This document shows positions 1 through 64,000 of a stretch of DNA of 64,000 bases, in pieces (position 1 is the first letter of the stretch; each line of letters opens with the position of its first letter). Source of the DNA: Mustelus asterias (taxonomy: Eukaryota). The notes under the pieces are model-generated. The model was not told the origin of the DNA and ran no database searches. It saw only the letters and a list, made by a program, of their open reading frames with translations. The translations under genes and the position numbers were made by a program. The DNA lies in NCBI RefSeq assembly GCF_964213995.1, contig NC_135830.1, positions 4,402,001 through 4,466,000 on the forward strand, written 5' to 3'.

Positions 1-76
1 AATGCCTTAGGATAGTTAAGTCTAAAAGTACCAAAGGAAGGGACCAGAGTTTCAGGAGCAGGTGAATTGAGACTTG

Positions 77-1118
77 TGTTATGGACAGGAGCGGGCTCAG
101 TTCACTGATATTTAGATTTAAAAAAAATAATTGGTGGAATGTTTCCCAATCCCTCGGTTTTTGTGTCATCTGATTTCTACTAATAAACCCACAGCAAACT
201 CAAGGTAGCATTAACTCAGAAGGTTAGTTTATTGCACATATTCAGAAACTGTGATAGAGTCTTTGCAATGTCCTCCTCCACAGTCATGCAGTAAAGAGAG
301 GAAGACTTAAAAGAATGTGTAACAATGCAGAGACATGGAGAAGATAAACATTGGTTCACATGAGTTCCAGGATCCTGAATCAAAGTCTAGTGAGTGATTC
401 TCTCGCAGAGGTCAGCAGGCTGAAAACCGGTTATAAAATCCTCTTCTCCACTGGTGCAGATGTGACAGGATGAAGTAGGCACACGGAGATGAATCTAATT
501 TATCAGCGATGGTACAAAAAGTAGAGCCAGGTTGGATGGGGCTAGTTGTCCAGCCTGACCAGGGCTTGCTTCAGTGTGGCCTGCCAGTCAGAAGTTAAAC
601 AGCAGCCTGAAGCCCGCAGCTCAGGAAGGCAACATTAACCTGTTCAACAAGCCAGAGTCTCAGCTCATGTGACCTCACCTCGGCACAGTGACTTCAACAA
701 AGGATGTTTATCCAGTTTCAGGCAGTTGGCTTTTTGTTCCAGGCTGATAATGTCTCAGCCAACATGGGTAGAAAGAGGATAGTTAAGTCTGTTGAGGGTT
801 TGGTATTTGGGAAGGCATTATCTCCGTAGACTCACAGACACCGCTAGCAAGCATGGTTTGCCAAATGGAAATGGCCTTCCGCTAGCTCCCTTTGAAGTTG
901 GGCAGTGCTGTTTCCACGTGGTCTGGTAGAAGCACTTTAGACACAGCTTGGAAATGGGACATTCCTGAAACAGAGAGTGAATGCTTTTGTTTTGGGGACT
1001 CACCGACAGAGGGTCAGTCAGCTTATTTGTTGTTGTTCAACCAAAACGTATTCGAGATAAGAAATGCAATAAGGCTATTTTTTATCAAACATACACAGTT
1101 AGGTTCTGTTCTGTTACA
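77..1118 (-). mobile_element. Probable solo LTR
   Basis: TG...CA termini (TGTTA / GTTACA), near-identical 4-bp flanks CTTG/CTAG, AATAAA on the minus strand (~228). It interrupts an older LINE-like fragment. Confidence 0.4.
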
Positions 1119-3133
1119 CTAGGTACAGTCGGGCAATGTTATTGAGGTGAAAATAGTCTTGCTGATGATACAGATATCTTGCTGAAAACTGATCTTGTGG
1201 TGAAATATTTTGAGGTTAATGTGAACCAGGGTTCAGCCTCAGAGAATTCCCCGGGAGAGGGATGGAGCCAGTGGTTAGGGAGTAGAGTTTGTATCTGGAA
1301 TTGAAGACAATGGCTTTGTTCTTCAGCTTATCTGGATGTGGTTGCGGTGACAGAGACTTGGTTGAAAGAGGGACAGGACTGGCAACTGAATATTCCAGGT
1401 TACAAGTGTTTTAGGCGAGACAGAGGAGGGGCCAAAAGAGGTGGGGCAGTAGCAGTATGAGTTGGAGAGCATATTACAGCGGTGCAGAGGGAGGACAATT
1501 CAGAGGGGTCGTGTAACGAGTCACTGTGGGTGGAGCTCAGAAACAGGAAGGGCGCAGTCACTATGTTGGGGGTATACTACAGGCCCCCCAACAGCCCAAG
1601 GGAAGTGGAAGAACGGATATGTCAGGAGATACTGGATAGGTGCAGGAAAAATAGGGTTGTTGTAGTGGGAGACTTCAATTTCCCTGGTATAGACTGGAAA
1701 TCGCGTAGGGCTGGGAGTCTGAATGGGGAGGAATTTGTAAAATGCGTACAGGAAGGTTCTTTGGAACAATATGTAGATAGCCCGACTAGAGAGGGGGCTA
1801 TACTGGACCTAGTACTGGGGAATGAGCCTGGTCAGGTCTTCAAAGTTTCGGTAGGGGAACATGTGGCAAATAGTGACCACAATTCTGTTAGCTTTAGGAT
1901 AGTGATGGAAAAGGATGAGTGGTGTCCCAAGGGTAAGGTGTTGGATTGGGGCAAGGCTAATTTTAGTGGGATTAGGCAGAAATTGGCAGCTGTTGATTGG
2001 GAGACTGTTTGAGGGTAAATCCACATCTGGCATGTGGGAGTCTTTTAAGGAACAGTTGTTAGGGCTGCAGGATAGGCATGTGCCCGTAAAAAAGAAGAAT
2101 AGGAAGGGTAGGATTCGAGAACCGTGGATAACCAGGGAAATTGAGGGATTGGTCAAAAAGAAAAGAGAGGCGTACGTTAGGTCCAGGCAGCTAAAAACGG
2201 AGGGAGCTCTGGAGGAGTACAAAGAACGTAGAAAAGAACTCAAACGAGGAATTAGAAGGGCAAAAAGGGGTCACGAAATGTCCTTGGCAGACAGGATTAA
2301 GGAGAATCCCAAGGCATTTTATTCATACGTTAGGAACAAAAGGGTTGTCAGGGAAAAAATCGGACCTCTCGGGGACGAAAGTGGGGAATTATGCTTAGAA
2401 CCCGAAGAAGTAGGGGAGATCCTAAATGAATACTTTGCGTCGTTATTCACAAAGGAGAGGGATGTGTTGACTGGGAGTGTCTCGGAGGGGAGTGTTGACC
2501 CGTTAGAAAAAATCTCCATTACAAGGGAGGAAGTGTTAGGTTTTTTAGGGAATATAGAGACTGACAAATCCCCAGGGCCTGATGGAATCTATCCAAGGCT
2601 GCTCAGGGAGACGAGAGATGAAATCGCTGGGCCTCTGACGCAAATCTTTGTCTCGTCACTGGACACAGGTGAGGTCCCAGAAGATTGGAGGATAGCTAAT
2701 GTGGTCCCGTTAATTAAGAAGGGTAGGAAGGATAACCCGGGAAATTGTAGGCCGGTGAGCTTGACGTCCGTGGTCGGGAAGTTGTTGGAGAGGATTCTTA
2801 GAGATAGGATGTATGCGCATTTAGAAAGGAATAAACTCATTAACGATAGTCAGCGTGGTTTTGTGAGAGGAAGGTCATGCCTCACTAACCTGGTGGAGTT
2901 TTTTGAAGAAGTGACTAGAATGGTTGACGAGGGAAGGGCCGTGGATGTCGTCTATATGGACTTTAGTAAGGGGTTTGATAAAGTCCCTCATGGTAGGTTG
3001 GTGCAAAAGGTTGGATCTCATGGGATAAAGGGGGAGGTGGCTAGATGGGTGGAGAACTGGCTTGGTCACAGAAGACAGAGGGTGGTAGTGGAAGGGTCTT
3101 TTTCTGGCTGGATGCCTGTGACTAGTGGTGTTC

Positions 3134-3384
3134 ACAGTAAGAAGTTTAACAACACCAGGTTAAAGTCCAACAGGTTTATTTGGTAGCAAAAGCCACACAA
3201 GCTTTCGGAGCTCCAAGCCCCTTCTTCAGGTGAGTGTCCTGAAGAAATGTCACCTGAAGAAGGGGCTTGGAGCTCCGAAAGCTTGTGTGGCTTTTGGTAC
3301 CAAATAAACCTGTTGGATTTTAACCTGGTGTTGTTAAACTTCTTACTGTGTTTACCCAAGTCCAACGCCGGCATCTCCACAACA
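3134..3384 (-). mobile_element. Non-autonomous Penelope-derived fold-back element inserted in CR1 RT
   Basis: ~100-bp inverted arms (3133-3233 / 3250-3350) plus a single-copy tail. Imperfect 15-bp TSD TGACTAGTGGTGTTC (3119-3133) / TGACGAGTGATGTTC (3385-3399). Termini match the GIY-YIG-bearing element at 4688-5958. Confidence 0.8.
3251..3287 (+). ncRNA. Minimal type-I hammerhead ribozyme motif (mirror copy on minus strand 3196-3232)
   Basis: CAC-CTGAAGA-A-GGGGC ttgga GCTCC-GAAA-GCTT-GTG: core CUGANGA/GAAA, stems I and II, palindromic stem-III remnant. Confidence 0.7.
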
Positions 3385-4687
3385 TGACGAGTGATGTTCC
3401 ACAGGGCTCTGTATTGGGACCTCTGCTGTTTGTGATTTATATAAACGATCTGGAAGAAGGTGTAACTGGGGTGATCAGTAAATTTGCGGACGACACGAAA
3501 ATGGCTGGACTTGCAGATAGTGAGGAACATTGTCAGAGGCTACAGAAGGATATAGATAGGCTGGAAATTTGGGCAAAGAAATGGCAGATGGAGTTCAATC
3601 CAGATTAATGCGAAGTGATGCATTTTGGTAGAACTAACGTAGGGGGGAGCTATACGATAAATGGCAGAACCATAAAGGGTGTAGATACGCAGAGGGACCT
3701 GGGTGTGCAAGTCCACAGATCCTTGAAGGTGACGTCACAGGTGGAGAAGGTAGTGAATAAGGCATATAGCATGCTTGCCTTTATAGGATGGGGCATAGAG
3801 TATAATAGTTGGGGTCTGATGTTGCAGTTGTATAGAACGTTGGTTCGGCCGCATTTGGAATACTGCGTGCAGTTCTGGTCGCCACACTACCAGAAGTACG
3901 TGGAGGCTTTAGAGAGAGTACAGAGGAGGTTTACCAGGATGTTGCCTGGTATGGAGGAGCTTAGTTATGAGGAGAGATTGGGTAAACTGGGGTTGTTCTC
4001 CCTGGAAAGACGGAGGATGAGGGATGACCTAATAGACGTATATAAAATTATGAAAGGCATAGATAGGGTGAACGGTGGGAAGCTTTTTCCCAGGTCGGTG
4101 GTGACGTTCACGAGAGGTCATAGGTTCAAGGTGAGGCGGGGGGAGGTTTAACACGGATATCAGAAGGACGTATTTTACGCAGAGGGTGGTGGGGGCCTGG
4201 AATGCGCTGCCGGGCAAGGTGGTGGTGGAGGCGGACACACTGGGAACGTTTAAGACTTATCTAGATAGCCACATGAACGGAGTGGGAATGGAGGGATACA
4301 AAAGAATGGTCTAGTTTGGACCAGGGAGCGGCGCGGGCTTGGAGGGCCGAAGGGCCTGTTCCTGTGCTGTATTGTTCTTTGTTCTTTGTTCATATTTAAA
4401 TGAAGGAAATTTCTGCTCATCGCGTACTGGATGTCAGGACAGAGTGTGACTTGGAGAGGAATTTGTAGGTGATGGTGTTCACATTTCCTGCTATCCCAAT
4501 CCTTCAAGATGGTGGAGGGTGAGAGTTTTGGAGGTTCTGACAAAGTTCTGGTCAACTGGAGATGTGTAAAATCTGTCTCTCTGCTCACTGCCTCGTTCCC
4601 ACAAAATATCACATTCATTCTGCTCAATTTCACAACCTGTTTTTGTGGGTTGTCTCTAACGCCCTTTTTTCTGTTTGAAATATCCTT

Positions 4688-5958
4688 GATGTGGAGATGC
4701 CGGCGTTGGACTGGGGTAAGAAGTCTCACAACACCAGGTTAAAGTCCAACAGGTTTATTTGGTAGCAAATACCATAAGCTTTCGGAGCGCTGCCCCTTTG
4801 TCAGATGGAGTGGAAATCTGTTCTCCAACAGTGCACAGAGACACAGAAATCAAGTTACAGAATACTAATTAGAATGCAAATCTCTACAGCCAGCCAGGTC
4901 TTAAAGGTACAGATAATGTGGGTGGAGGGACCATTAAACACAGGTTAAAGAGATGTGTATTGTCTCCAGACAGAACAGCTAGTAAGATTCTGCAAGATCA
5001 GGGGGAAAGCTGTGGGGGTTACTGATAATGTGACATAAATCCAACATCCCGGTTTAGGCCGTCCTCATGTGTGCGAAAATTGGCTATCAGTTTCTGCTCA
5101 GCGACTCTGCGCTGTCGTGTGTCGTGAAGGCCGCCTTGGCTTGCCTTCAAACAACCACGCAACCTCAAACAGACCATTGTCCGCAGCAAACTACCCAGCC
5201 TTCAGGAGAACAGTGACCATGACACCACACAACCCTGCCACAGCAACCTCTGCAAGACATGCCGGATCATCGACACGGATGCCATCATCTCATGTGAGAA
5301 CACCATCTACCAGGTACACGGTACATACTCTTGCAACTCGGCCAACATTGTCTACCTGATACGCTGCAGGAAAGGATGTCCCGAGGCATGGTACATTGGG
5401 GAAACCATGCAGACGCTACGACAACGGATGAATGAACACCGCTCGACAATCACCAGGCAAGACTGTTCTCTTCCTGTGGGAGAGCACTTCAGCAGTCACG
5501 GGCATTCAGCCTTGGATCTTCAGGTAAGCGTTCTCCAAGGCGGCCTTCACGACACACGACAGCGCAGAGTCGCTGAGCAGAAACTGATAGCCAAGTTCCG
5601 CACACATGAGGACGGCCGAAACCGGGATGTTGGATTTATGTCACATTATCAGTAACCCCCACAGCTTGCCTCCTGATCTTGCAGAATCTTACTAGCTGTT
5701 CTGTCTGGAGACAATACACATCTCTTTAACCTGTGTTTAATGTTCCCTCCACCCACATTATCTGTACCTTTAAGACCTGGCTGGCTGTAGAGATTCGCAT
5801 TCTAATTAGTATTCTGTAACTTGATTTCTGTGTCTCTGTGCCCTGTTGGAGAACAGATTTTCACTCCATCTGACGAAGGGGCAGCGCTCCGAAAGCTTAT
5901 GGTATTTGCTACCAAATAAACCTGTTGGACTTTAACCTGGTGTTGTGAGACTTCTTAC
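4688..5958 (+). mobile_element. Penelope-like element 3' part (GIY-YIG endonuclease) with inverted pseudo-LTR
   Basis: 5143-5655 encodes AFKQPRNLKQ...C..C..C...NIVYLIRC...WYIGETMQTLRQRMNEH...GFMSHYQ*. Segment ~4717-5139 is the reverse complement of ~5535-5958. 12-bp TSD TGAAATATCCTT at 4676-4687 and 5959-5970. Confidence 0.9.
5866..5902 (+). ncRNA. Minimal hammerhead ribozyme motif in Penelope pseudo-LTR
   Basis: CCAT-CTGACGA-A-GGGGC agc GCTCC-GAAA-GCTT-ATGG. The inverted copy (4772-4808) has the core mutated to CTGACAA. Confidence 0.75.
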
Positions 5959-6084
5959 TGAAATATCCTTCACAGGGCATTAGGAGGGGAAGATTTGCAG
6001 TTGGGTAATTGAAACAAAACATCACATCAGGATGGGACAGAGTTTCCCAATTTATCATAACTTGAATCCCATCGGATTTTGAAC

Positions 6085-6951
6085 ATGGAAGGAAAAAGCA
6101 TCGTTGACAATGAAGAGAAACAGTGCATGTCTTCTGTGTGTGGACAAGACATCAGCCGATCTGGCCTGTCGAACCACAAGCACAGTCACACTGAGGAGAA
6201 GCTGTGGAAGTGTGGGGACTTTGGGAAGGAATTTGATTCTCCAGTTAGTCTAGAAATTCATCGGTGAATTCACACCGCGGAGAGGCCCTTCACCTGCTCC
6301 GAGTGTGGGAAAGGATTCAGTGCCTCATCCCACTTGCTGACACACCAGCACACTCACACTGGGCAGAGACCATTCACCTGCCCCATGTGTGGTAAGGGAT
6401 TCACTCAGTCATCTAATCTGCTGACACACCAGTGAATGCACGCTGGAGAGAGGCCATTCATCTGCTCTGTGTATGGGAAAAGATTCACTCAGTCATTGCC
6501 ATTCAAGGCACACAAACTAGTTCACACTGGGGAGAAGCCATTCACCTGTTCCGTGTGTAGAAAGGGATTCAATCGGTCATCAACGCTGCTAACACACCAG
6601 CGAGTTCACACTGATGAGAAACCTTTTAAATGCCCAGAGTATGGGAATTGCTATAAAAGCTCTGGGGAGCTGATGTCCCATCAACAGGTCCACACTGACG
6701 AGAAACCATTCAGATGCTCTCGCTGTGGGACTGGGTCCAGGCGATCATCTGACCTCACTGTGCACCAGCGCACTCACACTGGGGAGAAGCCGTTCTCATG
6801 CACCGTGTGTGGGAAGAGATTCAATCAGACATGTACCCTTCCAAGACACCAGCAAGTTCACACTGGGGAGAGCCCCTTCACCTGTTCTGTGTGCGGGAAG
6901 AGCTTTGGTCGGTTGTCCACTCTGCTGAGACACCAACAAGTTCACAAGTGA
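6085..6951 (+). pseudogene. C2H2 zinc-finger pseudogene A
   Basis: HTGEKPF-linked fingers, in-frame TGA at 6265 and 6433, several Cys replaced (CGDF, CSVY, CPEY). Acceptor-like TCCTTCACAG at ~5975. Confidence 0.85.
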
Positions 6952-7229
6952 CTGCAGTGATTGGATTTTGCTGTTAGTCACATCCTGGACTGAACTGGAG
7001 GAGCAGCAAGAGTGGGAGAGCCCAAATCTGATTGGAGGAGCTGTTTCTCACAGATTCTGTGTCTCCCACATTCAGGGCAAGTTTTCTTTCAATGGTCACC
7101 CCGGTGGTGAATTTTAATGGAAATTTTATGGGCTTTGATAACTGGAATTTGCTCTTTTCCACCATTTATATTATACCCTCTTCCAATTCTCAACATCTCC
7201 AACTAGGAAGTGCTGATTAATCCTTACTG

Positions 7230-9300
7230 ACAATTTGTTCAGACTTCATCTAAATTATCAAGGAATATTTCACAGTCACATCGATAAAAGTTTCAACAAT
7301 CAACACTGATATTGATAAATGCTGAGTTCAATCATTTCTGACACAGCAGCAGCAACATTTGGTAAAGGTGGAACCCACAACAAAGACTGGTTTGAGACCC
7401 ACTCAGCAGAGATGACATCTGTCACTGAAGCAAAAAAGCAAAGCCAACCTGATGTACAACATCGAGTCACAGAGGTTTACAGCATGGAAACAGGCCCAAC
7501 TTGTCCATGCCACCCTTTTTTTTTAAAACACCGAAGCTCGTCCCAATTGCCCACATTTGGCCCATATCCCTCTATACCCATCTTACCCATGTAACTGTCT
7601 AAATGCTTCTTCAAAGACAAAATTGTACCCGCCTCTACTACTACCTCTGGCAGCTTGTTCCACACTCACCGCCCTCTGTGTAAACAAATTGCCCCTCTGG
7701 ACACTTTTGTATCTCTCCCCTCTCACCTTAAACCCATGCCCTCTAGTTTTAGACTCCCCTAACTTGGGAAAAGATATTGACTATCTATCTGATCTATTCC
7801 CCTCATTATTTTATAGACCTCTATAAGATCACCCCTCAGCCTTCTACGCCCCAGAGAAAAAAGTCCCAGTCTATGCAGCCTCTCCTGATAACTCAAACCA
7901 TCAATTCCCAGTAGCATCCGAGTAAATCTTTTCTGCACTCTTTCTAATTTAATAATATCCTTTCTATAATAGGGTGACCAGAACTGTACACAGTATTCCA
8001 AGTGTGTGGCCTTACCAATGTCTTGTCCAACTTCAACAAGACGTCCCAACTCCTGTATTCAATGTTCTGACCAATGAAACCAAGCATGCTGAAATGTCTT
8101 CTTCACCACTCTGTCCACCTGTGACTCCACTTTCAAGGAGCTATGAACATGTACCCCTAGATCTTTGTTCTGTAACTCTTCCCAATGCCCTATCATTAAC
8201 TGAGTAAGTCCTGCCCTGGTTCAATCTACCAAAATGCATCACCTCGCATTTATCTAAATTAAACTCCATCTGCCGTTCATCAGCCCACTGGCCCAATTGA
8301 TCAAGATCCCATTGCAACCTTCTTCACTGTCCATTATGCCAGCAATCTTGGTGTCATCTGCAAACTTACTAACCATGCTGCCTATATTCTCATCCAAATC
8401 ATTAATATAAATGACAAACAACAGTGGACCCAGCACTGATCCCTGAGGCACACTGGTGGTCACAGTTCTCCAGTTTGAAAAACAGCCCTCTACAACCATC
8501 CTCTGGCTTCTGTCTTCAAGCCAATTTTGTATCCATTTAGCTACCTCAGCCTGGATCCCATGAGATTTAAGCTCATGCAACATGTGGTATTTCGTCAAAG
8601 GCCTTGCTAAAGTCCATGTGGACAACATCAACTGCACTGTCCTCATCTCCCTTCTTGGTTACCCCTTCAAAAAGCTCAATCAAATTTGTGAGACATGATT
8701 TTCCACTCTCAAAGCCATGCTAACTGTCCATAATCAGTCCTTGTGTCTCTAAATGTCTGTTGATCCTGTCTCTCAAAATACCTTCCAACAACTTACCCAC
8801 CAGAGATGTGAGGCTCACTGGCCTGTAGTTCCCAGGCTTTTCCCTGCAACCCTTTTTAAACAAAGGCACAACATTTGCCACTCTCCAATCTTCAGGCACC
8901 TCACCTTGACTATCGATGATTCAAATATCTCTGCTATGGGACCCGCAATTTCCTCCCTAGCCTCCCACAATGTCCTGGGGTATGCTTCATCAGGTCCTGG
9001 GGATTTATCTACCTTGATGTGCTTTAAGACTTCCAGCAACTCCTTCTCGGTAATCATAATATGTACACTCCTCAAGATATCGCTTTATTTATTTACATAA
9101 ATTTATTTATTTAATATTTATTTACATAAACCCAACAGCTGGAACACCGCTGAACTTAAATGTAGCCAAGTTGTGCAAACGACAGGGAGATATTGTGTAA
9201 ATAAACTGGATCAGCCTGTGTCAATACATTCAGACTATGACCATGTAAATCCACATGCTATGTGTATGGTGAGATTGAATTAACCTGGCCTGACCATCAC
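7230..9300 (+). mobile_element. Old RTE-clade LINE fragment (about 7230-7455 and 9130-9300), split by a CR1
   Basis: TAAATFGK...KDWFETHSAEMTSVTEAKK, and a downstream segment resembling the QTARRCAN.YW..LC..IQ stretch typical of the RTE endonuclease-RT linker. Confidence 0.55.
7462..9082 (-). mobile_element. CR1 LINE 3' half, degenerate
   Basis: KSPGPDEAYPR, VPQGSVLGPLLF, FADDTK, HLEYCVQFWSP in broken minus-strand frames. Confidence 0.9.
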
Positions 9301-9304
9301 CAGA

Positions 9305-9730
9305 GACCATAAGACATAGGAGCAGAATTAGGCCACTTGGCCCATCAAGTCTGCTCTGCCATTCAATCATGGCTAATACTTTCCTCATCCCCATTCTCCT
9401 GCCTTTTCCCCATAACCCCTGATCCCCTTATTAATCAAGAACCTATCTATCTCTGTCTTAAAGACACTCAATGACCTGGCCTCCACAGCCTTCTGCAGCA
9501 AAGAGTTCCACAGATTCACCATTCTCTGGCTGAAGAAATTCCTCCTCATCTCTGTTTTAAAAGATCGTCCCTTTAGCCTGAGGTTGTGCCCTCTGGTTCT
9601 AGTTTTTCCTACTGGTGGAAACGCCCTCTCCACATCCACTCTATTCAGGCCTCACAGTATCCTATAAGTTTCAATAAGATCCCCCCTCATCCTTCTAAAC
9701 TCCGAGTTCAGACCCAGAGTCCTCAACCAT
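9305..9730 (-). mobile_element. CR1 3' end fragment
   Basis: TRTRGHNLRL...RRNFFSQRMVNLWNSL, plus CR1 3' UTR. Confidence 0.85.
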
Positions 9731-10261
9731 CCCTCTTGGAGGCCCCACTCCCTGAGCCTACAACCTTCAGCAGGGCCAGTGCTGAAGTTTCACAGTGGGA
9801 GTGATCCCAGAATAACTGTCAGAATCACATCATCATTGATGTTCCAGGTTTGTGTATTTTTAGTTATCCTGGTGTCTAACACACACACTCCACAAAACAG
9901 GGAATTCCTGCAAACACACTTCTCTATATAGAGATCCAATGTCTGTTGTATAATTTTCCCAGCAGTTAATAGGTTCCTGTGAACTCCGCCAACTAGTGTT
10001 TTAATGTTGACTTTAACAAATATATTTTAAACAGGTTTAATTTAAATGAGTTAAAAACCGGCCTTAAAATGGCAGATGAAGTATAATGAGCACAATAATT
10101 TTCAGACTGGAAACTTTAACTTGCCGTTTCACTTTCATTTAGTAATAGATCCCAGTTTTACACCAATGTCTGGTTTGACAGCATTTTTCCAGCATTCACC
10201 ATCATTCTAAAAGCAGAAATTGCTTCAAAATCCCAGCAGGTCTGACAGTATCTGTAAAGAC

Positions 10262-10618
10262 GGGGAGGTGATAGCCTAGTGTATTATCGTTAGACTTTTA
10301 ACCCAGAAACTCAGCTTATGTTCTGTCGACCCGGTTTCAAATCCCGCCACGGCAGGTGGTGGAATTTGAATTCAATAAAAAAAATCTGGAATTAAGAATC
10401 TACTGATGACCATGAAACCATTGTCGATTGTCGGAAAAACCCATCTGCTTCACTCATGTCCTTTAGGGAAGGAAATCTGCTCACCTTACCCGGTCTGGCC
10501 TACATGTGAGTCCAGAGCCACAGCAATGTGGTTGACTCTCAACTGCCCTCCAAGGGCAACTAGGGATTGGCAATAAATGCTGGCCCGGCCAGCGAATCTC
10601 ATGTCTCACGAATGAATA
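10262..10618 (+). mobile_element. tRNA-derived SINE (non-HE1 family); partial minus-strand copy at ~12035-12280
   Basis: Degenerate A box (TAGCCTAGTG) and B box (GGTTTCAAATCC), GAATGAAT tail, related copy in the window. Confidence 0.65.
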
Positions 10619-10715
10619 GTAGAAACTTAATGTTTTAAGTTCAATATGACTCTTCTGTTTCTCTTTCCAGAGATGCTGTCAGACTTGCTGAGTTTTTACA
10701 GCACTTCCTGTTTTT

Positions 10716-11049
10716 CATAGAAATCATAGAAACCCTACAGTGCAGAAGGAGGCCATTCGGCCCATCGAGTCTGCACCGACCACAATCCCACCCAGGCCCT
10801 ACCCCCACATATTTACCCACTAATCCCTCTAACCTACGCATCTCAGGACTCTAAGGGGCAATTTTTAACCTGGCCAATCAACCTAACCCGCACATCTTTG
10901 GACTGTGGGAGGAAACCGGAGCACCCGGAGGAAACCCACGCAGACACGAGGAGAATGTGCAAACTCCACACAGACAGTGACCCGAGCCGGGAATCGAACC
11001 CGGGACCCTGGAGCTGTGAAGCAGCAGTGCTAACCACTGTGCTACCGTG
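10716..11049 (-). mobile_element. HE1-type V-SINE
   Basis: Reverse complement of CACGGTAGCACAGTGGTTAGCACTGCTG...GGTTCGATTCC...GTGTGGAGTTTGCAC, with a CR1-like TTCTATGA tail. Confidence 0.9.
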
Positions 11050-11409
11050 ACTTTACAAGTTCAGGATTCAGACAAGCAGGAAATTTAGAGACAGTTTGAC
11101 CTGGTGGTCTAGTAGAGATGCTGATCAGATTGTCTCAATCTTGGTGACAAAGAAGCTCCATGAGCTCCTCACACTTGTTTTTGGAGGTGAGGATGAAGGA
11201 GACGGGGAGAGGGGGGGAAGCCCTTCAAATGGAACTAACATGTTTGAGGTATTAAAAGCATTCTTCACACTAAAAGTTTGTGTATTTGAGTTCCACCCAC
11301 AATACAAACCTTATAACTGGGCCAGTGTTTATTAACATGAGCAGAAACAGACACCAATGAAAATAGTTAGGACCTCGATGTGATAAACAGCAAAATCCAG
11401 TCATTGCAG

Positions 11410-12030
11410 TCACTTGTGAACACGCTGGTGTTTCAGCAGGTGAGGTAACTAAGTGAATCTTTCCCCACACTTGAAGCAGGTGAATGGCCTGTCCCCAGTG
11501 TGAATTCGCTGGTGCTTTACCAGGTTGGATGATTGACTGAATCCCTTCCCACACTCAGAGCAAGTGAACGGCCTCTCTCCGGTGTGAACTCGCTGGTGTC
11601 TCAGCAGGGTGGATGAATCAATAAATCCCTTCCCACAACTGGAGCAAGTGAATGGCTTCTCCCCACTGTGAACTCGCTGGTGTTTCAACAAGGTGAATGA
11701 CTAAGTGAATCCCTTCCCACACTCAGAGCAGGTGAACGGCCTCTATCCGGTGTGACCTCGCTGGTGTTTTAGCAGGTTGAATGATTTGAGTAAATCCCTT
11801 CCCACACTCTGGGCAGATAAATGGCCTCTCCCCGTTATGAATTCGCTGGCGTTTCAGCAGGTAGGATGGATCAGTGAATCCCTTTCCACACTCAGAACGG
11901 GTGAACGGCCTCTTTCCAATGTAAACTCGCTGGTGTTTTAGCAGGATAGAAGAGGTAGGGAATCCCTTTCCACAATCGAGGCATTTGAGTGGTCTCTCTC
12001 TAGTGTGAACTCTCTGGTGTGTCAGCACAC
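11410..12030 (-). pseudogene. C2H2 zinc-finger pseudogene B, 5'-truncated
   Basis: About 7 fingers in three frames (frameshifts near 11790 and 11700). The 5' side is replaced by SINE/LINE sequence. Confidence 0.85.
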
Positions 12031-12294
12031 TCCTTACAGAGTAGCCATACATGTCAGCCAGTCCAGATAAGGTTGGCAGATTTCCTTCCCTGAAGGGCAT
12101 CAGATGGGCTTTTATGACAATCAACAATAATTTCTAATCATCATTAGACATTTAATCCCAGACTTTCATCTAATTTATATTTCACCATTTGCCATGATAG
12201 GATTCGAACCCGGGTCCCCAGAGCATTACCCTGAGTCTCTGGGTCACTCGTCCTGTGACACTGCCACCACACCATTGCCTGCCCAATATGGAAA

Positions 12295-13380
12295 TATAGT
12301 TCTGGGTGTTCTCCTAGACCATACATTTCGTTGGAAACCACATATACAAAAAATTAAAACAAAATAATCAAAGAGTATTGAAATTCTGAGTAAAACTAAA
12401 TTTATATTGGATCTGCAGTCATTGTATATTTTGCATTGTTCACTTGAGATGATTCTTCAGAGGTTTGGGGAGACATTATAAAGCATGAATATTTGGGTGA
12501 CATGGTGCACTGTGGTTAGCACTGCTGCCTCTCAGTGCCAGGGACCCAAGTTCAATTCATGGCTTGGGTCAGTGTGTGGAGTCCGCGCATTCTCCCCGTG
12601 TCTGCGTGGATTTCCTCCGGATGCTCCAGTTTCCTCCCGCTGTCCGAAAGACGTGCTGGTTAGGTGCATTGGCCATGCTAAATTCTCCCTCAGTGTCGTC
12701 GAACTGGAGTGTGGTGACGAAGGGATTTTCACAGTAACTTAATTGCAGTGTTAATGTAAGCCGACTTGTGACACTAATAAATAAACTTTAACTTTATTAA
12801 TTCAATCTATATGTTACAGAAAAAAGCCAAATGAATCGTAATAAAGTGAATTTTCAAGAACTTAGCAACAAATTGTTTATAAAATGTCCAGGTTTTGAAG
12901 TTTAGGGAGTCAGTTGAACTGAAAACTGCAATGATTTTGGATGAAGCAAAAGAGGAATCATTGCCTGAAAATTTGCAAAGAAACTGTTGACTTTAAGGGA
13001 TGATGATCATAAATTAAATAGAAAAAAGCAAGTTTAAAAAATGTTATGTTTGTACAACTTTGAAGTCTGTGTATATTTCAGTTTGTGGATGAATGTTTGG
13101 AATGCTTTGGGTGAAGATTTGAAAATATGTGTAAATACAGTTTTAAAACAATGTATAAGCTTCAAATGTTAGTTTATATAAAGTCATGGAATTAAATAAT
13201 GGTATTATCTATGAGTTTAATAGAGATATTATTTGAATAATCAGAACACAATAATGAGAAAATGATGTGACTGGGAACTGGGAATGATGAAGTATTTGAT
13301 CTGTATTTGTGAAAAGGAGTTGAGATTTATAAGTTTGTACTTTTTCCTAGTCCTTTTTGATCAGGTGTTTATTTTATTTC
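12295..13380 (+). mobile_element. AT-rich degenerate LINE 3' region (CR1/L2 group, distinct from the GC-richer CR1s)
   Basis: Broken translation resembling LGVLLD...SWKPHIQKIKTK...ILSKTKFILD..SLYIL..SL...EVWG. Interrupted by a SINE at 12495-12795. Confidence 0.6.
12495..12795 (+). mobile_element. V-SINE variant (HE1-like head and core, GTGACACTAATAAA tail)
   Basis: A/B boxes and V domain, with a tail different from the CR1-tailed copies. Confidence 0.8.
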
Positions 13381-13405
13381 TGAGCAGTGCAATATAGTAT
13401 CTGAG

Positions 13406-13710
13406 TGCAGCACGATGGCACAGTGGTTCGCACTGCTGCCTCACAGCACCAGGGACCCATAGTCAATTCCCAGCTTGGGTCACTGTCTGTGCGGAGTCTG
13501 CACGTTCTCCCCGTGTCTGCGTGGGTTTCCTCCGGGTGCTGTGGTTTCCTCCCATAGTCTGAAAGACGTGCTGGTCAGGTGCATTGGCCATGCTAAATTC
13601 TCCCTCAGAGTCACCAAACAGGCGCTGGGTTGTGGCAACTCAGGGATTTTCACAGTAACTTCATTGCAGTGTTAATGTAAACTGGTTTGTGACACCAGTA
13701 AATAAATATA
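13406..13710 (+). mobile_element. V-SINE variant, second copy
   Basis: Same head, core and tail as 12495-12795. Confidence 0.8.
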
Positions 13711-14588
13711 CTGTTATAGTGTCATGTTCAAAATAAAGAAATCAGTTCAGTGTAACTTAGGTAAGAGGCCCATTAAGTATCCCACAAGAGACCTCATACC
13801 TTTTCTATTTCTTATCTCGACCCAAACCGATCTTTCATCCTGATCTTTCAGGCTAAGGTGGTAGTTCTTACTGAACTAATGTCATCGTTAGTTAATGGCA
13901 GAGATCCTGTCACCTTTTCCTAGCTTCCTGCCATTCCATTATGTCAAATACCCTTCAATATTTAGATCCCAGCCTCGGTCTCCTTTCAACTAAGTCTCTG
14001 TAATGTCTATCTGGACACACACATTTATCTCTATCCGCGCTGACAATTCATCCTTTTTGTTACAAATGCTGTGTGTATTTTCAGAGATTCAATAATCTAA
14101 TAGGGATTTAATGAGAAACCTCTTTACCAGCGAGTGGTGAGAATGTGGAACTCACCACCACAGCGAGTGGTTGAGGTGAACAGGATGAACACATTGAAGG
14201 GGAAGCTCGATACATACATGAGGGAGAGAGGAATAGAAGGATATGCTGATGGGGGGAGATGAAGAGGGGTGGGTGGAGGCTCATGTGGAGCATAAATACT
14301 GACATAGACCAATTGGGCCGACTGGCCTGGCCCTGTGCTGTAGACTCACTGGAACAGAGACTAATGTATTTATTTTAGATCTACCTGTAGTGGTAGGAAA
14401 AACATTATTTATGATCCAGGATTAAATAAACATCCTTCACCAGTTTTTGTGGATCATTTCAGTGGAAATGTGCTCTCCCAGGCTCAAAGAGCATCAGCCC
14501 ACTGGAAACAAAGTCATGAGACCGGCCAGTCCAGCAGAAAGAAACCCTCCGACCCTCCCACTTCACTAACTGTCAGAATGAACGTGGT

Positions 14589-15557
14589 TCAGTCCTGGGT
14601 GTGATTAACAGCAGAATCCAATGCTTGTAATCGTTTGTGAATTCGCTGGTGTCTCAGCAGGTGGGATGATCGTGTGAATCCCTTTCCACATTCAGTGCAG
14701 GTAAACGGTCGCTCCTCAGTGTGAAGTCGCTGGTGGGTCAGCAGGTTAGATAATCGACTGAATCCCTTCTGACACACAAAGCAGTTAAATGGCCTCTCCC
14801 CAGTGTGAACTCGCTGGTGTGAAATCAGGTTGGACGAATTACTGAAGCCCTTGCCGCACACTGAGCAGGTGAACGGCCTCTCCCCGGTGTGGACTCGCTG
14901 GTGTGTCTGCAGGCTGGATGCCTGACTAAATCCCTTCCCACACAGAAAGCAGGTGAATGGCTTCTCCCCAGTATGAGTTCGCTGGTGTGAAAACAGGTTG
15001 GATGAATCACTGAATCCTTTACCACACTCAAAGCAGGTGAAGGAAGCCTCCCCAGTGTGAAGTTGCTGGTGTCTCAGCAGGTTGGCGGAGTTAGTAAATA
15101 CCTTCCCACACACAGAGCAGGGAAACGGCCTCTCTCCGGTGTGAACTCGCTGGTGTGAATACAGGTTAGATGACTGAGCAAATCCTTTACCACACACGGA
15201 GCAGATAAACGGCCTCTCCCCAGTGTGAACTCTCTGGTGCGTCTGCAGGGTGGATGAATCACTGAATCCCTTCTCACACACGGGGCAAGTGAATGGCCTC
15301 TCTCCATTGTGAACTCGCTGGTGTATCAGCAAGTGTGATGACTGAGTGAATCCCTTCCCACAATCAGAGCAGGTGAATGGCCTCTCCCCGGTGTGAACTC
15401 GCTGGTGTGTCAGCAAGATCGATAACCGAGTGAACCCTTTCCCACAATTGGAGCAGGTGAATGGCCTCTCCCCAGTGTGACTGCGTCGATGAATTTCCAG
15501 CACCGATGGGGAACGGAATGACTTTTCACAGTCCCCACATTTCCATGGTTTTTCCAT
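14589..15557 (-). CDS. Tandem C2H2 zinc-finger protein C (11 fingers, 322 aa, no KRAB)
   Basis: Open frame from the family-conserved [10 protein letters not shown] start. The usual stop after the last finger is CGA here, giving a short C-terminal extension. Confidence 0.85.
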
Positions 15558-15603
15558 GATCTGAGTGTCTTTCTGTCTCTCCTGCACTTTTCACAATACG
15601 TGC

Positions 15604-15789
15604 ACTGGAACACTGTCACTCGGGACTGGAACACTGTCACTCGGGACTGGAACACTGTCACTCGGGACTGGAACACCGTCACTCGGGACTGGAACACTGT
15701 CACTCGGGACTGGAACACTGTCACTCGGGACTGGAACACTGTCACTCGGGACTGGAACACTGTCACTCGGGACTGGAACACTGTCACTC
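15604..15789. repeat. 21-bp minisatellite (ACTGGAACACTGTCACTCGGG) x ~8.9
   Basis: Direct inspection; one substitution in one copy. Confidence 0.97.
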
Positions 15790-16229
15790 AGGTTGCACGG
15801 GCCTTGATGCTTTTCTGTTCACACCAATGATTCAAGCCAATTCAAACAGACAAACGTTTCTTCTCCCAGATTCAAACCGATGACATTCAGCTCCCATGAA
15901 TTGAGTGACTGTTAGATCTTGACATTTCTATCAGCAAATCATCCCCTTCTAATATCCTGTAAAAAGAATTTACAAAAGTCATCATTGTCAGAACAAGATA
16001 GAAATTCAGAACAGACATTTCTAGTTCGTGTGGAACATTGCAAAGGATGTCAATGTCTTTAAGAGAGAGAGAGACCTGGGCCAACCTTTCCAGAGTCTGC
16101 AGCCTCCCTGGATTCACTTCCTTTCCCTTCAGTTGCTGCAAGTCCCCAATTTCCCCCAGAATGAGAAAAGAAATGGAAAGGGGGAAACATTGATTTCCTC
16201 CCAGATGTTGCCCAGAGGAGGAAGTTTCA

Positions 16230-16680
16230 CTGAGTCTGAATCTGAATCAATCGAGCTTCCGCATTGTGACCTCCACAATGGAGCCTGCCTGAATGAGCCA
16301 ATAAGAATCAGTCTCTTCCGCAATGACGTCATGGGGTTCCAGTGCGCAGGCGCGGGCGCGCGGACACGGAAGCCCCGCCCCCTCCCATTGCTTCCCCCCT
16401 CCCCCTGAACTTCCACCAGCCAAGGTTTCCCGGCAACCGGCTGACGGCTCCGGCCAGAGCGAGAAGCCGCTCGGTGATCTCCTCCCCCCCGCCCCCCCGC
16501 CGGAACAGGACTGCGCATGTCCAAGGGAGAGGGGAAACTGCGCATGAGCGGGGTAGCCCGCCTCCTGACCTTCATGCTGGGGTGTTGACCAATGGGAAGA
16601 CTTGGAGGACCGGAAAGACTCTGGTCCTCCAGCCAATCAGGTCTTTGTGACACTCAGATTGAGCTGCAGAACAGGCTGAA
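16230..16680. promoter_or_regulatory. Bidirectional CpG-rich promoter between ZNF C (-) and ZNF D (+)
   Basis: CCAAT boxes (16298, 16589, 16633), GC boxes, TGACGTCA, TGCGCATG and CGGAAG motifs. Divergent copies of the AAACTTCCTCCT...CAACATCT exon-1 motif on both sides. Confidence 0.7.
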
Positions 16681-16853
16681 ACTTCCTCCTGTCGGAAGGG
16701 AGTTATTTTGATGACATGGATTACTCAAGCTTCATATCCCAGATGAAGCGAGGTACCTAAGTATGTTTTATTCTCCAAACAAGCGGTCAGATGACATCGA
16801 ACTCTGGCGGATAACTAATTTATCACTGATTTCCTTAAAAGAGGCCAACATCT

Positions 16854-16975
16854 AGCTCTTTCCTTTGTACTTTGATTTCTGTTCGGGCTGTTCCCCCTCC
16901 TTTTTGGGGAGCTGCCCCTTTTACTTTGTCCTGATTTAATCTGAGTTTGTTTATTTGGTTTGACCTGAAAAGAGG
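16854..16975 (+). mobile_element. Tx1 3'-end fragment in ZNF exon 1
   Basis: Near-identical to 20250-20365 and flanked by target copies CCAACATC. Confidence 0.85.
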
Positions 16976-17099
16976 CCAACATCCGTGAGTTGCAGAGCTT
17001 GCTCACTGGAGACGCCCGTTTTTGTTGAGAGCCATTGCTGTTTCTGCCAAAGTGCTCGAGTTCCAGCCAGAAGGAAGGAAGGCAGGAGGAGGAGGAGTC

Positions 17100-17228
17100 G
17101 CCTTTGCCTGCTTGCCGTCCGGCCTGTCTGCCTGCCGTCCGGCCTGTCTGCCTGCCGTCCGGCCTGTCTGCCTGCCGTCCGGCCTGCCTGCCTGCCTGCC
17201 GTCTGGCCTGCCTGCCTGCCGTCCGGCT
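17100..17228. repeat. 20-bp/(GCCT)n tandem repeat in Tx1 5' UTR
   Basis: GCCTGTCTGCCTGCCGTCCG units. Confidence 0.9.
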
Positions 17229-17844
17229 ACTGGAGGGTGCTCTCTCCCTGGAGGGAGAGAGGGAGAGGAGACACAGAGAGAGTTTCTCTTTGTTGTTTTT
17301 TTCCATCTACAGGAGGGAGGACAGCGCGACTTAAACATATCAACATCTAGGGACTGAGTGGTTGGGCTGGTGCCCTCATCATCAGAAGGTCGGTGCCTGA
17401 AAGGGAGGGAGGGGGAAGAATATTAAGACTGATTTCCATCTACGGGGGGGGGGGGGGGGGGGGTGTGAAGACACTCTGGACTTGAACTGTTGTGCCCAAG
17501 AGGGCTGAAGGAGCAAAGTCCCCCTACCCACTGCTGCTGCCCCCAACACCGGCACCGCCTCCCTTCTGACTGGGGCACCGGCTCTCCTCAGTGCCCTGAC
17601 CCTTGTCCTCCCTCCTGCTCCTCCAACCTCCTCTAGCTCCAGGGAGTGAGCACCTGAACCCCCACCCACCTACCCCACCCTCCCTTATTTCCCTCTCTGA
17701 CCCCGCCTTGCCACCTGGGCAGAGAGGCCCATTATCTATTCCTCCCTACTACCCGACACCTCTATCCCTTCCCATGGACACACATATACGCCCTGCCGTG
17801 CATCCGGGCAGCCTCAGAGTGGATGTAGCACTCGTCAAGCAACC

Positions 17845-18528
17845 ATGGCGACCTCGCCAGCGTCGCCGGTGGCAGGGCCTTCTCGGCCCACCTATGCGGG
17901 TGTGGTGGCGGCCGGAGCCCCCGCCGCTCCCAAGGCCCTGCCGCCATTCTCCCTAATCACGCGGCAGCTCGGGGTGAAGTGCTACGCCCACCCCGACATG
18001 TCTATCGAGGCCTGCGTCAAGGCAATGGCTGGGGTTGTCGGCCCCTCAGCCATTGTCGTGGCCTCCAAGATGTACGGCCGGGCCGTATTTTTCCTGAAGG
18101 CCGAGCGGGCGGTCCACCTCGCCCTGGAGAGGGGGCTCACGGTGGGCGGGACGTTCCTGGCGGTGGACCCTTTGGAGGCGACCGCTCATAAGATCATCAT
18201 CTCGAACGTCCCGCCCTTCCTACCGAGTGAGCTCCTCCTCCCCCACCTCCATCTACTGGGGGAGGTCAGGTCCGGGGTGCAGCCGATCCCGCTCGGCCTT
18301 AGGGACCCCTCCCTCCGACACGTTTACTCCTTCCGGCGCCAGGTATTTGTCCGCCTGGCCCGGGAGGAGGTCCTGGAGGGAGGTTTTGGCATCCCCTTCG
18401 AGGGAGTCACCTACCCGGTCTTCTGGTCCGCGGACGGTGTGCGGTGCCATGCCTGTAAGGAGGCGGGGCACTTTAAAAAGAACTGCCCCGTCTCCAAGGC
18501 CGCCGACCACCAACCCAATGGGGGGTAG
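17845..18528 (+). CDS. Tx1 ORF1 (gag-like, CCHC knuckle), truncated by the internal deletion
   Basis: ASKMYGRAVFFL, KIIISNVPPFL, HVYSFRRQVFV, CHACKEAGHFKKNC. Confidence 0.8.
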   Translation: MATSPASPVAGPSRPTYAGVVAAGAPAAPKALPPFSLITRQLGVKCYAHPDMSIEACVKAMAGVVGPSAIVVASKMYGRAVFFLKAERAVHLALERGLTVGGTFLAVDPLEATAHKIIISNVPPFLPSELLLPHLHLLGEVRSGVQPIPLGLRDPSLRHVYSFRRQVFVRLAREEVLEGGFGIPFEGVTYPVFWSADGVRCHACKEAGHFKKNCPVSKAADHQPNGG

Positions 18529-21500
18529 GCGACCCCAAGCCAGCACAACCGACACCTCCCGGGGACCCCCTACCGGAGGAGCTCAGGCCTTTCACCTGGA
18601 GCAGGACCGACCTCCTCTACTTGGGGGCCCATCTCTGCCCAGCCGAGGAATCCTGGCCGGTGAACTGGCGGGAGCTGGAGGCCAAAGTCTCCGCCCGCCT
18701 GAATCGCTGGACAGGACTGCTCCGAGTGCTGTCCTACGGGGCGCGAGCTCGCGTCATAAACCAGCTGGTCGCCTCCATGCTGTGGTACCGGCTGGTCCCT
18801 TTGACCCCTCCCCCTGGCTTTGTCACCGATATCCAGAGTACCCTCGTGCGGTTCTTCTGGGGCAATCGACTGCACTGGGTCCCTGCTGCGGTCCTGTATC
18901 TCCCGCTTGAGGAGGGCGGACAAGGTCTGGTGTGCCTTCGCACTCAGATAGCGACCTTCCGCCTCCAGGCCCTGCAGAGGTACCTTTACGTTGAGCCCCC
19001 TCCACGATGGTGTGCCATGGCGACGTATTTCTTCCGCCAGTGGCACGGCCTCAATTATGACGTGCAGCTCCTGCATATCGAACTGGGGCGTGCTTCGACC
19101 GCCCTGCAGGAGTTGCCCGTCTTTTACCAGGACCTCCTCACTGTCTGGAACAAGGTCGCCTCGTGACGCAGCTCTCCCCCGTCAGGAGTAGCTCCTCGTG
19201 CGAGAGCCGCTGCTGAGGAATCCGCTCCTCCAGCCGTATGACTTCAGGTGGCTGGCGGAGAGGGGGGCTGTGGACGCCGGGGTGACCAGAATCGGGGACG
19301 TGCTCGATGGCGGAGGAGCGGGCTGGATGAGTCCCCGCGTGCTGGCTGAGCGCGTGGGGACGACCGTCCGGCGCGCGGCCAAAGCCATCCTAGACCTTAG
19401 GACGGCCGTGCTCGGCCCCGAAACTGCACGCAAACCCAAGGCAGCGCAGGCGTGCGGTGGGACCCCGCCCGAGCATTCCCCTGCTCGGACAGAATTCCAC
19501 ATTGGCCCAAAACCTCAACCCCCCCACCCTGGGTGAGGTGCCCCACAGCCTGAGCCGCCTCGCGGAAATGTCCTCCGTGCCTTTTTCTACCGCGCGGAGG
19601 CGTCTCCTGTGCGGGCTGCTGCTGCACACCTTCCACTACCGCCTCCTCGCCTGTCGCCCGGATACACCTTGGCGGGCCTTGTTGCCGCCGGGCGGCGGAG
19701 GTCCCCGCTGGAGGTCCCTCTACGGAGGGATCTCCCCCAATTACGTCGGGGACCTGGGGTGGAGGGTGATGCATGCAGCAGTTCCGCACAAACGTAGGAT
19801 TCACTGGTTCACGGGCTCCGAAGACTGCCCTTTCTGTGGCCTTGTGGAGTCCGTGGACCATGTCTATGTTTTGTGTCTTAGGCTGCACTCCCTTTATGTT
19901 TTCCTAAAGAACCTTTTATTGATGTTTTGTTTGCACTTCAGTCCCACGCTCCTGATCTACAGACACCCGGTGCGGAGAGGTGAGGGTCGGGATGGCGACC
20001 TCCTCGTGAACCTGCTCCTGGGCCTGGCGAAACGCGCCATTTACCGGTCCAGGCAGCGGGCGATCGAGGGGGCCGTCCATCCTGACTGTCTGCCCCTCTA
20101 CCGCGGCTACGTTCGCGGCCAGGTGTCCCTGGAGAGGGAGCATGCGGTGTCCACGGGCGAGGTTGACGCCTTCCGCGCCCGTTGGGCACCGCAGGGGTTG
20201 GGGTGCGTTATCGACCCTGATAATCACATTATGATTTGATGTTCTTAAGTTTCCTTTGTACTTTGATTTTTGTTCGGGCTGTTCCCCCTCCTTTTGGGGA
20301 GCTGCCCCTTTTACTTTGTCCTGATTTAACTTGAGTTTGTTTATTTGGTTTGACCTAAAAAGAGGCCAACATTCGTGAGTAAAACACTTTCTTTTCTCCC
20401 CCTTTCCATTTCTTTTCTCATTCTGGGGGAAATTGGGGACTTGCAGCAACTGAAGGGAAAGGAAGTGAATCCAGGGAGGCTGCAGACTCTGGAAAGGTTG
20501 GCCCAGGTCTCTCTCTCTCTCTTAAAGACATTGACATCCTTTGCTCCCTCAGCTTGACACATTTATTTGTCTGGCTGAAAAGGATGGTCTCATTCCTAAT
20601 CTTCACAATTAAAGGGGTGGTTTCCATCAGGAGATGGCTGACATTTAAAGGGACACTAATATAGGACAGAGATATGATTAAGTATATTTATAATTATATC
20701 TCGCTGTGTAACATAGTACTGTTGCTATGTTATATATTTCCAGTCACCTCTTCACACACAGTTGTTAGTCTTGGATTTCTCTTCCACAGGGATCAGTGGA
20801 GGCTGAGGGTCATTGAATATATTCCAGGGTCAGTTGGACTGATTTTTGATTCATAAAGGAGTCCAACGTTATGGGGAACAGGTCGGAGAATGCAGATAAA
20901 GTTAAGGTGAGGGGGGATTTCCTCACGCAAGGATGTGGTAAGGTTTTGGAATTCTGCATCCCAGAGGACTGTGGAGCCTCAGCCATGTAGAATTTTCAAG
21001 CTGGAGATTGATAAGTTTTGAGATATTGAAGACATTGAACGACGTGGGGGATAGCGTGGGAAATAGCGCTGAGGTAGATCGGCCAATTCTCAATGAATGG
21101 TTGAGGCAGTTCGATGGGCTGAATGGCCGACTGCAGCTCCTACTTGTTATGGTCCCTGTGTCCAGGACAGGAAGCAGTGAGCATAGATCTGTCAATCAGC
21201 CTCAATCAGCACCTTCAGGAGAATTGGGAGGGTGAATATTAGATACAGCAGAGTGAGAATGGAGGGAGAGTGAGTGGGATGGAGATTCACAGCTTTTGGG
21301 GAATGAGAGGAAAGAATGTTCCATAGAAACTAGAATTGTCTGTTCTGAATTTTTATCCTGTACTGACACTGATGACTTATGTAAATTTCTTTTACAGGAT
21401 ATTGAAAAAAGAATCACAGGCAGGAATCTCAAATGTCACATCTCGATCTGACAGAGTCATATTCCTTGGGACCTGAATATCATTGGCCTTTGAATCTAGA

Positions 21501-21744
21501 AGTAGTATTGGCCGATCTGTTGTTTTGAAAAGATTTCAAACATCAGTGTGAGTGGAAAAGCACCAACACACTGCCACACTCGAGTGAGTGTGTTCCAATG
21601 CACTGACTAAAGAGCTTTAACCAGTTACACAGCCTGAATAAATATCACATCATTCACAGCGGGGAGAGACTGTACTCGTGTTGTGTGTGTGGACGAGGCT
21701 TCAACTGATTGTCCACCCAAGAGAGAGCCAAGGACACCTGTGAC

Positions 21745-22815
21745 ATGGAGAAACCATGGAAATGTGGGGACTGTGGGAAGAGATATAAAGTTCCATCTCG
21801 GCTGGAAATTCATCGACGCAGTCACACTGGGGAGAGACCGTTCATCTGCTCTCAGTGTGGGAGGGGATTCACTTGGTTATCCACCCTGCAAAGACACCAG
21901 CGAGTTCACACTGGGGAGAGGCCATTCACCTGCTCTCTGTGTGGGAAGGGATTCACTCAGTCATCCGGTCTGCGGGCACACCAGCGAGTTCACACTGGAG
22001 AGAGGCCATTCACCTGCACCCTGTGTGGGAAGGGTTTCATTCAGTCATCCCACCTACTGAATCACAAAGCCACTCACACCAATGAGAGACGCTTTAAATG
22101 CTCTGATTGTGGGAGTGGCTTCAAAACCTCTGGTGAACTGGTGTTCCACCAGCGCATTCACACTGAGGAGAGACCGTTCAGTTGCTCTCACTGCACAAAG
22201 AGGTTTAGAAGGTCATCCCACCTGCAGACACACCAGCGAGTTCACACCGGGGAGAGGCCGTTCACCTGCACCGTATGTGGGAAGGGGTTCACACAGTTAT
22301 CCAGCCTGTGGGCACACCAGCAAGTTCACACTGGGGAGAGGCCATTTACCTGCTCTGTGTGTGGGAAGGGATTCACTCTGTCATCGAACCTGCTGAAACA
22401 CAAAGTCACTCACACCCAGGAGAGACCCTTTAAATGCCCTGACTGTGGGAGCGGATTCAAACGTGCTTCGGATCTGAGGGACCACGAGCGAGTTCACACT
22501 GGGGAGAGACCGTTCAGCTGCTCTGTGTGTGGGAAGAGATTCACTCAGTTATCCCACCTATTGAATCATAAAATCACTCACAGCAATGAGAGACCCTTTG
22601 AATGTTCTGACTGTGGGGGTGGCTTCAAAAGCTCTCAGGATCTGATGTCCCACCAGCGCACTCACACTGAGGAGAGACCATTCAGCTGCTCTCTTTGTGC
22701 AAAGAGGTTTAAATGGTCATCCGCACTGCGGAGACACCAGCGAGTTCACACTGGGGAGAGACATTCCCCTGCTCTGTGTGTGGAAAGGGATTCACTCAGT
22801 TATCCAACCTGCTGA
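21745..22815 (+). CDS. Tandem C2H2 zinc-finger protein D (12 fingers, 13th frameshifted; 356 aa)
   Basis: [10 protein letters not shown] start, acceptor TTTTACAG at ~21397, conserved family 3' UTR. Confidence 0.85.
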
Positions 22816-23094
22816 AACACCAGCGGGTTCACAAGTGATGACAGGGGTTGGATGCTGCTGTTCTTGCTGCTGTTAATCACATCACCATGTTCGTTCTGAC
22901 AGTTGGTGAAGTGGGAGGGTCGGAGGGTTTCTTTCTGCTGGACTGGGCGTCTCACGGCTTTGCTTCCAGTGGGCTGATGCTCTTTGAGCCTGGGAGAGCA
23001 CATTTCCACTGAAATGACCCACAAAAACTGCTGAAAGACAATTACTTTATCCTGGATAGAAAATAGTGATTTTCACCACTGCAGGTAAACCTAA

Positions 23095-23375
23095 AATTAA
23101 TACAGAAAGAACTGGAAAAGCGCAGCAGCTCTGGCAGCATCTGTGGAGAGGGACACAGAGTTAATGTTTCACGTCCAATGTAACTCTACTTCAGAACTAA
23201 AGAGAGGGAGAAATGTGATGGGTTTGATGCTGGTGAGAAAGGGGGGAGGGGCAGGTAGAACTAAAGGGAAAGTCAGGGATTGGCTAGAGGACGGGCGAGA
23301 TTAAATGTCGAAAATGTTCTGGAACAAAAGGCAAAGGGGGAGGTAATGGTTGTTGGAAAGAAACAAAGCAATTTT
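23095..23375 (-). mobile_element. Penelope 3' fragment with degenerate hammerhead
   Basis: Reverse complement of ~58790-59070, which is attached to a GIY-YIG remnant. Confidence 0.7.
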
Positions 23376-24537
23376 GTCACGAGATTACTTTAATTGGATC
23401 CTCAATTACTTGCCTCACTTTCTGTCATTATCAGGAATACAATAGCATTGTTTCATACTGTCCCTTTATCTGATTCTGTACAATCCCTTATTCACACAGT
23501 TTCAAATGTTGAGGCTAATCAGAGCTGGAAGGTCTCTCTCGCCAGTACATTTATCTTCACTGCACATTCTTTACATACACAGCAATTAAACTTTTACATT
23601 TTACAGCAAATAAAAATCAGTCTTTCAGTATGCCTCACATCCGTTTAAAAAGTGGCTGGATCAGTACTTGGCAAACCATAACATTCAAGGCTATGGGCCA
23701 AGTGCTGGCAAGTGGGATTAGGTGAGCAGGTCAGGGCATTTCATGCATCGGTGCAGACACGATGGGCCGAAGGGCCTCTTCTGCACTGCAGTAATCTGTG
23801 ATTCTGTGAACTAACTCATTATTGATCCTTCAACTATAATTCAATTAAGGCTCACCACTTAGTCAGTCATCTGTTACTGACTGGTAGCTAATTATTACAG
23901 TAATCTTTAATTAATACATGTGGTTATACTGGGGAAATTCCTAGTAGGTTATAGAAATTTCAAGTAACCAGGGGTTTAAGTTACTAATAAAATTCTAAAA
24001 AGTGAAAAGACCCAAGATTAGGTTTACAATCCAACAGGGGGACAGTCTACATAAGACACAGATAAATACAGTAAGATATTTAACTAAGTATGAGATTTGG
24101 TCAAGTAGTTCTGATTTAAACATGTATTTTGGATCTTTAAAAATGTATTTTAGCTGTACATTAAAGAAATCTGTACACTTTAGCCAAAGGCAGGTTGCCT
24201 CAAAGCCTAATGGGGTAAGAAGCATATTGAGATGAACCACAATCTTGAGGACAATGGAACTACAGAATGTATAAGTTCTTATCAGTAACAGTTACAAGCA
24301 GCAAGGTCTCCTCGGCCCCTTCATGAATGTGGTAGTTCATATTGTGCAGATAAAGCAGGCCTTCTCAGAGTCCCTTATGAATAGAATTGTTCAATTCTAG
24401 ATTGTCCAGATAAGGACGGCCTTTTCAGACGCAAGAATGTACCTCTATCTGGCCTGGCCATTGACGTAAGCAAGAGTTGGTGGGAACCTTCACTTGCACC
24501 TTTGTGGCCAAGGGTTAGCGGTTGCTGAGCAACAGAG

Positions 24538-24860
24538 TGGACAGCACGGTGGCACAGTGGTTAGCACTGCTGCCTCACAGGGCCCGGGACCTGGGTTCAA
24601 TTCCGGTCTCAGGTCACTGTCTGTGTGGAGTTTGCACATTCTCCCCTGCATGGGTTTCCTCCGGGTGCTCCGGTTTCCCTCCACAGTCCAAAGACATGCA
24701 GGTCAGGTGGGTTGGCCAAGCTAAATTGCCCCTTAGTGTCAGGGGGACTAGCTAGGGTAAATGCATGGGGTTATGGGAATAGGGCCTGGGTGGGATTGTG
24801 GTCAGTGCAGACTCAATGGGCCGAATGGCCTCCTTCTGCACTGTCGGGATTCTATGATTC
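24538..24860 (+). mobile_element. HE1-type V-SINE
   Basis: A/B boxes, V domain, TTCTATGA tail. Confidence 0.9.
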
Positions 24861-26499
24861 AAACAGAGGGAGGAAGCATCTGGATTTTACAGATCAGTGA
24901 AACCCCATGAGGTCAAAGGGTAAATGCAATTGGCTCAAGTATATAACAGGTATTAATTGTGATTGATTTGTGTTGAAACTGACTGGTTCATAATTAATAG
25001 AAGGTGGGAGATGTAAACTTGGGAAAGGTATAATTGGCCTGTCTGATGTTTGTAACCTCAGAGTGGTGTTGGAATGCTCAGTGTCTTCTCTTGCAGCAAG
25101 GCATTGGACTGCCCAATGCTCATTCTCCCATCGATCGTTGGTTAATAAAGATACGTCTTTAACCGGAACACTGGCTTTCGTGAGTCTCTGTATTGACTGA
25201 AGCTTTTGGCGATACCTTGCCTCCAGAGAACCCTGCAATAGTTAATACAAGATACACTGGGTTCAAAAATGAAAAGTGGAAGACAATAGGTTTCTTTCTT
25301 ACTAATCTTGATCAGGTTGAACAATCAGCCTCATTCTTGAGCCGGACTTTGACAGAATATAATGTCCTCTCGCTTATCAAAATGATTGAAGAATTCCTTA
25401 GTTTGGACAACTACTGCTTGCTCAGCAGTGTCGAGAGACTTTTAGCTTTATTGTATAAAGATCTCATCACATGTTAAGAGTTTAACATGGCTTCCTTGAC
25501 CTTGTTACTTTTAACTGTCAATAGAGATGAAAGTGATCATTTTCATTTCTGAGGCACCCCTACAGTTTCCTACATCACAACAGTGACCACACTTTGAAAG
25601 GACTTGGCTGTAAAACACTTTCCAAGATCTTGGGGTCATGCAAGGAGCTGGAGAAATGTAATTTCCTTTTAGAAATAGTTCCCAAACTTGGATATATCAC
25701 ACTCAGTCCGCTCACAGAGATCATTAATAAAGACTAGTCTTAATTTTGAGTAACAACCATGTCTTTCACTCCGTTTCCAAATCCCCCGTGAAAATCCAAA
25801 TACAATATATTGTGAAATTATTTGGTTTAAAACAGAATGAGTTGTTGTGATTTGGAATTCACTGTCTGAAAATGGTGCAGGAAGAAAATTAAACTGGATC
25901 TTTCAAAAGGGAACTGGACAGATTTGAAATGAAATATAGGATTAATGAGCTTGTTCAAAGGGATATCATGGGTACAATGGGAGGAATGGCCTCCTCTGCT
26001 CTGAGACTCATTTGCAGTTGAAGAAAGTGGTAAATATCTGGAACTCACTTCCTACGACGGGCAGAGAAACAGAGATGATGGAATGTTTCCAAAAGGAAAT
26101 TGGATGGGCAATTGAGGGAAATAAACCTACAGGGATAGAACAGGGCAGTGGTTGGATTCACAGGGAACCAGCATAAGCTTAATGGGCCGAATGGCGCCAT
26201 TCCCAACCGTAATTCCTGACTCATCCAAAGTGAGTTTCACCTGATGTGTAACCATAAAGCAAATGAAGGCAGCAGCAAAGGCTGTTGGTTAAAAGAGCTA
26301 ACTCTGTATCAGGCTGAGGACTATGGGAGCAGCAGGCTGAAGGGGTTCTGCACTGAGGAATGGGCACAGGAACTCATTGGATGGTGGCTGTTGCTCTGCC
26401 TTGAACAGACATTGAGTGAACAGAGACCCCTGTGTGTTGTGCTCTTGAGAAAAATGCCATCCCCTGCCATCGTGACTAAAAGACAGTGATCGATTAGAC

Positions 26500-29283
26500 C
26501 AGGGGTCTCCAAACGTTTCAGTACGGGAGCCACATCGTATATTTTACACATTTTCGGGGGCCAAAGAAAAAAAAAAGTTTCATAAATGAATGAATAAAAT
26601 TTAAATGAATGAATAAGTTTTATTTGGATCATCTTTGTAATCAGCATGATATGATTCAGAACAAAAGAGAAATGTGACAATTACAAAGAAACAATGTCGT
26701 GCTTAACACTGAGAAATGATATATAATGAGTAAAGATGTCAAACATTAGCAAACGCTCTGACAAAATAATCAATGTCTTAATTGCAGATGAGAAAAGCAG
26801 GCTATTCGTTTTTTAATTAATTTTATTTACTGAAATTTTACAAATGTTTACTTGAAATGAGAATTTGCCCCATTTTGTGACACACAATAAGAAAAATAAA
26901 CATGCCCCAAGAAAGAACTTCAGTAAAACAAAGCAAAGAAATTCAAAATAAACTTGAACCATTAATAAAGGACGAACAAAAATAAATTCAGTCTGCACCT
27001 TTCAACACAATTCTGGCAACTGGAGTTTTCAATCGTAACCAATAAATCATGAAGTTTTGCACAAGATTAATGGGAATGATGGAACTGCTTTTTTAATTTC
27101 AAAATATTGCTGAACTGAGGTTTCAAGCTTGAGGAGCCAATTATTAGAATGGACTTCAAATGCTCATCAGATAAATTTGCTCGATATTTGGACTTGACAT
27201 CCTTCATTTTTGAAAATGTTTGTTCACACAGATATGTTGTACCAAAAACTGATACAAATCCACAAGCAAATCGCTTCAAATTTGTAAACTGCTCAGGCTG
27301 CAAAGATTTATAAAATTGGATCAGATTTCCTTCTTTATACTTGTCTTTCAGCATGTCATCTGATTGGAGATCAATAATTTCCATTTGAAACTGACTTGGG
27401 AGTGTTTCAACATTGCAGCCAAATGGAGTTTGAAACAGCTTTATTTCATCTGTGTTTCCATCAAGATCAGAAAATCGTTCCTGAAATTGTTTTTGCAAGT
27501 CCTTAATAATTTCTGTTGCAAATAAAGAAGGAAATTCTGCTTCACTTTCTTCATGAAATTTTTCACAACATAGAAAATGAACCAAGTTATGAACTTACAG
27601 TTGTCCTTGAAATAGCATCAGTTTTGCCCTGAATGCCTTGACATGCGCGAATAGATCACAAATCAAATTTGTTTCACCTTGCAACTTCAGATTCAATTGA
27701 TTCATATGGCCTGTCACGTCTGCAAAATATGCCAATTTCCAAAGCCAGTCAGTGTTTGATAAAAGTGGTTCGGGTCGATTCTTCTGTTGGAAAGGAATCA
27801 ATTTCCTCTCTGAGCTGAAAGAACCGTGATAGAACCTTTCCACAACTAAGCCATCGAACTGCTGTATAATAAGGCAAGTCACCGAACTCAGAATCAGTTT
27901 CTTTCAGAAAATCACGAAACTGGCGATGATTAAGCCTGTGAGATTGAATGAAATTCACTGTTGAAACAACAGGTTTCAGAACGCAAGACATATCCACATA
28001 TTTTCCGCACGATGCTCATTGATGGATAATGCAATGCAGAATCATGGGCTTTGAGAATCCACCAACCTCACAAGCTTTTGTGATTTGTCCAACCAAACCT
28101 TTCTTCACCCCAGACATGTTCTTTCCTCCATCAATTGTCACGCATTGCAGTTTATTCCACTCCAGGTTACATTCTAACACAGTTTTTTGCAATTCTTTGA
28201 AGATGTCTTCTCCAGTTACTGTGCTGTGCATGCTATGCACTGATGCTAATTCTTGTGTCACATTAAATTCACTGTCGACGCCACGGATGAATACTAGGAG
28301 TTGTGATGTGTCACACACATCAGTTGATTCATCAAGTGCGAGAGAATACAACTGAAAATTTCTCGCTTTGTCTGTAATTTGATGATATATATTGCTTCCT
28401 ATATCCTCAATTCTATGAGCAACAGTATTTGGCGCAAGCCTGGTGATTTTGAACAGATTTGCTTTTTCTGGGCATAACTCTTCTACTGCTTCCCTTATAC
28501 ACTCTTTGATGAGATCTCCATCGGTGAATGGCTTTCCTCTTTTAGCCAACATGTAAGCTAGTTTGTAACTGGCCCTGGTTAAAGCTTCATCTTCTGTGTA
28601 AAAAAAGCTTGTTGGGAAAGCAACCTGCGTTGCATTGATTCAAATTTTTCTGAACGCTGTGTTCCTGTGAATTGGGAATAACTTGTTTCATGTTTGGTCT
28701 CATAGTGCCGACGTACATTGTACTCCTTCAAAACTGCAACAGTTTCGTTGCATATGACACACAAGGCTTTATCACCTGCTTGTACAAAGAAGTACTTTAC
28801 ACCCCATTCTTCATTAAACAGGCAGCACTCACTGTCCACTTTTCTTTTATTTTTTCCTTCCATAACTGAATTGGTCTGAATTGCCGCCATCATTGTCATT
28901 GTTCTCGCTCATTTCAGACGGAGCTTATGGATTGGATAAAGCAGCTGTCACTCAGTCAATGCAGAGCGGCAATTGGGTAACAGATGTCTCAATTGCTGAT
29001 TCGTTTAATGAACTGTCAGTCACAGGACGGCAGCTCTGATTGGACAATAGGCCGGTAAAGAGGGCGGGGATTCCCATGGGTCCATCAGACACCGCGCGGA
29101 GTGGAAGCAAATGTCCGTCCTGTGGCTTCCGTCCCCGCGTCCGGATCCTGAGTCAGCGGCGGTGTTCCGGACGCGGGAGTGTTTTCGGCAGCGGGAATCA
29201 CGTCCCGCCCCACTGGCTGCGGGCCAGATGTTAGCCCGCTGCGGGCCGGATGTGGCCCGTGGGCCGTAGTTTGGAGACCCCTG
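26500..29283 (-). mobile_element. hAT DNA transposon (Buster/Charlie-SPIN group), full length, frameshifted transposase
   Basis: Perfect 15-bp TIRs CAGGGGTCTCCAAAC. Transposase 28899-27067 in several frames: BED-type CVIC...RRHYETKH, SLALDESTD, TIDGGKNM, HCIIHQ, VRWLSCG, FGTTYLCEQTFS. Confidence 0.95.
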
Positions 29284-29823
29284 CCTTAGAGCAAAGGAGG
29301 TTGAGGGGAGATTTGATAGAGGTGGACAAGATTCTGACAGGTTTAGATAAGGTGGACAAAGAAAAGCTGTTCCCATTAGCTGGTGGGACAAGGACGAGGG
29401 GGACACAGATTTAAGGTTTTGGGTCAGAGATGCGGGGGGGGGGGTGATGTGAGGAAGAATATTTTGATGCAGCGAATGGTAATGACCTGGAACCCGCTGC
29501 CTACGAGGGAGGAGGAAGTGGAGACAATAAACAATTACAAAGGAAATTGGATGGACATCTGGGGGAGTTTCAAACACAAAAAGTGACTATCCCTTAACTT
29601 CCTCACACCCTGTCACTCTGTGATCCGTGTGAAATTTGAAACCAGGTATTCGCAACGAGACTCAAAGAGCATCAGCCCACTGGAGGCAAAGTCTTGAGAC
29701 CAGCCAGTCCAGCAGAAAGAAACCCCCCGACCCTCCCCATTGACCAACTGTGAGAATGAACAAAATGCAGTCCTGGATGTAATTGAGAGCAGAAACAATA
29801 ACAGCAGAATCCAACCCCTGGAA

Positions 29824-30750
29824 TCACTCGTGAACTTGTTGGTGTCTCAGCAGCTGGGATGAAACTCTGAATCCCTTCCCACACTGAGAGCAGGTGAATG
29901 GTCTCTCCCGAGTATGAACTTGCTGGTGTGTCTGCAGATTGGATGAGTCAGTGAATCCCTTCCCACACTGAGAACAGGTGAACGCCCTCTCTCCAGTGTG
30001 AACTCGCTGGTGCGTCTGCAGGCTGGATAATTGAGTGAATCGCTTCTCACACTGAGAACAGGTGAATGGTTTCTCCCCAGTGTGAACTCGCTGGTGCGTC
30101 TGCAGGCTGGATAATTGAGTGAATCGCTTCTCACACTGAGAACAGGTGAATGGCCTCTCCCCAGTGTGAACTCGCTGGTGTATCCGCAGGTCGGATAACC
30201 GAGTGAATCCCTTCCCACACTGAGAGCAGGTGAACGGCCTCTCCCCAGTGTGAACTCGCTGGTGTGTCCGCAGGTGGGATGACTGAGTGAATCCCTCCCC
30301 ACACTGAGAGCAGGTGAATGGTCTCTCCCCAGTGTGAACTCGCTGGTGTGTCTGCAGGTTGGATAACTGACTGAATCCCTTCCCACACTGAGAGCAGGTG
30401 AACGGTCTCTCCCCAGTGTGAACTCGCTGGTGTCTCTGCAGGTGGGATAACTGAGTGAATCCCTTCCCACACTGAGAGCAGGCGAATGGTCTCTCCCCAG
30501 TGTGAACTCGCTGGTGTATCTGCAGGCTGAATAACTGGCTGAATCCCTCCTCACACTGAGAGCAGGTGAACGGTCTCTCCCCAGTGTGAACTCGCTGGTG
30601 TGTCCGCAGGGTGGATAACTGAGTGAACCCTTTCCCACAATCAGAGCAGGTGAACGGCCTCTCCCCGGTGTGGCTGCGGCGATGAGTTTCCAGCAGAGAT
30701 GGGTAATTGAATCCCTTCCCACAGTCCCCACATTTCCACGGTTTCTCCAT
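29824..30750 (-). CDS. Tandem C2H2 zinc-finger protein E (11 fingers, 308 aa)
   Basis: Intact ORF from [10 protein letters not shown] to HQQVHE*. Confidence 0.9.
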
Positions 30751-31650
30751 GGTTCGGGTGTCCTTGTGACTGTCCAGGTTAAACAATCAGTTCAATCTCA
30801 CACAGAACACGGGGACAGTCTCTCCCACTGTGAATGCTGCGATGTATTTTCAGGCTGTGTAACTGGTTAAAGCTCTTTCCACACTCAGTGCACTGGAACA
30901 CTCTCACTCGGGTGTGTGTGTGTCTCGGCATTTGTCCAGTCACATTTATGCGAAAAAAAAGTCTGAAGCAGACAGAACAGAAAAATATTTCTCCTCTTAG
31001 ATTGAAAGGCCGATGGTATTCAGGTCCAGATGAACTGAATGACTGTCAGAACTTGACATTTGTTCAAGATTTCTGTCTGTAAATCCTCACCTTCTGATAC
31101 CCTGTGAAAGGTGTTTACAAAATGCATCAGTGTCAGCACAGATTAGTAAATCAGAACAGCCAATTCTAGTTTCTATGGAACATTCTTTCCTCTCTCATTC
31201 CCCAAAAGCTATAAATCTCCACCCAACACACTCTCCCTCCATTCTCACTCTGCTGTATCTAATATTTGCCCGCTCAATTCTCCTGAAGGTGCTGATTGAA
31301 GCTGATGGACAGATTCATGCTCAATGCTTCCTGTCCTGGACACAAAGAGCTGAAATTCTCCGTGCAGGCGGCCAGACAGATCTATGTCTCTATTACGGGA
31401 CTAAAAATGTGTTTAATGGATAGAATTGTTTCAGTTGGCTAAGATACAGGGGGCTGTGATTGATCATGATCTTGGACTGCTTGTGAGGGTAGTCAAGTAG
31501 AGATGATCAATAACTTGGAAATTAAATTGGAGGTGCTGCAGAATGGGGTCCACTCGACACTGACAGTGAGTCGGCATTGACCCGAGTGGTTCAATGGACT
31601 CCTTCTGTGCTGTAATGACTCTATTACTGGAAATATATCACGTAGCTACA

Positions 31651-32797
31651 TGTTCGGGCTCAGGTTAGAAACTCCAAAATGTTTTATGGAACCCGCCTGA
31701 ATCATACGTTTTACATCTTGAATTTGGCATGAAATGTTTCACTTCAGGTATGATTCAAATAACCCACCAGGGAGCTTTTGACAAAGTTTGCTTAAGAATA
31801 TAGTTAACATGTATAGTAAGAAAATTAGCAAGAACTTTTATCAATTACAAACAAACAAAACAACCAAGATAATGCCTAACCCTTAATGAATATAGGAACT
31901 GTCCCAATCAAACAATCACATAAACACCCTTTTTCATAGGTTTAACACAGCACAAACTCAAGCTCACGTGGCAGTGGAATTAAGTCCTTTGGATGAATGC
32001 TGCAGTTCTGTTGAATCACAGAGCAGTTTGAAGTCAGAACAGCTTCCCAAAACCACGAAGGAGACTCCAGGCAAGCCATCAACAGCAGAATATTTTCTTC
32101 AGGAAGGCAAGACCTGGCTTTCAGATAACCATGATGTGGAGATGCCAGCGTTGGACTGGGGTAAACACAGTAAGAAGTTTAACAACACCAGGTTAAAGTC
32201 CAACAGGTTTATTTGGTAGCAAAAGCCACACAAGCTTTCGGAGCTCCAAGCCCCTTCTTCAGGTGAGTGGGAATTCTGTTCACAAACAGAACTTATAAAG
32301 ACACAGACTCAATTTACATGAATAACTTGTGTCTTTATATGCCCTGTTTGTGAACAGAATTCCCACTCACCTGAAGTAGGGGCTTGGAGCTCCGAAAGCT
32401 TGTGTGGCTTTTGCTACCAAATAAACCTGTTGGACTTTAACCTGGTGTTGTTAAACTTCTTACTTTCAGATAACCAACAGAATTTCCAAATAAAACAGGG
32501 GAGAGAAAGCGAGAGAGACGTCTCTTTTCAGCGTGATACCCTTTCTAAAACTAAACTGCAGCTCAGAACTGGAAATGAAAGAATTTCTGTCACCTGACCT
32601 GCAAACCAATTTTTTTTTCTCCAATCCCAAAGTAAAAACAAACAACCTCTATATAAGCCACTTAAGGAGCAAATAAAGGACTCTTTGTAGACAAGCCGGT
32701 GCCATATAATGTAAAAAAAACCTGAAAAGGTTTATTTACAACAGCAGAGATCATGATTTTGAGAGACAAAAATTCGTAAAGAAACACTAATGTCACA
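31651..32797 (-). mobile_element. Probable solo LTR in the intron of ZNF E
   Basis: TG...CA ends, flanks CTACA/CTACT. It splits an intron block that is contiguous in paralogues (e.g. 51620-51680). Confidence 0.55.
32132..32462 (+). mobile_element. Penelope-derived fold-back element with hammerhead motifs
   Basis: Same family as 3134-3384, ~145-bp inverted arms, 14-bp TSD CTTTCAGATAACCA (32118-32131 / 32463-32476). Confidence 0.85.
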
Positions 32798-33199
32798 CTA
32801 CTGTATGATATTACAGATTAGAAATAATAATAATAATAAATGTACATTATTGCAGAACCGTACATATCTAATCTTGCCTAATGACAATACTGAACATATC
32901 TCTAACCTATATAAATTTACAGTCTCCTTAAATGTCAGCCATCTCCTGGGGAAACCAGCCCTTTAATTGTGAGCATTAGGAAAGAGACCAATGTGTCAAG
33001 CTGAGGGAGCAAAGGATGTCAATGTCTTTCAGAGAGAGAGACCTGGGCCAACCTTTCCACAATCTGCACCCTCCCTGGATTCACTTCCTTTCCCTTCAGT
33101 TGCTGCAAGTCCCCAATTTCCCCCAGAATGAGAAAAGAAATGGAAGGGTGGAGAAAAGAAAGTGTTTTACTCACAGATGTTGGAACAGGAGGAAGTTTC

Positions 33200-33765
33200 T
33201 GCCTCTCTGATGCCCCATCTTCATTCACACAAAAACCCACACTCTGATTGGCTGGAAGACCTGAGGCCTTCCGGTCCTCCAATTCTTTTCAATGGCCAGA
33301 GCTGGTGAGGGACAGTGAATCAAACATGCGCATGTGCGAGTTTTGGGGGAATGCGCATGTGCGGGTGTGGTTCGGGGCCCGGGACGAAGCCGGCGCACTG
33401 ACCATTGTCTGTCCGGGTCTTCCAGCCTTTCCCATTGGACAACAGCTCAGCGCGGTTGGAGGGCAAAGTCCCGCCCACCCCCACGTGGGGCTCCGCCCCT
33501 CATTGTCTGTCTGCGGGGGATTGGCCAATGGGAACTCTGGAGGACCGGAAGGACTCTGCTCCGCTCGCTGCCTCTCACAGGCTCTGACCAATGGGCATTC
33601 TGGAGGACCGGAAGGACTCTGGTCCCCCAGCCAATCAAAGCTTCTCCATTGTCTGAATGCGGAAGTTGCACAATGAGCTTGTTCAGCTGCTCATTCCGGC
33701 CCAGCAAAGCTGCTGCTGCTCTTTCTCTGAATGAAGAATGAGCTTCAGACACAGACTCAAACTTC
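33200..33765. promoter_or_regulatory. Bidirectional promoter between ZNF E (-) and ZNF F (+)
   Basis: CCAAT arrays facing both ways, TGCGCATG motifs, GC boxes. Exon-1 donors CATCT|GTGAGT at ~33175 (-) and ~33786 (+). Confidence 0.75.
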
Positions 33766-33874
33766 CTCCTGTCTCTCCAACATCTGTGAGTAAAACATTT
33801 TCTTTTCTCCCCCCCTTCCATTCCTTTTTTCATTCTGGGGGGAAACTGTTGACTTGCAGCAACTGATCACGAGA

Positions 33875-36000
33875 AATAGAAGCAGGAGTGGCCAGCAGGC
33901 CCTTCATGGCTGATCTATGCCGGTTTCAACTCCTTTTGTGAGCCTTTTCCCATAGCCCTCTATTCCTCGATCTATCAACTATTTATCCACCTCCACTTTA
34001 AATACTTATCGTGGTCTCGCCTCCACCTGTGGGGGAGAGAATTCCAGACATTCACCACCCTCTGGGGGAAGAAATTTCTGTGCACCTCAGTTTTAAATGA
34101 CCGACCATTTAGCTTGTTTCAGACTTTCGCACTTGTAAAAATATCTCACCATCTATCCTGTCAAGCCCCCTCAGGATCTAATGTTTCAATAAAGTCACCT
34201 CTTTGTCTTCAAAGCTTCAAGGAATACAGACCTAGACAATTTATTCTCTCTTAATAAGACAACCCTCTCACCCAGGAATTTGCCTGGTGAATCTCCTTTG
34301 GACTACATCCAATGTTACTATATCCTTGTTTAAGTAAGAAGATCAAAACTACACAGTATTCCAGGTGAGGCCTCACCAACACCCTATGCAGTTACCACAC
34401 AACCTCCCTGTTTTAAAACTGCAATAAAGGTCAAAATTCCATTTTCCTTCTTACCTATTGTGGGACCTGCCTGCTAGCCTTTTGTGATTCATGTGCAAGA
34501 ACATCCAGATCCCTCTGTACTTCACTCACCTGCAGTGCCGCTCCATGTAGATAATCTCCCTTTTGATTTCTCCTACTGAAATACATGACCTCCCACTTCT
34601 CCACATTAAACTCCATTTGCCAGGTTTTTGTCAGCCAATCTATCTATATCCCATTGCAGAATCAAAATATCCTCATCACAACATGTCCTTCCGCCTATCT
34701 TCATATCATTTGGAAACCTTACATTCTGTTCCTTCCTCCAGGTCATTAATTGAATAATGAACAATTGCAGGCCAAGAACTGATCCCTGTGGTACTCCACT
34801 AGTTACATCTTTCCATTCTGAAAATGACCCATTTATTCCAACGCTCTGTTTTCTATGTGACGGTCAGTTTTCAATCCATGCTAATACACTTCCATCAATT
34901 CCATGGGCCTTTACTTTATGCGCCAGCCTCTTATGTGGCACCTTGTCAAATGCCTTTTGGAAATCATAGAATCCCTAGAGTGCAGAAGGAGGCCATTTGG
35001 CCCATCTGGTCTGCACCGACTCTCGAACAGAGCATCTTTCCCAGGCCCTATCCCCATAAGCCCACATTTTTACCCCACTAATCCCCTAATCTCCACCTAT
35101 TTGGACACAAAGGGGCAATTTATCATGGTATCATGGGCGGCACGGTAGCACAGTGGTTAGCACTGCTGCTTCACAGCTCCAGGGACCTGGGTTCGATTCC
35201 CGGCTTGGGTCACTGTCTGTGTGGAGTTTGCACATTCTCCTCGTGTCTGCGTGGGTTTCCTCCGGGTGCTCCAGTTTCCTCCCACAGTCCAAAGATGTGC
35301 GGGTTAGGTTGATTGGCTATGCTAAAATTGCCCCTTAGTGTCTTGAGATGCGTAGGTTAGAGGGATTAGCGGGTAAATATGTAGGGATATGGGGGTAGGG
35401 CCTGGGTGGGATTGTGGTCGGTGCAGACTCGATGGGCCGAATGGCCTCTTTCTACACTGTAGGGTTTCTATGATTCTATGACACGGGGAGGATGTGCAAA
35501 TTCCACGCAGACTGTCAACCAAGGGCAGAATTGAAGTCGGGTCCCTGGCGCTGTGAGGCAGCAGTGCAAACCACTGTGTCACGGTGCTGCCCTATCTAAA
35601 TACACTACATCTACAGATTGCTCTTGATCTACACTCCCTCTTACATCCTCCAAGAATTCGAGCAAATTTGTCAAACATGATTTATCTTTCATAAAACCAT
35701 GTTGACGAGGTTTGATTATATTCAACTTTCTTAAATGATTAGCTACTTCCTCTTTGATTATTGACTCCTGCGTCTTGCCAATAATAGATGATAAATTAAC
35801 TGGCCGATAGTTCTCTGCCTTCTGCCTTTCTCCCTATTTGAACCAGGGAGTCACATTGGCTGTTTTCCAACTTTCTGATACTCTTCCGGAATTTAGCGAG
35901 TTACGAAAAATTTCAACCAAAGTGTCCACTATCTCTTCAGCAACCTCCATTAAAAGCCTCGTTGTCAGTTCATTGGGTCCTGGTGACTTGTCCACCCTTA
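33875..36000 (-). mobile_element. Degenerate CR1 with nested SINEs (about 34964-35592)
   Basis: Minus-strand RT remnants (VPQGSVLG, DFQKAFDKVPH) and a 3' UTR. Confidence 0.75.
35135..35480 (+). mobile_element. HE1-type V-SINE, nested in an older minus-strand SINE
   Basis: Full head, V domain and tail. Confidence 0.9.
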
Positions 36001-36239
36001 GCCGCTGAAGGAAAAGGAAGTGAGTCCAGTCTGTACAATCTCACATTTTTAATCCAGTCATATAGACATATATCTCTGGCAGCCTGCATGGAAACTTTCA
36101 GCTGTGTGTCCAGGACAGGAAGCAGTGAGCATGGATCTGTCAATCAGCACCTTCAGGAGAATTGGGAGGGTGAATATTAGATACAGCAGAGTGAGAATGG
36201 AGGGAGGGTGAGTGGGATGGAGATTCACAGCTTTTGGGG

Positions 36240-36590
36240 ATTGAGAGCATGGACAGAGTGGATAGTCAAAAGCCTTTTCCCAGGGTGGGAGAGTCAATTA
36301 CTTGGGGGCACAGGTTTAAGGTGCGAGGGGCAAGGTTTAAAGGAGATGGACGAGGCACGTTTTTTACACACAGGTTGGTGGGTGCCTGGAACTTGCTGCC
36401 GGGGAAGGTAGTGGAAGCACATACGGTAGTGACTTTTAAGGGGCGTCTTGACAAATACATGAATAGGATGAGAATAGAGGGACATGGTCCCCGTAAGGGA
36501 AGGGGGCTTTAGTTCAGTTGGGCAGCATGGTTGATGCAGTCTTGGAGGGCCGAATAGCCTGTTCCTGTGCTGTAATTTTCATTGTTCTTT
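36240..36590 (+). mobile_element. CR1 3' fragment in the ZNF F intron
   Basis: MDRVDSQKPFPRV...GHRFKVRG...FFTHRLVGAWN. Confidence 0.85.
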
Positions 36591-36663
36591 AAGAAAGGAA
36601 AGAATGTTCCATGAAACACTAGAATTGTCTGTTTTGAATTTCTACCCTGTGCTGACAGTGATT

Positions 36664-37329
36664 CCCCGCTGGAGGTCCCTCTACGGAGGGATCTCCCCCA
36701 ATTCCGTCGGGGACCTGGGGTGGAGGGTGATGCATGCAGCAGTTCCGCACAACCGTAGGATTCACTGGTTCACGGGCTCCGAAGACTGCCCTTTCTGCGG
36801 CCTTGTGGAGTCCGTGGACCATGTCTATGTTGTGTGTCTTAGGCTGCACTCCCTTTATGTTTTCCTGAAGAACCTTTTATTGATGTTCTGTTTGCACTTC
36901 AGTCCCACGCTCCTGATCTACGGACACCCGGTGCGGAGAGGGGAGGGTCGGGATGGCGACCTCCTCGTGAACCTGCTCCTGGGCCTGGCGAAACGCGCCA
37001 TTTACCGGTCCAGGCTGCGGGCGATCGAGGGGGCCGTCCATCCTGACTGTCTTCCCCTCTACCGCGGCTACGTTCGCGGCGGTGTCCCTGGAGAGGGAGC
37101 ATGCGGTGTCCACGGGCGAGGTTGACGCTTTCCGCGCCCGCTGGGCACCGCAGGGGTTGGGGTGCATTATTGACCCCAATAATCACATTTTAATTTGATG
37201 TTTTTAAGTTTCCTTTGTACTTTGATTTCTGTTCGGGCTATTCCCCCTCCTTTTTGGGGAGCTGCCCCTTTTACTTTGTCCTGATTTAATCTGAGTTTGT
37301 TTACTTGGTTTGGTTTGACCTAAAAAGAA
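36664..37329 (+). mobile_element. Tx1 5'-truncated copy just upstream of the ZNF F splice acceptor
   Basis: Near-identical to 19703-20363; 10-bp TSD GACAGTGATT (36654-36663 / 37330-37339). Confidence 0.92.
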
Positions 37330-37733
37330 GACAGTGATTACTTTTGCAAACTCCTTTCACAGGATATTAGAAGCTGAGGACTTACAGACAGAAATCTCAA
37401 ACTAAACAAGATTCGACAGAGTCACTCAATTCATCGGGATCTGTATATCATCGGCCTTTGAATCTTGAAGGAGAAATTCTTCTCTGTTCTGGCTGTTTTA
37501 GAAGGCTTTAAACGTCAGAGTGACTGGAAAAGCACCAAGACACACACACATGACACACACACACCCAAGGGAGAGTGTTCCAGTGCATTGACTGTGGGAA
37601 AGGACTTTAACCAGTTACACAGCCTGAAAAAGAATTGCATCATTCACAGCAGAGAGAGACTGTATCCGTGTTCTGTGTGTGGACGAGGCTTCAACTGATC
37701 ATCCAACCTAGAGATTCACAACAAAACCACATC

Positions 37734-38771
37734 ATGGAGGTAGGCTGGAAATGTGGGGACTGTGGGAAGGGATTTAGGTATCCATCTCAGCTGGAAACTC
37801 ATCGACGCAGTCACACTGGGTCAAGGCCATTCACCTGCTCTGTGTGTGGACAGAGACTCACTGATTCATCGAGCCTGCGAAGACACCAGCGAGTTCACAC
37901 CAGGGAGAGGCCGTTCACCTGCACTGAGTGTGGGAAGGAATTCACTCAGTTATCCAATCTGCAGAAACACCAACGAGTTCACACTGGGGAGAGACCGTTC
38001 ACCTGCTCTGTGTGTGGGAAGGGATTCACTCAGTCATCCCACCTGCTGACACACCAGCGAGTTCACTCAAGTGAGAAACCGTTCACCTGCTCTCAGTGTG
38101 GGAAGAGTTTCGCTCGGTCATCCAATCTACTGACACACCAGCGAGTTCACACCGGGGAGAGGCCATTCACCTGCTCTGTGTGTGGGAAGGGATTCACAAA
38201 TTCATCCAACCTGCTGACGCACCAGCGACTTCACACTGAGGAGAGACCATTCACCTGCACCACGTGTGGGAAGGGATTCAAACGTGCATCCACCCTGCAG
38301 GATCACCAGCTAGTTCACAGCAGGGAGAGGCCGTTTACCTGCTCTGATTGTGGGAAGGGATTCACTCAGGTATCCAATCTGCGGAGACACCAGCGAGTTC
38401 ACACTGGGGAGAGGCTGTTTATCTGCTCTGATTGTGGGAATGGATTCAGAGATTCATCCACTCTGCTGAACCACCAGCGAGTTCACACCGGGGAGAGGCC
38501 GTTCAGCTGCTCTGTGTGTGGGAAGGAATTTGCTCAGTTATCCAATCTGCAGACACACCAGCGCATTCACACTGAGGAGAGACAATACAGCTGCTCTCAC
38601 TGCACAAAGAGGTTCAGGTGGTCATCCACCCTGCTGAGACACCAGCGAATTCACACCGGGGAGAGGCCGTTCATCTGCACTGTGTGTGACAAGGGATTCA
38701 GACATTCAAATACCCTGAAGAGACACCAGCGAGTTCACACCGAGGAGAGGCCATCCACCGGTGCTGTGTGA
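37734..38771 (+). CDS. Tandem C2H2 zinc-finger protein F (12 fingers, 345 aa)
   Basis: ATG at the conserved position ([10 protein letters not shown]). The 13th finger is degenerate and contains the stop. Confidence 0.85.
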
Positions 38772-39424
38772 GGGAAAACATTCACTCAGTCATCCAAGTT
38801 GCTGAGACACCAGCGAGTTCACAAGTGATGACAGGAGTTGGATTCTGCTGTTACTCTGCTGTTAATCACATCCAGGACTGAACCATGTTCATTCTGACAG
38901 GTGGTGAAGTGGGAGGGTCGGAGGGTTTCTTTGAGCCTGTGAGAGCACGTTTCCACTGAAATGATGCACAAAAGCTGATGAAGGACATTTATTTTATCCT
39001 GGATGGTATGGTTTTCCTCCCATTGTAGGTAGATAAATACATTTGTCTCTGTTCCATTGAGTCTACAGCACAGGGCCAGGCCAGTCGGCTCAATTGGTCT
39101 GTGTCAGTATTTATGATCCACATGAGCCTCCACCCACCCCTCTTCATCTCCCCCCATCAGCATATCCTTCTATTCCTCTCTCCCTCATGTATGTATCTAG
39201 CTTCCTCTTCAATGTATTCATGCTGTTCACCTCAACCACTCGCTGTGGTGGTGAGTTCCACATTCTCACCACTCGCTGGGTAAAGAGGTTTCTCACTGAA
39301 ATCCCTGTTGGATTATTGAACCCCTTCATAATCTTAAAGACTTCCATCAGGTCACCCTTCAGTCTTCTCTTTTCTCGAGAAAAGCAGCGCCAATCTTTCC
39401 TGAGGGTTAAATGCTCTCAGTTAG

Positions 39425-42400
39425 AAACATAGAAACATAGAAAAACTACAGCACAAACAGGCCCTTCGGCCCCACAAGTTGTGCCGAACACATCCCTACC
39501 TTCGAGACCTACCTATAACCCTCCATCCTATTAAGCTCCATGTACTCATCCAGGAGTCTCTTAAAATACCCTATTGAGTTCGCCTCCACCACCACTGACG
39601 GCAGCCGATTCCACTCACCCACCACCCTCTGTGTGAAAAACTTACCCCGAACATTTCCCCTGTACCTACCCCCCAGCACCTTAAACCTGTGTCCTCTCGT
39701 AGCAGACATTTCCACCCTGGGAAAAAGCCTCTGAGAGTCCACCCGATCTATGCCTCTCAACATCTTATACACCTCTATTAGGTCTCCTCTCATCCTTCGT
39801 CTCTCCAAGGAGAAAAGACCGAGCTCCCTCAGCCTATCCTCATAAGGCATGCCACTCAATCCAGGCAGCATCCTTGTAAATCTCCTCTGCACCCTTTCAA
39901 TCTTTTCCACATCCTTCCAAGAGTGAGGCGACCAGAACTGAGCACAGTACTCCAAGTGGGGTCTGACGAGGGTCTTATATAGCTGCATCATTATCCCCGG
40001 ACTCCTAAACTCAATCCCTCGATTGATAAAGGCCAGCACACCATGCGCCTTTTTAACTACCTCCTCCACCTGCGGGGCCGATTTTAGAGTCCTATGGACC
40101 CGGACCCCAAGGTCCTTCTGATCCTCTACAGTACTAAGCGTCTTTCCCTTTATATTGTACTCCTTCATCTCATTTGACCTACCAAAATGGACCACGACGC
40201 ATTTATCTGGGTTGAAGTCCATCTGCCACTTGTCCGCCCAGTCTTGCATCCTATCTATGTCCCTCTGTAACTTCTGACATCCCTCCAGACTATCCACAAC
40301 CCTACCAACCTTCGTGTTGTCGGCAAACTTACCAACCCATCCCTCCGCTTCCTCATCCAGGTCATTTATGAAAATGACAAACAGCAAGGGTCCCAGAACA
40401 GATCCCTGGGGCACACCACTGGTGACCGACACCCATTTAGAAAAAGACCCATCTATACACACTCTCTGCCTCCTTTGGGAAAGCCAGTTCTGGATCCACC
40501 GGGCAGCAGCCCCTTGGATCCCATGCCCTCTCACTTTTTCTGGAAGCCTTGCATGGGGGACCTTATCGAACGCCTTGCTAAAATCCATATAAACCACATC
40601 TACCGCCTTCCCTTCGTCAATGTGTTTAGTCACATTTTTGAAGAACTCCACCAGGCTCGTAAGGCACGATCTGCCCTTGACAAAGCCATGCTGAGTATTC
40701 TTGAGCATACTAAACCTCTCTAAATGCTCATAAATCCTGTCCCTCAGGACCTTCTCCATCAGTTTACCAACCACTGAGGTTAGGCTCACCGGTCGGTAAT
40801 TTCCTGGGCTATCCCTATTCCCCTTCTTGAAAATAGGAACCACATCCGCAATCCTCTAATCCTCCGGCACCTCTCCCGTCTCCATCGACGACACAAAGAT
40901 CATCGCCAGAGGCTCTGCAATCTCTTCCCTCTCCTCCCACAGTAACCTGGGGTACATCCCATCCGGACCCGGCGACTTATCTATCTTGATGCCATTCAAA
41001 GATTCCAGCACAACCTCTTCCTTAAAATCCACATACTCAATCCTTTCAGTCCACCGCACGCCCACAGTACATACACCCAGGTCTTTCTCCTCTGTGAAAA
41101 CCGAGGCAAAATACTCATTGAGCACCTCTGCCATTTCTACTGGTTCCGTACAGACTTTCCCGCCTTCACCTTTTATAGGCCCTATTCCGTCACGTCTCAT
41201 CCTTTTACTCTTCACATATTTATAGAATGCCTTCGGGTTCTCCTTAACCCTACCTGCCAGGGCCTTCTCGTGATCCTTTCTGGCTCTCATCATTTCCTTC
41301 TTTAGTCCCTTCCTACAAGCAATATACTCTTCTAAATCCCTATCTTCGCCAAGCTCTCTGAACCTTTTGTACGCTTTCCTTTTCTTCTCGACTAGGTCCC
41401 ACACAGCTTTCGTGCACCACGGTTCCTTTAACTGACCAACACCTCCCTGTCTGCTCAGAACGTTGTCCTGTAGAAATCTAGACAGACATTCCTTGAAAAA
41501 CTGCCACCTCTCTTCAGTACATTTCCCCGAGAATACCTCCTTCCAATTTACTCCTCTAATTTGCTGTCTAATGTGTTCATATTTCCCCTTACTCCATATA
41601 AACACTTTCCTAGCTTGCCTGATCCTCTCTTTTTCCAATGCAAGCCTAAAGGAGATAGAGTTATGATCGCTATCCCCAAGATGCTCTCCCACTGAGAGAT
41701 CTGACACCTGTCCAGGTTCATTGGTCAGTATCAGATCAAGTACAGCCTTTCCTCTTGTAGGCTTGTCCACATGCTGTGTCAGGAAACCCTCCTGAACACA
41801 CTTAACGAACTCTTCCCCATCCAATCCCCTTACCCAAGGGATATTCCAATCTCTGTTTGGGAAATTAAAGTCTCCCATCACAACATGTGCCATTTATTGT
41901 TCAAGGTTTGGGCAAAGCTCAAATTCTAGCCAGTTAAAAATCAAACCATAACGTTTCTAATCCATTAACCAGTATGTATTGTACAAACTTTGATTTTCAT
42001 TTGGCACCTGTTATGTTTCTAAAATGCAGGGGTCTTAATCTGGAACTCAGTTTAAAAATAGAAACAACTGATGTTAAAAGGGTTTGGATATCACGGTTGT
42101 GATGTGTAAAGTGGTATGATACAACTGCCGCTTGATTATTTTTATTATACAGTATAGCACTGCCATATAGACCCGAGAATAAAATCAGACCCTGAACCAA
42201 TTATATATTAGATATTTATAAACTACATATTGTGTATTGATCAAAACATAATTCTGTAGGAGCTTCCTGTTTTCCTCCATGAAGAGGCTATTTATTCCAA
42301 GCATTTAACCATTCTTTGCCATAGTTGGTAATAACTTGCATAACGCATCACAACAACTCTGCTATTACTGCATCTCTCCAGGATCTGTTTCCCTATCTGC

Positions 42401-43525
42401 TCCTCCACCTCCCTGTTACTATTGGGCGGCCTATAGAAAACTCCCAGCAAAGTGACCGGCCGCTTCCCACTCTGAACTTCCACCCACAGAGACTCGGTGG
42501 ACAATCCCTCCACAGCATACACCTTCTCTACAGCTGTGACACTATCCCTGATCAGCAGTGCCACTCCACCCCCTCTCTTGCCTCCCTCCCTGTCCTTCCT
42601 GAAACATCTGAATCCCGGCACCTGGAGTATCCAAGTCCTGTCCCTGAGACATCCAAGTCTCCGTAATGGCCACCACATCATACTTCCAGGCATCGATCCA
42701 TGCTCTGAGCTCATCCCCTTTATTCACTATACTCCTGGCATTAAAGTAAACACATCTCAATCCTTTGGTCTGAGCTCTCCCCTTCTCTATTCCCTGTCCA
42801 TCCGCCCTCTTGCACTGCCTATAACCCTTCTCTGTTTGCGAGCTACCTTCCTCACTCTCAGTCACCTCATTTTGATCCCCTCCCCCCAACCTATCTAGTT
42901 TAAACTCTCCCCAGTAGCCTTAGCCAACCTTCCCGCCAGGATATTGGTCCCCCTGGGATTCAAGTGCCACCCATTTTTTGTGTACAGGTCACACCTGCCC
43001 CTGAAGAGGTCCCAATGGTCCAGGAACCTGAATCCCTGCCCCCTGCACCAGTCCCTCAGCCACACATTCATCCTCCATCTCACTCCATTCCTGCCCTCAC
43101 CTTCCCGTGGCACAGGCAGCAATCCTGAGATTACTACCTTTGCTTTCCTCCTTCTCAGCTGTCTCCCTAATTCCCTATACTCTCTTTTCATGACCCCTTC
43201 CTACCCACATCAGTGGTACCAATATGTACCGCTACCTCCGGCTCCTCTCCCTCCCACCTCAGGATTTCTGGGACTCGCCCAGCGACATCCTGGATCCCAG
43301 CCCCAGGGAGGCAGACCACCATCCAAGACTCCCGCCTGCCTCCGCAAAATCGCCTGTCCGTCCCCCTGACTGTCAAGTCCCCGATTAATACTGCCTTCCT
43401 CCTCTTTTCCTTAGCCCTCTGAGTTACAGGGCCGGACTCCACCCCGGAGACACGGCCACTGCTGCTTCCCCCAGGCGGGCTGTCCCCCCCAGCAGTACTC
43501 AGGCAGGAGTACTTGTTGTGTAGGG
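39425..43525 (-). mobile_element. Near full-length CR1 LINE (ORF1 SGNH/esterase-like part + ORF2)
   Basis: ORF1 remnant VLIGD.TVRGTDRRFC...VCLPGA...HIGTTD...WHLNPRG. ORF2 YFNARSI, VAITETW, GDFNFP, RT motifs. (TTTCTATG)n tail, a few stops/frameshifts. Confidence 0.95.
41886..42345 (-). other. 460-bp AT-rich insertion in CR1 ORF2, candidate retrocopied mRNA 3' end
   Basis: 10-bp TSD CATCACAACA (41876-41885 / 42346-42355). The minus strand ends with AATAAA 7 nt before the junction. Confidence 0.55.
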
Positions 43526-44149
43526 GCACACCCACCGGGATTATTCTTGTGAATCTTTGTTGTTCCTTCTCCAGTGCCTCTATTTCCTTTTTCTAAATGG
43601 AGATCACTAATGTTGGCAGTGCTCCCAGTGTAGTGTGACCCTGGTTCGAAACAAGTTGAACAGGACATCCCAGCTTTTCAATTCTATCCCTCTGGAATGG
43701 AACCCTACACATGGGCCTCACACTTTAGGAAAGATGTGAAGTTCTTAGAGAGGGTGCAGAGGAGATTTACGAGAATGGCTCCAGGGATGAGGGACTTCAG
43801 TGAGTTTGAGAGACTGGAGCAGCTGAAATTTCTCTCTTTAGATTAGGCATTAAGATTGGGAATGGGGCTATTCAGCCCATTGAGTCCATGCTGGCTCTCT
43901 GTAATCAAACCGTTGCACTGTTCTCTCTCCGAATCCCTGTCGATTTTCTTCCCTCAATTGCCCATCCAATTTCCTTTTGGAAACATTCCATTATCTCTGC
44001 GTCACCCTCCCTCATCAAAAGTGGGTTCCAGATATTTACCACTTTCTTCAACTGCAATCAAGGCTCAGTGAGCACCGAGAGCTGGAACACATCCTTTGCT
44101 TCCTGATTTGAAACCACGTGTATCAAGAAAGCTTGAGTGGACTGTCCAA

Positions 44150-44600
44150 TGTGGGTGTCTATTGTGGGGAACCTGAGTGATCATTCCTCCTAGTCTGCAT
44201 GGGAGAATTCTTGAACAAATACATGAAGGACATCCTGGTATAGTCTGGATGAAGGAAGGAGCACATTGTTACTTTTGGTGGCCGGGTCTGGATGCTCAGA
44301 TTGAAGAAAAAGTGGCATCTTATAGAAAACTCCTGCGACCCCAAAGTTCACCTGCATTACTCCTCTTAAAGAAAGTTGAGAACTATGTTTGATTTATCAT
44401 CTCCAGAAACTTCAGAGTTAGTAGATCATCAACAGCAATCTCATGTTACTAGGTGAGACAGGAGGGCAAAACAACACTTGTTTCAACAAGGAGATTGTGT
44501 GTGAGCTCTGCAACTAAGAAATGGGTACCAGCCATTGTTTTAGCAAAAACAGGTCCAATTTCCTGCATGGTTCAAACAGGAGAAAGCGCAATGTGAGATA
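44150..44600 (+). mobile_element. Gypsy LTR-retrotransposon integrase remnant
   Basis: VIIPPSLHGRILEQIHEGHPGIVWMK...YFWWPGLDAQIEEKV (integrase Zn-binding region). Confidence 0.8.
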
Positions 44601-44860
44601 TTTGATACACAGCAGTAGAGGTATTATGTGGGTCATCAAACGCCCAGGAAATCTTTGCCTCAAGGTAGAGAAACCAACATTAAATGATGAATTCTAATTT
44701 AGTTTACACACACCTCTTGTGTCACCTCAATATGATTTTTTTCTGAATTCTGGGACAAAAGTTCATCACATGACTTGATTTTAGCATCAAACTCAGAATG
44801 GACAAGGGAGAAAGAACATTTGGCCTTAAAGCAGCAATGCAAGATGTCAAGGTTGAACAA

Positions 44861-45000
44861 CAGCTCTGACGAAGAGTCATCCGGACTCGAAACGTTGGCT
44901 CTATTCTCTCTCCACAGATGCTGCCAGACCTGCTGAGATTTTCCACTGTTTTCTGTTTTGGTTTCAGATTCCAGCATCCACATTATTTTGCCTTGATCAT
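44861..45000 (+). mobile_element. 140-bp Penelope-type mini-element beginning with an intact hammerhead motif (44862-44900)
   Basis: AGCT-CTGACGA-A-GAGTC atccg GACTC-GAAA-CGTT-GGCT; 12-bp TSD AAGGTTGAACAA (44849-44860 / 45001-45012). Confidence 0.8.
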
Positions 45001-45269
45001 AAGGTTGAACAATGACTGGTCCAAACTATCGACCTCCCTCGCAATTAAAATGATCCGTTTGGTTCTCGAAATCCAAAGTCCATCATACTCAGAAAAACAA
45101 CTGTTAAAATATCCAGACTTGTGCATTAAATTAGTGCTGTTTAACCTGTGATGTTCCAGAGAAGTCACTTTATTTCACACTGTGTAACCATCTTTAATTT
45201 AATAAGTTTAGAATGAAGTTCTGTAATAAGCTTTTGTAACTCTTTGGTTCCTTTATGTTTTAATAAAAA

Positions 45270-45492
45270 GTATAAAGTCAAATCTCCGTAGTCCCAGATG
45301 ACCATAGGCTGCTCTCCACTTTGAAGGGGGAGAGCTGACTGGTGATTTGACCTGAGGATCACCACACCCCAAGCCAGGGGCAAGGTTGAGAAGGTGGGGC
45401 CTTCACGATTAACCTCAGCCGGTACAGGAATTGAACCCGCACTGTTGGTGTCACTCCGCATCACTCACCAGCCAACTGAGCTAAACCGAGCC
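45270..45492 (-). mobile_element. tRNA-derived SINE (third family)
   Basis: Minus strand starts GGCTCGGTTTAGCTCAGTTGG...GGGTTCAATTCC (A/B boxes). Confidence 0.7.
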
Positions 45493-45637
45493 ACACAATA
45501 TCCATTAGCTGAGTGTACTGTTATATCAAGCAGACCAATCACTTTCAAGCACTGAGATGTGTTTTAAGGTTATGAGGAAAGTAAAGTAACTCATTCCAAA
45601 TAACAAGAGAGGAGTAATTGTAATCTTCAAATAACCT

Positions 45638-46247
45638 CATAGAGTCAGAGGTTTACAGCATGGAAACAGGCCCTTCAGCCCAACTTGTGCATGCCACCCT
45701 TTTCTTAACCACTAAGCGAATCCTATTTGCCCACATCTGGCCCATATCCCTCTATACCCATCTTATCCACGGAGCTGTCTAAATGCTTTTTAAAAGACAA
45801 TTGTACCCGCCTCTATTACTACCTCTGATAGCTCGTTCCAGATACCACCCTCTGTGTGACCAAATTGCCCCTCAGGATGCTTTTGTATCTCTTCCCCTCA
45901 CTTTAAACTTACGCCCTCTAGTTTTAGACTCCTCTACCTTTGGGAAAAGATGTTGCTTATCTTGCTGATCTTTGCCCCTCATTATTTTATAGACCTCTAT
46001 AAGATCACTCCAAAGCCTCCTACGCTCCAGAAAAAAAGTCCCAGTCTACCCAGCCTCTCCTTATAACTCAAACCATCAAGTCCCGGTAGCATCCTGGTAA
46101 ATCTTTTCTGCACTCTTTCTAGTTTAATAATATTTTTTCTCATATTAGGGTGACCAGAACTGTACACAGTATTCCAAGGGTGGCCGTACCAATGTTTTGT
46201 ACAACTTCAACAAGACGTCGCAACTCCTGTAGTCAATGTTCTGACCA
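45638..46247 (-). mobile_element. CR1 3' fragment
   Basis: LYKTLVRPPLEYCVQFWSP; same subfamily as 7462-8070. Confidence 0.85.
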
Positions 46248-46661
46248 ACCTGTCCAAAACATCGACACCATATTTCCCCCATCTTGGACAAATGGGCAAT
46301 GGAGATATCAAAGTGTTCTTTAATCTTAGCAAGAAGTAGCAGGAACAAACTTTAATGACGGGGAGGGTCCCACAAGTAATTGATACCTCAGACGGCTAGT
46401 CAGGGGGACTATGGGACCCCTGAGTTTAGTTTATCTGGTTTTGCACAAAATTGGAGACAATGGAAAATGATATCAATAGATGATTAGCACCCTCAAGAAA
46501 CAAATTAGAAATCGATCATGCCCATTTAGACCAATAACACGTTTTACTGTACTGTGGGGTATGGCAGCAGCTTTCATTGACCAAGCTACACATTGAGTGT
46601 GGAACTGAAGTCCATTTGTAGTGCCTGCTGTTCAGAAGAAAGGGAGAGATGCTTGTAACTT

Positions 46662-46996
46662 AGAAACCTTACAGCACAGAAAGAGGCCATTTGGCCCATC
46701 GAGTCTGCACCGACCACAATCCCACCCAGGCCCTACCCCCAAATCCCTACATATTTACACACTAATCCCTCTAACCTACGCAACCCAGGACACTAAGGGC
46801 AATTTTGGCATGGCCAATCAACCTGACCCGCACATCTTTGGACTGTGGGAGGAAACCGGAGCACCCGGAGGAAACCCACGCAGACACGAGGAGAATGTGC
46901 AAACTCCACACAGACAGTGACCCAAGCCGGGAATCGAACCCAGGTCCCTGGAGCTGTGAAGCAGCAGTGCTAACCTCTGTGCTACCGTGCCGCCCA
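46662..46996 (-). mobile_element. HE1-type V-SINE
   Basis: Full-length reverse complement of the consensus-like copies. Confidence 0.9.
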
Positions 46997-48402
46997 TCAT
47001 TGTAACATCATGTTGGCCTGTTTGGGTGATCACCAAAGGTCAAAAGGGGAACTGAAAGGGTTAATAATCACATAAGCTGCTAAGTTCTCAAAGACAGAAG
47101 CTCTGAGAAACCAGATGCCTCAGAACTAGGCGGCCTCCAGATAATAGTCAAGGACCACAAAACTTTGAATTGCAAGGGAGGCTCCAATCATGCAGTGTGC
47201 GCACAAGAATTCAATTGAACCATTTGCAGCTGCAGCTTATGAGTGCCCATTAGAACAAGGGACAATGAGCAAGGGAGTTTGATACACCACTAGTCAGACA
47301 TCTATCTATCGTACTCGTGCCTGAAAGTTCATAGATAAGTACAGAAAATACATGTTCGATGACATAATTAAGTAGATGCTATAGGGTCTGTTCATTCCTT
47401 AGAATAGACGTAGACCGCACTGGTCCAAAGTTGAACTCCATTTATTGAGCATCATTTAAAAATTAACACGTTACAGAAAGCAAAAAAATGTTTACTTGAG
47501 AGAGAGAGGGACCAGCAGAAGCTCGTCCTGATACAGATTCGATCCAAACCTTGCACAGGATCAGCTTCTGTCGGGGTCCATTCATTCCTTAGAATAGACA
47601 TGGGTAGCACTTGGTACGAATTTAAGATGATTTTCTTTCTTGAATAAAACTTAAAATTAATACGACAGAAGTGGAGAGAGAGAGAAATGTTGGAGACTGG
47701 CTTCACAGCCAGGCCCTGTACAGACCTGAACTCAAACCTCACACTGGGCTGAACAAACTAGACAGATAACTTTTACTGCAATATATGAATTCTTCCCCGT
47801 GTTATTGAAATTGCTGGTACAAACTGTGTCCCTAAATTCCATAAACAATTGGCAGCTGTGGCCATGAAAAATGTTGTTTATGAAAAGCATTGTTTCTGCT
47901 AACATTGTATTTTCAAAGAATGCAGTCAATTTCTAAACTCGTCCCAGAATTCCCAGCTGAGTTTTAAAATGTGACCAAGTTCGCTTTAAAGCTCAGCCTA
48001 AGTAGTTACATAGACAGGAATATCTTAAAATTAAGTCTTTTAACTGAAGCAAACCATACAAAGGATCCCAGAAATGTGCACAAATGATAATTGGACAGCT
48101 ATACTCACACATGATGTAATCCTAACTATTAGTTGAGTGGAGATGGATAATCTCTGAACAAATATACAGATTTGATTGGTATTTGCTAATTCCTTGTGAC
48201 TGGATCTGAAAGTATAACTGTCTGTGTAATGTATTATTCAGGCCCCTCTGGTGGGCCACCAGCTGGACTACCAGATTATTAGCTGTAGCTTTGAAAAACT
48301 CCAAAACTCTTTGTCTGGGCACTCAAAGGGGACAGCCCTGAAAATAGTTCAGTCCTGGATGTGATTAACAGCAACAATGACAGCAGAATCCAACCCCTGT
48401 CA

Positions 48403-49486
48403 TCACTTGTGAACTCACTGGGGTGTCTGCGGGTGGGATGCATCACAAAATCCCTTCCCACACTGAGAGCAGGAGAATGGCCTCTCCTCAGTGTGGACTT
48501 GAAGGTGTCTCTGCAGGTAGGTTGAATCATTGAATCTCTTCTCACACTGAGAGCAGGTGAACGGCCTCTCCCCAGTGTGGACTTGAAGGTGTCTCTGCAG
48601 GTAGGTTGAATCATTGAATCCCTTCTCACACTGAGAGCAGGTGAATGGCCTCTCCCCAGTGTGAATGCGCTGGTGGGACATCAACTCCAAAGAAGTTTTG
48701 AAGCCACTCCCACAGTCAGAGCATTTAAAGCGTCTCTCATTGCTGTGAGTGATTTTGTCTCAGCAGATTAGATAACTCAGTGAATCCCTTCCCACACTCA
48801 GAGCAGCAGAATGGTCTCTCCTCAGAATGAATATGCTGGTGAACCAACATTGACAGAGTTTTTGAAATCCCTCCCACAGTCAGCATTGAAAGGGCCTCTC
48901 ACTAGTGTGAGTGACATTATGTCTCCGAAGGCTGGTTAACCGAGTGAATCCCTTCCCACACTCAGAGCAGGTGAATGGCTTCTCCCCAATGTGAACTCGC
49001 TGGTGCTTCTGCAGGCTGGAGAACTGACTGAATCCCATTTCACACTGAGGGCGGCACGGTAGCACAGTGGTTAGCACTGCTGCTTCACAGCTCCAGGGTC
49101 CCGGGTTCGATTCCCGGCTCGGGTCACTGTCTGTGTGGAGTTTGCACATTCTCCTCGTGTCTGCGTGGGTTTCCTCCGGGTGCTCTGGTTTCCTCCCACA
49201 GTCCAAAGATGTGCGGGTTAGGTTGATTGGCCAGGTTAAAAATTGCCCCTTAGAGTCCTGGGATGCGTAGGTTAGAGGGATTAGCAGGTAAATATATGGG
49301 GGTAGGGCCTGGGTGGGATTGTGGTCGGTGCAGACTCGATGGGCCGAATGGCCTCCTTCTGCACTGTAGGGTTTCTATGATTTCTATGAATGGCTTCTCC
49401 CCAGTGTGACTGCGTCGATGAACTTCAAGCGCAGATGGGAACTGGAATCCTTTCCTACAGTCCCCACATTTCCACAGTTTTTTCAT
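48403..49486 (-). pseudogene. C2H2 zinc-finger pseudogene G, disrupted by a SINE and frameshifts
   Basis: Starts MKKLWKCGDC, HE1 insertion in finger 2, indels at 48700-48900, premature stop in the last finger. Confidence 0.88.
49049..49387 (+). mobile_element. HE1-type V-SINE inside ZNF G (another partial copy at 49742-49946, minus strand)
   Basis: Full-length copy. A few target bases are missing and there is no clear TSD. Confidence 0.92.
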
Positions 49487-50224
49487 GTTGTGGTGTCCTT
49501 CTGAATGAGTGATGATGAGTTGAAAATTTGTCCAGGCGCAGAATGCAAAAGTTATCACCCCACTGTGAATGGTCTGATGTTTTTTCAGGCTGTGTAACTA
49601 GTTAAAGCTTTTTCCACAGTCAGCGCATTGGAACACTCTCACTACTGTGTGGGTATCTCAGTGCTTTTCCAGTCACACTGATGTTAAAAGCCTTCTGAAG
49701 CAGACAGAACAGATACAAGATTTATCATAGAAGACTAATATCATAGAAACCCTACAGTGCAGAAGGAGGCCATTCGGCCCATCGAGTCTGCACCGACCAC
49801 AATCCCACCCAGGCCCTACCCCCACATATTTTACCCGCTAATCCCTCTAACCTACGCATCCCAGGACTCTAAGGGGCAATTTTTAACCTGGCCAATCAAC
49901 CTAACCCGCACATCTTTGGACTGTGGGAGGAAACCGGAGCACCCGGTTAAACTTCCTCCTGTCCTGGACACAGAGAGCTGAAAATCTTCAAGCTGACAGC
50001 CACGTTAAAGCTTTACATTTGAACACAAATGAGCAGACTGATGATGTGTGTAATACATTGTATTACCTGGTGAGAGATACATGAAGAATGTAAGGAGGAT
50101 TTATATTTCAGCAGCGAGTGACCTGGAAGTTAAAAATACAACTCCAGAATGAAGAAAGAAATGGAATGGTGGAGGAAAGAAATGTTTTACTCACAGATAT
50201 TGAAGACGGGAGGAAGTTTGAGTC

Positions 50225-50715
50225 TGTCTGAAGCTCAATCTCCATTCAGAGAGAGAGAAGCAGCAGCTTTGCTGGGCAGGAATGAGCAGCTGAACAAGCT
50301 CATTGTCCAACTTCCGCATTCAGACAATGGGGGAGCTCTGATTGGCTGGAGGACCAGAGACCCTCCGGTCTTCCAGAGTTCCCATTGGTCAATTCCCCGC
50401 AGACAGACAATGAGGGGCGGAGCCCCACATGGCGGTGGGCGGGACTTTGCCCTCCAACCGCGCTTAGCTGTTGCCCAATGGGAAAGGCTGGAAGACCCGG
50501 ACAGACAATGGTCAGTGAGTTGGCTTTGTCCCGGGCCCCGCCCCACACCCGCACATGCGCAGTCGCCCAAAATCCGCACATGCGCACTTTTGATTCACGG
50601 CCCCTGACCAGCTCTGGCCAATGGGAAGATTTGGAGGACCGGAAGGACTGTGGTCCTCCAGCCAATCAGAGCGCGGGCTTTGTGTGAATGCGGATTGAGC
50701 TTCAGACAGACTCAA
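50225..50715. promoter_or_regulatory. Bidirectional promoter between ZNF G (-) and ZNF H (+)
   Basis: Inverted paralogue of 33200-33765; donors at ~50194 (-) and 50765 (+). Confidence 0.75.
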
Positions 50716-50720
50716 ACTTC

Positions 50721-50755
50721 CTGAGTTTGTTTATTTGGTTTGACCTAATAAGAGG
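50721..50755 (+). mobile_element. 35-bp Tx1 3' terminus in ZNF H exon 1
   Basis: CTGAGTTTGTTTATTTGGTTTGACCTAATAAGAGG followed by CCAACATCTGTGAGT. Confidence 0.85.
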
Positions 50756-50921
50756 CCAACATCTGTGAGTAAAACACTTTCTTTTCTCCCCCTTTCCACT
50801 TATTTTCTCATTCTGGGGGAAATTGGGGACTTGCAGCAACTGAAGGGAAAGGAAGTGAATCCAGGGAGGGTGCAGACTCTGGAAAGGTTGGCCCAGGTCT
50901 CTCTCTCTCTTAAAGACATTG

Positions 50922-51400
50922 ATATAGAAACATAGAAGATAGGAGCAGGAGGAGGCCACTTGGCCCTTCGAGCCTGCTCTGCCATTCATTACAATCATGG
51001 CTGATCATCCAACTCAATAGCCTAATCCTGCTTTTTCCCCATAACCTTTGATCCCATTCGCTCCAAGTGCTTTATCCAGCCGCCTCTTGAATACATTCAA
51101 TGTTTTGGCATCAACTACTTCCTGTGGTAATAAATTCCACAGGGTGACCTCTCTTTGGGTGAAGAAATGTCTCCTCACCTCCGTCCTAAATGGTCTACCC
51201 TGAATCCTCAGACTGTGACCCCCGGTTCTGGACTCCATCGGGAACATCCTCCCTGCATCTATCCTGTCTCGACCTGTTAGAATTTTATAAGTCTCTATCA
51301 GATTCCCCCCTCATTCATCTGAACTCCAACGAAAACAATCCTAACCTCGTCAGTCTCTCCTCATACATCAGTCCTGCGATTCCCTGAATCAGCCTGGTAA
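50922..51400 (-). mobile_element. CR1 3' fragment in the ZNF H intron
   Basis: MFPMESRTGGHSLRI...FFTQREVTLWN; splits the conserved GACATTG/ACATCC intron motif. Confidence 0.85.
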
Positions 51401-53063
51401 ACATCCTTTGCTCCCTCAGCTTGACACATTTATTTGTCTGTCGAAAAGGATGGTCTTTTTCCTAATGTTCACATTAAAGGGCAGCTTTCCAGGAGATGGC
51501 TGACATTTAAGGGGTACAGTACATTAATATAGGACAGAGATATGTCTCGTGTTGTTATATGATACCCATATGATATGTTTCTGTAATAAAATACATTTAT
51601 TATCATTTCTTGCATTGTAATATAAGGCTGTAGCGATGTTATACATTTCCAGTCATAAAGTCATTACAGCACAGAAGGAATCCATTCGGTAAATCGAGTC
51701 CAGGCTGACTCTCTGTATGACATTCCAGTCCCATTCCCACTCGATATCCTCATTCTCCTGAAAGTTAATTTCCTTCAAGTGCCCATCCACTTTCATTTTT
51801 AAATAGAATCCATAGATATGGATGGAGAATTACAACTTTTTGGGAATGAAATAGGAAAGAATGTTCCATAGAAACTAGAATTGTCTGCTCTGAATTTCTA
51901 TCCTATACTGACTGTGATGACTTTTGCAAACTCATTTCACAGGATTTTGAATGAGGAATCACAAGCAAAAATCTCAACCATCACATCTAGACAGTCATTT
52001 TCCTTGGGATCTGAATATCTTGTAATATGGAACTGTAGCTACGTTATATATTTCCAGACATCTCTTCCCTCAAAGGGTTGTTAGTCTTTTGGATTTCTCT
52101 TCTACAGGGACCAGTGGAGGCTGAGGATCATTGAATATATTCCAGTTAGACAGATTTTTGACTGACAAGGGTGTCAAGGATTATGGGGAACAGACAAGAA
52201 GATGGAGCAAAAGCTAAGATGTGGGGTGATTTCTTCACTCAAGGATGCGGTAAAGCTTTGGAATTCTCAACCCGAGGACAGTGAAACCTCAGTCATCAAC
52301 TATTTTCAAGAGAGAAATTGATTGGTTTCTAGATATTGAAGATATCAAGGGATATGGGTTTAGTGCGGGGAGAATGATGCTGAGGTAGATGAACGAATTA
52401 TCTCATTGAATAGTTTAAAAGTCTCGATGAGCCAAATGGCCGACTGCAGCTCCTATTTGTTATGGTCTCTGTGTCCAGGACAGGAAGCAGTGAGCATGAA
52501 TCTGTCAATCAGCCTCAATCAGCACCTTCAGGAGAATTGGGAGGGTGAATATTAGATACAGCAGAGTGAGAATGGAGGGAGAGTGTGTGGGATGGAGATT
52601 CACAGCTTTTTGGGACTGAAATAGGAAAGAATGTTCCATAGAAACTAGAATTGTCTGTTCTGAATTTCTATCCTGTACTGACACTGATGACTTTTGTAAA
52701 CTTGTTTTCCAGGATATTGAAAGAGGAATCACAGACCGAAACCTCAAACGTCACGTCTAGATCTGACAGAGTCATATTCCTTGGGAGCTGAATATCATCG
52801 GCCTTTGAATCTAGAAGGAGAAATTGGTGTCCAGTCTGTTGATTTGAAAAGATTTCAAATGTCAGTGTGACTGGAAAAGCACCAACACACTGCCACACTC
52901 GAGTGAGAGTGTTCCAGTGCACTGACTAAAGAGTTTTAACCAGTTACACAGCCTGAATAAATATTACATAATTCACAGCGGGGAGAGACTGTACTCGTGC
53001 TGTGAGTGTGGACGAGGCTTCATCTGATTGTCCACCCAAGAGAGAGGCAAGGACACCTGCACC

Positions 53064-53990
53064 ATGGAGAAACCATGGAAATGTGCAGACTGTGGGAAGA
53101 GATACAGAGCTCCATCAGAGCTGGAAGCTCATCGGCGCAGTCACACTGGGGAGAGACCATTCACCTGCTCTCAGTGTGGGGAGGGATTCACTCAGTCATC
53201 CGGCCTGCAGTCACACCAGCGAGTTCACACTGGGGAGAGGCCGTTCACGTGTTCTCAGTGTGGGGAGGGATTCAGTCATTTATCCAGCCTGCGCATACAC
53301 CAGCGAGTTCACACTGGGGAGAAGCCATTCAGCTGCTCTCAGTGTGGGAAGGGATTCGCTTGTTCATCCACCCTGCGGGCACACCAGCGAGTTCACACTG
53401 GGGAGAGGCCATTCACCTGCTCTCAATGTGGGAAGGGATTCACTCAATCATCCCACCTGCAGACACACAAGCGAGTTCACACTGGGGAGAGGCCATTCAC
53501 CTGCTCTCAATGTGGGGAGGGATTCACTCGGTCATCCCACCTGCAGAGACACCAGCGACTTCACACTGGGGAGAGGCCATTCATTTGCTCTCCGTGTGGG
53601 AAGGGATTCTGTGATTCATCGAGCCTGCTGAGACACCAGCGTGTTCACACTGGGGAGAGACCATTCACCTGCTCTCAGTGTGGGAAGGGATTCACTCGGT
53701 TATCCCACCTGCAGATACACCAGCGAGTTCACACTGGGGAGAGGCCGTTCACCTGCTCTCAGTGTGGGAAGGGATTCACTCGGTTATCCCACCTACAGAT
53801 ACACCAGCGAGTTCACACTGGGGAGAGACCATTCACCTGCTCTCAATGTGAGAAGGAATTCATTCGGTTATCCCACCTGTGGAGACACCAGCGAGTTCAC
53901 ACAGGGGAGAGACCGTTCTCCTGCTCTGTGTGTGGGAAGGGATTCACTCAGTCATCCCACCTGCAGAGACACCAACAAGTTCACGAGTGA
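53064..53990 (+). CDS. Tandem C2H2 zinc-finger protein H (11 fingers, 308 aa)
   Basis: Intact ORF with ACCATGG start context; close paralogue of ZNF E. Confidence 0.9.
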
Positions 53991-55028
53991 TCACACGGGT
54001 TGGATTCTGCTGTTATTGTTTCTGCTCTCAATTACATCCAGGACTGCATTTTGTTCATTCTCACAGTTGGTCAATGGGGAGGGTCGGAGGGTTTCTTTCT
54101 GCTGGACTGGCCGGTCTCATGACTTTGCCTCCAGTGGGCTGATGCTCTTTGAGTCTTGTTGCGAATCCCTGGTTTCAAATTTCACACGGATCACAGAGTG
54201 ACAGGGTGTTAGGAAGTCAAGAGTCACTATTTCTGTTTGAAACCTCCCAAACGCCCATCCAATTTCCTTTGTAATTGTTTATTGTCTCCACTTCCTCCAC
54301 CCTCGTAGGCAGCGAGTTCCAGGTCATTACCATTCGCTGCATCAGAATATTCTTCCTCACATCCCCCTTTCCTCTCTGACCCAAAACCATAAATCTGTGT
54401 CCCCCCTCATCCTTGTCCCATCAGCTAATGGGAACAGCTTTTCTTTGTCCACCTTATCTAAACCTGTCAGAATCTTGTCCACCTCTATCAAATCTCCCCT
54501 CAACCTCCTTTGCTCCAAGGGGAACAACCCCAGCCTGACATCGACAATAAAGAACAAACTAACAGAATATGTTAATACCTGAAATCAAATGGGAATGTTT
54601 AATTTCTGTTTTGAAGATATTGTGAATATATTGTCCTGGACAATAAAGGAATTTGAAGAACTCACCTTGGGTGTGGTTGAATGGAATATATCAATCTGGT
54701 ATCCACCTACAGTCTAGTGAAAGTCAGGAATGTGTAGCTGGAAATCCCTCCCTAACAGCACTGTGGGTGTACTTACACCTCAGGCATTGTAGCAGTTCAG
54801 GAAGGCAGTGTTGGGGTTGACCACGGCCGAGGCAGCTACATACAGCCACATATTCTGTTATAATTGAAGGACTACAGATTGAATGTGAGGCATTGTGGGA
54901 CTGGACTATCTTGACCACATTCCTGTGACTGCTCAGTTTCTGCAATCACGGACCATTAAAGCTGCTTAGCAGGGCCCCAACAGAGGACTTGGTGAGAATA
55001 TTTACTCAGAATGAGTTAGAATTAAACT

Positions 55029-55350
55029 AGGGCGGCACGGTGGCACAGTGGTTAGCACTGCTGCCTCACAGCTCCAGGGACCCGGGTTCGATTCCCAATG
55101 GGTCACTGTCTGTGTGGAGTTTGCACATTCTCTCCGTGTCTGCGTGGGTTTCCTGCGGGTGCTCCGGTTTCCTCTCACAGTCCAAAGAAGTGCGGGTTAG
55201 GTAGATAGGCCATGCTAAATTGCCCCTTAGTGTCAGGGGGACTAGCCGGGGTAAATGCATGGGGTTATGGGGATAGGGTCGGTGGGATTGTGGTTGGTGC
55301 AGACTTGATGGGCCGAATGGCCTCCTTCTGCACTGCAGAGATTCTATGAG
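55029..55350 (+). mobile_element. HE1-type V-SINE
   Basis: A/B boxes, V domain, tail. Confidence 0.9.
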
Positions 55351-55717
55351 ATTATTGCAGGACTGGCTGGTGTTCAGCGACTGAGATACCTGGAATCTGT
55401 AAAAATAGGGTCTGACTAATCAACAAACGGGGTAGGAAGCTGACTAAGAAGTTAAGAAGCGTTCTCAGGCATGTTTAAATTATTTTATCATAAATTTGTG
55501 CTCAGAACTGTGAGGGACTTGTGACCTGATAGTCGGTGAAGTGACGGTATACTCCAAGTAGCACTGGACTGAAAAGCAGATCTCTGAGAGTAGATTCTAA
55601 TGGTTATAGTCTTACCCAAGCACGGCCAGTGAAAAATCAAAGCTCGAGTGGGGACTGGACAGGTCTCTTCCTGCCATTTGGAAACTAAGAACAAGAAACT
55701 TATCGATTAAACTGATT

Positions 55718-55898
55718 AGAGAATAGAGCCAATCTTTCGAGTCTGGATGACACTTCAGAAGAGCTCTTATAAAGGGTCATCCAGACTCGAAACATTGACT
55801 CTATTCTCTCTCCACAGATACTGTCAGACCTGCTGAGATTTTCCAGCATTTTCCGTTTTGTTTCAGATTCCAGCATCCGCAATATTTCACTTTTATGA
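55718..55898 (+). mobile_element. Penelope-type mini-element with 5' fold-back centred on GAGCTC (related degenerate copies ~56970-57105 + and ~60840-60975 -)
   Basis: Similar to 44861-45000; the hammerhead region is duplicated in inverted orientation and its core is degenerate. Confidence 0.7.
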
Positions 55899-58454
55899 TA
55901 AAATGATTAGTTCTGATTGGAATCCCCACGGCCCTCCCGCAAAACAGAGGGAGTGGTGGCAAAGGGAGAGAAAGGATAAGGATGATAAAGTCTGGGTCCT
56001 GATTCTCCGAGCCCATGGAGAATAAACAAAATGAGTGAATCAGTTTATAAAGAACAGAAGTTACCCATCCCTAACAAAAACTGATCAAATTAAATAGGTT
56101 GAAGAATATAACAAAAAAATTAATAGATGAAGTTTAAAACCATTTGTTTTGTTTTAAACTTGTGTAAAGTGATGTAATTGTCTGCCAAGTTTTTGCTGCT
56201 CACTCCCCACCCCTTTAGGTTCTGTAGAAAAGTTAACCCTTTCAGCAGACAGTTCATTTGTTTTTAAATCGCCCGGAAACTCGTGTGTCTATTTTAGTTC
56301 ATAATTGAAGATTTATGGGAATTGGCTAAGATGGGCTTTTGACATTTTTAAAGTATAAAAAAGTGGTCTTGAGAAGGTAATTTGGTAGAGAGAGGTGGAG
56401 GGAGATATGTTTACGGAGAGGTGTGGAGAGCTGTTGGTTTTACAAGTTATCCATGTTTTTGGAGCGGTCACTTCATGTCCTGGACGGAGAGGGATGGAGA
56501 GAAGTCTGTTCAATTGTTAAAGTTAAACTTTCTCTATTAACTGTTAATCCACACTCTGTTTTTTATCTTTCTGACTTGTTACATTTTTAATGATTAATAA
56601 AGTTTCTGATTTCACCATTTAAAGTGTTCTTTCTTGCCATATGGTTAAGTCACTGGAACCTGGTGTGATTTACGATTGGGGAGGTTATTGTAAACAAGAG
56701 AACCCCCATAAATCTTAGTTCAAATAAATCAAAGTTCTGACAAATGGAATGTTATCCTTTATTACGAGAGAAATTGAACATAGAAGTAAAGATGTTCTGC
56801 TTCAGTTATACAGGGCGTTGCTGAGACTGCATCTTGAACACTGGGTGCAGCTTTGTCTCCTATTTAAGAAATGATACAAATGCATTGAAAGTGGTTCAGA
56901 GGAGGTTTAAAAGATTGCTTCCCAATTCTTGACCCTTACAATATGAATTTTGTCCGATTTTCCTTCTCTTCAGCCCTGACAAAGGGTTATCCTGACTTGA
57001 AATGTTGTCTATATTCTCTCTCTACAGATGCTGTCAGACTTGCTGAGATTGTCCAGCATTTTCTGTTTTTGTTTCAGATTCCAACAACAGCAGAATTTTG
57101 CCTTTATGCCAATTCTTGTTGGGTAACGGAATCAAAAGTATCGGGTGTAGAACTAGAATATGAGGAACCCAACACAAACAGATCAGCCATGATGTAAATA
57201 AATGGTGGAACAGACTCAAAGGGCCAAATGGCCGACTTCTGCTCCGATGTCGAATGTTGGTCACAAATTCCTGAGAATTGTGAAACAAGACTGGAAGATT
57301 CACCTTGCTGTGTTAGTGGGAAAATGTCCAGGAGAACCATCACTGTGAAAGACAGTTCTGGGATTAAAGGTTGCCAGACTGGAAAAGGAAATAAACACTT
57401 GGGGAGTGAAGAATCACTTTGGACTGGTTTTTGGAGAATTTTGGAGACAGAGTAAAATATAACGGTTGAGTGGGATATTTGATTGTGTTAAGAATAAAAG
57501 GGCAAAGTTAAATTTTACAGTGTAAGGGCTATGTTCCCTACAAAGAACAGCGTTTAGTCATTGTTGCTTCCAGTTTGTTGGAGTAAATGTCAAAAAACTT
57601 GAAGTTTTGTCATGTGATTCTTTAATTTATTCACTGGGTTTAGAATTCATTTTTAAAAATGATTGAATGTCACAGAAATTCTAACAGTTCATTTCAAGCC
57701 ACAAGTTTTGATTTCCCATTTGAGCCTGGGACACCTTTCTGTCTCACTATCGCTCGTGTCAATGACAGCCAGGTGACGGAGCTGAGGGCTGAATTTAGCT
57801 GAGAATAATGGGGCCTGCGCCCCAGTTGGGAAACTGCCATGGGCGTCGCACTAATGGAGAGACAGGAAGGCGTTGGAGGACTGAGTGGGAAATGGGCCTT
57901 CAACCAATTGTTATATCGGTCACTCAGAGCTAAAGAGACAGATACAGGGGAGAGGCTGCACTGAAATCTGTCCCATTTAACCTGCACAAAAGCAGGAGGC
58001 TGAGATTGACAGTCTGCAGGAGGAGACCGTTCAGCCCATCTTGTCCCTGTTATCTCTTTGAAATGACCCTCTGATTCATCCAACTGCTCTGTTTTTTCCC
58101 CACAGCCCTGCAAATTCTTCCCTTTCAAGTTTTTACCCTTTGGAAAGATTCTATTGAATCTGCTTTCAGGCAGATCAGAACAACTCGCTGTGTCAAAAAA
58201 TAAAATAAAATTTCATCTCCCCCTCTGGCTCCTTTGCCAATTACCTTCGAGGGACCCACTTTCCCTAAAGTGCATCAATCTCATCAGGAAAAGTCCAGAA
58301 AAATCAAAATTTACTGATAAAAGTTCATGAATGAAACAGAACATGGTTAAAACTAACACTTGAGGATCAAAGACAACCAGAGTAAAAGGATGTTCATAAT
58401 GTTCTGGATCCAAATGGTTTCTCTTTAATTCATCTGTAGCCTGTTCCCTGCCCT

Positions 58455-59070
58455 CTTTGTGGAACACCTCCGCTCAGTCCACAAGCATGACCCTGACCTT
58501 CCGCTTGCCATTAGAATTCACCACCTTGCTCTCACGCTCACATTTCTGTCCTCGGCCTGCTGCAATGTTCCGGAGAAACCCAACACAAGCTGGACAAACA
58601 GCCCCGCATCTTCCGATGAGGCACTTTACAGCCTTCTGGACTCAACATTGAGTTCAACAACTTCACACCCTGAACTCTCTCTTCATTTTGATTTGTCTTT
58701 TTTGCCGAGTGCCAGTCTGCATCTTGTTTTCATGTTTTTTTGCTGCCAGACAGAGCTGTCCTTTATTCTGCCATTAACACTTACTCTGGACCAATTAATT
58801 TGTTTCTTTACCACAACCATTACCTCTCCCTTTGCCTTTTGTTCCAGGACATTTTTGTCATTTAATCTCACCCATCCTCTAACCAATCCCTGACTTTCCC
58901 TTTTGTTCTACCTGCCCCTCCCCCCTTTCTCAGCAGCATCAAACCCATCACATTTCTCCCTCTCTTTAGTTCTGAAGTAGAGTTACATTGGACGTGAAAC
59001 ATTAACTCTGTTTCTCTCTCCACAGATGCTGTCAGACCTGCTGTGTTTTTCCAGTTCTTTCTGTATTTAT
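58455..59070 (+). mobile_element. Penelope 3' fragment (GIY-YIG tail + pseudo-LTR)
   Basis: FVEHLRSV...HISVLGLLQC...IFR*GTLQPSGLNIEFNNF, then CTGAAGT-AGAGTT...GAAACATT (mutated hammerhead). Confidence 0.8.
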
Positions 59071-59348
59071 TTTAGATCTCCCTGTGGTGGAGGGAAAAAC
59101 ACTATTTACTGCCCAGGATAAAATAAATGTCCTTCAACAGCTTTTGTGGATAATTTCAGTGGAAATGTGCTCTCCCAGGCTCAAAGAGCATCAGCCCATT
59201 GGAAGCAAAGTCATGAGACCGGCCAGTCCAGCAGAAAGAAACCCTCCGACTCTCGCCATTGACCAACTGTGAGAATGAACAAAATGCAGTCCTGGATGTA
59301 ATTGAGAGCAGAAACAATAACAGCAGAATTCAACCCCTGGAATCACTC
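59070..59348 (-). pseudogene. Orphan ZNF 3' UTR (coding region absent)
   Basis: Matches the family 3' UTR up to the GAG TGA stop, then homology ends. Confidence 0.85.
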
Positions 59349-59399
59349 TTAATTAACCTATGGAGGCAAGAACATCTTGCCTCCATAGGTTAATTAAGA
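59347..59399. repeat. Perfect 25-bp inverted repeat with 3-nt spacer
   Basis: TCTTAATTAACCTATGGAGGCAAGA-aca-TCTTGCCTCCATAGGTTAATTAAGA. Confidence 0.97.
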
Positions 59400-59989
59400 A
59401 TGTTCTCTCCAAGGAGAGAGGGTGGGGAGGGTGGTGGGTGGAAAGGGACGGGGAAGGTGGGGGTGGAAGTTGAGGGGAGGGTGGGGTGGAATGGGAAGCA
59501 GTGGGAGGTTGGTGGATGGAGGGGTGGTCCGAGGGGGAGGGGTGTCGGGAGAAGGGGGACCGGTAAAGAGAGGGGGGAGATGGTGAGAGGGATGGAGGGG
59601 GGAAGGTAGGAGGAGATGGGGAAGGGAGACGGGGTGAGGTGGACGGGGAAGTGAGAAGACGGAGAGGAAGTTGGGGGAAGGGCGTGTTGGAAGGGGCATT
59701 TGTCAATTTAAGGATTAATTCCCAGGAGTTGGGAGGCTAAATCGTTCCACCAGAAGTTAATAAACTGTTGTGCTAAGGGGACATCCCAACCCAATCCAAT
59801 GACTCCCCACATGTACTTAGTGTCAAGGTGGGGTCACTGCGCACCCCCTTCCCCCCCCCCCCCCTCCCCCCACCTCCCCCAACTCCCACTTGCCATCCCA
59901 GTCTAAGAAGTTTGGAGACAGGGCTCCAGATGCGTAATGGCGGCCGCAGCTCCCTCACTCCCCCGCGCTGGGAAACCGCTCTATCTGCC

Positions 59990-60175
59990 GCGCGGGAGGT
60001 GACCAGGGACTGCGCATGAACAACGGAGAGGGGAAGCGGCGCATATGTGGGGTCGAGCCCAAAGCCTGACCTTCAGGCTGAGGTGTTGACCAATGCGAAG
60101 AGTTGGAGGACCGGAAGGACTGTGGTCCTCCAGCCAATCAGAGCGCGGGCTTTGTGTGAATGAAGATTGAAACCT
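59990..60175 (+). promoter_or_regulatory. Promoter half for ZNF I
   Basis: Paralogous to 16500-16680: GCGCATG motifs and paired CCAAT with the intervening palindrome. Confidence 0.7.
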
Positions 60176-60196
60176 CTTCCTGTCTCCAACATCTGT

Positions 60197-60242
60197 CCTG
60201 ACTTAATCTGAGTTTGTTTATTTGGTTTGACCTAAAAAGAGG
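60197..60242 (+). mobile_element. 46-bp Tx1 3' terminus in ZNF I exon 1
   Basis: Flanked by 10-bp TSD CAACATCTGT (60187-60196 / 60243-60252). Confidence 0.9.
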
Positions 60243-61837
60243 CAACATCTGTGAGTAAAAGACTTTATTTTCTCCTTCTTTCCATTTCTTTTCTCATTCT
60301 GGGGGGAAATTGGGGACTTGCAGCTACTGAAGGAAAATAAGTGAATCCAGGGAGGGTGCAGACTCTGGAAAGGTTGGCCCAGGTCTCTCTCTCTATTTTA
60401 AATGCATTGACATCCTTTGCTCCCTCAGCTTGACACATTGATTTGTCTGGCTAAAATGATGATCTCTTTCCGAATGTTATTAAATTAAAGGACTGGTTTC
60501 TCCAGGAGATGGCTGACATTTAAGGGGACAGTAAATTAATATAGGACAGAGATATATCTAGTGTTATTATATGATACAGATTAGATATATTATTTGTAGT
60601 TCTGTAATGAAATACATTTATGATTATTTCTAGTTTAGTAATATAATACTGTCGCTATGCTGTATGTTTCCAGTCAGAGTCATTACAGCACAGAAGGAGT
60701 TCATTCAGTAACTCGAGTCCATGCCGACTCTCGTTTCAGCTTCATCTCACCTTGGGCTGAATTTGAGATGCCGACCTGGGAGAAAAGGTTTTCCCTCCTG
60801 TCCCCTCTAAACTGTCCACCAGTCACTTTAAATCTATGTGAAAAGCAAAATACTGCAGATGCTGCAATCTGAACAAAAAAACAGTGAAAATGCTGGAAAA
60901 TCTCAGCAGGTCTGACAGCATCTGTGGCGAGAGAATAGAACCAACGTTAAAGTCTGGTTGACCCTTCATCAGACTCTTGAGCTCTGGCATTTTCTGTGTT
61001 AAACCTACGCTCCCTGGTAATCGCACCTTCTGCTATGGGAAACATGTCAGTTCTGTTTACCCTTTCTCGACCCTTATAATTTTAAAGTACTGGTTACATT
61101 CAGTCAGTCCCAGTCCCCCTCCATATCCCCTTTGCAGGTAAATTTGTCAGTTTATTTCCTTCTGGTGCCATCTACCTCCACTTCCACATGCTGCTGAAAT
61201 CAAGTTCTTCCGCACATCCCCATATATCCAGTAACACAGTACTGTGTATTACATCGGTTTTTAGTCCAATAAACATATATAAAATCAGTGAGCATGGATC
61301 TATTGGTCAGCAAGAATTGGTCCCTTCAGGAGAATTGGGAGGGTGAATATTAGATACAGCAGAGTGAGAATGGAGGGAGTGTGTGTGGGATGGAGATTTA
61401 TGATTTTTGGGGAATGAGAGAGGAAAGAATGTTCCATCAAAACTAGAATTGTCTGTTTTGAATTTCTATCCAGTGCTGACACTGATGTATTTTGTAAACT
61501 TCTTTTACAGGATATCAGAAGGCGAGGATTGACAGATGAAAGACAACATCTGACAGAGTCTCTTAATTCATTGGGACCTGAATATCATCGGCCTTTGAAT
61601 CTAGAAGGAGAAATGTTTCTCTGTTCTGTCTGCTTCAAAAGACTTTAATCGTTGGTGTGACTTGAAAAGCACTGAGACACACACACACCCGAGTGAGAGT
61701 GTTCCAGTGCACTGAGTGTGGAAAGAGCTTTAACCTGTTACACAGCCTGAAAATACATCACAGCATTCACAGCGGGAGAGATTGTACCCGTGTTCTGTGT
61801 GTGGATGAGGCTTCAACTGATCGTCAAACCTGGAGAT

Positions 61838-61986
61838 CTTTTTCTGCACCTTAGCTATAACTAACACTACATTCTACATCCTCTCCTTTCCTTCTCTGTG
61901 TATAGTATGCTTTGTCTGTATAGCGCGCAAGAAACAATACTTTCCATTGCATACTAATACATGTGACAATAATGAATCAAATCAAA
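61838..61986 (+). mobile_element. LINE 3' tail fragment (Rex1/Babar-like) in the ZNF I leader
   Basis: Absent from paralogous leaders; ends GTGACAATAATGAATCAAATCAAA. Confidence 0.5.
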
Positions 61987-62008
61987 GAGTCACAAGGACA
62001 TCCGCACC

Positions 62009-62936
62009 ATGAAGAAGCCGTGGAAATGTGGAGACTGAGGGTGGGGATTCCAGTTCCCATCTGCACTGGAAACCCATCGGCGCAGTCACACCGGGGAGAG
62101 ACCGTTCACCTGCCCTCAGTCTGGAAATGGATTCACTGAGTTAAACATCCTGCGGATGCACCAGCGAGTTCACACTGGAGAGAGGCCGTACAAATGCACA
62201 GAGTGTGGGAAGGAATTCACTCAGTTATCCAGCCAGCTGAAACACCAGGTAATTCACACCGGGGAGAAACCGTTCACCTGCTCTGAACGTGGGAAGAGAT
62301 TTACTCAGTCTTCCAGCCTGCTGAGACATCAGCGAGTTCACACTGGGGAGAGGCCATTCACCTACCCTGAGTGTGGAAAGGGATTCACTGAATCATCAAA
62401 CCTGCTAACACACAAGCGAGTCCGCACCAGAGAGTGACCTTTTATCTGTTCCGTGTGTGGGAAAGGATTCACTCAGTTCATCAACCTGCAGATTCACCAG
62501 CGAGTTCACACCAGGGAGAGACCTTTCACTTACTCTGAGTGCGCGAAGGGATTTACTGAGCCATCAAACTTACTGATACACAAGCGGGTTCACACAGGAG
62601 AGAGGCCCTTTGGCTGCTCTGCTTTTGCGAAAGGATTCAGGGATGTTTTCACCCTGTGGAACCACCAGCGGGCTCACACTGGGGGTGAGGCCATTCACCT
62701 GCCCTGTGTGTGGGAAGGGATTCACTCTGCGATCAAACATGCTGAGACACCGGCGAGCTCATACTGGAGAGAGGCCGTTCATCTGCTCTGACTGTGGGAA
62801 GAAATTTATTGATTCATCTCATCTGCTGACACACCAGCGAGTTCACACTGGGGAGAGGCCGTTCACCTGCTCTCAGTGTGGGAAGGGATTCACTCAGTCA
62901 TCCCAACTGCTGAGACACCAGCGAGTTTGCAAGTGA
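62009..62936 (+). pseudogene. C2H2 zinc-finger pseudogene I (11 fingers)
   Basis: MKKPWKCGD* early stop, second stop at 62435, frameshift near 62685, lost Cys residues. Confidence 0.9.
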
Positions 62937-64000
62937 TGACAGGGGTTGGATTCTGCTGTTATTGCTGTTGTTAATCACATCCAGGACTGAACCATGTTCA
63001 TTCTGACAGTTGGTGAAGTGGGAGGGTCGGAGGGTTTCTTTCTGCTGGACTGGCCGGTCTCACAACTTTGCTTCCAGTGGGCTGATGCTCTTTGAGCCTG
63101 AGAGAGCACATTTCCACTGAAATGATCCACAAAAGCTGATGAAGGATATTTCTTTTTTCCTGGATAATAAATAGTGTTTTTCCACCACTACAGGTAGATC
63201 TAAAATACTACATTTGTCTCCGTTCCATTGAGTCTACAGCACAGGGCCAGGCCAGTCGTGTAACTAAGTCTGCACGCTAGAGTTTAGTGAAACCCAACCA
63301 TTTTCAGTTTAATTCCAGTTACATTCACAGCAATGAAAGGTCAAAATGTTATTTTGTTCTCGCACAGAGATAAGAAGCCATTTAATGTTCAGTATAATCA
63401 CTCACATGTATTCATGAAGGGTTATTACATCAATAGAAATCAGCCAGAAACAGGCGACTGACCAAATAGTGAAGCTCAGTTAAGTTTCAATTGAAGGATA
63501 AGTTATTAATAATCAGCAGTTAATGAGAAGTCACTTTAGGATATTTCTGTATTTCTCCATCAGCTTTTCTTCTGAGGACATGTCAGAGCTGGGAAAGAAA
63601 TGGGATGAGCCTTGGACTCTCTCCCTATCAGGGACACACACACTGCCCTTGACTGTTGAGTCTGTCTGAATGAATGGGATTCCTGTAAAGACATCAAGAT
63701 AACAGACATAGCTGAAAGGAAGGCATTGTCCTAAGTTGAAGACCAGTGATTAACTGGAAGCAATGGAGTTGACTCGATTGACAAATTATAGACCTCTTAG
63801 CCGTTTCCAACCACTTGCCTCAGGTAGGCTCACGACATCTTTTGGGTGTAAAAAGGGGGGTTTCCGGGATCCACCTTTGTGAACATCGAATGTGGGAGAA
63901 GCGGTTTGGATCTTCAGGGATAGTCGAGCTTCCTCCTATCAACGTGAAGGTAGTTTCCAATAAAGCTCAGGGAAGAGGAGATGATCCATCTCGGCCTCCT

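Follow-up and report, generated by a model that had tools for sequence, protein, structure and literature searches.

The window (the whole 64-kb stretch of shark DNA analysed) contains seven exon-1 ends of zinc-finger (ZNF) genes, the number given in a preliminary description of this DNA; all were located, the downstream exon-1 motif matching seven times against 0.28 matches expected by chance, and each end faces a tandem C2H2 coding exon in sense orientation. Four of the seven are empty at the nick, again as first described: a GCAA-type paralogue with the degenerate donor GGGAGG, belonging to the ZNF gene at 14589-15590 (16197-16227, minus strand); the end of the gene at 29824-30786, which has its acceptor at 31101 (33169-33198, minus strand); that of the gene at 37611-38771 (33759-33791, plus strand); and that of a broken ZNF gene at about 48279-49374 (50189-50219, minus strand). 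The other three, all on the plus strand, carry the Tx1 pieces that had been reported. In the first of these, the upstream half of the exon-1 target of the ZNF gene at 21745-22815 (16679-16694) is followed by a segment of 138 foreign nt plus a 12-nt Tx1 3' tip (16695-16844; tip at 16833-16844), a 9-nt target duplication (16845-16853), 5 extra nt plus a 117-nt Tx1 3' piece (16854-16975; Tx1 part 16859-16975, 95.7% identical to the 3.4-kb window copy), and a 15-nt target duplication that includes the GTGAGT donor and stands ahead of the long insert (16976-16990). This insert (16991-20365), whose 15-nt target site duplication (TSD) has one mismatch, is a 5'-complete but internally deleted Tx1 with a 5' UTR, an ORF1 that begins at 17845, reaches a stop at 18528 and retains a weak CCHC knuckle, a C-terminal remnant of ORF2 extending to 20239, and a 3' UTR; relative to the intact copy L308, about 3.7 kb is missing near 18518-18563. 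The downstream half of the target, comprising the final 9 nt of the predicted exon 1 and the GTGAGT donor, follows at 20366-20380, and an open ZNF ORF of 356 aa with tandem C2H2 fingers (21745-22815, plus strand) lies 3' of the three insertions.

The second occupied site, that of the ZNF gene at 53064-53990 (acceptor at 52713), carries a 34-nt Tx1 3' tip located by BLAST (50722-50755), without a TSD and with the loss of a few target bases. The third (60186-60256, acceptor at 61511) consists of a 10-11 nt TSD, a 46-nt Tx1 3' tip (60197-60242) and the target downstream half. The short window insertions differ from one another, yet gene duplication has multiplied them as well: all three have duplicates with the identical junction elsewhere in the genome, in groups of 4, 3 and 6 distinct sequences, the group of 4 merging two events. 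ORFs of the ZNF genes were open in two of the three occupied and three of the four empty loci of the window, and ORFs of at least 100 codons were open in 35 of the 45 occupied loci that could be judged, a count without a matched control. Two further features had been overlooked in the preliminary description, namely the 12-nt tip at 16833-16844, which makes a third insertion at the first locus, and a 668-nt copy of the Tx1 3' region inserted off target at an ACA (36663-37330, plus strand), which stops 32 nt before an exon-2 acceptor. The foreign piece at 16695-16832 resembled a C/D snoRNA by eye, an identity that was dropped after an Rfam search of this piece gave no match at the gathering score.

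Judged from its sequence, the element is a Tx1L-related LINE family of the Tx1 clade. Its ORF2 is 49% identical to that of Xenopus Tx1L (YTX2_XENLA) over 99% of the length, and the intact frame of L308 (1,304 aa) contains an APE endonuclease domain (PF03372, residues 13-234) and a reverse transcriptase domain (RT; PF00078, 519-769). In an RT tree of 19 proteins picked from 121 hits, in which outgroup rooting was unreliable, the query grouped with stingray, sturgeon and turtle sequences and Xenopus Tx1L in one clade with a support of 100/100; relatives were found in stingray and horn shark. ORF1 is separate from ORF2, its CCHC profile (PF00098) scoring 19.7 bits against a cut-off of 20.8. Intact young copies (L308-L310) are present in the genome. 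As in other members of the clade, copies show 5' truncation and TSDs. Among the off-target copies, a TSD was found in 29 of the 64 that could be resolved (a further 12 extended past the end of the locus), with a mode of 14-15 nt, lengths that are inflated by microhomology.

In the tandem ZNF genes, 9 nt separate the insertion point from the predicted first splice donor downstream of it. The predicted exon 1 has a consensus donor and the exon-2 acceptor is conserved (CAG/G in 74 of 81); an exon-2 signal was present within 2.4 kb in sense orientation in 50 of 80 loci and in antisense orientation in 14. In four sequence runs made up of contigs of unrecorded kind, none of the joints displayed linked exon 1 to exon 2, an outcome that carries no information on splicing. 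A genome search for a spliced retrocopy joining exon 1 to exon 2 yielded one match, a chance hit without ZNF context, and a metagenome scan for the exon-1 target in other organisms gave one unrelated chance match only. In 14 of the 32 empty sites an ATG precedes the donor by 51 nt, and in none of the 81 exon-2 sequences does its frame reach the ZNF start codon. A coding exon 1 was therefore rejected, and the targeted exon appears to be non-coding provided that there is no unseen middle exon, so that the target would be a 5' exon of a protein-coding family rather than coding sequence. Since the nick is 9 nt before the exon boundary, a TSD of 14-15 nt is predicted to rebuild GTGAG(T) ahead of the insert; many inserts would thus become intronic, and tiny ones would merely lengthen the 5' UTR. 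Many ZNF-site junctions have no TSD or one of only 8-10 nt, and there the donor is not rebuilt.

When donor sites were selected by the intron-side motif alone, without regard to Tx1, 28 of 60 were occupied at the identical base, all in sense orientation and with many different junctions (5/14 on contig C12, 19/35 on C23, 0/1 on C70 and 4/10 on C71); 26 held the Tx1 family (family A) and two held a second retroposon, family B. The preliminary description had argued for independent insertions as opposed to a single inherited one later trimmed by deletions. On a tree of the flanks, the occupied label required 23 changes against a shuffled mean of 22.3 and had a single origin in 0% of bootstrap trees; the tree is weak, with 37 of 63 branches open, and its strong branches force seven changes. 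A reading in which ZNF duplication and gene conversion spread a handful of ancestral insertions that were then trimmed, with no real preference for the site, is very improbable and largely refuted: dozens of different primary junctions have their own TSDs or small-RNA heads, copies are stacked sequentially at one site and separated by TSDs (the window locus, L083, L086 and L363), three subfamilies as well as the second family are involved, a second site is used, and occupancy does not cluster on the flank tree. Gene and segment duplication did multiply some insertions, and the large duplicate groups (one 5' break common to 12 of the 40 best BLAST hits; 26 of 30 tRNA heads of a single type), the duplicates of all three short window copies and the redundant haplotypes that unplaced contigs may include are what such spreading would leave. 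Events were not counted from a set of 58 breakpoint groups, since deletions and insertions that came afterwards create secondary breaks. Insertion into ZNF exon 1 is thus supported as recurrent, independent, base-precise and in sense orientation.

Genome-wide, 98 of 1,351 exact Tx1 3' ends of the older CC/GC/AC subfamilies (7%) were joined to the exon-1 site, corresponding to about 30-37 events once duplicates were collapsed, with a lower fraction; exact 3'-end patterns overlook tiny and mutated copies. About 93% of exact 3' ends lay outside the site, and none of the 100 flanks listed on contigs C1-C4 contained it. A target-specific family has been defined by more than 20% of flanks being of one repeat type, according to PMC4494074, and the older subfamilies fall below this threshold, so that a sequence-specific target in the usual sense is not supported for them. 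The counts were 36 among the first 100 of 250 matches for the young TC subfamily and 32 among the first 100 of 211 for family B, both made by eye with tandem arrays and duplicates included. The proposal that this family uses a protein-coding multigene family as its target therefore holds for the recurrent, base-precise sense insertion; it is not supported as sequence specificity, and the heterogeneous 3' flanks named at the outset as evidence against it describe most copies. Insertion is thus strongly concentrated at the exon-1 site, a base-precise hot spot, without being exclusive to it. A dispersed transposon resembling Tx1D was considered as the identity of exon 1 and was not supported, with none of 687 matches on C1-C11 and the seven window sites pairing 1:1 with ZNF coding exons.

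Off-target sites share T(-11), C(-7) and T(-5) plus (C/G/A)CA after the nick in a logo built from 16 sites, which may reflect the preference of the endonuclease. The ZNF site fits this motif, although just 18 of the 32 empty ZNF sites matched its strict form. The genome contains about 5.8 million motif sites versus 687 exact ZNF donor sites, so that by motif counts fewer than one of the 1,351 copies would be expected at ZNF sites, against the 98 observed. It is unlikely that the endonuclease alone does the targeting, through a recognition site longer than the small off-target sample reveals, with selection removing long copies elsewhere and captured heads being mere passengers. The upstream bases common to off-target and ZNF sites would fit such a recognition site, as would the sequence-specific endonuclease that PMC1950540 describes for Tx1L, the nearest characterised relative; however, the measurable motif leaves far too many sites for an occupancy of 47%, and positions beyond +4 are not conserved off target.

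Length separates the two kinds of site. Copies of at least 950 nt made up 12 of 16 at ZNF sites versus 3 of 29 off target (p = 2e-5). The ORF1 motif had 194 matches, only two of them on C1-C11, of which C1 and C2 hold 34 3' ends each, and 24 of the 31 matches on C1-C25 were in ZNF clusters or at exon-1-like sites. ORF1-bearing copies are thus nearly confined to ZNF clusters, and the ZNF genes likely serve as the home of this Tx1 family; selection could also produce the dearth of long copies elsewhere. The 5'-complete copies sit at ZNF exon-1 sites and start with a copied exon-1 end that includes the donor, in many cases preceded by a tRNA-Val(GAC) head. For example, the UTR-start motif stood behind target sequence in 22 of 22 cases, with GTGAGT within 40 nt in 20; in one large duplicated head group the internal donor copy was lost. 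The tRNA head had 52 matches, none on C1-C11. Locus L029 had raised tRNA-Val genes as the true target, a candidate that was rejected when all 30 fetched matches proved to be element heads followed by Tx1.

Flank class tracks subfamily, with 16 changes versus 31.5 when shuffled. The TC class forms a clade less than about 1% diverged; in this youngest subfamily, whose ORF2 is intact, insertion occurs at a second site about 50 nt further upstream, and this site matches the head that the subfamily has captured, which speaks against targeting by the endonuclease alone. A few endonuclease residues differ between young and older subfamilies, and a change in the protein could therefore also explain the shift.

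The explanation that we prefer, and hold to be probable, is that the element inserts genome-wide at a weak nick motif and hits one base of the predicted ZNF exon 1 much more frequently, the likely reason being that its source copies are located there and that their RNA would carry target sequence at both ends. Source copies would be co-transcribed from ZNF promoters, and template switching may have supplied the tRNA-Val head, which later copies would have inherited. If R2 is taken as the analogy, target bases read through at the 3' end would aid priming, and the 5' target copy would permit full-length cDNA to join only at homologous sites; a self-reinforcing loop would result, in which copies at ZNF sites are long and those off target are short. 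We also advance, as a tentative and rather doubtful extension, that the ZNF genes, presumed to act against transposons, are home to a vertebrate LINE lineage that borrows their promoters, becomes an intron through donor duplication and retargets itself by capturing parts of exon 1 into its RNA, with RNA-DNA homology and not the endonuclease placing full-length copies, as the 50-nt site move of the youngest subfamily may indicate.

Family B is a non-coding retroposon at the exact base used by family A. It shows no nucleotide or protein similarity to family A, so it is not a fragment of it. A second, dissimilar retroposon at one base would also be expected if a weak nick motif were combined with guidance by chromatin or a host factor, exon 1 lying by a germ-line-active bidirectional promoter and splice donor where the ribonucleoprotein is drawn in by open chromatin, by an R-loop or by a tethering factor. 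Both sites lie no more than about 60 nt from the donor in the same short exon, and U2, tRNA-Arg and other small-RNA pieces are frequently fused 5', as this guidance would allow. We regard it as quite improbable: base precision and strict sense orientation (28/28) are atypical of tethering, which yields a window of insertions near the target in the account of PMC3706591, and family B, frequently found next to family A pieces, probably relies on the machinery of family A.

The preliminary description knew of no described case. Our literature search for a LINE hot spot in a protein-coding gene family, which did not cover Repbase/Dfam, found no vertebrate or Tx1 case; a precedent does exist in ingi/RIME of Trypanosoma, and this RHS hot spot is the nearest one. 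There, as described in PMC7563717, a LINE and its non-autonomous partner occupy, alone or in stacks, one site of a protein-coding multigene family; they belong to another LINE clade in another kingdom, and they lie in coding sequence and make pseudogenes, whereas in the shark a predicted non-coding exon is hit and the ZNF ORF can remain open. Xenopus Tx1L shares the RT clade, the domains and insertion at one fixed position of a repeated target (PMC1950540, PMC4494074), but it is described as a stringent element that targets the DNA transposon Tx1D, whereas the shark family uses a host gene exon and most of its copies are off target. The crocodilian Tx1-Mar/SINEU system, as presented in PMC4494074, is alike in its Tx1 machinery with a target preference, its non-autonomous partner on the same target, repeated 5' addition of small-RNA sequence, tandem copies separated by TSDs and 5' extensions derived from the target of the master copy; it differs in its Mariner transposon target and U1/U2 heads, the shark counterparts being a predicted first exon of a gene, a tRNA-Val head on an autonomous element and a TSD spanning a splice donor. 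R2 in 28S rDNA, from which our model is borrowed, is co-transcribed with its target and has target-derived RNA-end bases that improve accuracy, but has a restriction-like endonuclease, an RNA-gene target and strict specificity (as reported in PMC6795142). In mammalian KRAB-ZNF clusters, retroelements likewise accumulate and are amplified by segmental duplication, although PMC13709654 describes regional enrichment of ERVs and not repeated insertion at one base.

In the literature consulted, Tx1 elements are described as targeting small-RNA genes, microsatellites, satellites and other transposons. Hundreds of protein-coding genes that offer a base-precise hot spot in their predicted first exon widen this range of safe havens, and the predicted rebuilding of the splice donor by the target duplication suggests a route to harmlessness inside a gene. 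With intact young copies and a site shift that arose naturally, it can be tested directly whether the endonuclease or RNA homology governs LINE targeting. ZNF families have been proposed as transposon repressors across animals, according to PMC10547256; if LINE source copies are under ZNF promoters, expression of the LINE would follow that of its presumed repressors.

The Tx1-type LINE under study (family A) retains an intact ORF2 of 1,304 aa, containing APE endonuclease and RT domains, in locus L308, and ORF2 is also intact in L309 and L310. ORF2 shared 49% identity with that of Xenopus Tx1L across 99% of its length, and the family A RT grouped with Xenopus Tx1L in a tree (support 100/100); the closest protein relatives were from stingray (70%) and horn shark (64%), in partial alignments, pointing to a shark or ray as the source. 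The exact intron-side motif of the ZNF exon-1 donor had 687 matches genome-wide, the first on contig C12, and we read the first 63 listed minus the three in the window. At 28 of these 60 donor sites a retroelement 3' end lay at the identical base (site 1, 9 nt before the predicted GTGAGT donor), always in sense; 25 of family A and two of a second, non-coding retroposon (family B) were scored by script, and L389, with one tip substitution, was added by eye. Ten of the 26 family A inserts were 3' tips shorter than 22 nt, invisible to a genome count of the 22-nt 3' end. A genuine hot spot at ZNF exon 1 is very probable.

The exact 22-nt 3' end occurred 1,351 times genome-wide, with 98 occurrences directly followed by an exact match to site 1, none of these on C1 to C11. 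Among 100 flanks listed on C1 to C4, counted by eye, (C/G/A)CA followed in 88, TCT in six and other sequences in six, with no site 1; one of 30 copies taken from C1 had a ZNF-like flank. A 5' break common to 12 of the 40 top-scoring BLAST hits indicates that many on-target copies are duplicates, and a manual count sorted the 98 on-site ends by breakpoint into about 36 groups, which may represent 30 events. The older subfamilies fall short of target specificity under the 20%-of-flanks rule in PMC4494074. The genome-wide flank collection proposed in the preliminary description therefore returned mostly sequences other than the exon-1 site, and the ZNF exon-1 target proposed there stands as a recurrent hot spot but not as an exclusive target. 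In 1.09 Mb of cluster DNA (97,138 VCAV words), non-anchor 3' ends numbered nine at site 1, one at site 2 (about 50 nt upstream) and seven elsewhere, four of the seven being internal tandem repeats; this is only a rough local control, because donor-anchored loci and the window belong to the set.

Independent insertions, rather than one inherited by gene duplication, had been suggested from the window. In an intron-flank tree of 66 rows, the occupied label changed 23 times versus 22.3 with shuffled labels, and no bootstrap tree had a single origin, the tree being weak with only seven forced changes. Together with stacked inserts separated by target-site duplications (TSDs) at several loci, this upholds independent insertion, and inheritance alone is highly improbable.

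In the window (C71:4402001-4466000 of the 3.68-Gb genome), tandem C2H2 ZNF genes or their remnants number seven and mostly form divergent pairs. On re-inspection, all the exon-1 ends (seven) and Tx1 pieces (four) reported earlier were present. The first locus has an additional third insertion, a 12-nt Tx1 tip (16833-16844) behind 138 nt of foreign sequence (16695-16832) with box C/D-like words, for which an Rfam search gave no match and which has a relative in L089, L091, L118, L134 and L149; a further Tx1 copy (36663-37330) lies off the exon-1 site. We also observed, adjoining SINE-like sequence, an additional hit for the upstream but not the donor half of the exon-1 motif (49949-49964), a tandem repeat with a unit of about 24 nt located 5' in a ZNF exon 2, before the start codon (15410-15787, minus strand), and two ORF remnants (27067-28639, minus strand) presumably resembling hAT-type transposase. 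Exon 1 is predicted from its GTGAGT donor, a conserved exon-2 acceptor (74 of 81 exon-2 sequences have CAG|G) and an exon-2 signal within 2.4 kb (sense in 50 and antisense in 14 of 80 occupied loci); it looks non-coding, because in none of the 81 does the frame of its ATG extend to the ZNF start. The exon-2 start of some paralogues (L003-L006, L013) shares 10 nt with the end of the T-variant Tx1 tip, which may be chance.

In 16 off-target pre-insertion sites reconstructed from TSDs, position -11 was T in 11, position -7 was C in 14 and position -5 was T in 12; CCA followed the nick, as in the ZNF site, and nothing past +4 was conserved. Such a motif occurs about once per 630 bp, or some 5.8 million times in the genome, and therefore predicts under one of the 1,351 copies at the 687 ZNF sites; beyond the motif, an extra factor of at least 100 is needed, even with duplicates collapsed. 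As explanations of the targeting, endonuclease preference plus selection is unlikely, and chromatin or tethering seems somewhat less likely still.

Long copies are concentrated at ZNF sites. An ORF1 18-mer had 194 matches, two of them on C1 to C11, and 3' ends numbered 34 each on C1 and C2; of 31 ORF1 matches on C1 to C25, 22 lay inside the C12 and C23 clusters and two more at exon-1-like sites. Of the copies 22 nt or longer, with L052 excluded from the off-target set, 12 of 16 at ZNF sites versus 3 of 29 off target reached at least 950 nt (p=2e-5). Exceptions to the ZNF location are two intact copies on C21 inside (CCAAT)n satellite, the placement seen for the young, intact or near-complete copies L309, L310 (C21) and L312 (C23); a piece fused 5' in L312, L287 and L288 is, we presume, 5S rRNA-like. 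Full-length copies also form head-to-tail arrays spaced about 7.1-7.4 kb on C75 (16.07-16.09 Mb, L311), C91, C90 and C112, with differing heads (extra 5' sequence) at the two L311 junctions examined, and L104 has LTR-retrotransposon-like gag/pol frames inside a ZNF-site copy, about 5.9-3.9 kb upstream of its 3' end.

The 5' UTR start was preceded by target-like sequence in 22 of 22 matches, with GTGAGT within 40 nt in 20, 14 of the 22 being one duplicated group. Many 5'-complete copies start with tRNA-Val(GAC), one form of which had 52 matches, none on C1 to C11; all 30 examined ran on into Tx1, 26 being a single duplicated type. Several independent inserts (L181-L184, L214, L215, L270, L284) have the order tRNA trailer, copy of the exon-1 end with donor, then UTR. 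Because an identical head recurs at different sites, the tRNA-Val head apparently moves together with the element. Short tips are also joined to tRNA-Arg (L400, L402) and to U2 (L062 on C1, 1863-2546), the latter as two tandem 5' halves that each continue into Tx1 3' sequence, a structure similar to that of SINEU-type chimeras.

In a tree of 92 3' regions, flank class tracked subfamily (16 changes versus 31.5 shuffled), and CC followed all 20 T-variant ends in the C1 to C4 listing. The youngest subfamily, the TC class, which includes the intact copies, is mostly one clade less than about 1% diverged; among the first 100 of 250 ends listed, 36 were followed by exon-1 sequence at site 2, a count including ten from one tandem array and some that are the head of the next copy. 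Its 5' end, common to different contigs, reproduces precisely this site-2 stretch in diverged form. For family B (about 1.9 kb, without a long ORF or similarity to family A), 32 of the first 100 among 211 listed ends abut site 1; because it uses this site, produces TSDs and often adjoins family A pieces, it is probably mobilised by family A. Family B also has a second recurrent flank, in which a TATA-like box follows a palindromic CCAAT-box-like element (L252-L262 on C16 and C19, L234, L245; similar in L307); it includes a 28-copy tandem array on C19 and may be another repeated promoter serving as target.

Our literature searches turned up neither a Tx1 element nor any LINE of vertebrates aimed at a target of this kind, although a catalogue entry (Repbase, Dfam or the original Tx1 survey) may exist, and a term search of PMC10547256 returned neither shark nor Tx1. 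The earlier statement that no case was known holds to this extent, but the RHS hot spot, as described in PMC7563717, already provides a case in which a protein-coding multigene family serves as target.

Off-target TSDs peaked at 14-15 nt (15 of 29), so that, with a nick 9 nt before the exon boundary, GTGAG(T) would be copied ahead of the insert. Such copies, seen at window 16976-16990, in L071, L077, L099, L280 and L350 and with family B, are candidate splice donors; at other junctions the TSD is 8-10 nt or absent, and the donor stays downstream unless supplied by the head. On balance, we favor a target-sequence loop that amplifies a weak preference of the endonuclease, in which source copies located in exon 1 would produce RNA bearing the target sequence, whose homology to the target may promote complete integration back into paralogous exons.

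Follow-up and report, generated by a model that had tools for sequence, protein, structure and literature searches.

The window analysed here, a 64,000-nt stretch of the Mustelus asterias genome, holds a C2H2 zinc-finger (ZNF) gene, ZNF D, whose first exon-intron junction is occupied by a LINE assigned to the Tx1 clade (Table 1). The element lies between two copies of its target, CCAACATCCGTGAGT on the left and CCAACATTCGTGAGT on the right, identical at 14 of 15 positions, and a preliminary description of this DNA was correct that a 15-bp duplication sets GTGAGT immediately before the first base of the element. In both copies the base preceding GT is C, unlike the T of paralogues, as expected of a true duplication, and the two donors lie in near-identical context with bases private to one side (left, CTGAAAAGAGGCCAACATCC; right, CTAAAAAGAGGCCAACATTC). 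The exonic side of the left donor (TCC) offers no match to U1, and that of the right copy one match more.

Table 1. Features of the ZNF D locus and its LINE insertion, in window coordinates
Feature	Position	Strand	Basis or remark
CpG-rich CCAAT-box ZNF promoter, common to a divergent ZNF gene; inferred start ~16645	16250..16700	+	GC 62%, CpG o/e 0.65; L202 5' end maps to homologous position
Putative non-coding exon 1 of ZNF D, extended by two older inserts	16645..16984	+	Homology: empty paralogues, spliced retrocopies
Insert of 150 bp into the same target; terminates in the element tail AAAAGAGG	16695..16845	+	Contig matches, donor scan
9-bp target copy plus 5'-truncated short copy of the element (~117 nt)	16846..16975	+	Sequence comparison
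Left target-site duplication, rebuilt donor GTGAGT 16985-16990	16976..16990	+	Sequence
Tx1-clade LINE, 5'-intact, ~3.7-kb internal deletion, non-autonomous	16991..20365	+	Alignment to relatives
Strong candidate splice acceptor, 5' UTR of the element	17283..17312	+	Polypyrimidine tract plus CAG
Truncated ORF1 (CCHC knuckle in family)	17848..18528	+	ORF reading
ORF2, C-terminal part, broken	18564..20239	+	Match to Tx1 ORF2 residues 742-1292
Right copy of the target, with the original GTGAGT donor at 20375	20366..20380	+	Followed by host intron start common to empty paralogues
Host intron; acceptors end at 20789, 21165, 21397	20381..21397	+	20789, 21397: homologues used in L203, L202; 21165: scan only
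Coding region of ZNF D, with 12 intact C2H2 fingers and a frameshifted 13th	21745..22815	+	ORF reading

The promoter-like stretch upstream agrees in composition with the CpG promoter described earlier, and its distance of some 350 bp needs qualification: 340 nt separate the inferred start from the donor, against 60-85 nt otherwise, because two older inserts are stacked at the same site. The 3' 80 nt of the 150-bp insert correspond to a tRNA-Glu gene trailer; this insert is matched nearly in full 23 times in ZNF-cluster contigs and partially once next to tRNA-Glu, and a scan places candidate donors within it at 16753 and 16761. The allele with the short element copy, but lacking the long one, is present in all 14 paralogues read. 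The ZNF D reading frame begins at an ATG and is open, as described, for 12 fingers, all canonical; the thirteenth is out of frame near 22763, where contigs from four of four probable-RNA runs, probably representing paralogues, have one more G.

The LINE copy is dead and short of full length, and its earlier description as a long, full-length-type Tx1 element does not stand. At 3.4 kb it is missing positions 1548-5235 of a 6,805-nt relative, and thus has no endonuclease and little reverse transcriptase (RT); beyond this deletion, stops and frameshifts leave neither ORF1 nor ORF2 intact. The deletion junction occurs once in the genome, and the copy bears 15 private substitutions across 1,793 columns. 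In a relative, L084, ORF2 encodes an AP-type endonuclease (PF03372) followed by RT (PF00078), and the CCHC knuckle of the family ORF1 (PF00098, E=0.00096, just under the curated cut-off) is visible as a motif in the window ORF1. The family ORF2 is 53% identical to YTX2_XENLA, the ORF2 of Xenopus Tx1, over 97% of an 840-aa query (E=4e-275); the weakest of the full-length matches reach 30-40%. On similarity the family is placed in the Tx1 clade, and it displays a fixed 3' junction and a target preference, albeit a loose one. A metagenome scan for the filled target returned no matches.

Within a ZNF family of more than 500 copies, a Tx1-type LINE has repeatedly inserted at the first splice donor, often copying it. 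The exact target occurs 547 times in the genome (reversed control, 0) and directly follows 33 of 1,178 element 3' ends as an exact 15-mer, where 0.0001 would be expected, several of these being segmental duplicates; in two samples, 15/30 sites and 11/27 exon-1 sites were occupied. Specificity is nonetheless loose, since 29 of the first 30 element 3' ends listed are not followed by the ZNF target, and most copies are dispersed. The impression that every 5'-intact copy sits at a ZNF site held for the first 12 places and was later overturned by non-ZNF copies. Dispersed copies show no duplication in 55 of 76 cases, and 14 of the 21 dispersed duplications measure 13-16 bp; copies of only 12-23 nt likewise carry a 15-bp duplication. 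The stagger is therefore intrinsic to the element family, being the same at dispersed and tiny copies, and the donor is duplicated because a first cut 9 nt 5' of it is coupled with the ordinary 13-16-bp stagger. The alternative that the final GT is element-derived was rejected, as the duplication of tiny copies also ends at GTGAGT. Among 22 5'-intact lineages, 12 have GTGAGT or GTGGGT at or near the 5' end, four more have a weaker GT, and six have no consensus donor; hence 5'-complete copies usually, rather than consistently, have a duplication reaching the donor. These six lineages and the duplications of the tiny copies both speak against the strategic difference between long and short copies that had been proposed.

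Two intronless retrocopies, L202 and L203, found by promoter-anchored search, establish that the insertion site is a real splice donor within the ZNF family: their exon 1 is joined exactly at ...ATCT or ...AGCT to 21398-type and 20790-type exons. A first retrocopy pattern had given three matches, all by chance. At empty promoter-anchored sites GTGAGT is kept without exception (16/16). In the four probable-RNA runs, which come from other organisms, paralogues swamp the signal, and all 15 joints shown of 993 are finger-to-finger.

The proposal that the element borrows the ZNF gene promoter has fared well, and is likely to be right, on the evidence of one 5'-transduction event and of inherited leaders. 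A 5'-complete copy at a non-ZNF site, C2, carries at its head approximately 75 nt of ZNF exon 1, beginning within about 6 nt of the start of retrocopy L203, and the surrounding 30 kb contain no ZNF promoter, intron or coding exon. This represents a single old event in two copies, whose flank match has decayed to 13/18. Copies headed by tRNA sequence carry an inner, degenerate copy of the target, and fall dispersed over the tree of host promoters (8 changes over 10 loci; shuffled mean 8.7), a short tree of unsettled bootstrap on which gene conversion may scatter labels. Among six tRNA-headed copies holding the inner target copy, four keep the leader GTGAGT while its flanks drift, a hint of selection rather than accident. 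Near-5'-intact relatives at non-ZNF sites on C19 and C12 have no exon 1, so that an internal promoter may also operate; no Rfam or tRNA match was found around the C19, C12 and C2 copies.

These findings are most readily reconciled, in our judgment with moderate confidence, by a family that inserts 9 nt 5' of the first ZNF donor and likely uses the ZNF promoter, the window copy being one of its dead members, and whose ordinary 14-15-bp duplication copies the donor, probably sparing only some hosts. What was observed directly is that the LINE prefers this target, that its 3' junction is fixed, that the target is duplicated, that the donor is used within the ZNF family, and that one retrotransposed copy carries host exon 1. 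The endonuclease would nick before CCAACATC, and priming may be aided where read-through leaves a few extra bases on the 3' end of the RNA, as suggested by the base after the tail, which tracks subfamily (8/10 versus 0/20, p=8e-6). Unspliced RNA initiated at the ZNF promoter would give rise to new copies, whose cDNA end could join by annealing to exon 1, in the manner proposed for R2. Where the left donor survives, it could compete with the right donor and the element acceptor, allowing some normal ZNF mRNA, and ZNF D is a possible survivor of this competition.

A rival reading, in line with the preliminary description, holds that damage avoidance is selected, the cut geometry and leader donor being preserved because they allow long copies to be removed by splicing and the host ZNF gene to stay functional. 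This is consistent with a duplication that spans exactly -9 to +5/+6 of the donor, with the same 15-bp duplication in both copies read of a second, unrelated insert family, and with the frequency of donors in 5'-intact lineages. Four of the intact hosts retain the donor (the window, L087, L208 and L186), and the 12 fingers of ZNF D would survive neutral decay with a probability of 0.01-0.29; its pN/pS of 0.58-0.69 against six distant paralogues is uninformative on time since insertion. However, the ZNF ORF is kept at only 6/23 long-insert loci versus 14/19 empty sites (p=0.005), or 6/18 versus 14/17 when loci whose ZNF exon was not reached are dropped (p=0.006). With most of the genes that hold a long copy disrupted, insertion is unlikely to be harmless. 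Nor does the fate of the donor forecast that of the host, with ORFs intact at 4/11 loci that kept the donor (4/12 with L326) and 2/8 that lost it, a comparison of low power (p=1), and the same stagger is found at sites with no donor. Selected damage avoidance is unlikely, and the original claim of a general strategy is not supported. The accompanying claim, that short copies merely lengthen a non-coding exon, is borne out as far as tolerance goes: at least seven fingers persist in 12 of 13 paralogues bearing the same two short inserts, although these are duplicates and not independent.

The rebuilt donor might instead serve the element, splicing exon 1 to the 17312 acceptor so that a short leader precedes ORF1 and transcripts are diverted from the ZNF exon. 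Host decay would then be explained, and the acceptor has a textbook polypyrimidine tract, with the second-highest pyrimidine count among 116 YAG sites, and is kept in 14 of the 19 copies aligned there. It is lost in the other five, however, no clear branch point was identified for it, and one exact degenerate pattern for a spliced retrotransposed copy with the exon-1/17313 junction gave no matches, all of which renders this reading improbable. Least probable is that long copies pile up in already dead or dispensable ZNF genes, with donor duplication inconsequential and ZNF D recent or lucky, for while the strong excess of broken hosts, the single frameshift in ZNF D and the few private substitutions of the window LINE copy (which make an open ORF unremarkable at the young age end, 0.08-0.29) would suit it, the exon-1 leader of C2 is left unexplained, as this needs active ZNF promoters driving element RNA, and empty hosts broken in 5/19 cases indicate prior death that is common yet does not account for all loci.

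The favored account, of a promoter-using family with an ordinary stagger, has parallels in several known systems. The family resembles Xenopus Tx1L and Tx2L in its ORF1 CCHC knuckle, its ORF2 AP-type endonuclease and RT, and its preference for a multicopy target; it differs from Xenopus Tx1 in targeting the exon-1/intron-1 junction of Pol II protein-coding genes, and its duplications are shorter than the 23 bp of Tx1L. CRE1, SLACS and NeSL likewise insert in a short 5' exon of a multicopy gene, adjoining its splice donor, although they represent other clades with another endonuclease, and their target is a trans-splicing RNA gene. Spliced-leader exons are among listed targets (PMC4640811). Within the Tx1 clade, Keno, Kibi, Koshi and crocodilian Tx1-Mar/SINEU-3 likewise prefer particular targets, stack in tandem where the target is regenerated, and show duplications as well as target truncations (PMC4494074); the target of Tx1 is the Tx1D DNA transposon, and the targets listed in the main text of that source are U2, U5, 5S, microsatellites, satellites and transposons, with no protein-coding gene. 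R2 is also co-transcribed from a host promoter, and upstream host sequence at its RNA 5' end is thought to anneal at the target (PMC6895275), but it has a restriction-like endonuclease, a 28S rDNA (Pol I) target and ribozyme release. Utopia of reptiles shows comparably weakened specificity, with many off-target copies having short target-like junctions and rare duplications (PMC4640811), but is a NeSL-clade element with a restriction-like endonuclease and a U2 target. Introner elements can also co-opt a splice site from a target-site duplication (PMC11282704); they are mostly DNA transposons making new introns in exons, whereas the LINE copies a donor already in place and extends an intron already present, and most of its hosts are broken.

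In the literature outside Repbase and most subscription journals, we found no report of a Tx1 element aimed at zinc-finger genes or any protein-coding gene family. LINEs with a target preference are documented at RNA genes, at microsatellites and in other transposons; to these a Pol II protein-coding family would add a target of a new type, served by an AP-type endonuclease whose defined target is useful for biochemistry. With the first splice donor occupied in 40-50% of sampled ZNF genes, many natural replicates are available in which to ask whether a duplicated donor rescues a gene. A more speculative extension, possible but doubtful, is that a LINE lineage living off ZNF promoters keeps the donor in its leader under selection, that splicing choice sets host mRNA against element RNA, and that this drives turnover of the ZNF repertoire. 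C2H2 ZNF genes are widely thought to repress transposons; here a retrotransposon is tied directly to their birth and death.

In the window, part of a 3.68-Gb genome, zinc-finger (ZNF) genes of the C2H2 type form a cluster, and we confirmed there both the 15-bp duplication flanking the long Tx1 copy and the 12-finger ORF of the downstream host gene, ZNF D (see the table). The base preceding the donor GT is C in both window target copies, and T in 14/14 paralogues read that carry the same exon-1 allele minus the long copy. Empty paralogues read ...CTCCAACATCT|GTGAGTAAAACAC. A search that started from the upstream exon and took no account of the donor returned 323 matches; the first 30 consisted of one non-ZNF exon, two retrocopies, 16 empty sites and 11 with an insert, and GTGAGT was kept at all 16 empty sites. 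The two retrocopies, on other chromosomes, join exon 1 precisely to the exons homologous to those at 21398 (L202) and 20790 (L203). These joins show that the donor is used in the family: the target is a genuine splice donor among these genes and a putative one at the window locus.

Features of the window (positions in the window)
Feature	Position	Remarks
Broken ZNF genes	6100-7000, 11300-12050, 48300-48800, 61300-62900	2-4 fingers per open frame
20-bp unit in tandem	15609-15790	~9 copies; adjoins start of minus-strand ZNF ORF
Second ZNF promoter class	16190-16230, minus strand	empty, without GT
150-bp exon-1 insert	16695-16845	element's tail at end; partial match to tRNA-Glu gene trailer (L187:2953-3034)
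Two candidate donors in upstream insert	16753, 16761	splice-site scan
Left short copy	16860-16975	3' half closer to young dispersed subfamily than to paralogues' short copy (~6 differences)
Left target copy	16976-16990	CCAACATCCGTGAGT
Candidate strong acceptor inside element	17312	splice-site scan; kept in 14/19 copies
Right target copy	20366-20380	CCAACATTCGTGAGT
ZNF D ATG	21745	12 canonical fingers; finger 13 out of frame
Truncated element copy, 665 nt	36663-37328	10-bp duplication flanks; just upstream of ZNF coding-exon acceptor
3' element fragment, ~30 nt	50721-50750	same donor, another ZNF gene
3' element fragment, ~50 nt	60194-60243	same donor, another ZNF gene

The 150-bp exon-1 insert, in an allele common to at least 23 ZNF loci, is probably the product of a template switch, and the composition of the left short copy suggests that a later copy replaced it or that it was transferred together with the long copy.

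By its coding similarity the window element is assignable to the Tx1 clade. A relative, L084, encodes an endonuclease and RT, plus a CCHC ORF1; its ORF2 is 53% identical to that of Xenopus Tx1, and the closest named element proteins are from a horn shark and a stingray (62-65%), which makes a cartilaginous fish the probable host. The window copy itself is a dead passenger and no source: compared with the 6,805-nt copy L085 it is missing positions 1548-5235, it matches Tx1 ORF2 only over residues 742-1292, and its deletion junction occurs once in the genome. Over 1,793 columns it has 15 substitutions of its own, and its identity to the closest of the relatives fetched is 95.7%.

The genome contains 547 instances of the 19-nt target; the 100 that were listed are clustered on three contigs, and among 30 target sites read, 15 hold an insert. 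All samples in this analysis are first-listed loci, mostly on contigs C1, C2, C12 and C23, and no random draw. The exact 15-mer follows 33 of 1,178 element 3' ends found with one pattern, many of the 33 being segmental duplicates, where 0.0001 would be expected by chance. The preference is loose: 29 of the first 30 listed 3' ends lie elsewhere, at sites starting (C/G/A)CAA. The first base of such sites tracks element subfamily (8/10 vs 0/20, p=8e-6), which suggests target priming through read-through bases of the element RNA. The targets named in passages of PMC4494074, PMC4640811, PMC6895275, PMC6719617, PMC11282704, PMC8869645, PMC3747384 and PMC8455134 are genes for rRNA, snRNA, tRNA and spliced leaders, along with microsatellites, telomeres and transposons. 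No Tx1 element targeting ZNF genes was found in the literature searched, Repbase lying outside its scope and the supplementary Tx1 target lists of PMC4494074 being a place that could bear on the point; this kind of target is apparently undescribed.

In one sample, 5 of the 30 loci read bear the element at a second, divergently oriented class of ZNF promoter (GGGCAACATCTGTGAGG; L150, L161-L164). An unrelated and apparently non-coding insert family of 1.2-1.9 kb also occupies the exon-1 donor of ZNF genes; two members (L185 and L186, G000:C23:3519008 and 3697334) have a different tail but the same target and 15-bp duplication. At least three long copies stand in tandem behind a single ZNF promoter at L209 (G000:C23:4001686 onward). 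Tandem stacks of related elements also occur at non-ZNF targets on C19 (16.6-17.3 Mb; L320-L324, L331) and C12 (27.14 Mb; L318), near which an RNA gene was looked for and none found.

The preliminary description had proposed that the element borrows its host's promoter, and there is evidence for this. ZNF exon-1 sequence (~75 nt) and a decayed donor precede a 5'-complete copy on C2, and 30 kb yielded no promoter, intron or coding exon of a ZNF gene; a dispersed-type site follows the copy's 3' end, its flanks match at 13/18 positions, and its leader begins within ~6 nt of the start of retrocopy L203. The simplest reading is that transcription began from a ZNF promoter and that the unspliced RNA was then retrotransposed in full. 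A subfamily headed by tRNA-Val, found at 7/27 sites, has a degenerate inner target copy between head and element. Since the tRNA-headed copies are spread over the host promoter tree (10 loci need 8 changes, of which well-supported branches force at least 5), the extra leader appears to have travelled with the element. Left-junction variants missing from the right flank also recur at several loci. Against borrowing, relatives at non-ZNF sites on C19 (a single arrangement, present in six copies) and on C12 have nearly intact 5' ends and carry no exon 1, and the tRNA head could itself serve as promoter. All five ARAGORN calls on these heads (L198:1555-1627, L206, L208, L211, L184) give the anticodon GAC, which is unusual in eukaryotes and may reflect an AAC tRNA that was inosine-edited and then reverse-transcribed.

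Rebuilding of the donor follows from where the element is cut in. Its 3' junction always falls 9 nt upstream of the donor GT, and the 15-bp duplication also flanks copies of only 12-23 nt at ZNF sites (L118, L127, L132), other short copies there having a duplication of 9-11 bp or a deletion in the target. Of the 76 dispersed copies seen at both ends, nine ZNF-site or tandem-repeat loci having been left out beforehand, 55 lack a duplication, and in 14 of the remaining 21 it spans 13-16 bp. The duplication thus belongs to the cut and is no mark of long copies. Among 22 5'-intact lineages seen at ZNF sites (evident duplicates collapsed by eye), 12 have GTGAGT or GTGGGT right at the 5' end or close to it and four GTGAGG or GTGACT; six are without a consensus donor. 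A crude consensus scan adds candidate splicing options at the window locus to those first named, as tabulated; since the element holds 27 ATGs, an mRNA retaining it would hardly be translated into the ZNF protein.

The further proposal, that splicing spares the host, was not borne out. Counting a host as intact when the first downstream ZNF exon has at least seven fingers in one open frame, and leaving out L209, the L177 group and L285, where the host exon was out of reach or the insert mixed, we found 14/19 intact at empty sites (one with a frameshift before its 9 fingers), 4/7 at short-insert sites, 12/13 among paralogues of the window short-insert allele, and 6/23 at long-insert sites (p=0.005 vs empty; 14/17 vs 6/18, p=0.006, without loci lacking a reached ZNF exon). 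Retention of the donor made no detectable difference (4/11 intact where kept vs 2/8 where lost, p=1), a comparison with low power for partial rescue; at L326, a locus added afterwards, the donor is retained and the host is broken. Long insertions are either fatal to the host in most cases, or dead hosts are where they mostly persist, and under both readings they are not neutralised. The survival of ZNF D, whose neutral probability is 0.01-0.29 depending on assumed age, is only a hint of rescue. The rebuilt donor is a genuine product of the insertion geometry, but a benefit from it to the host is unproven and, taken over the loci, small. The interpretation first offered is about half right, and the element is a Tx1-clade member whose use of host promoters appears to resemble that of R2.
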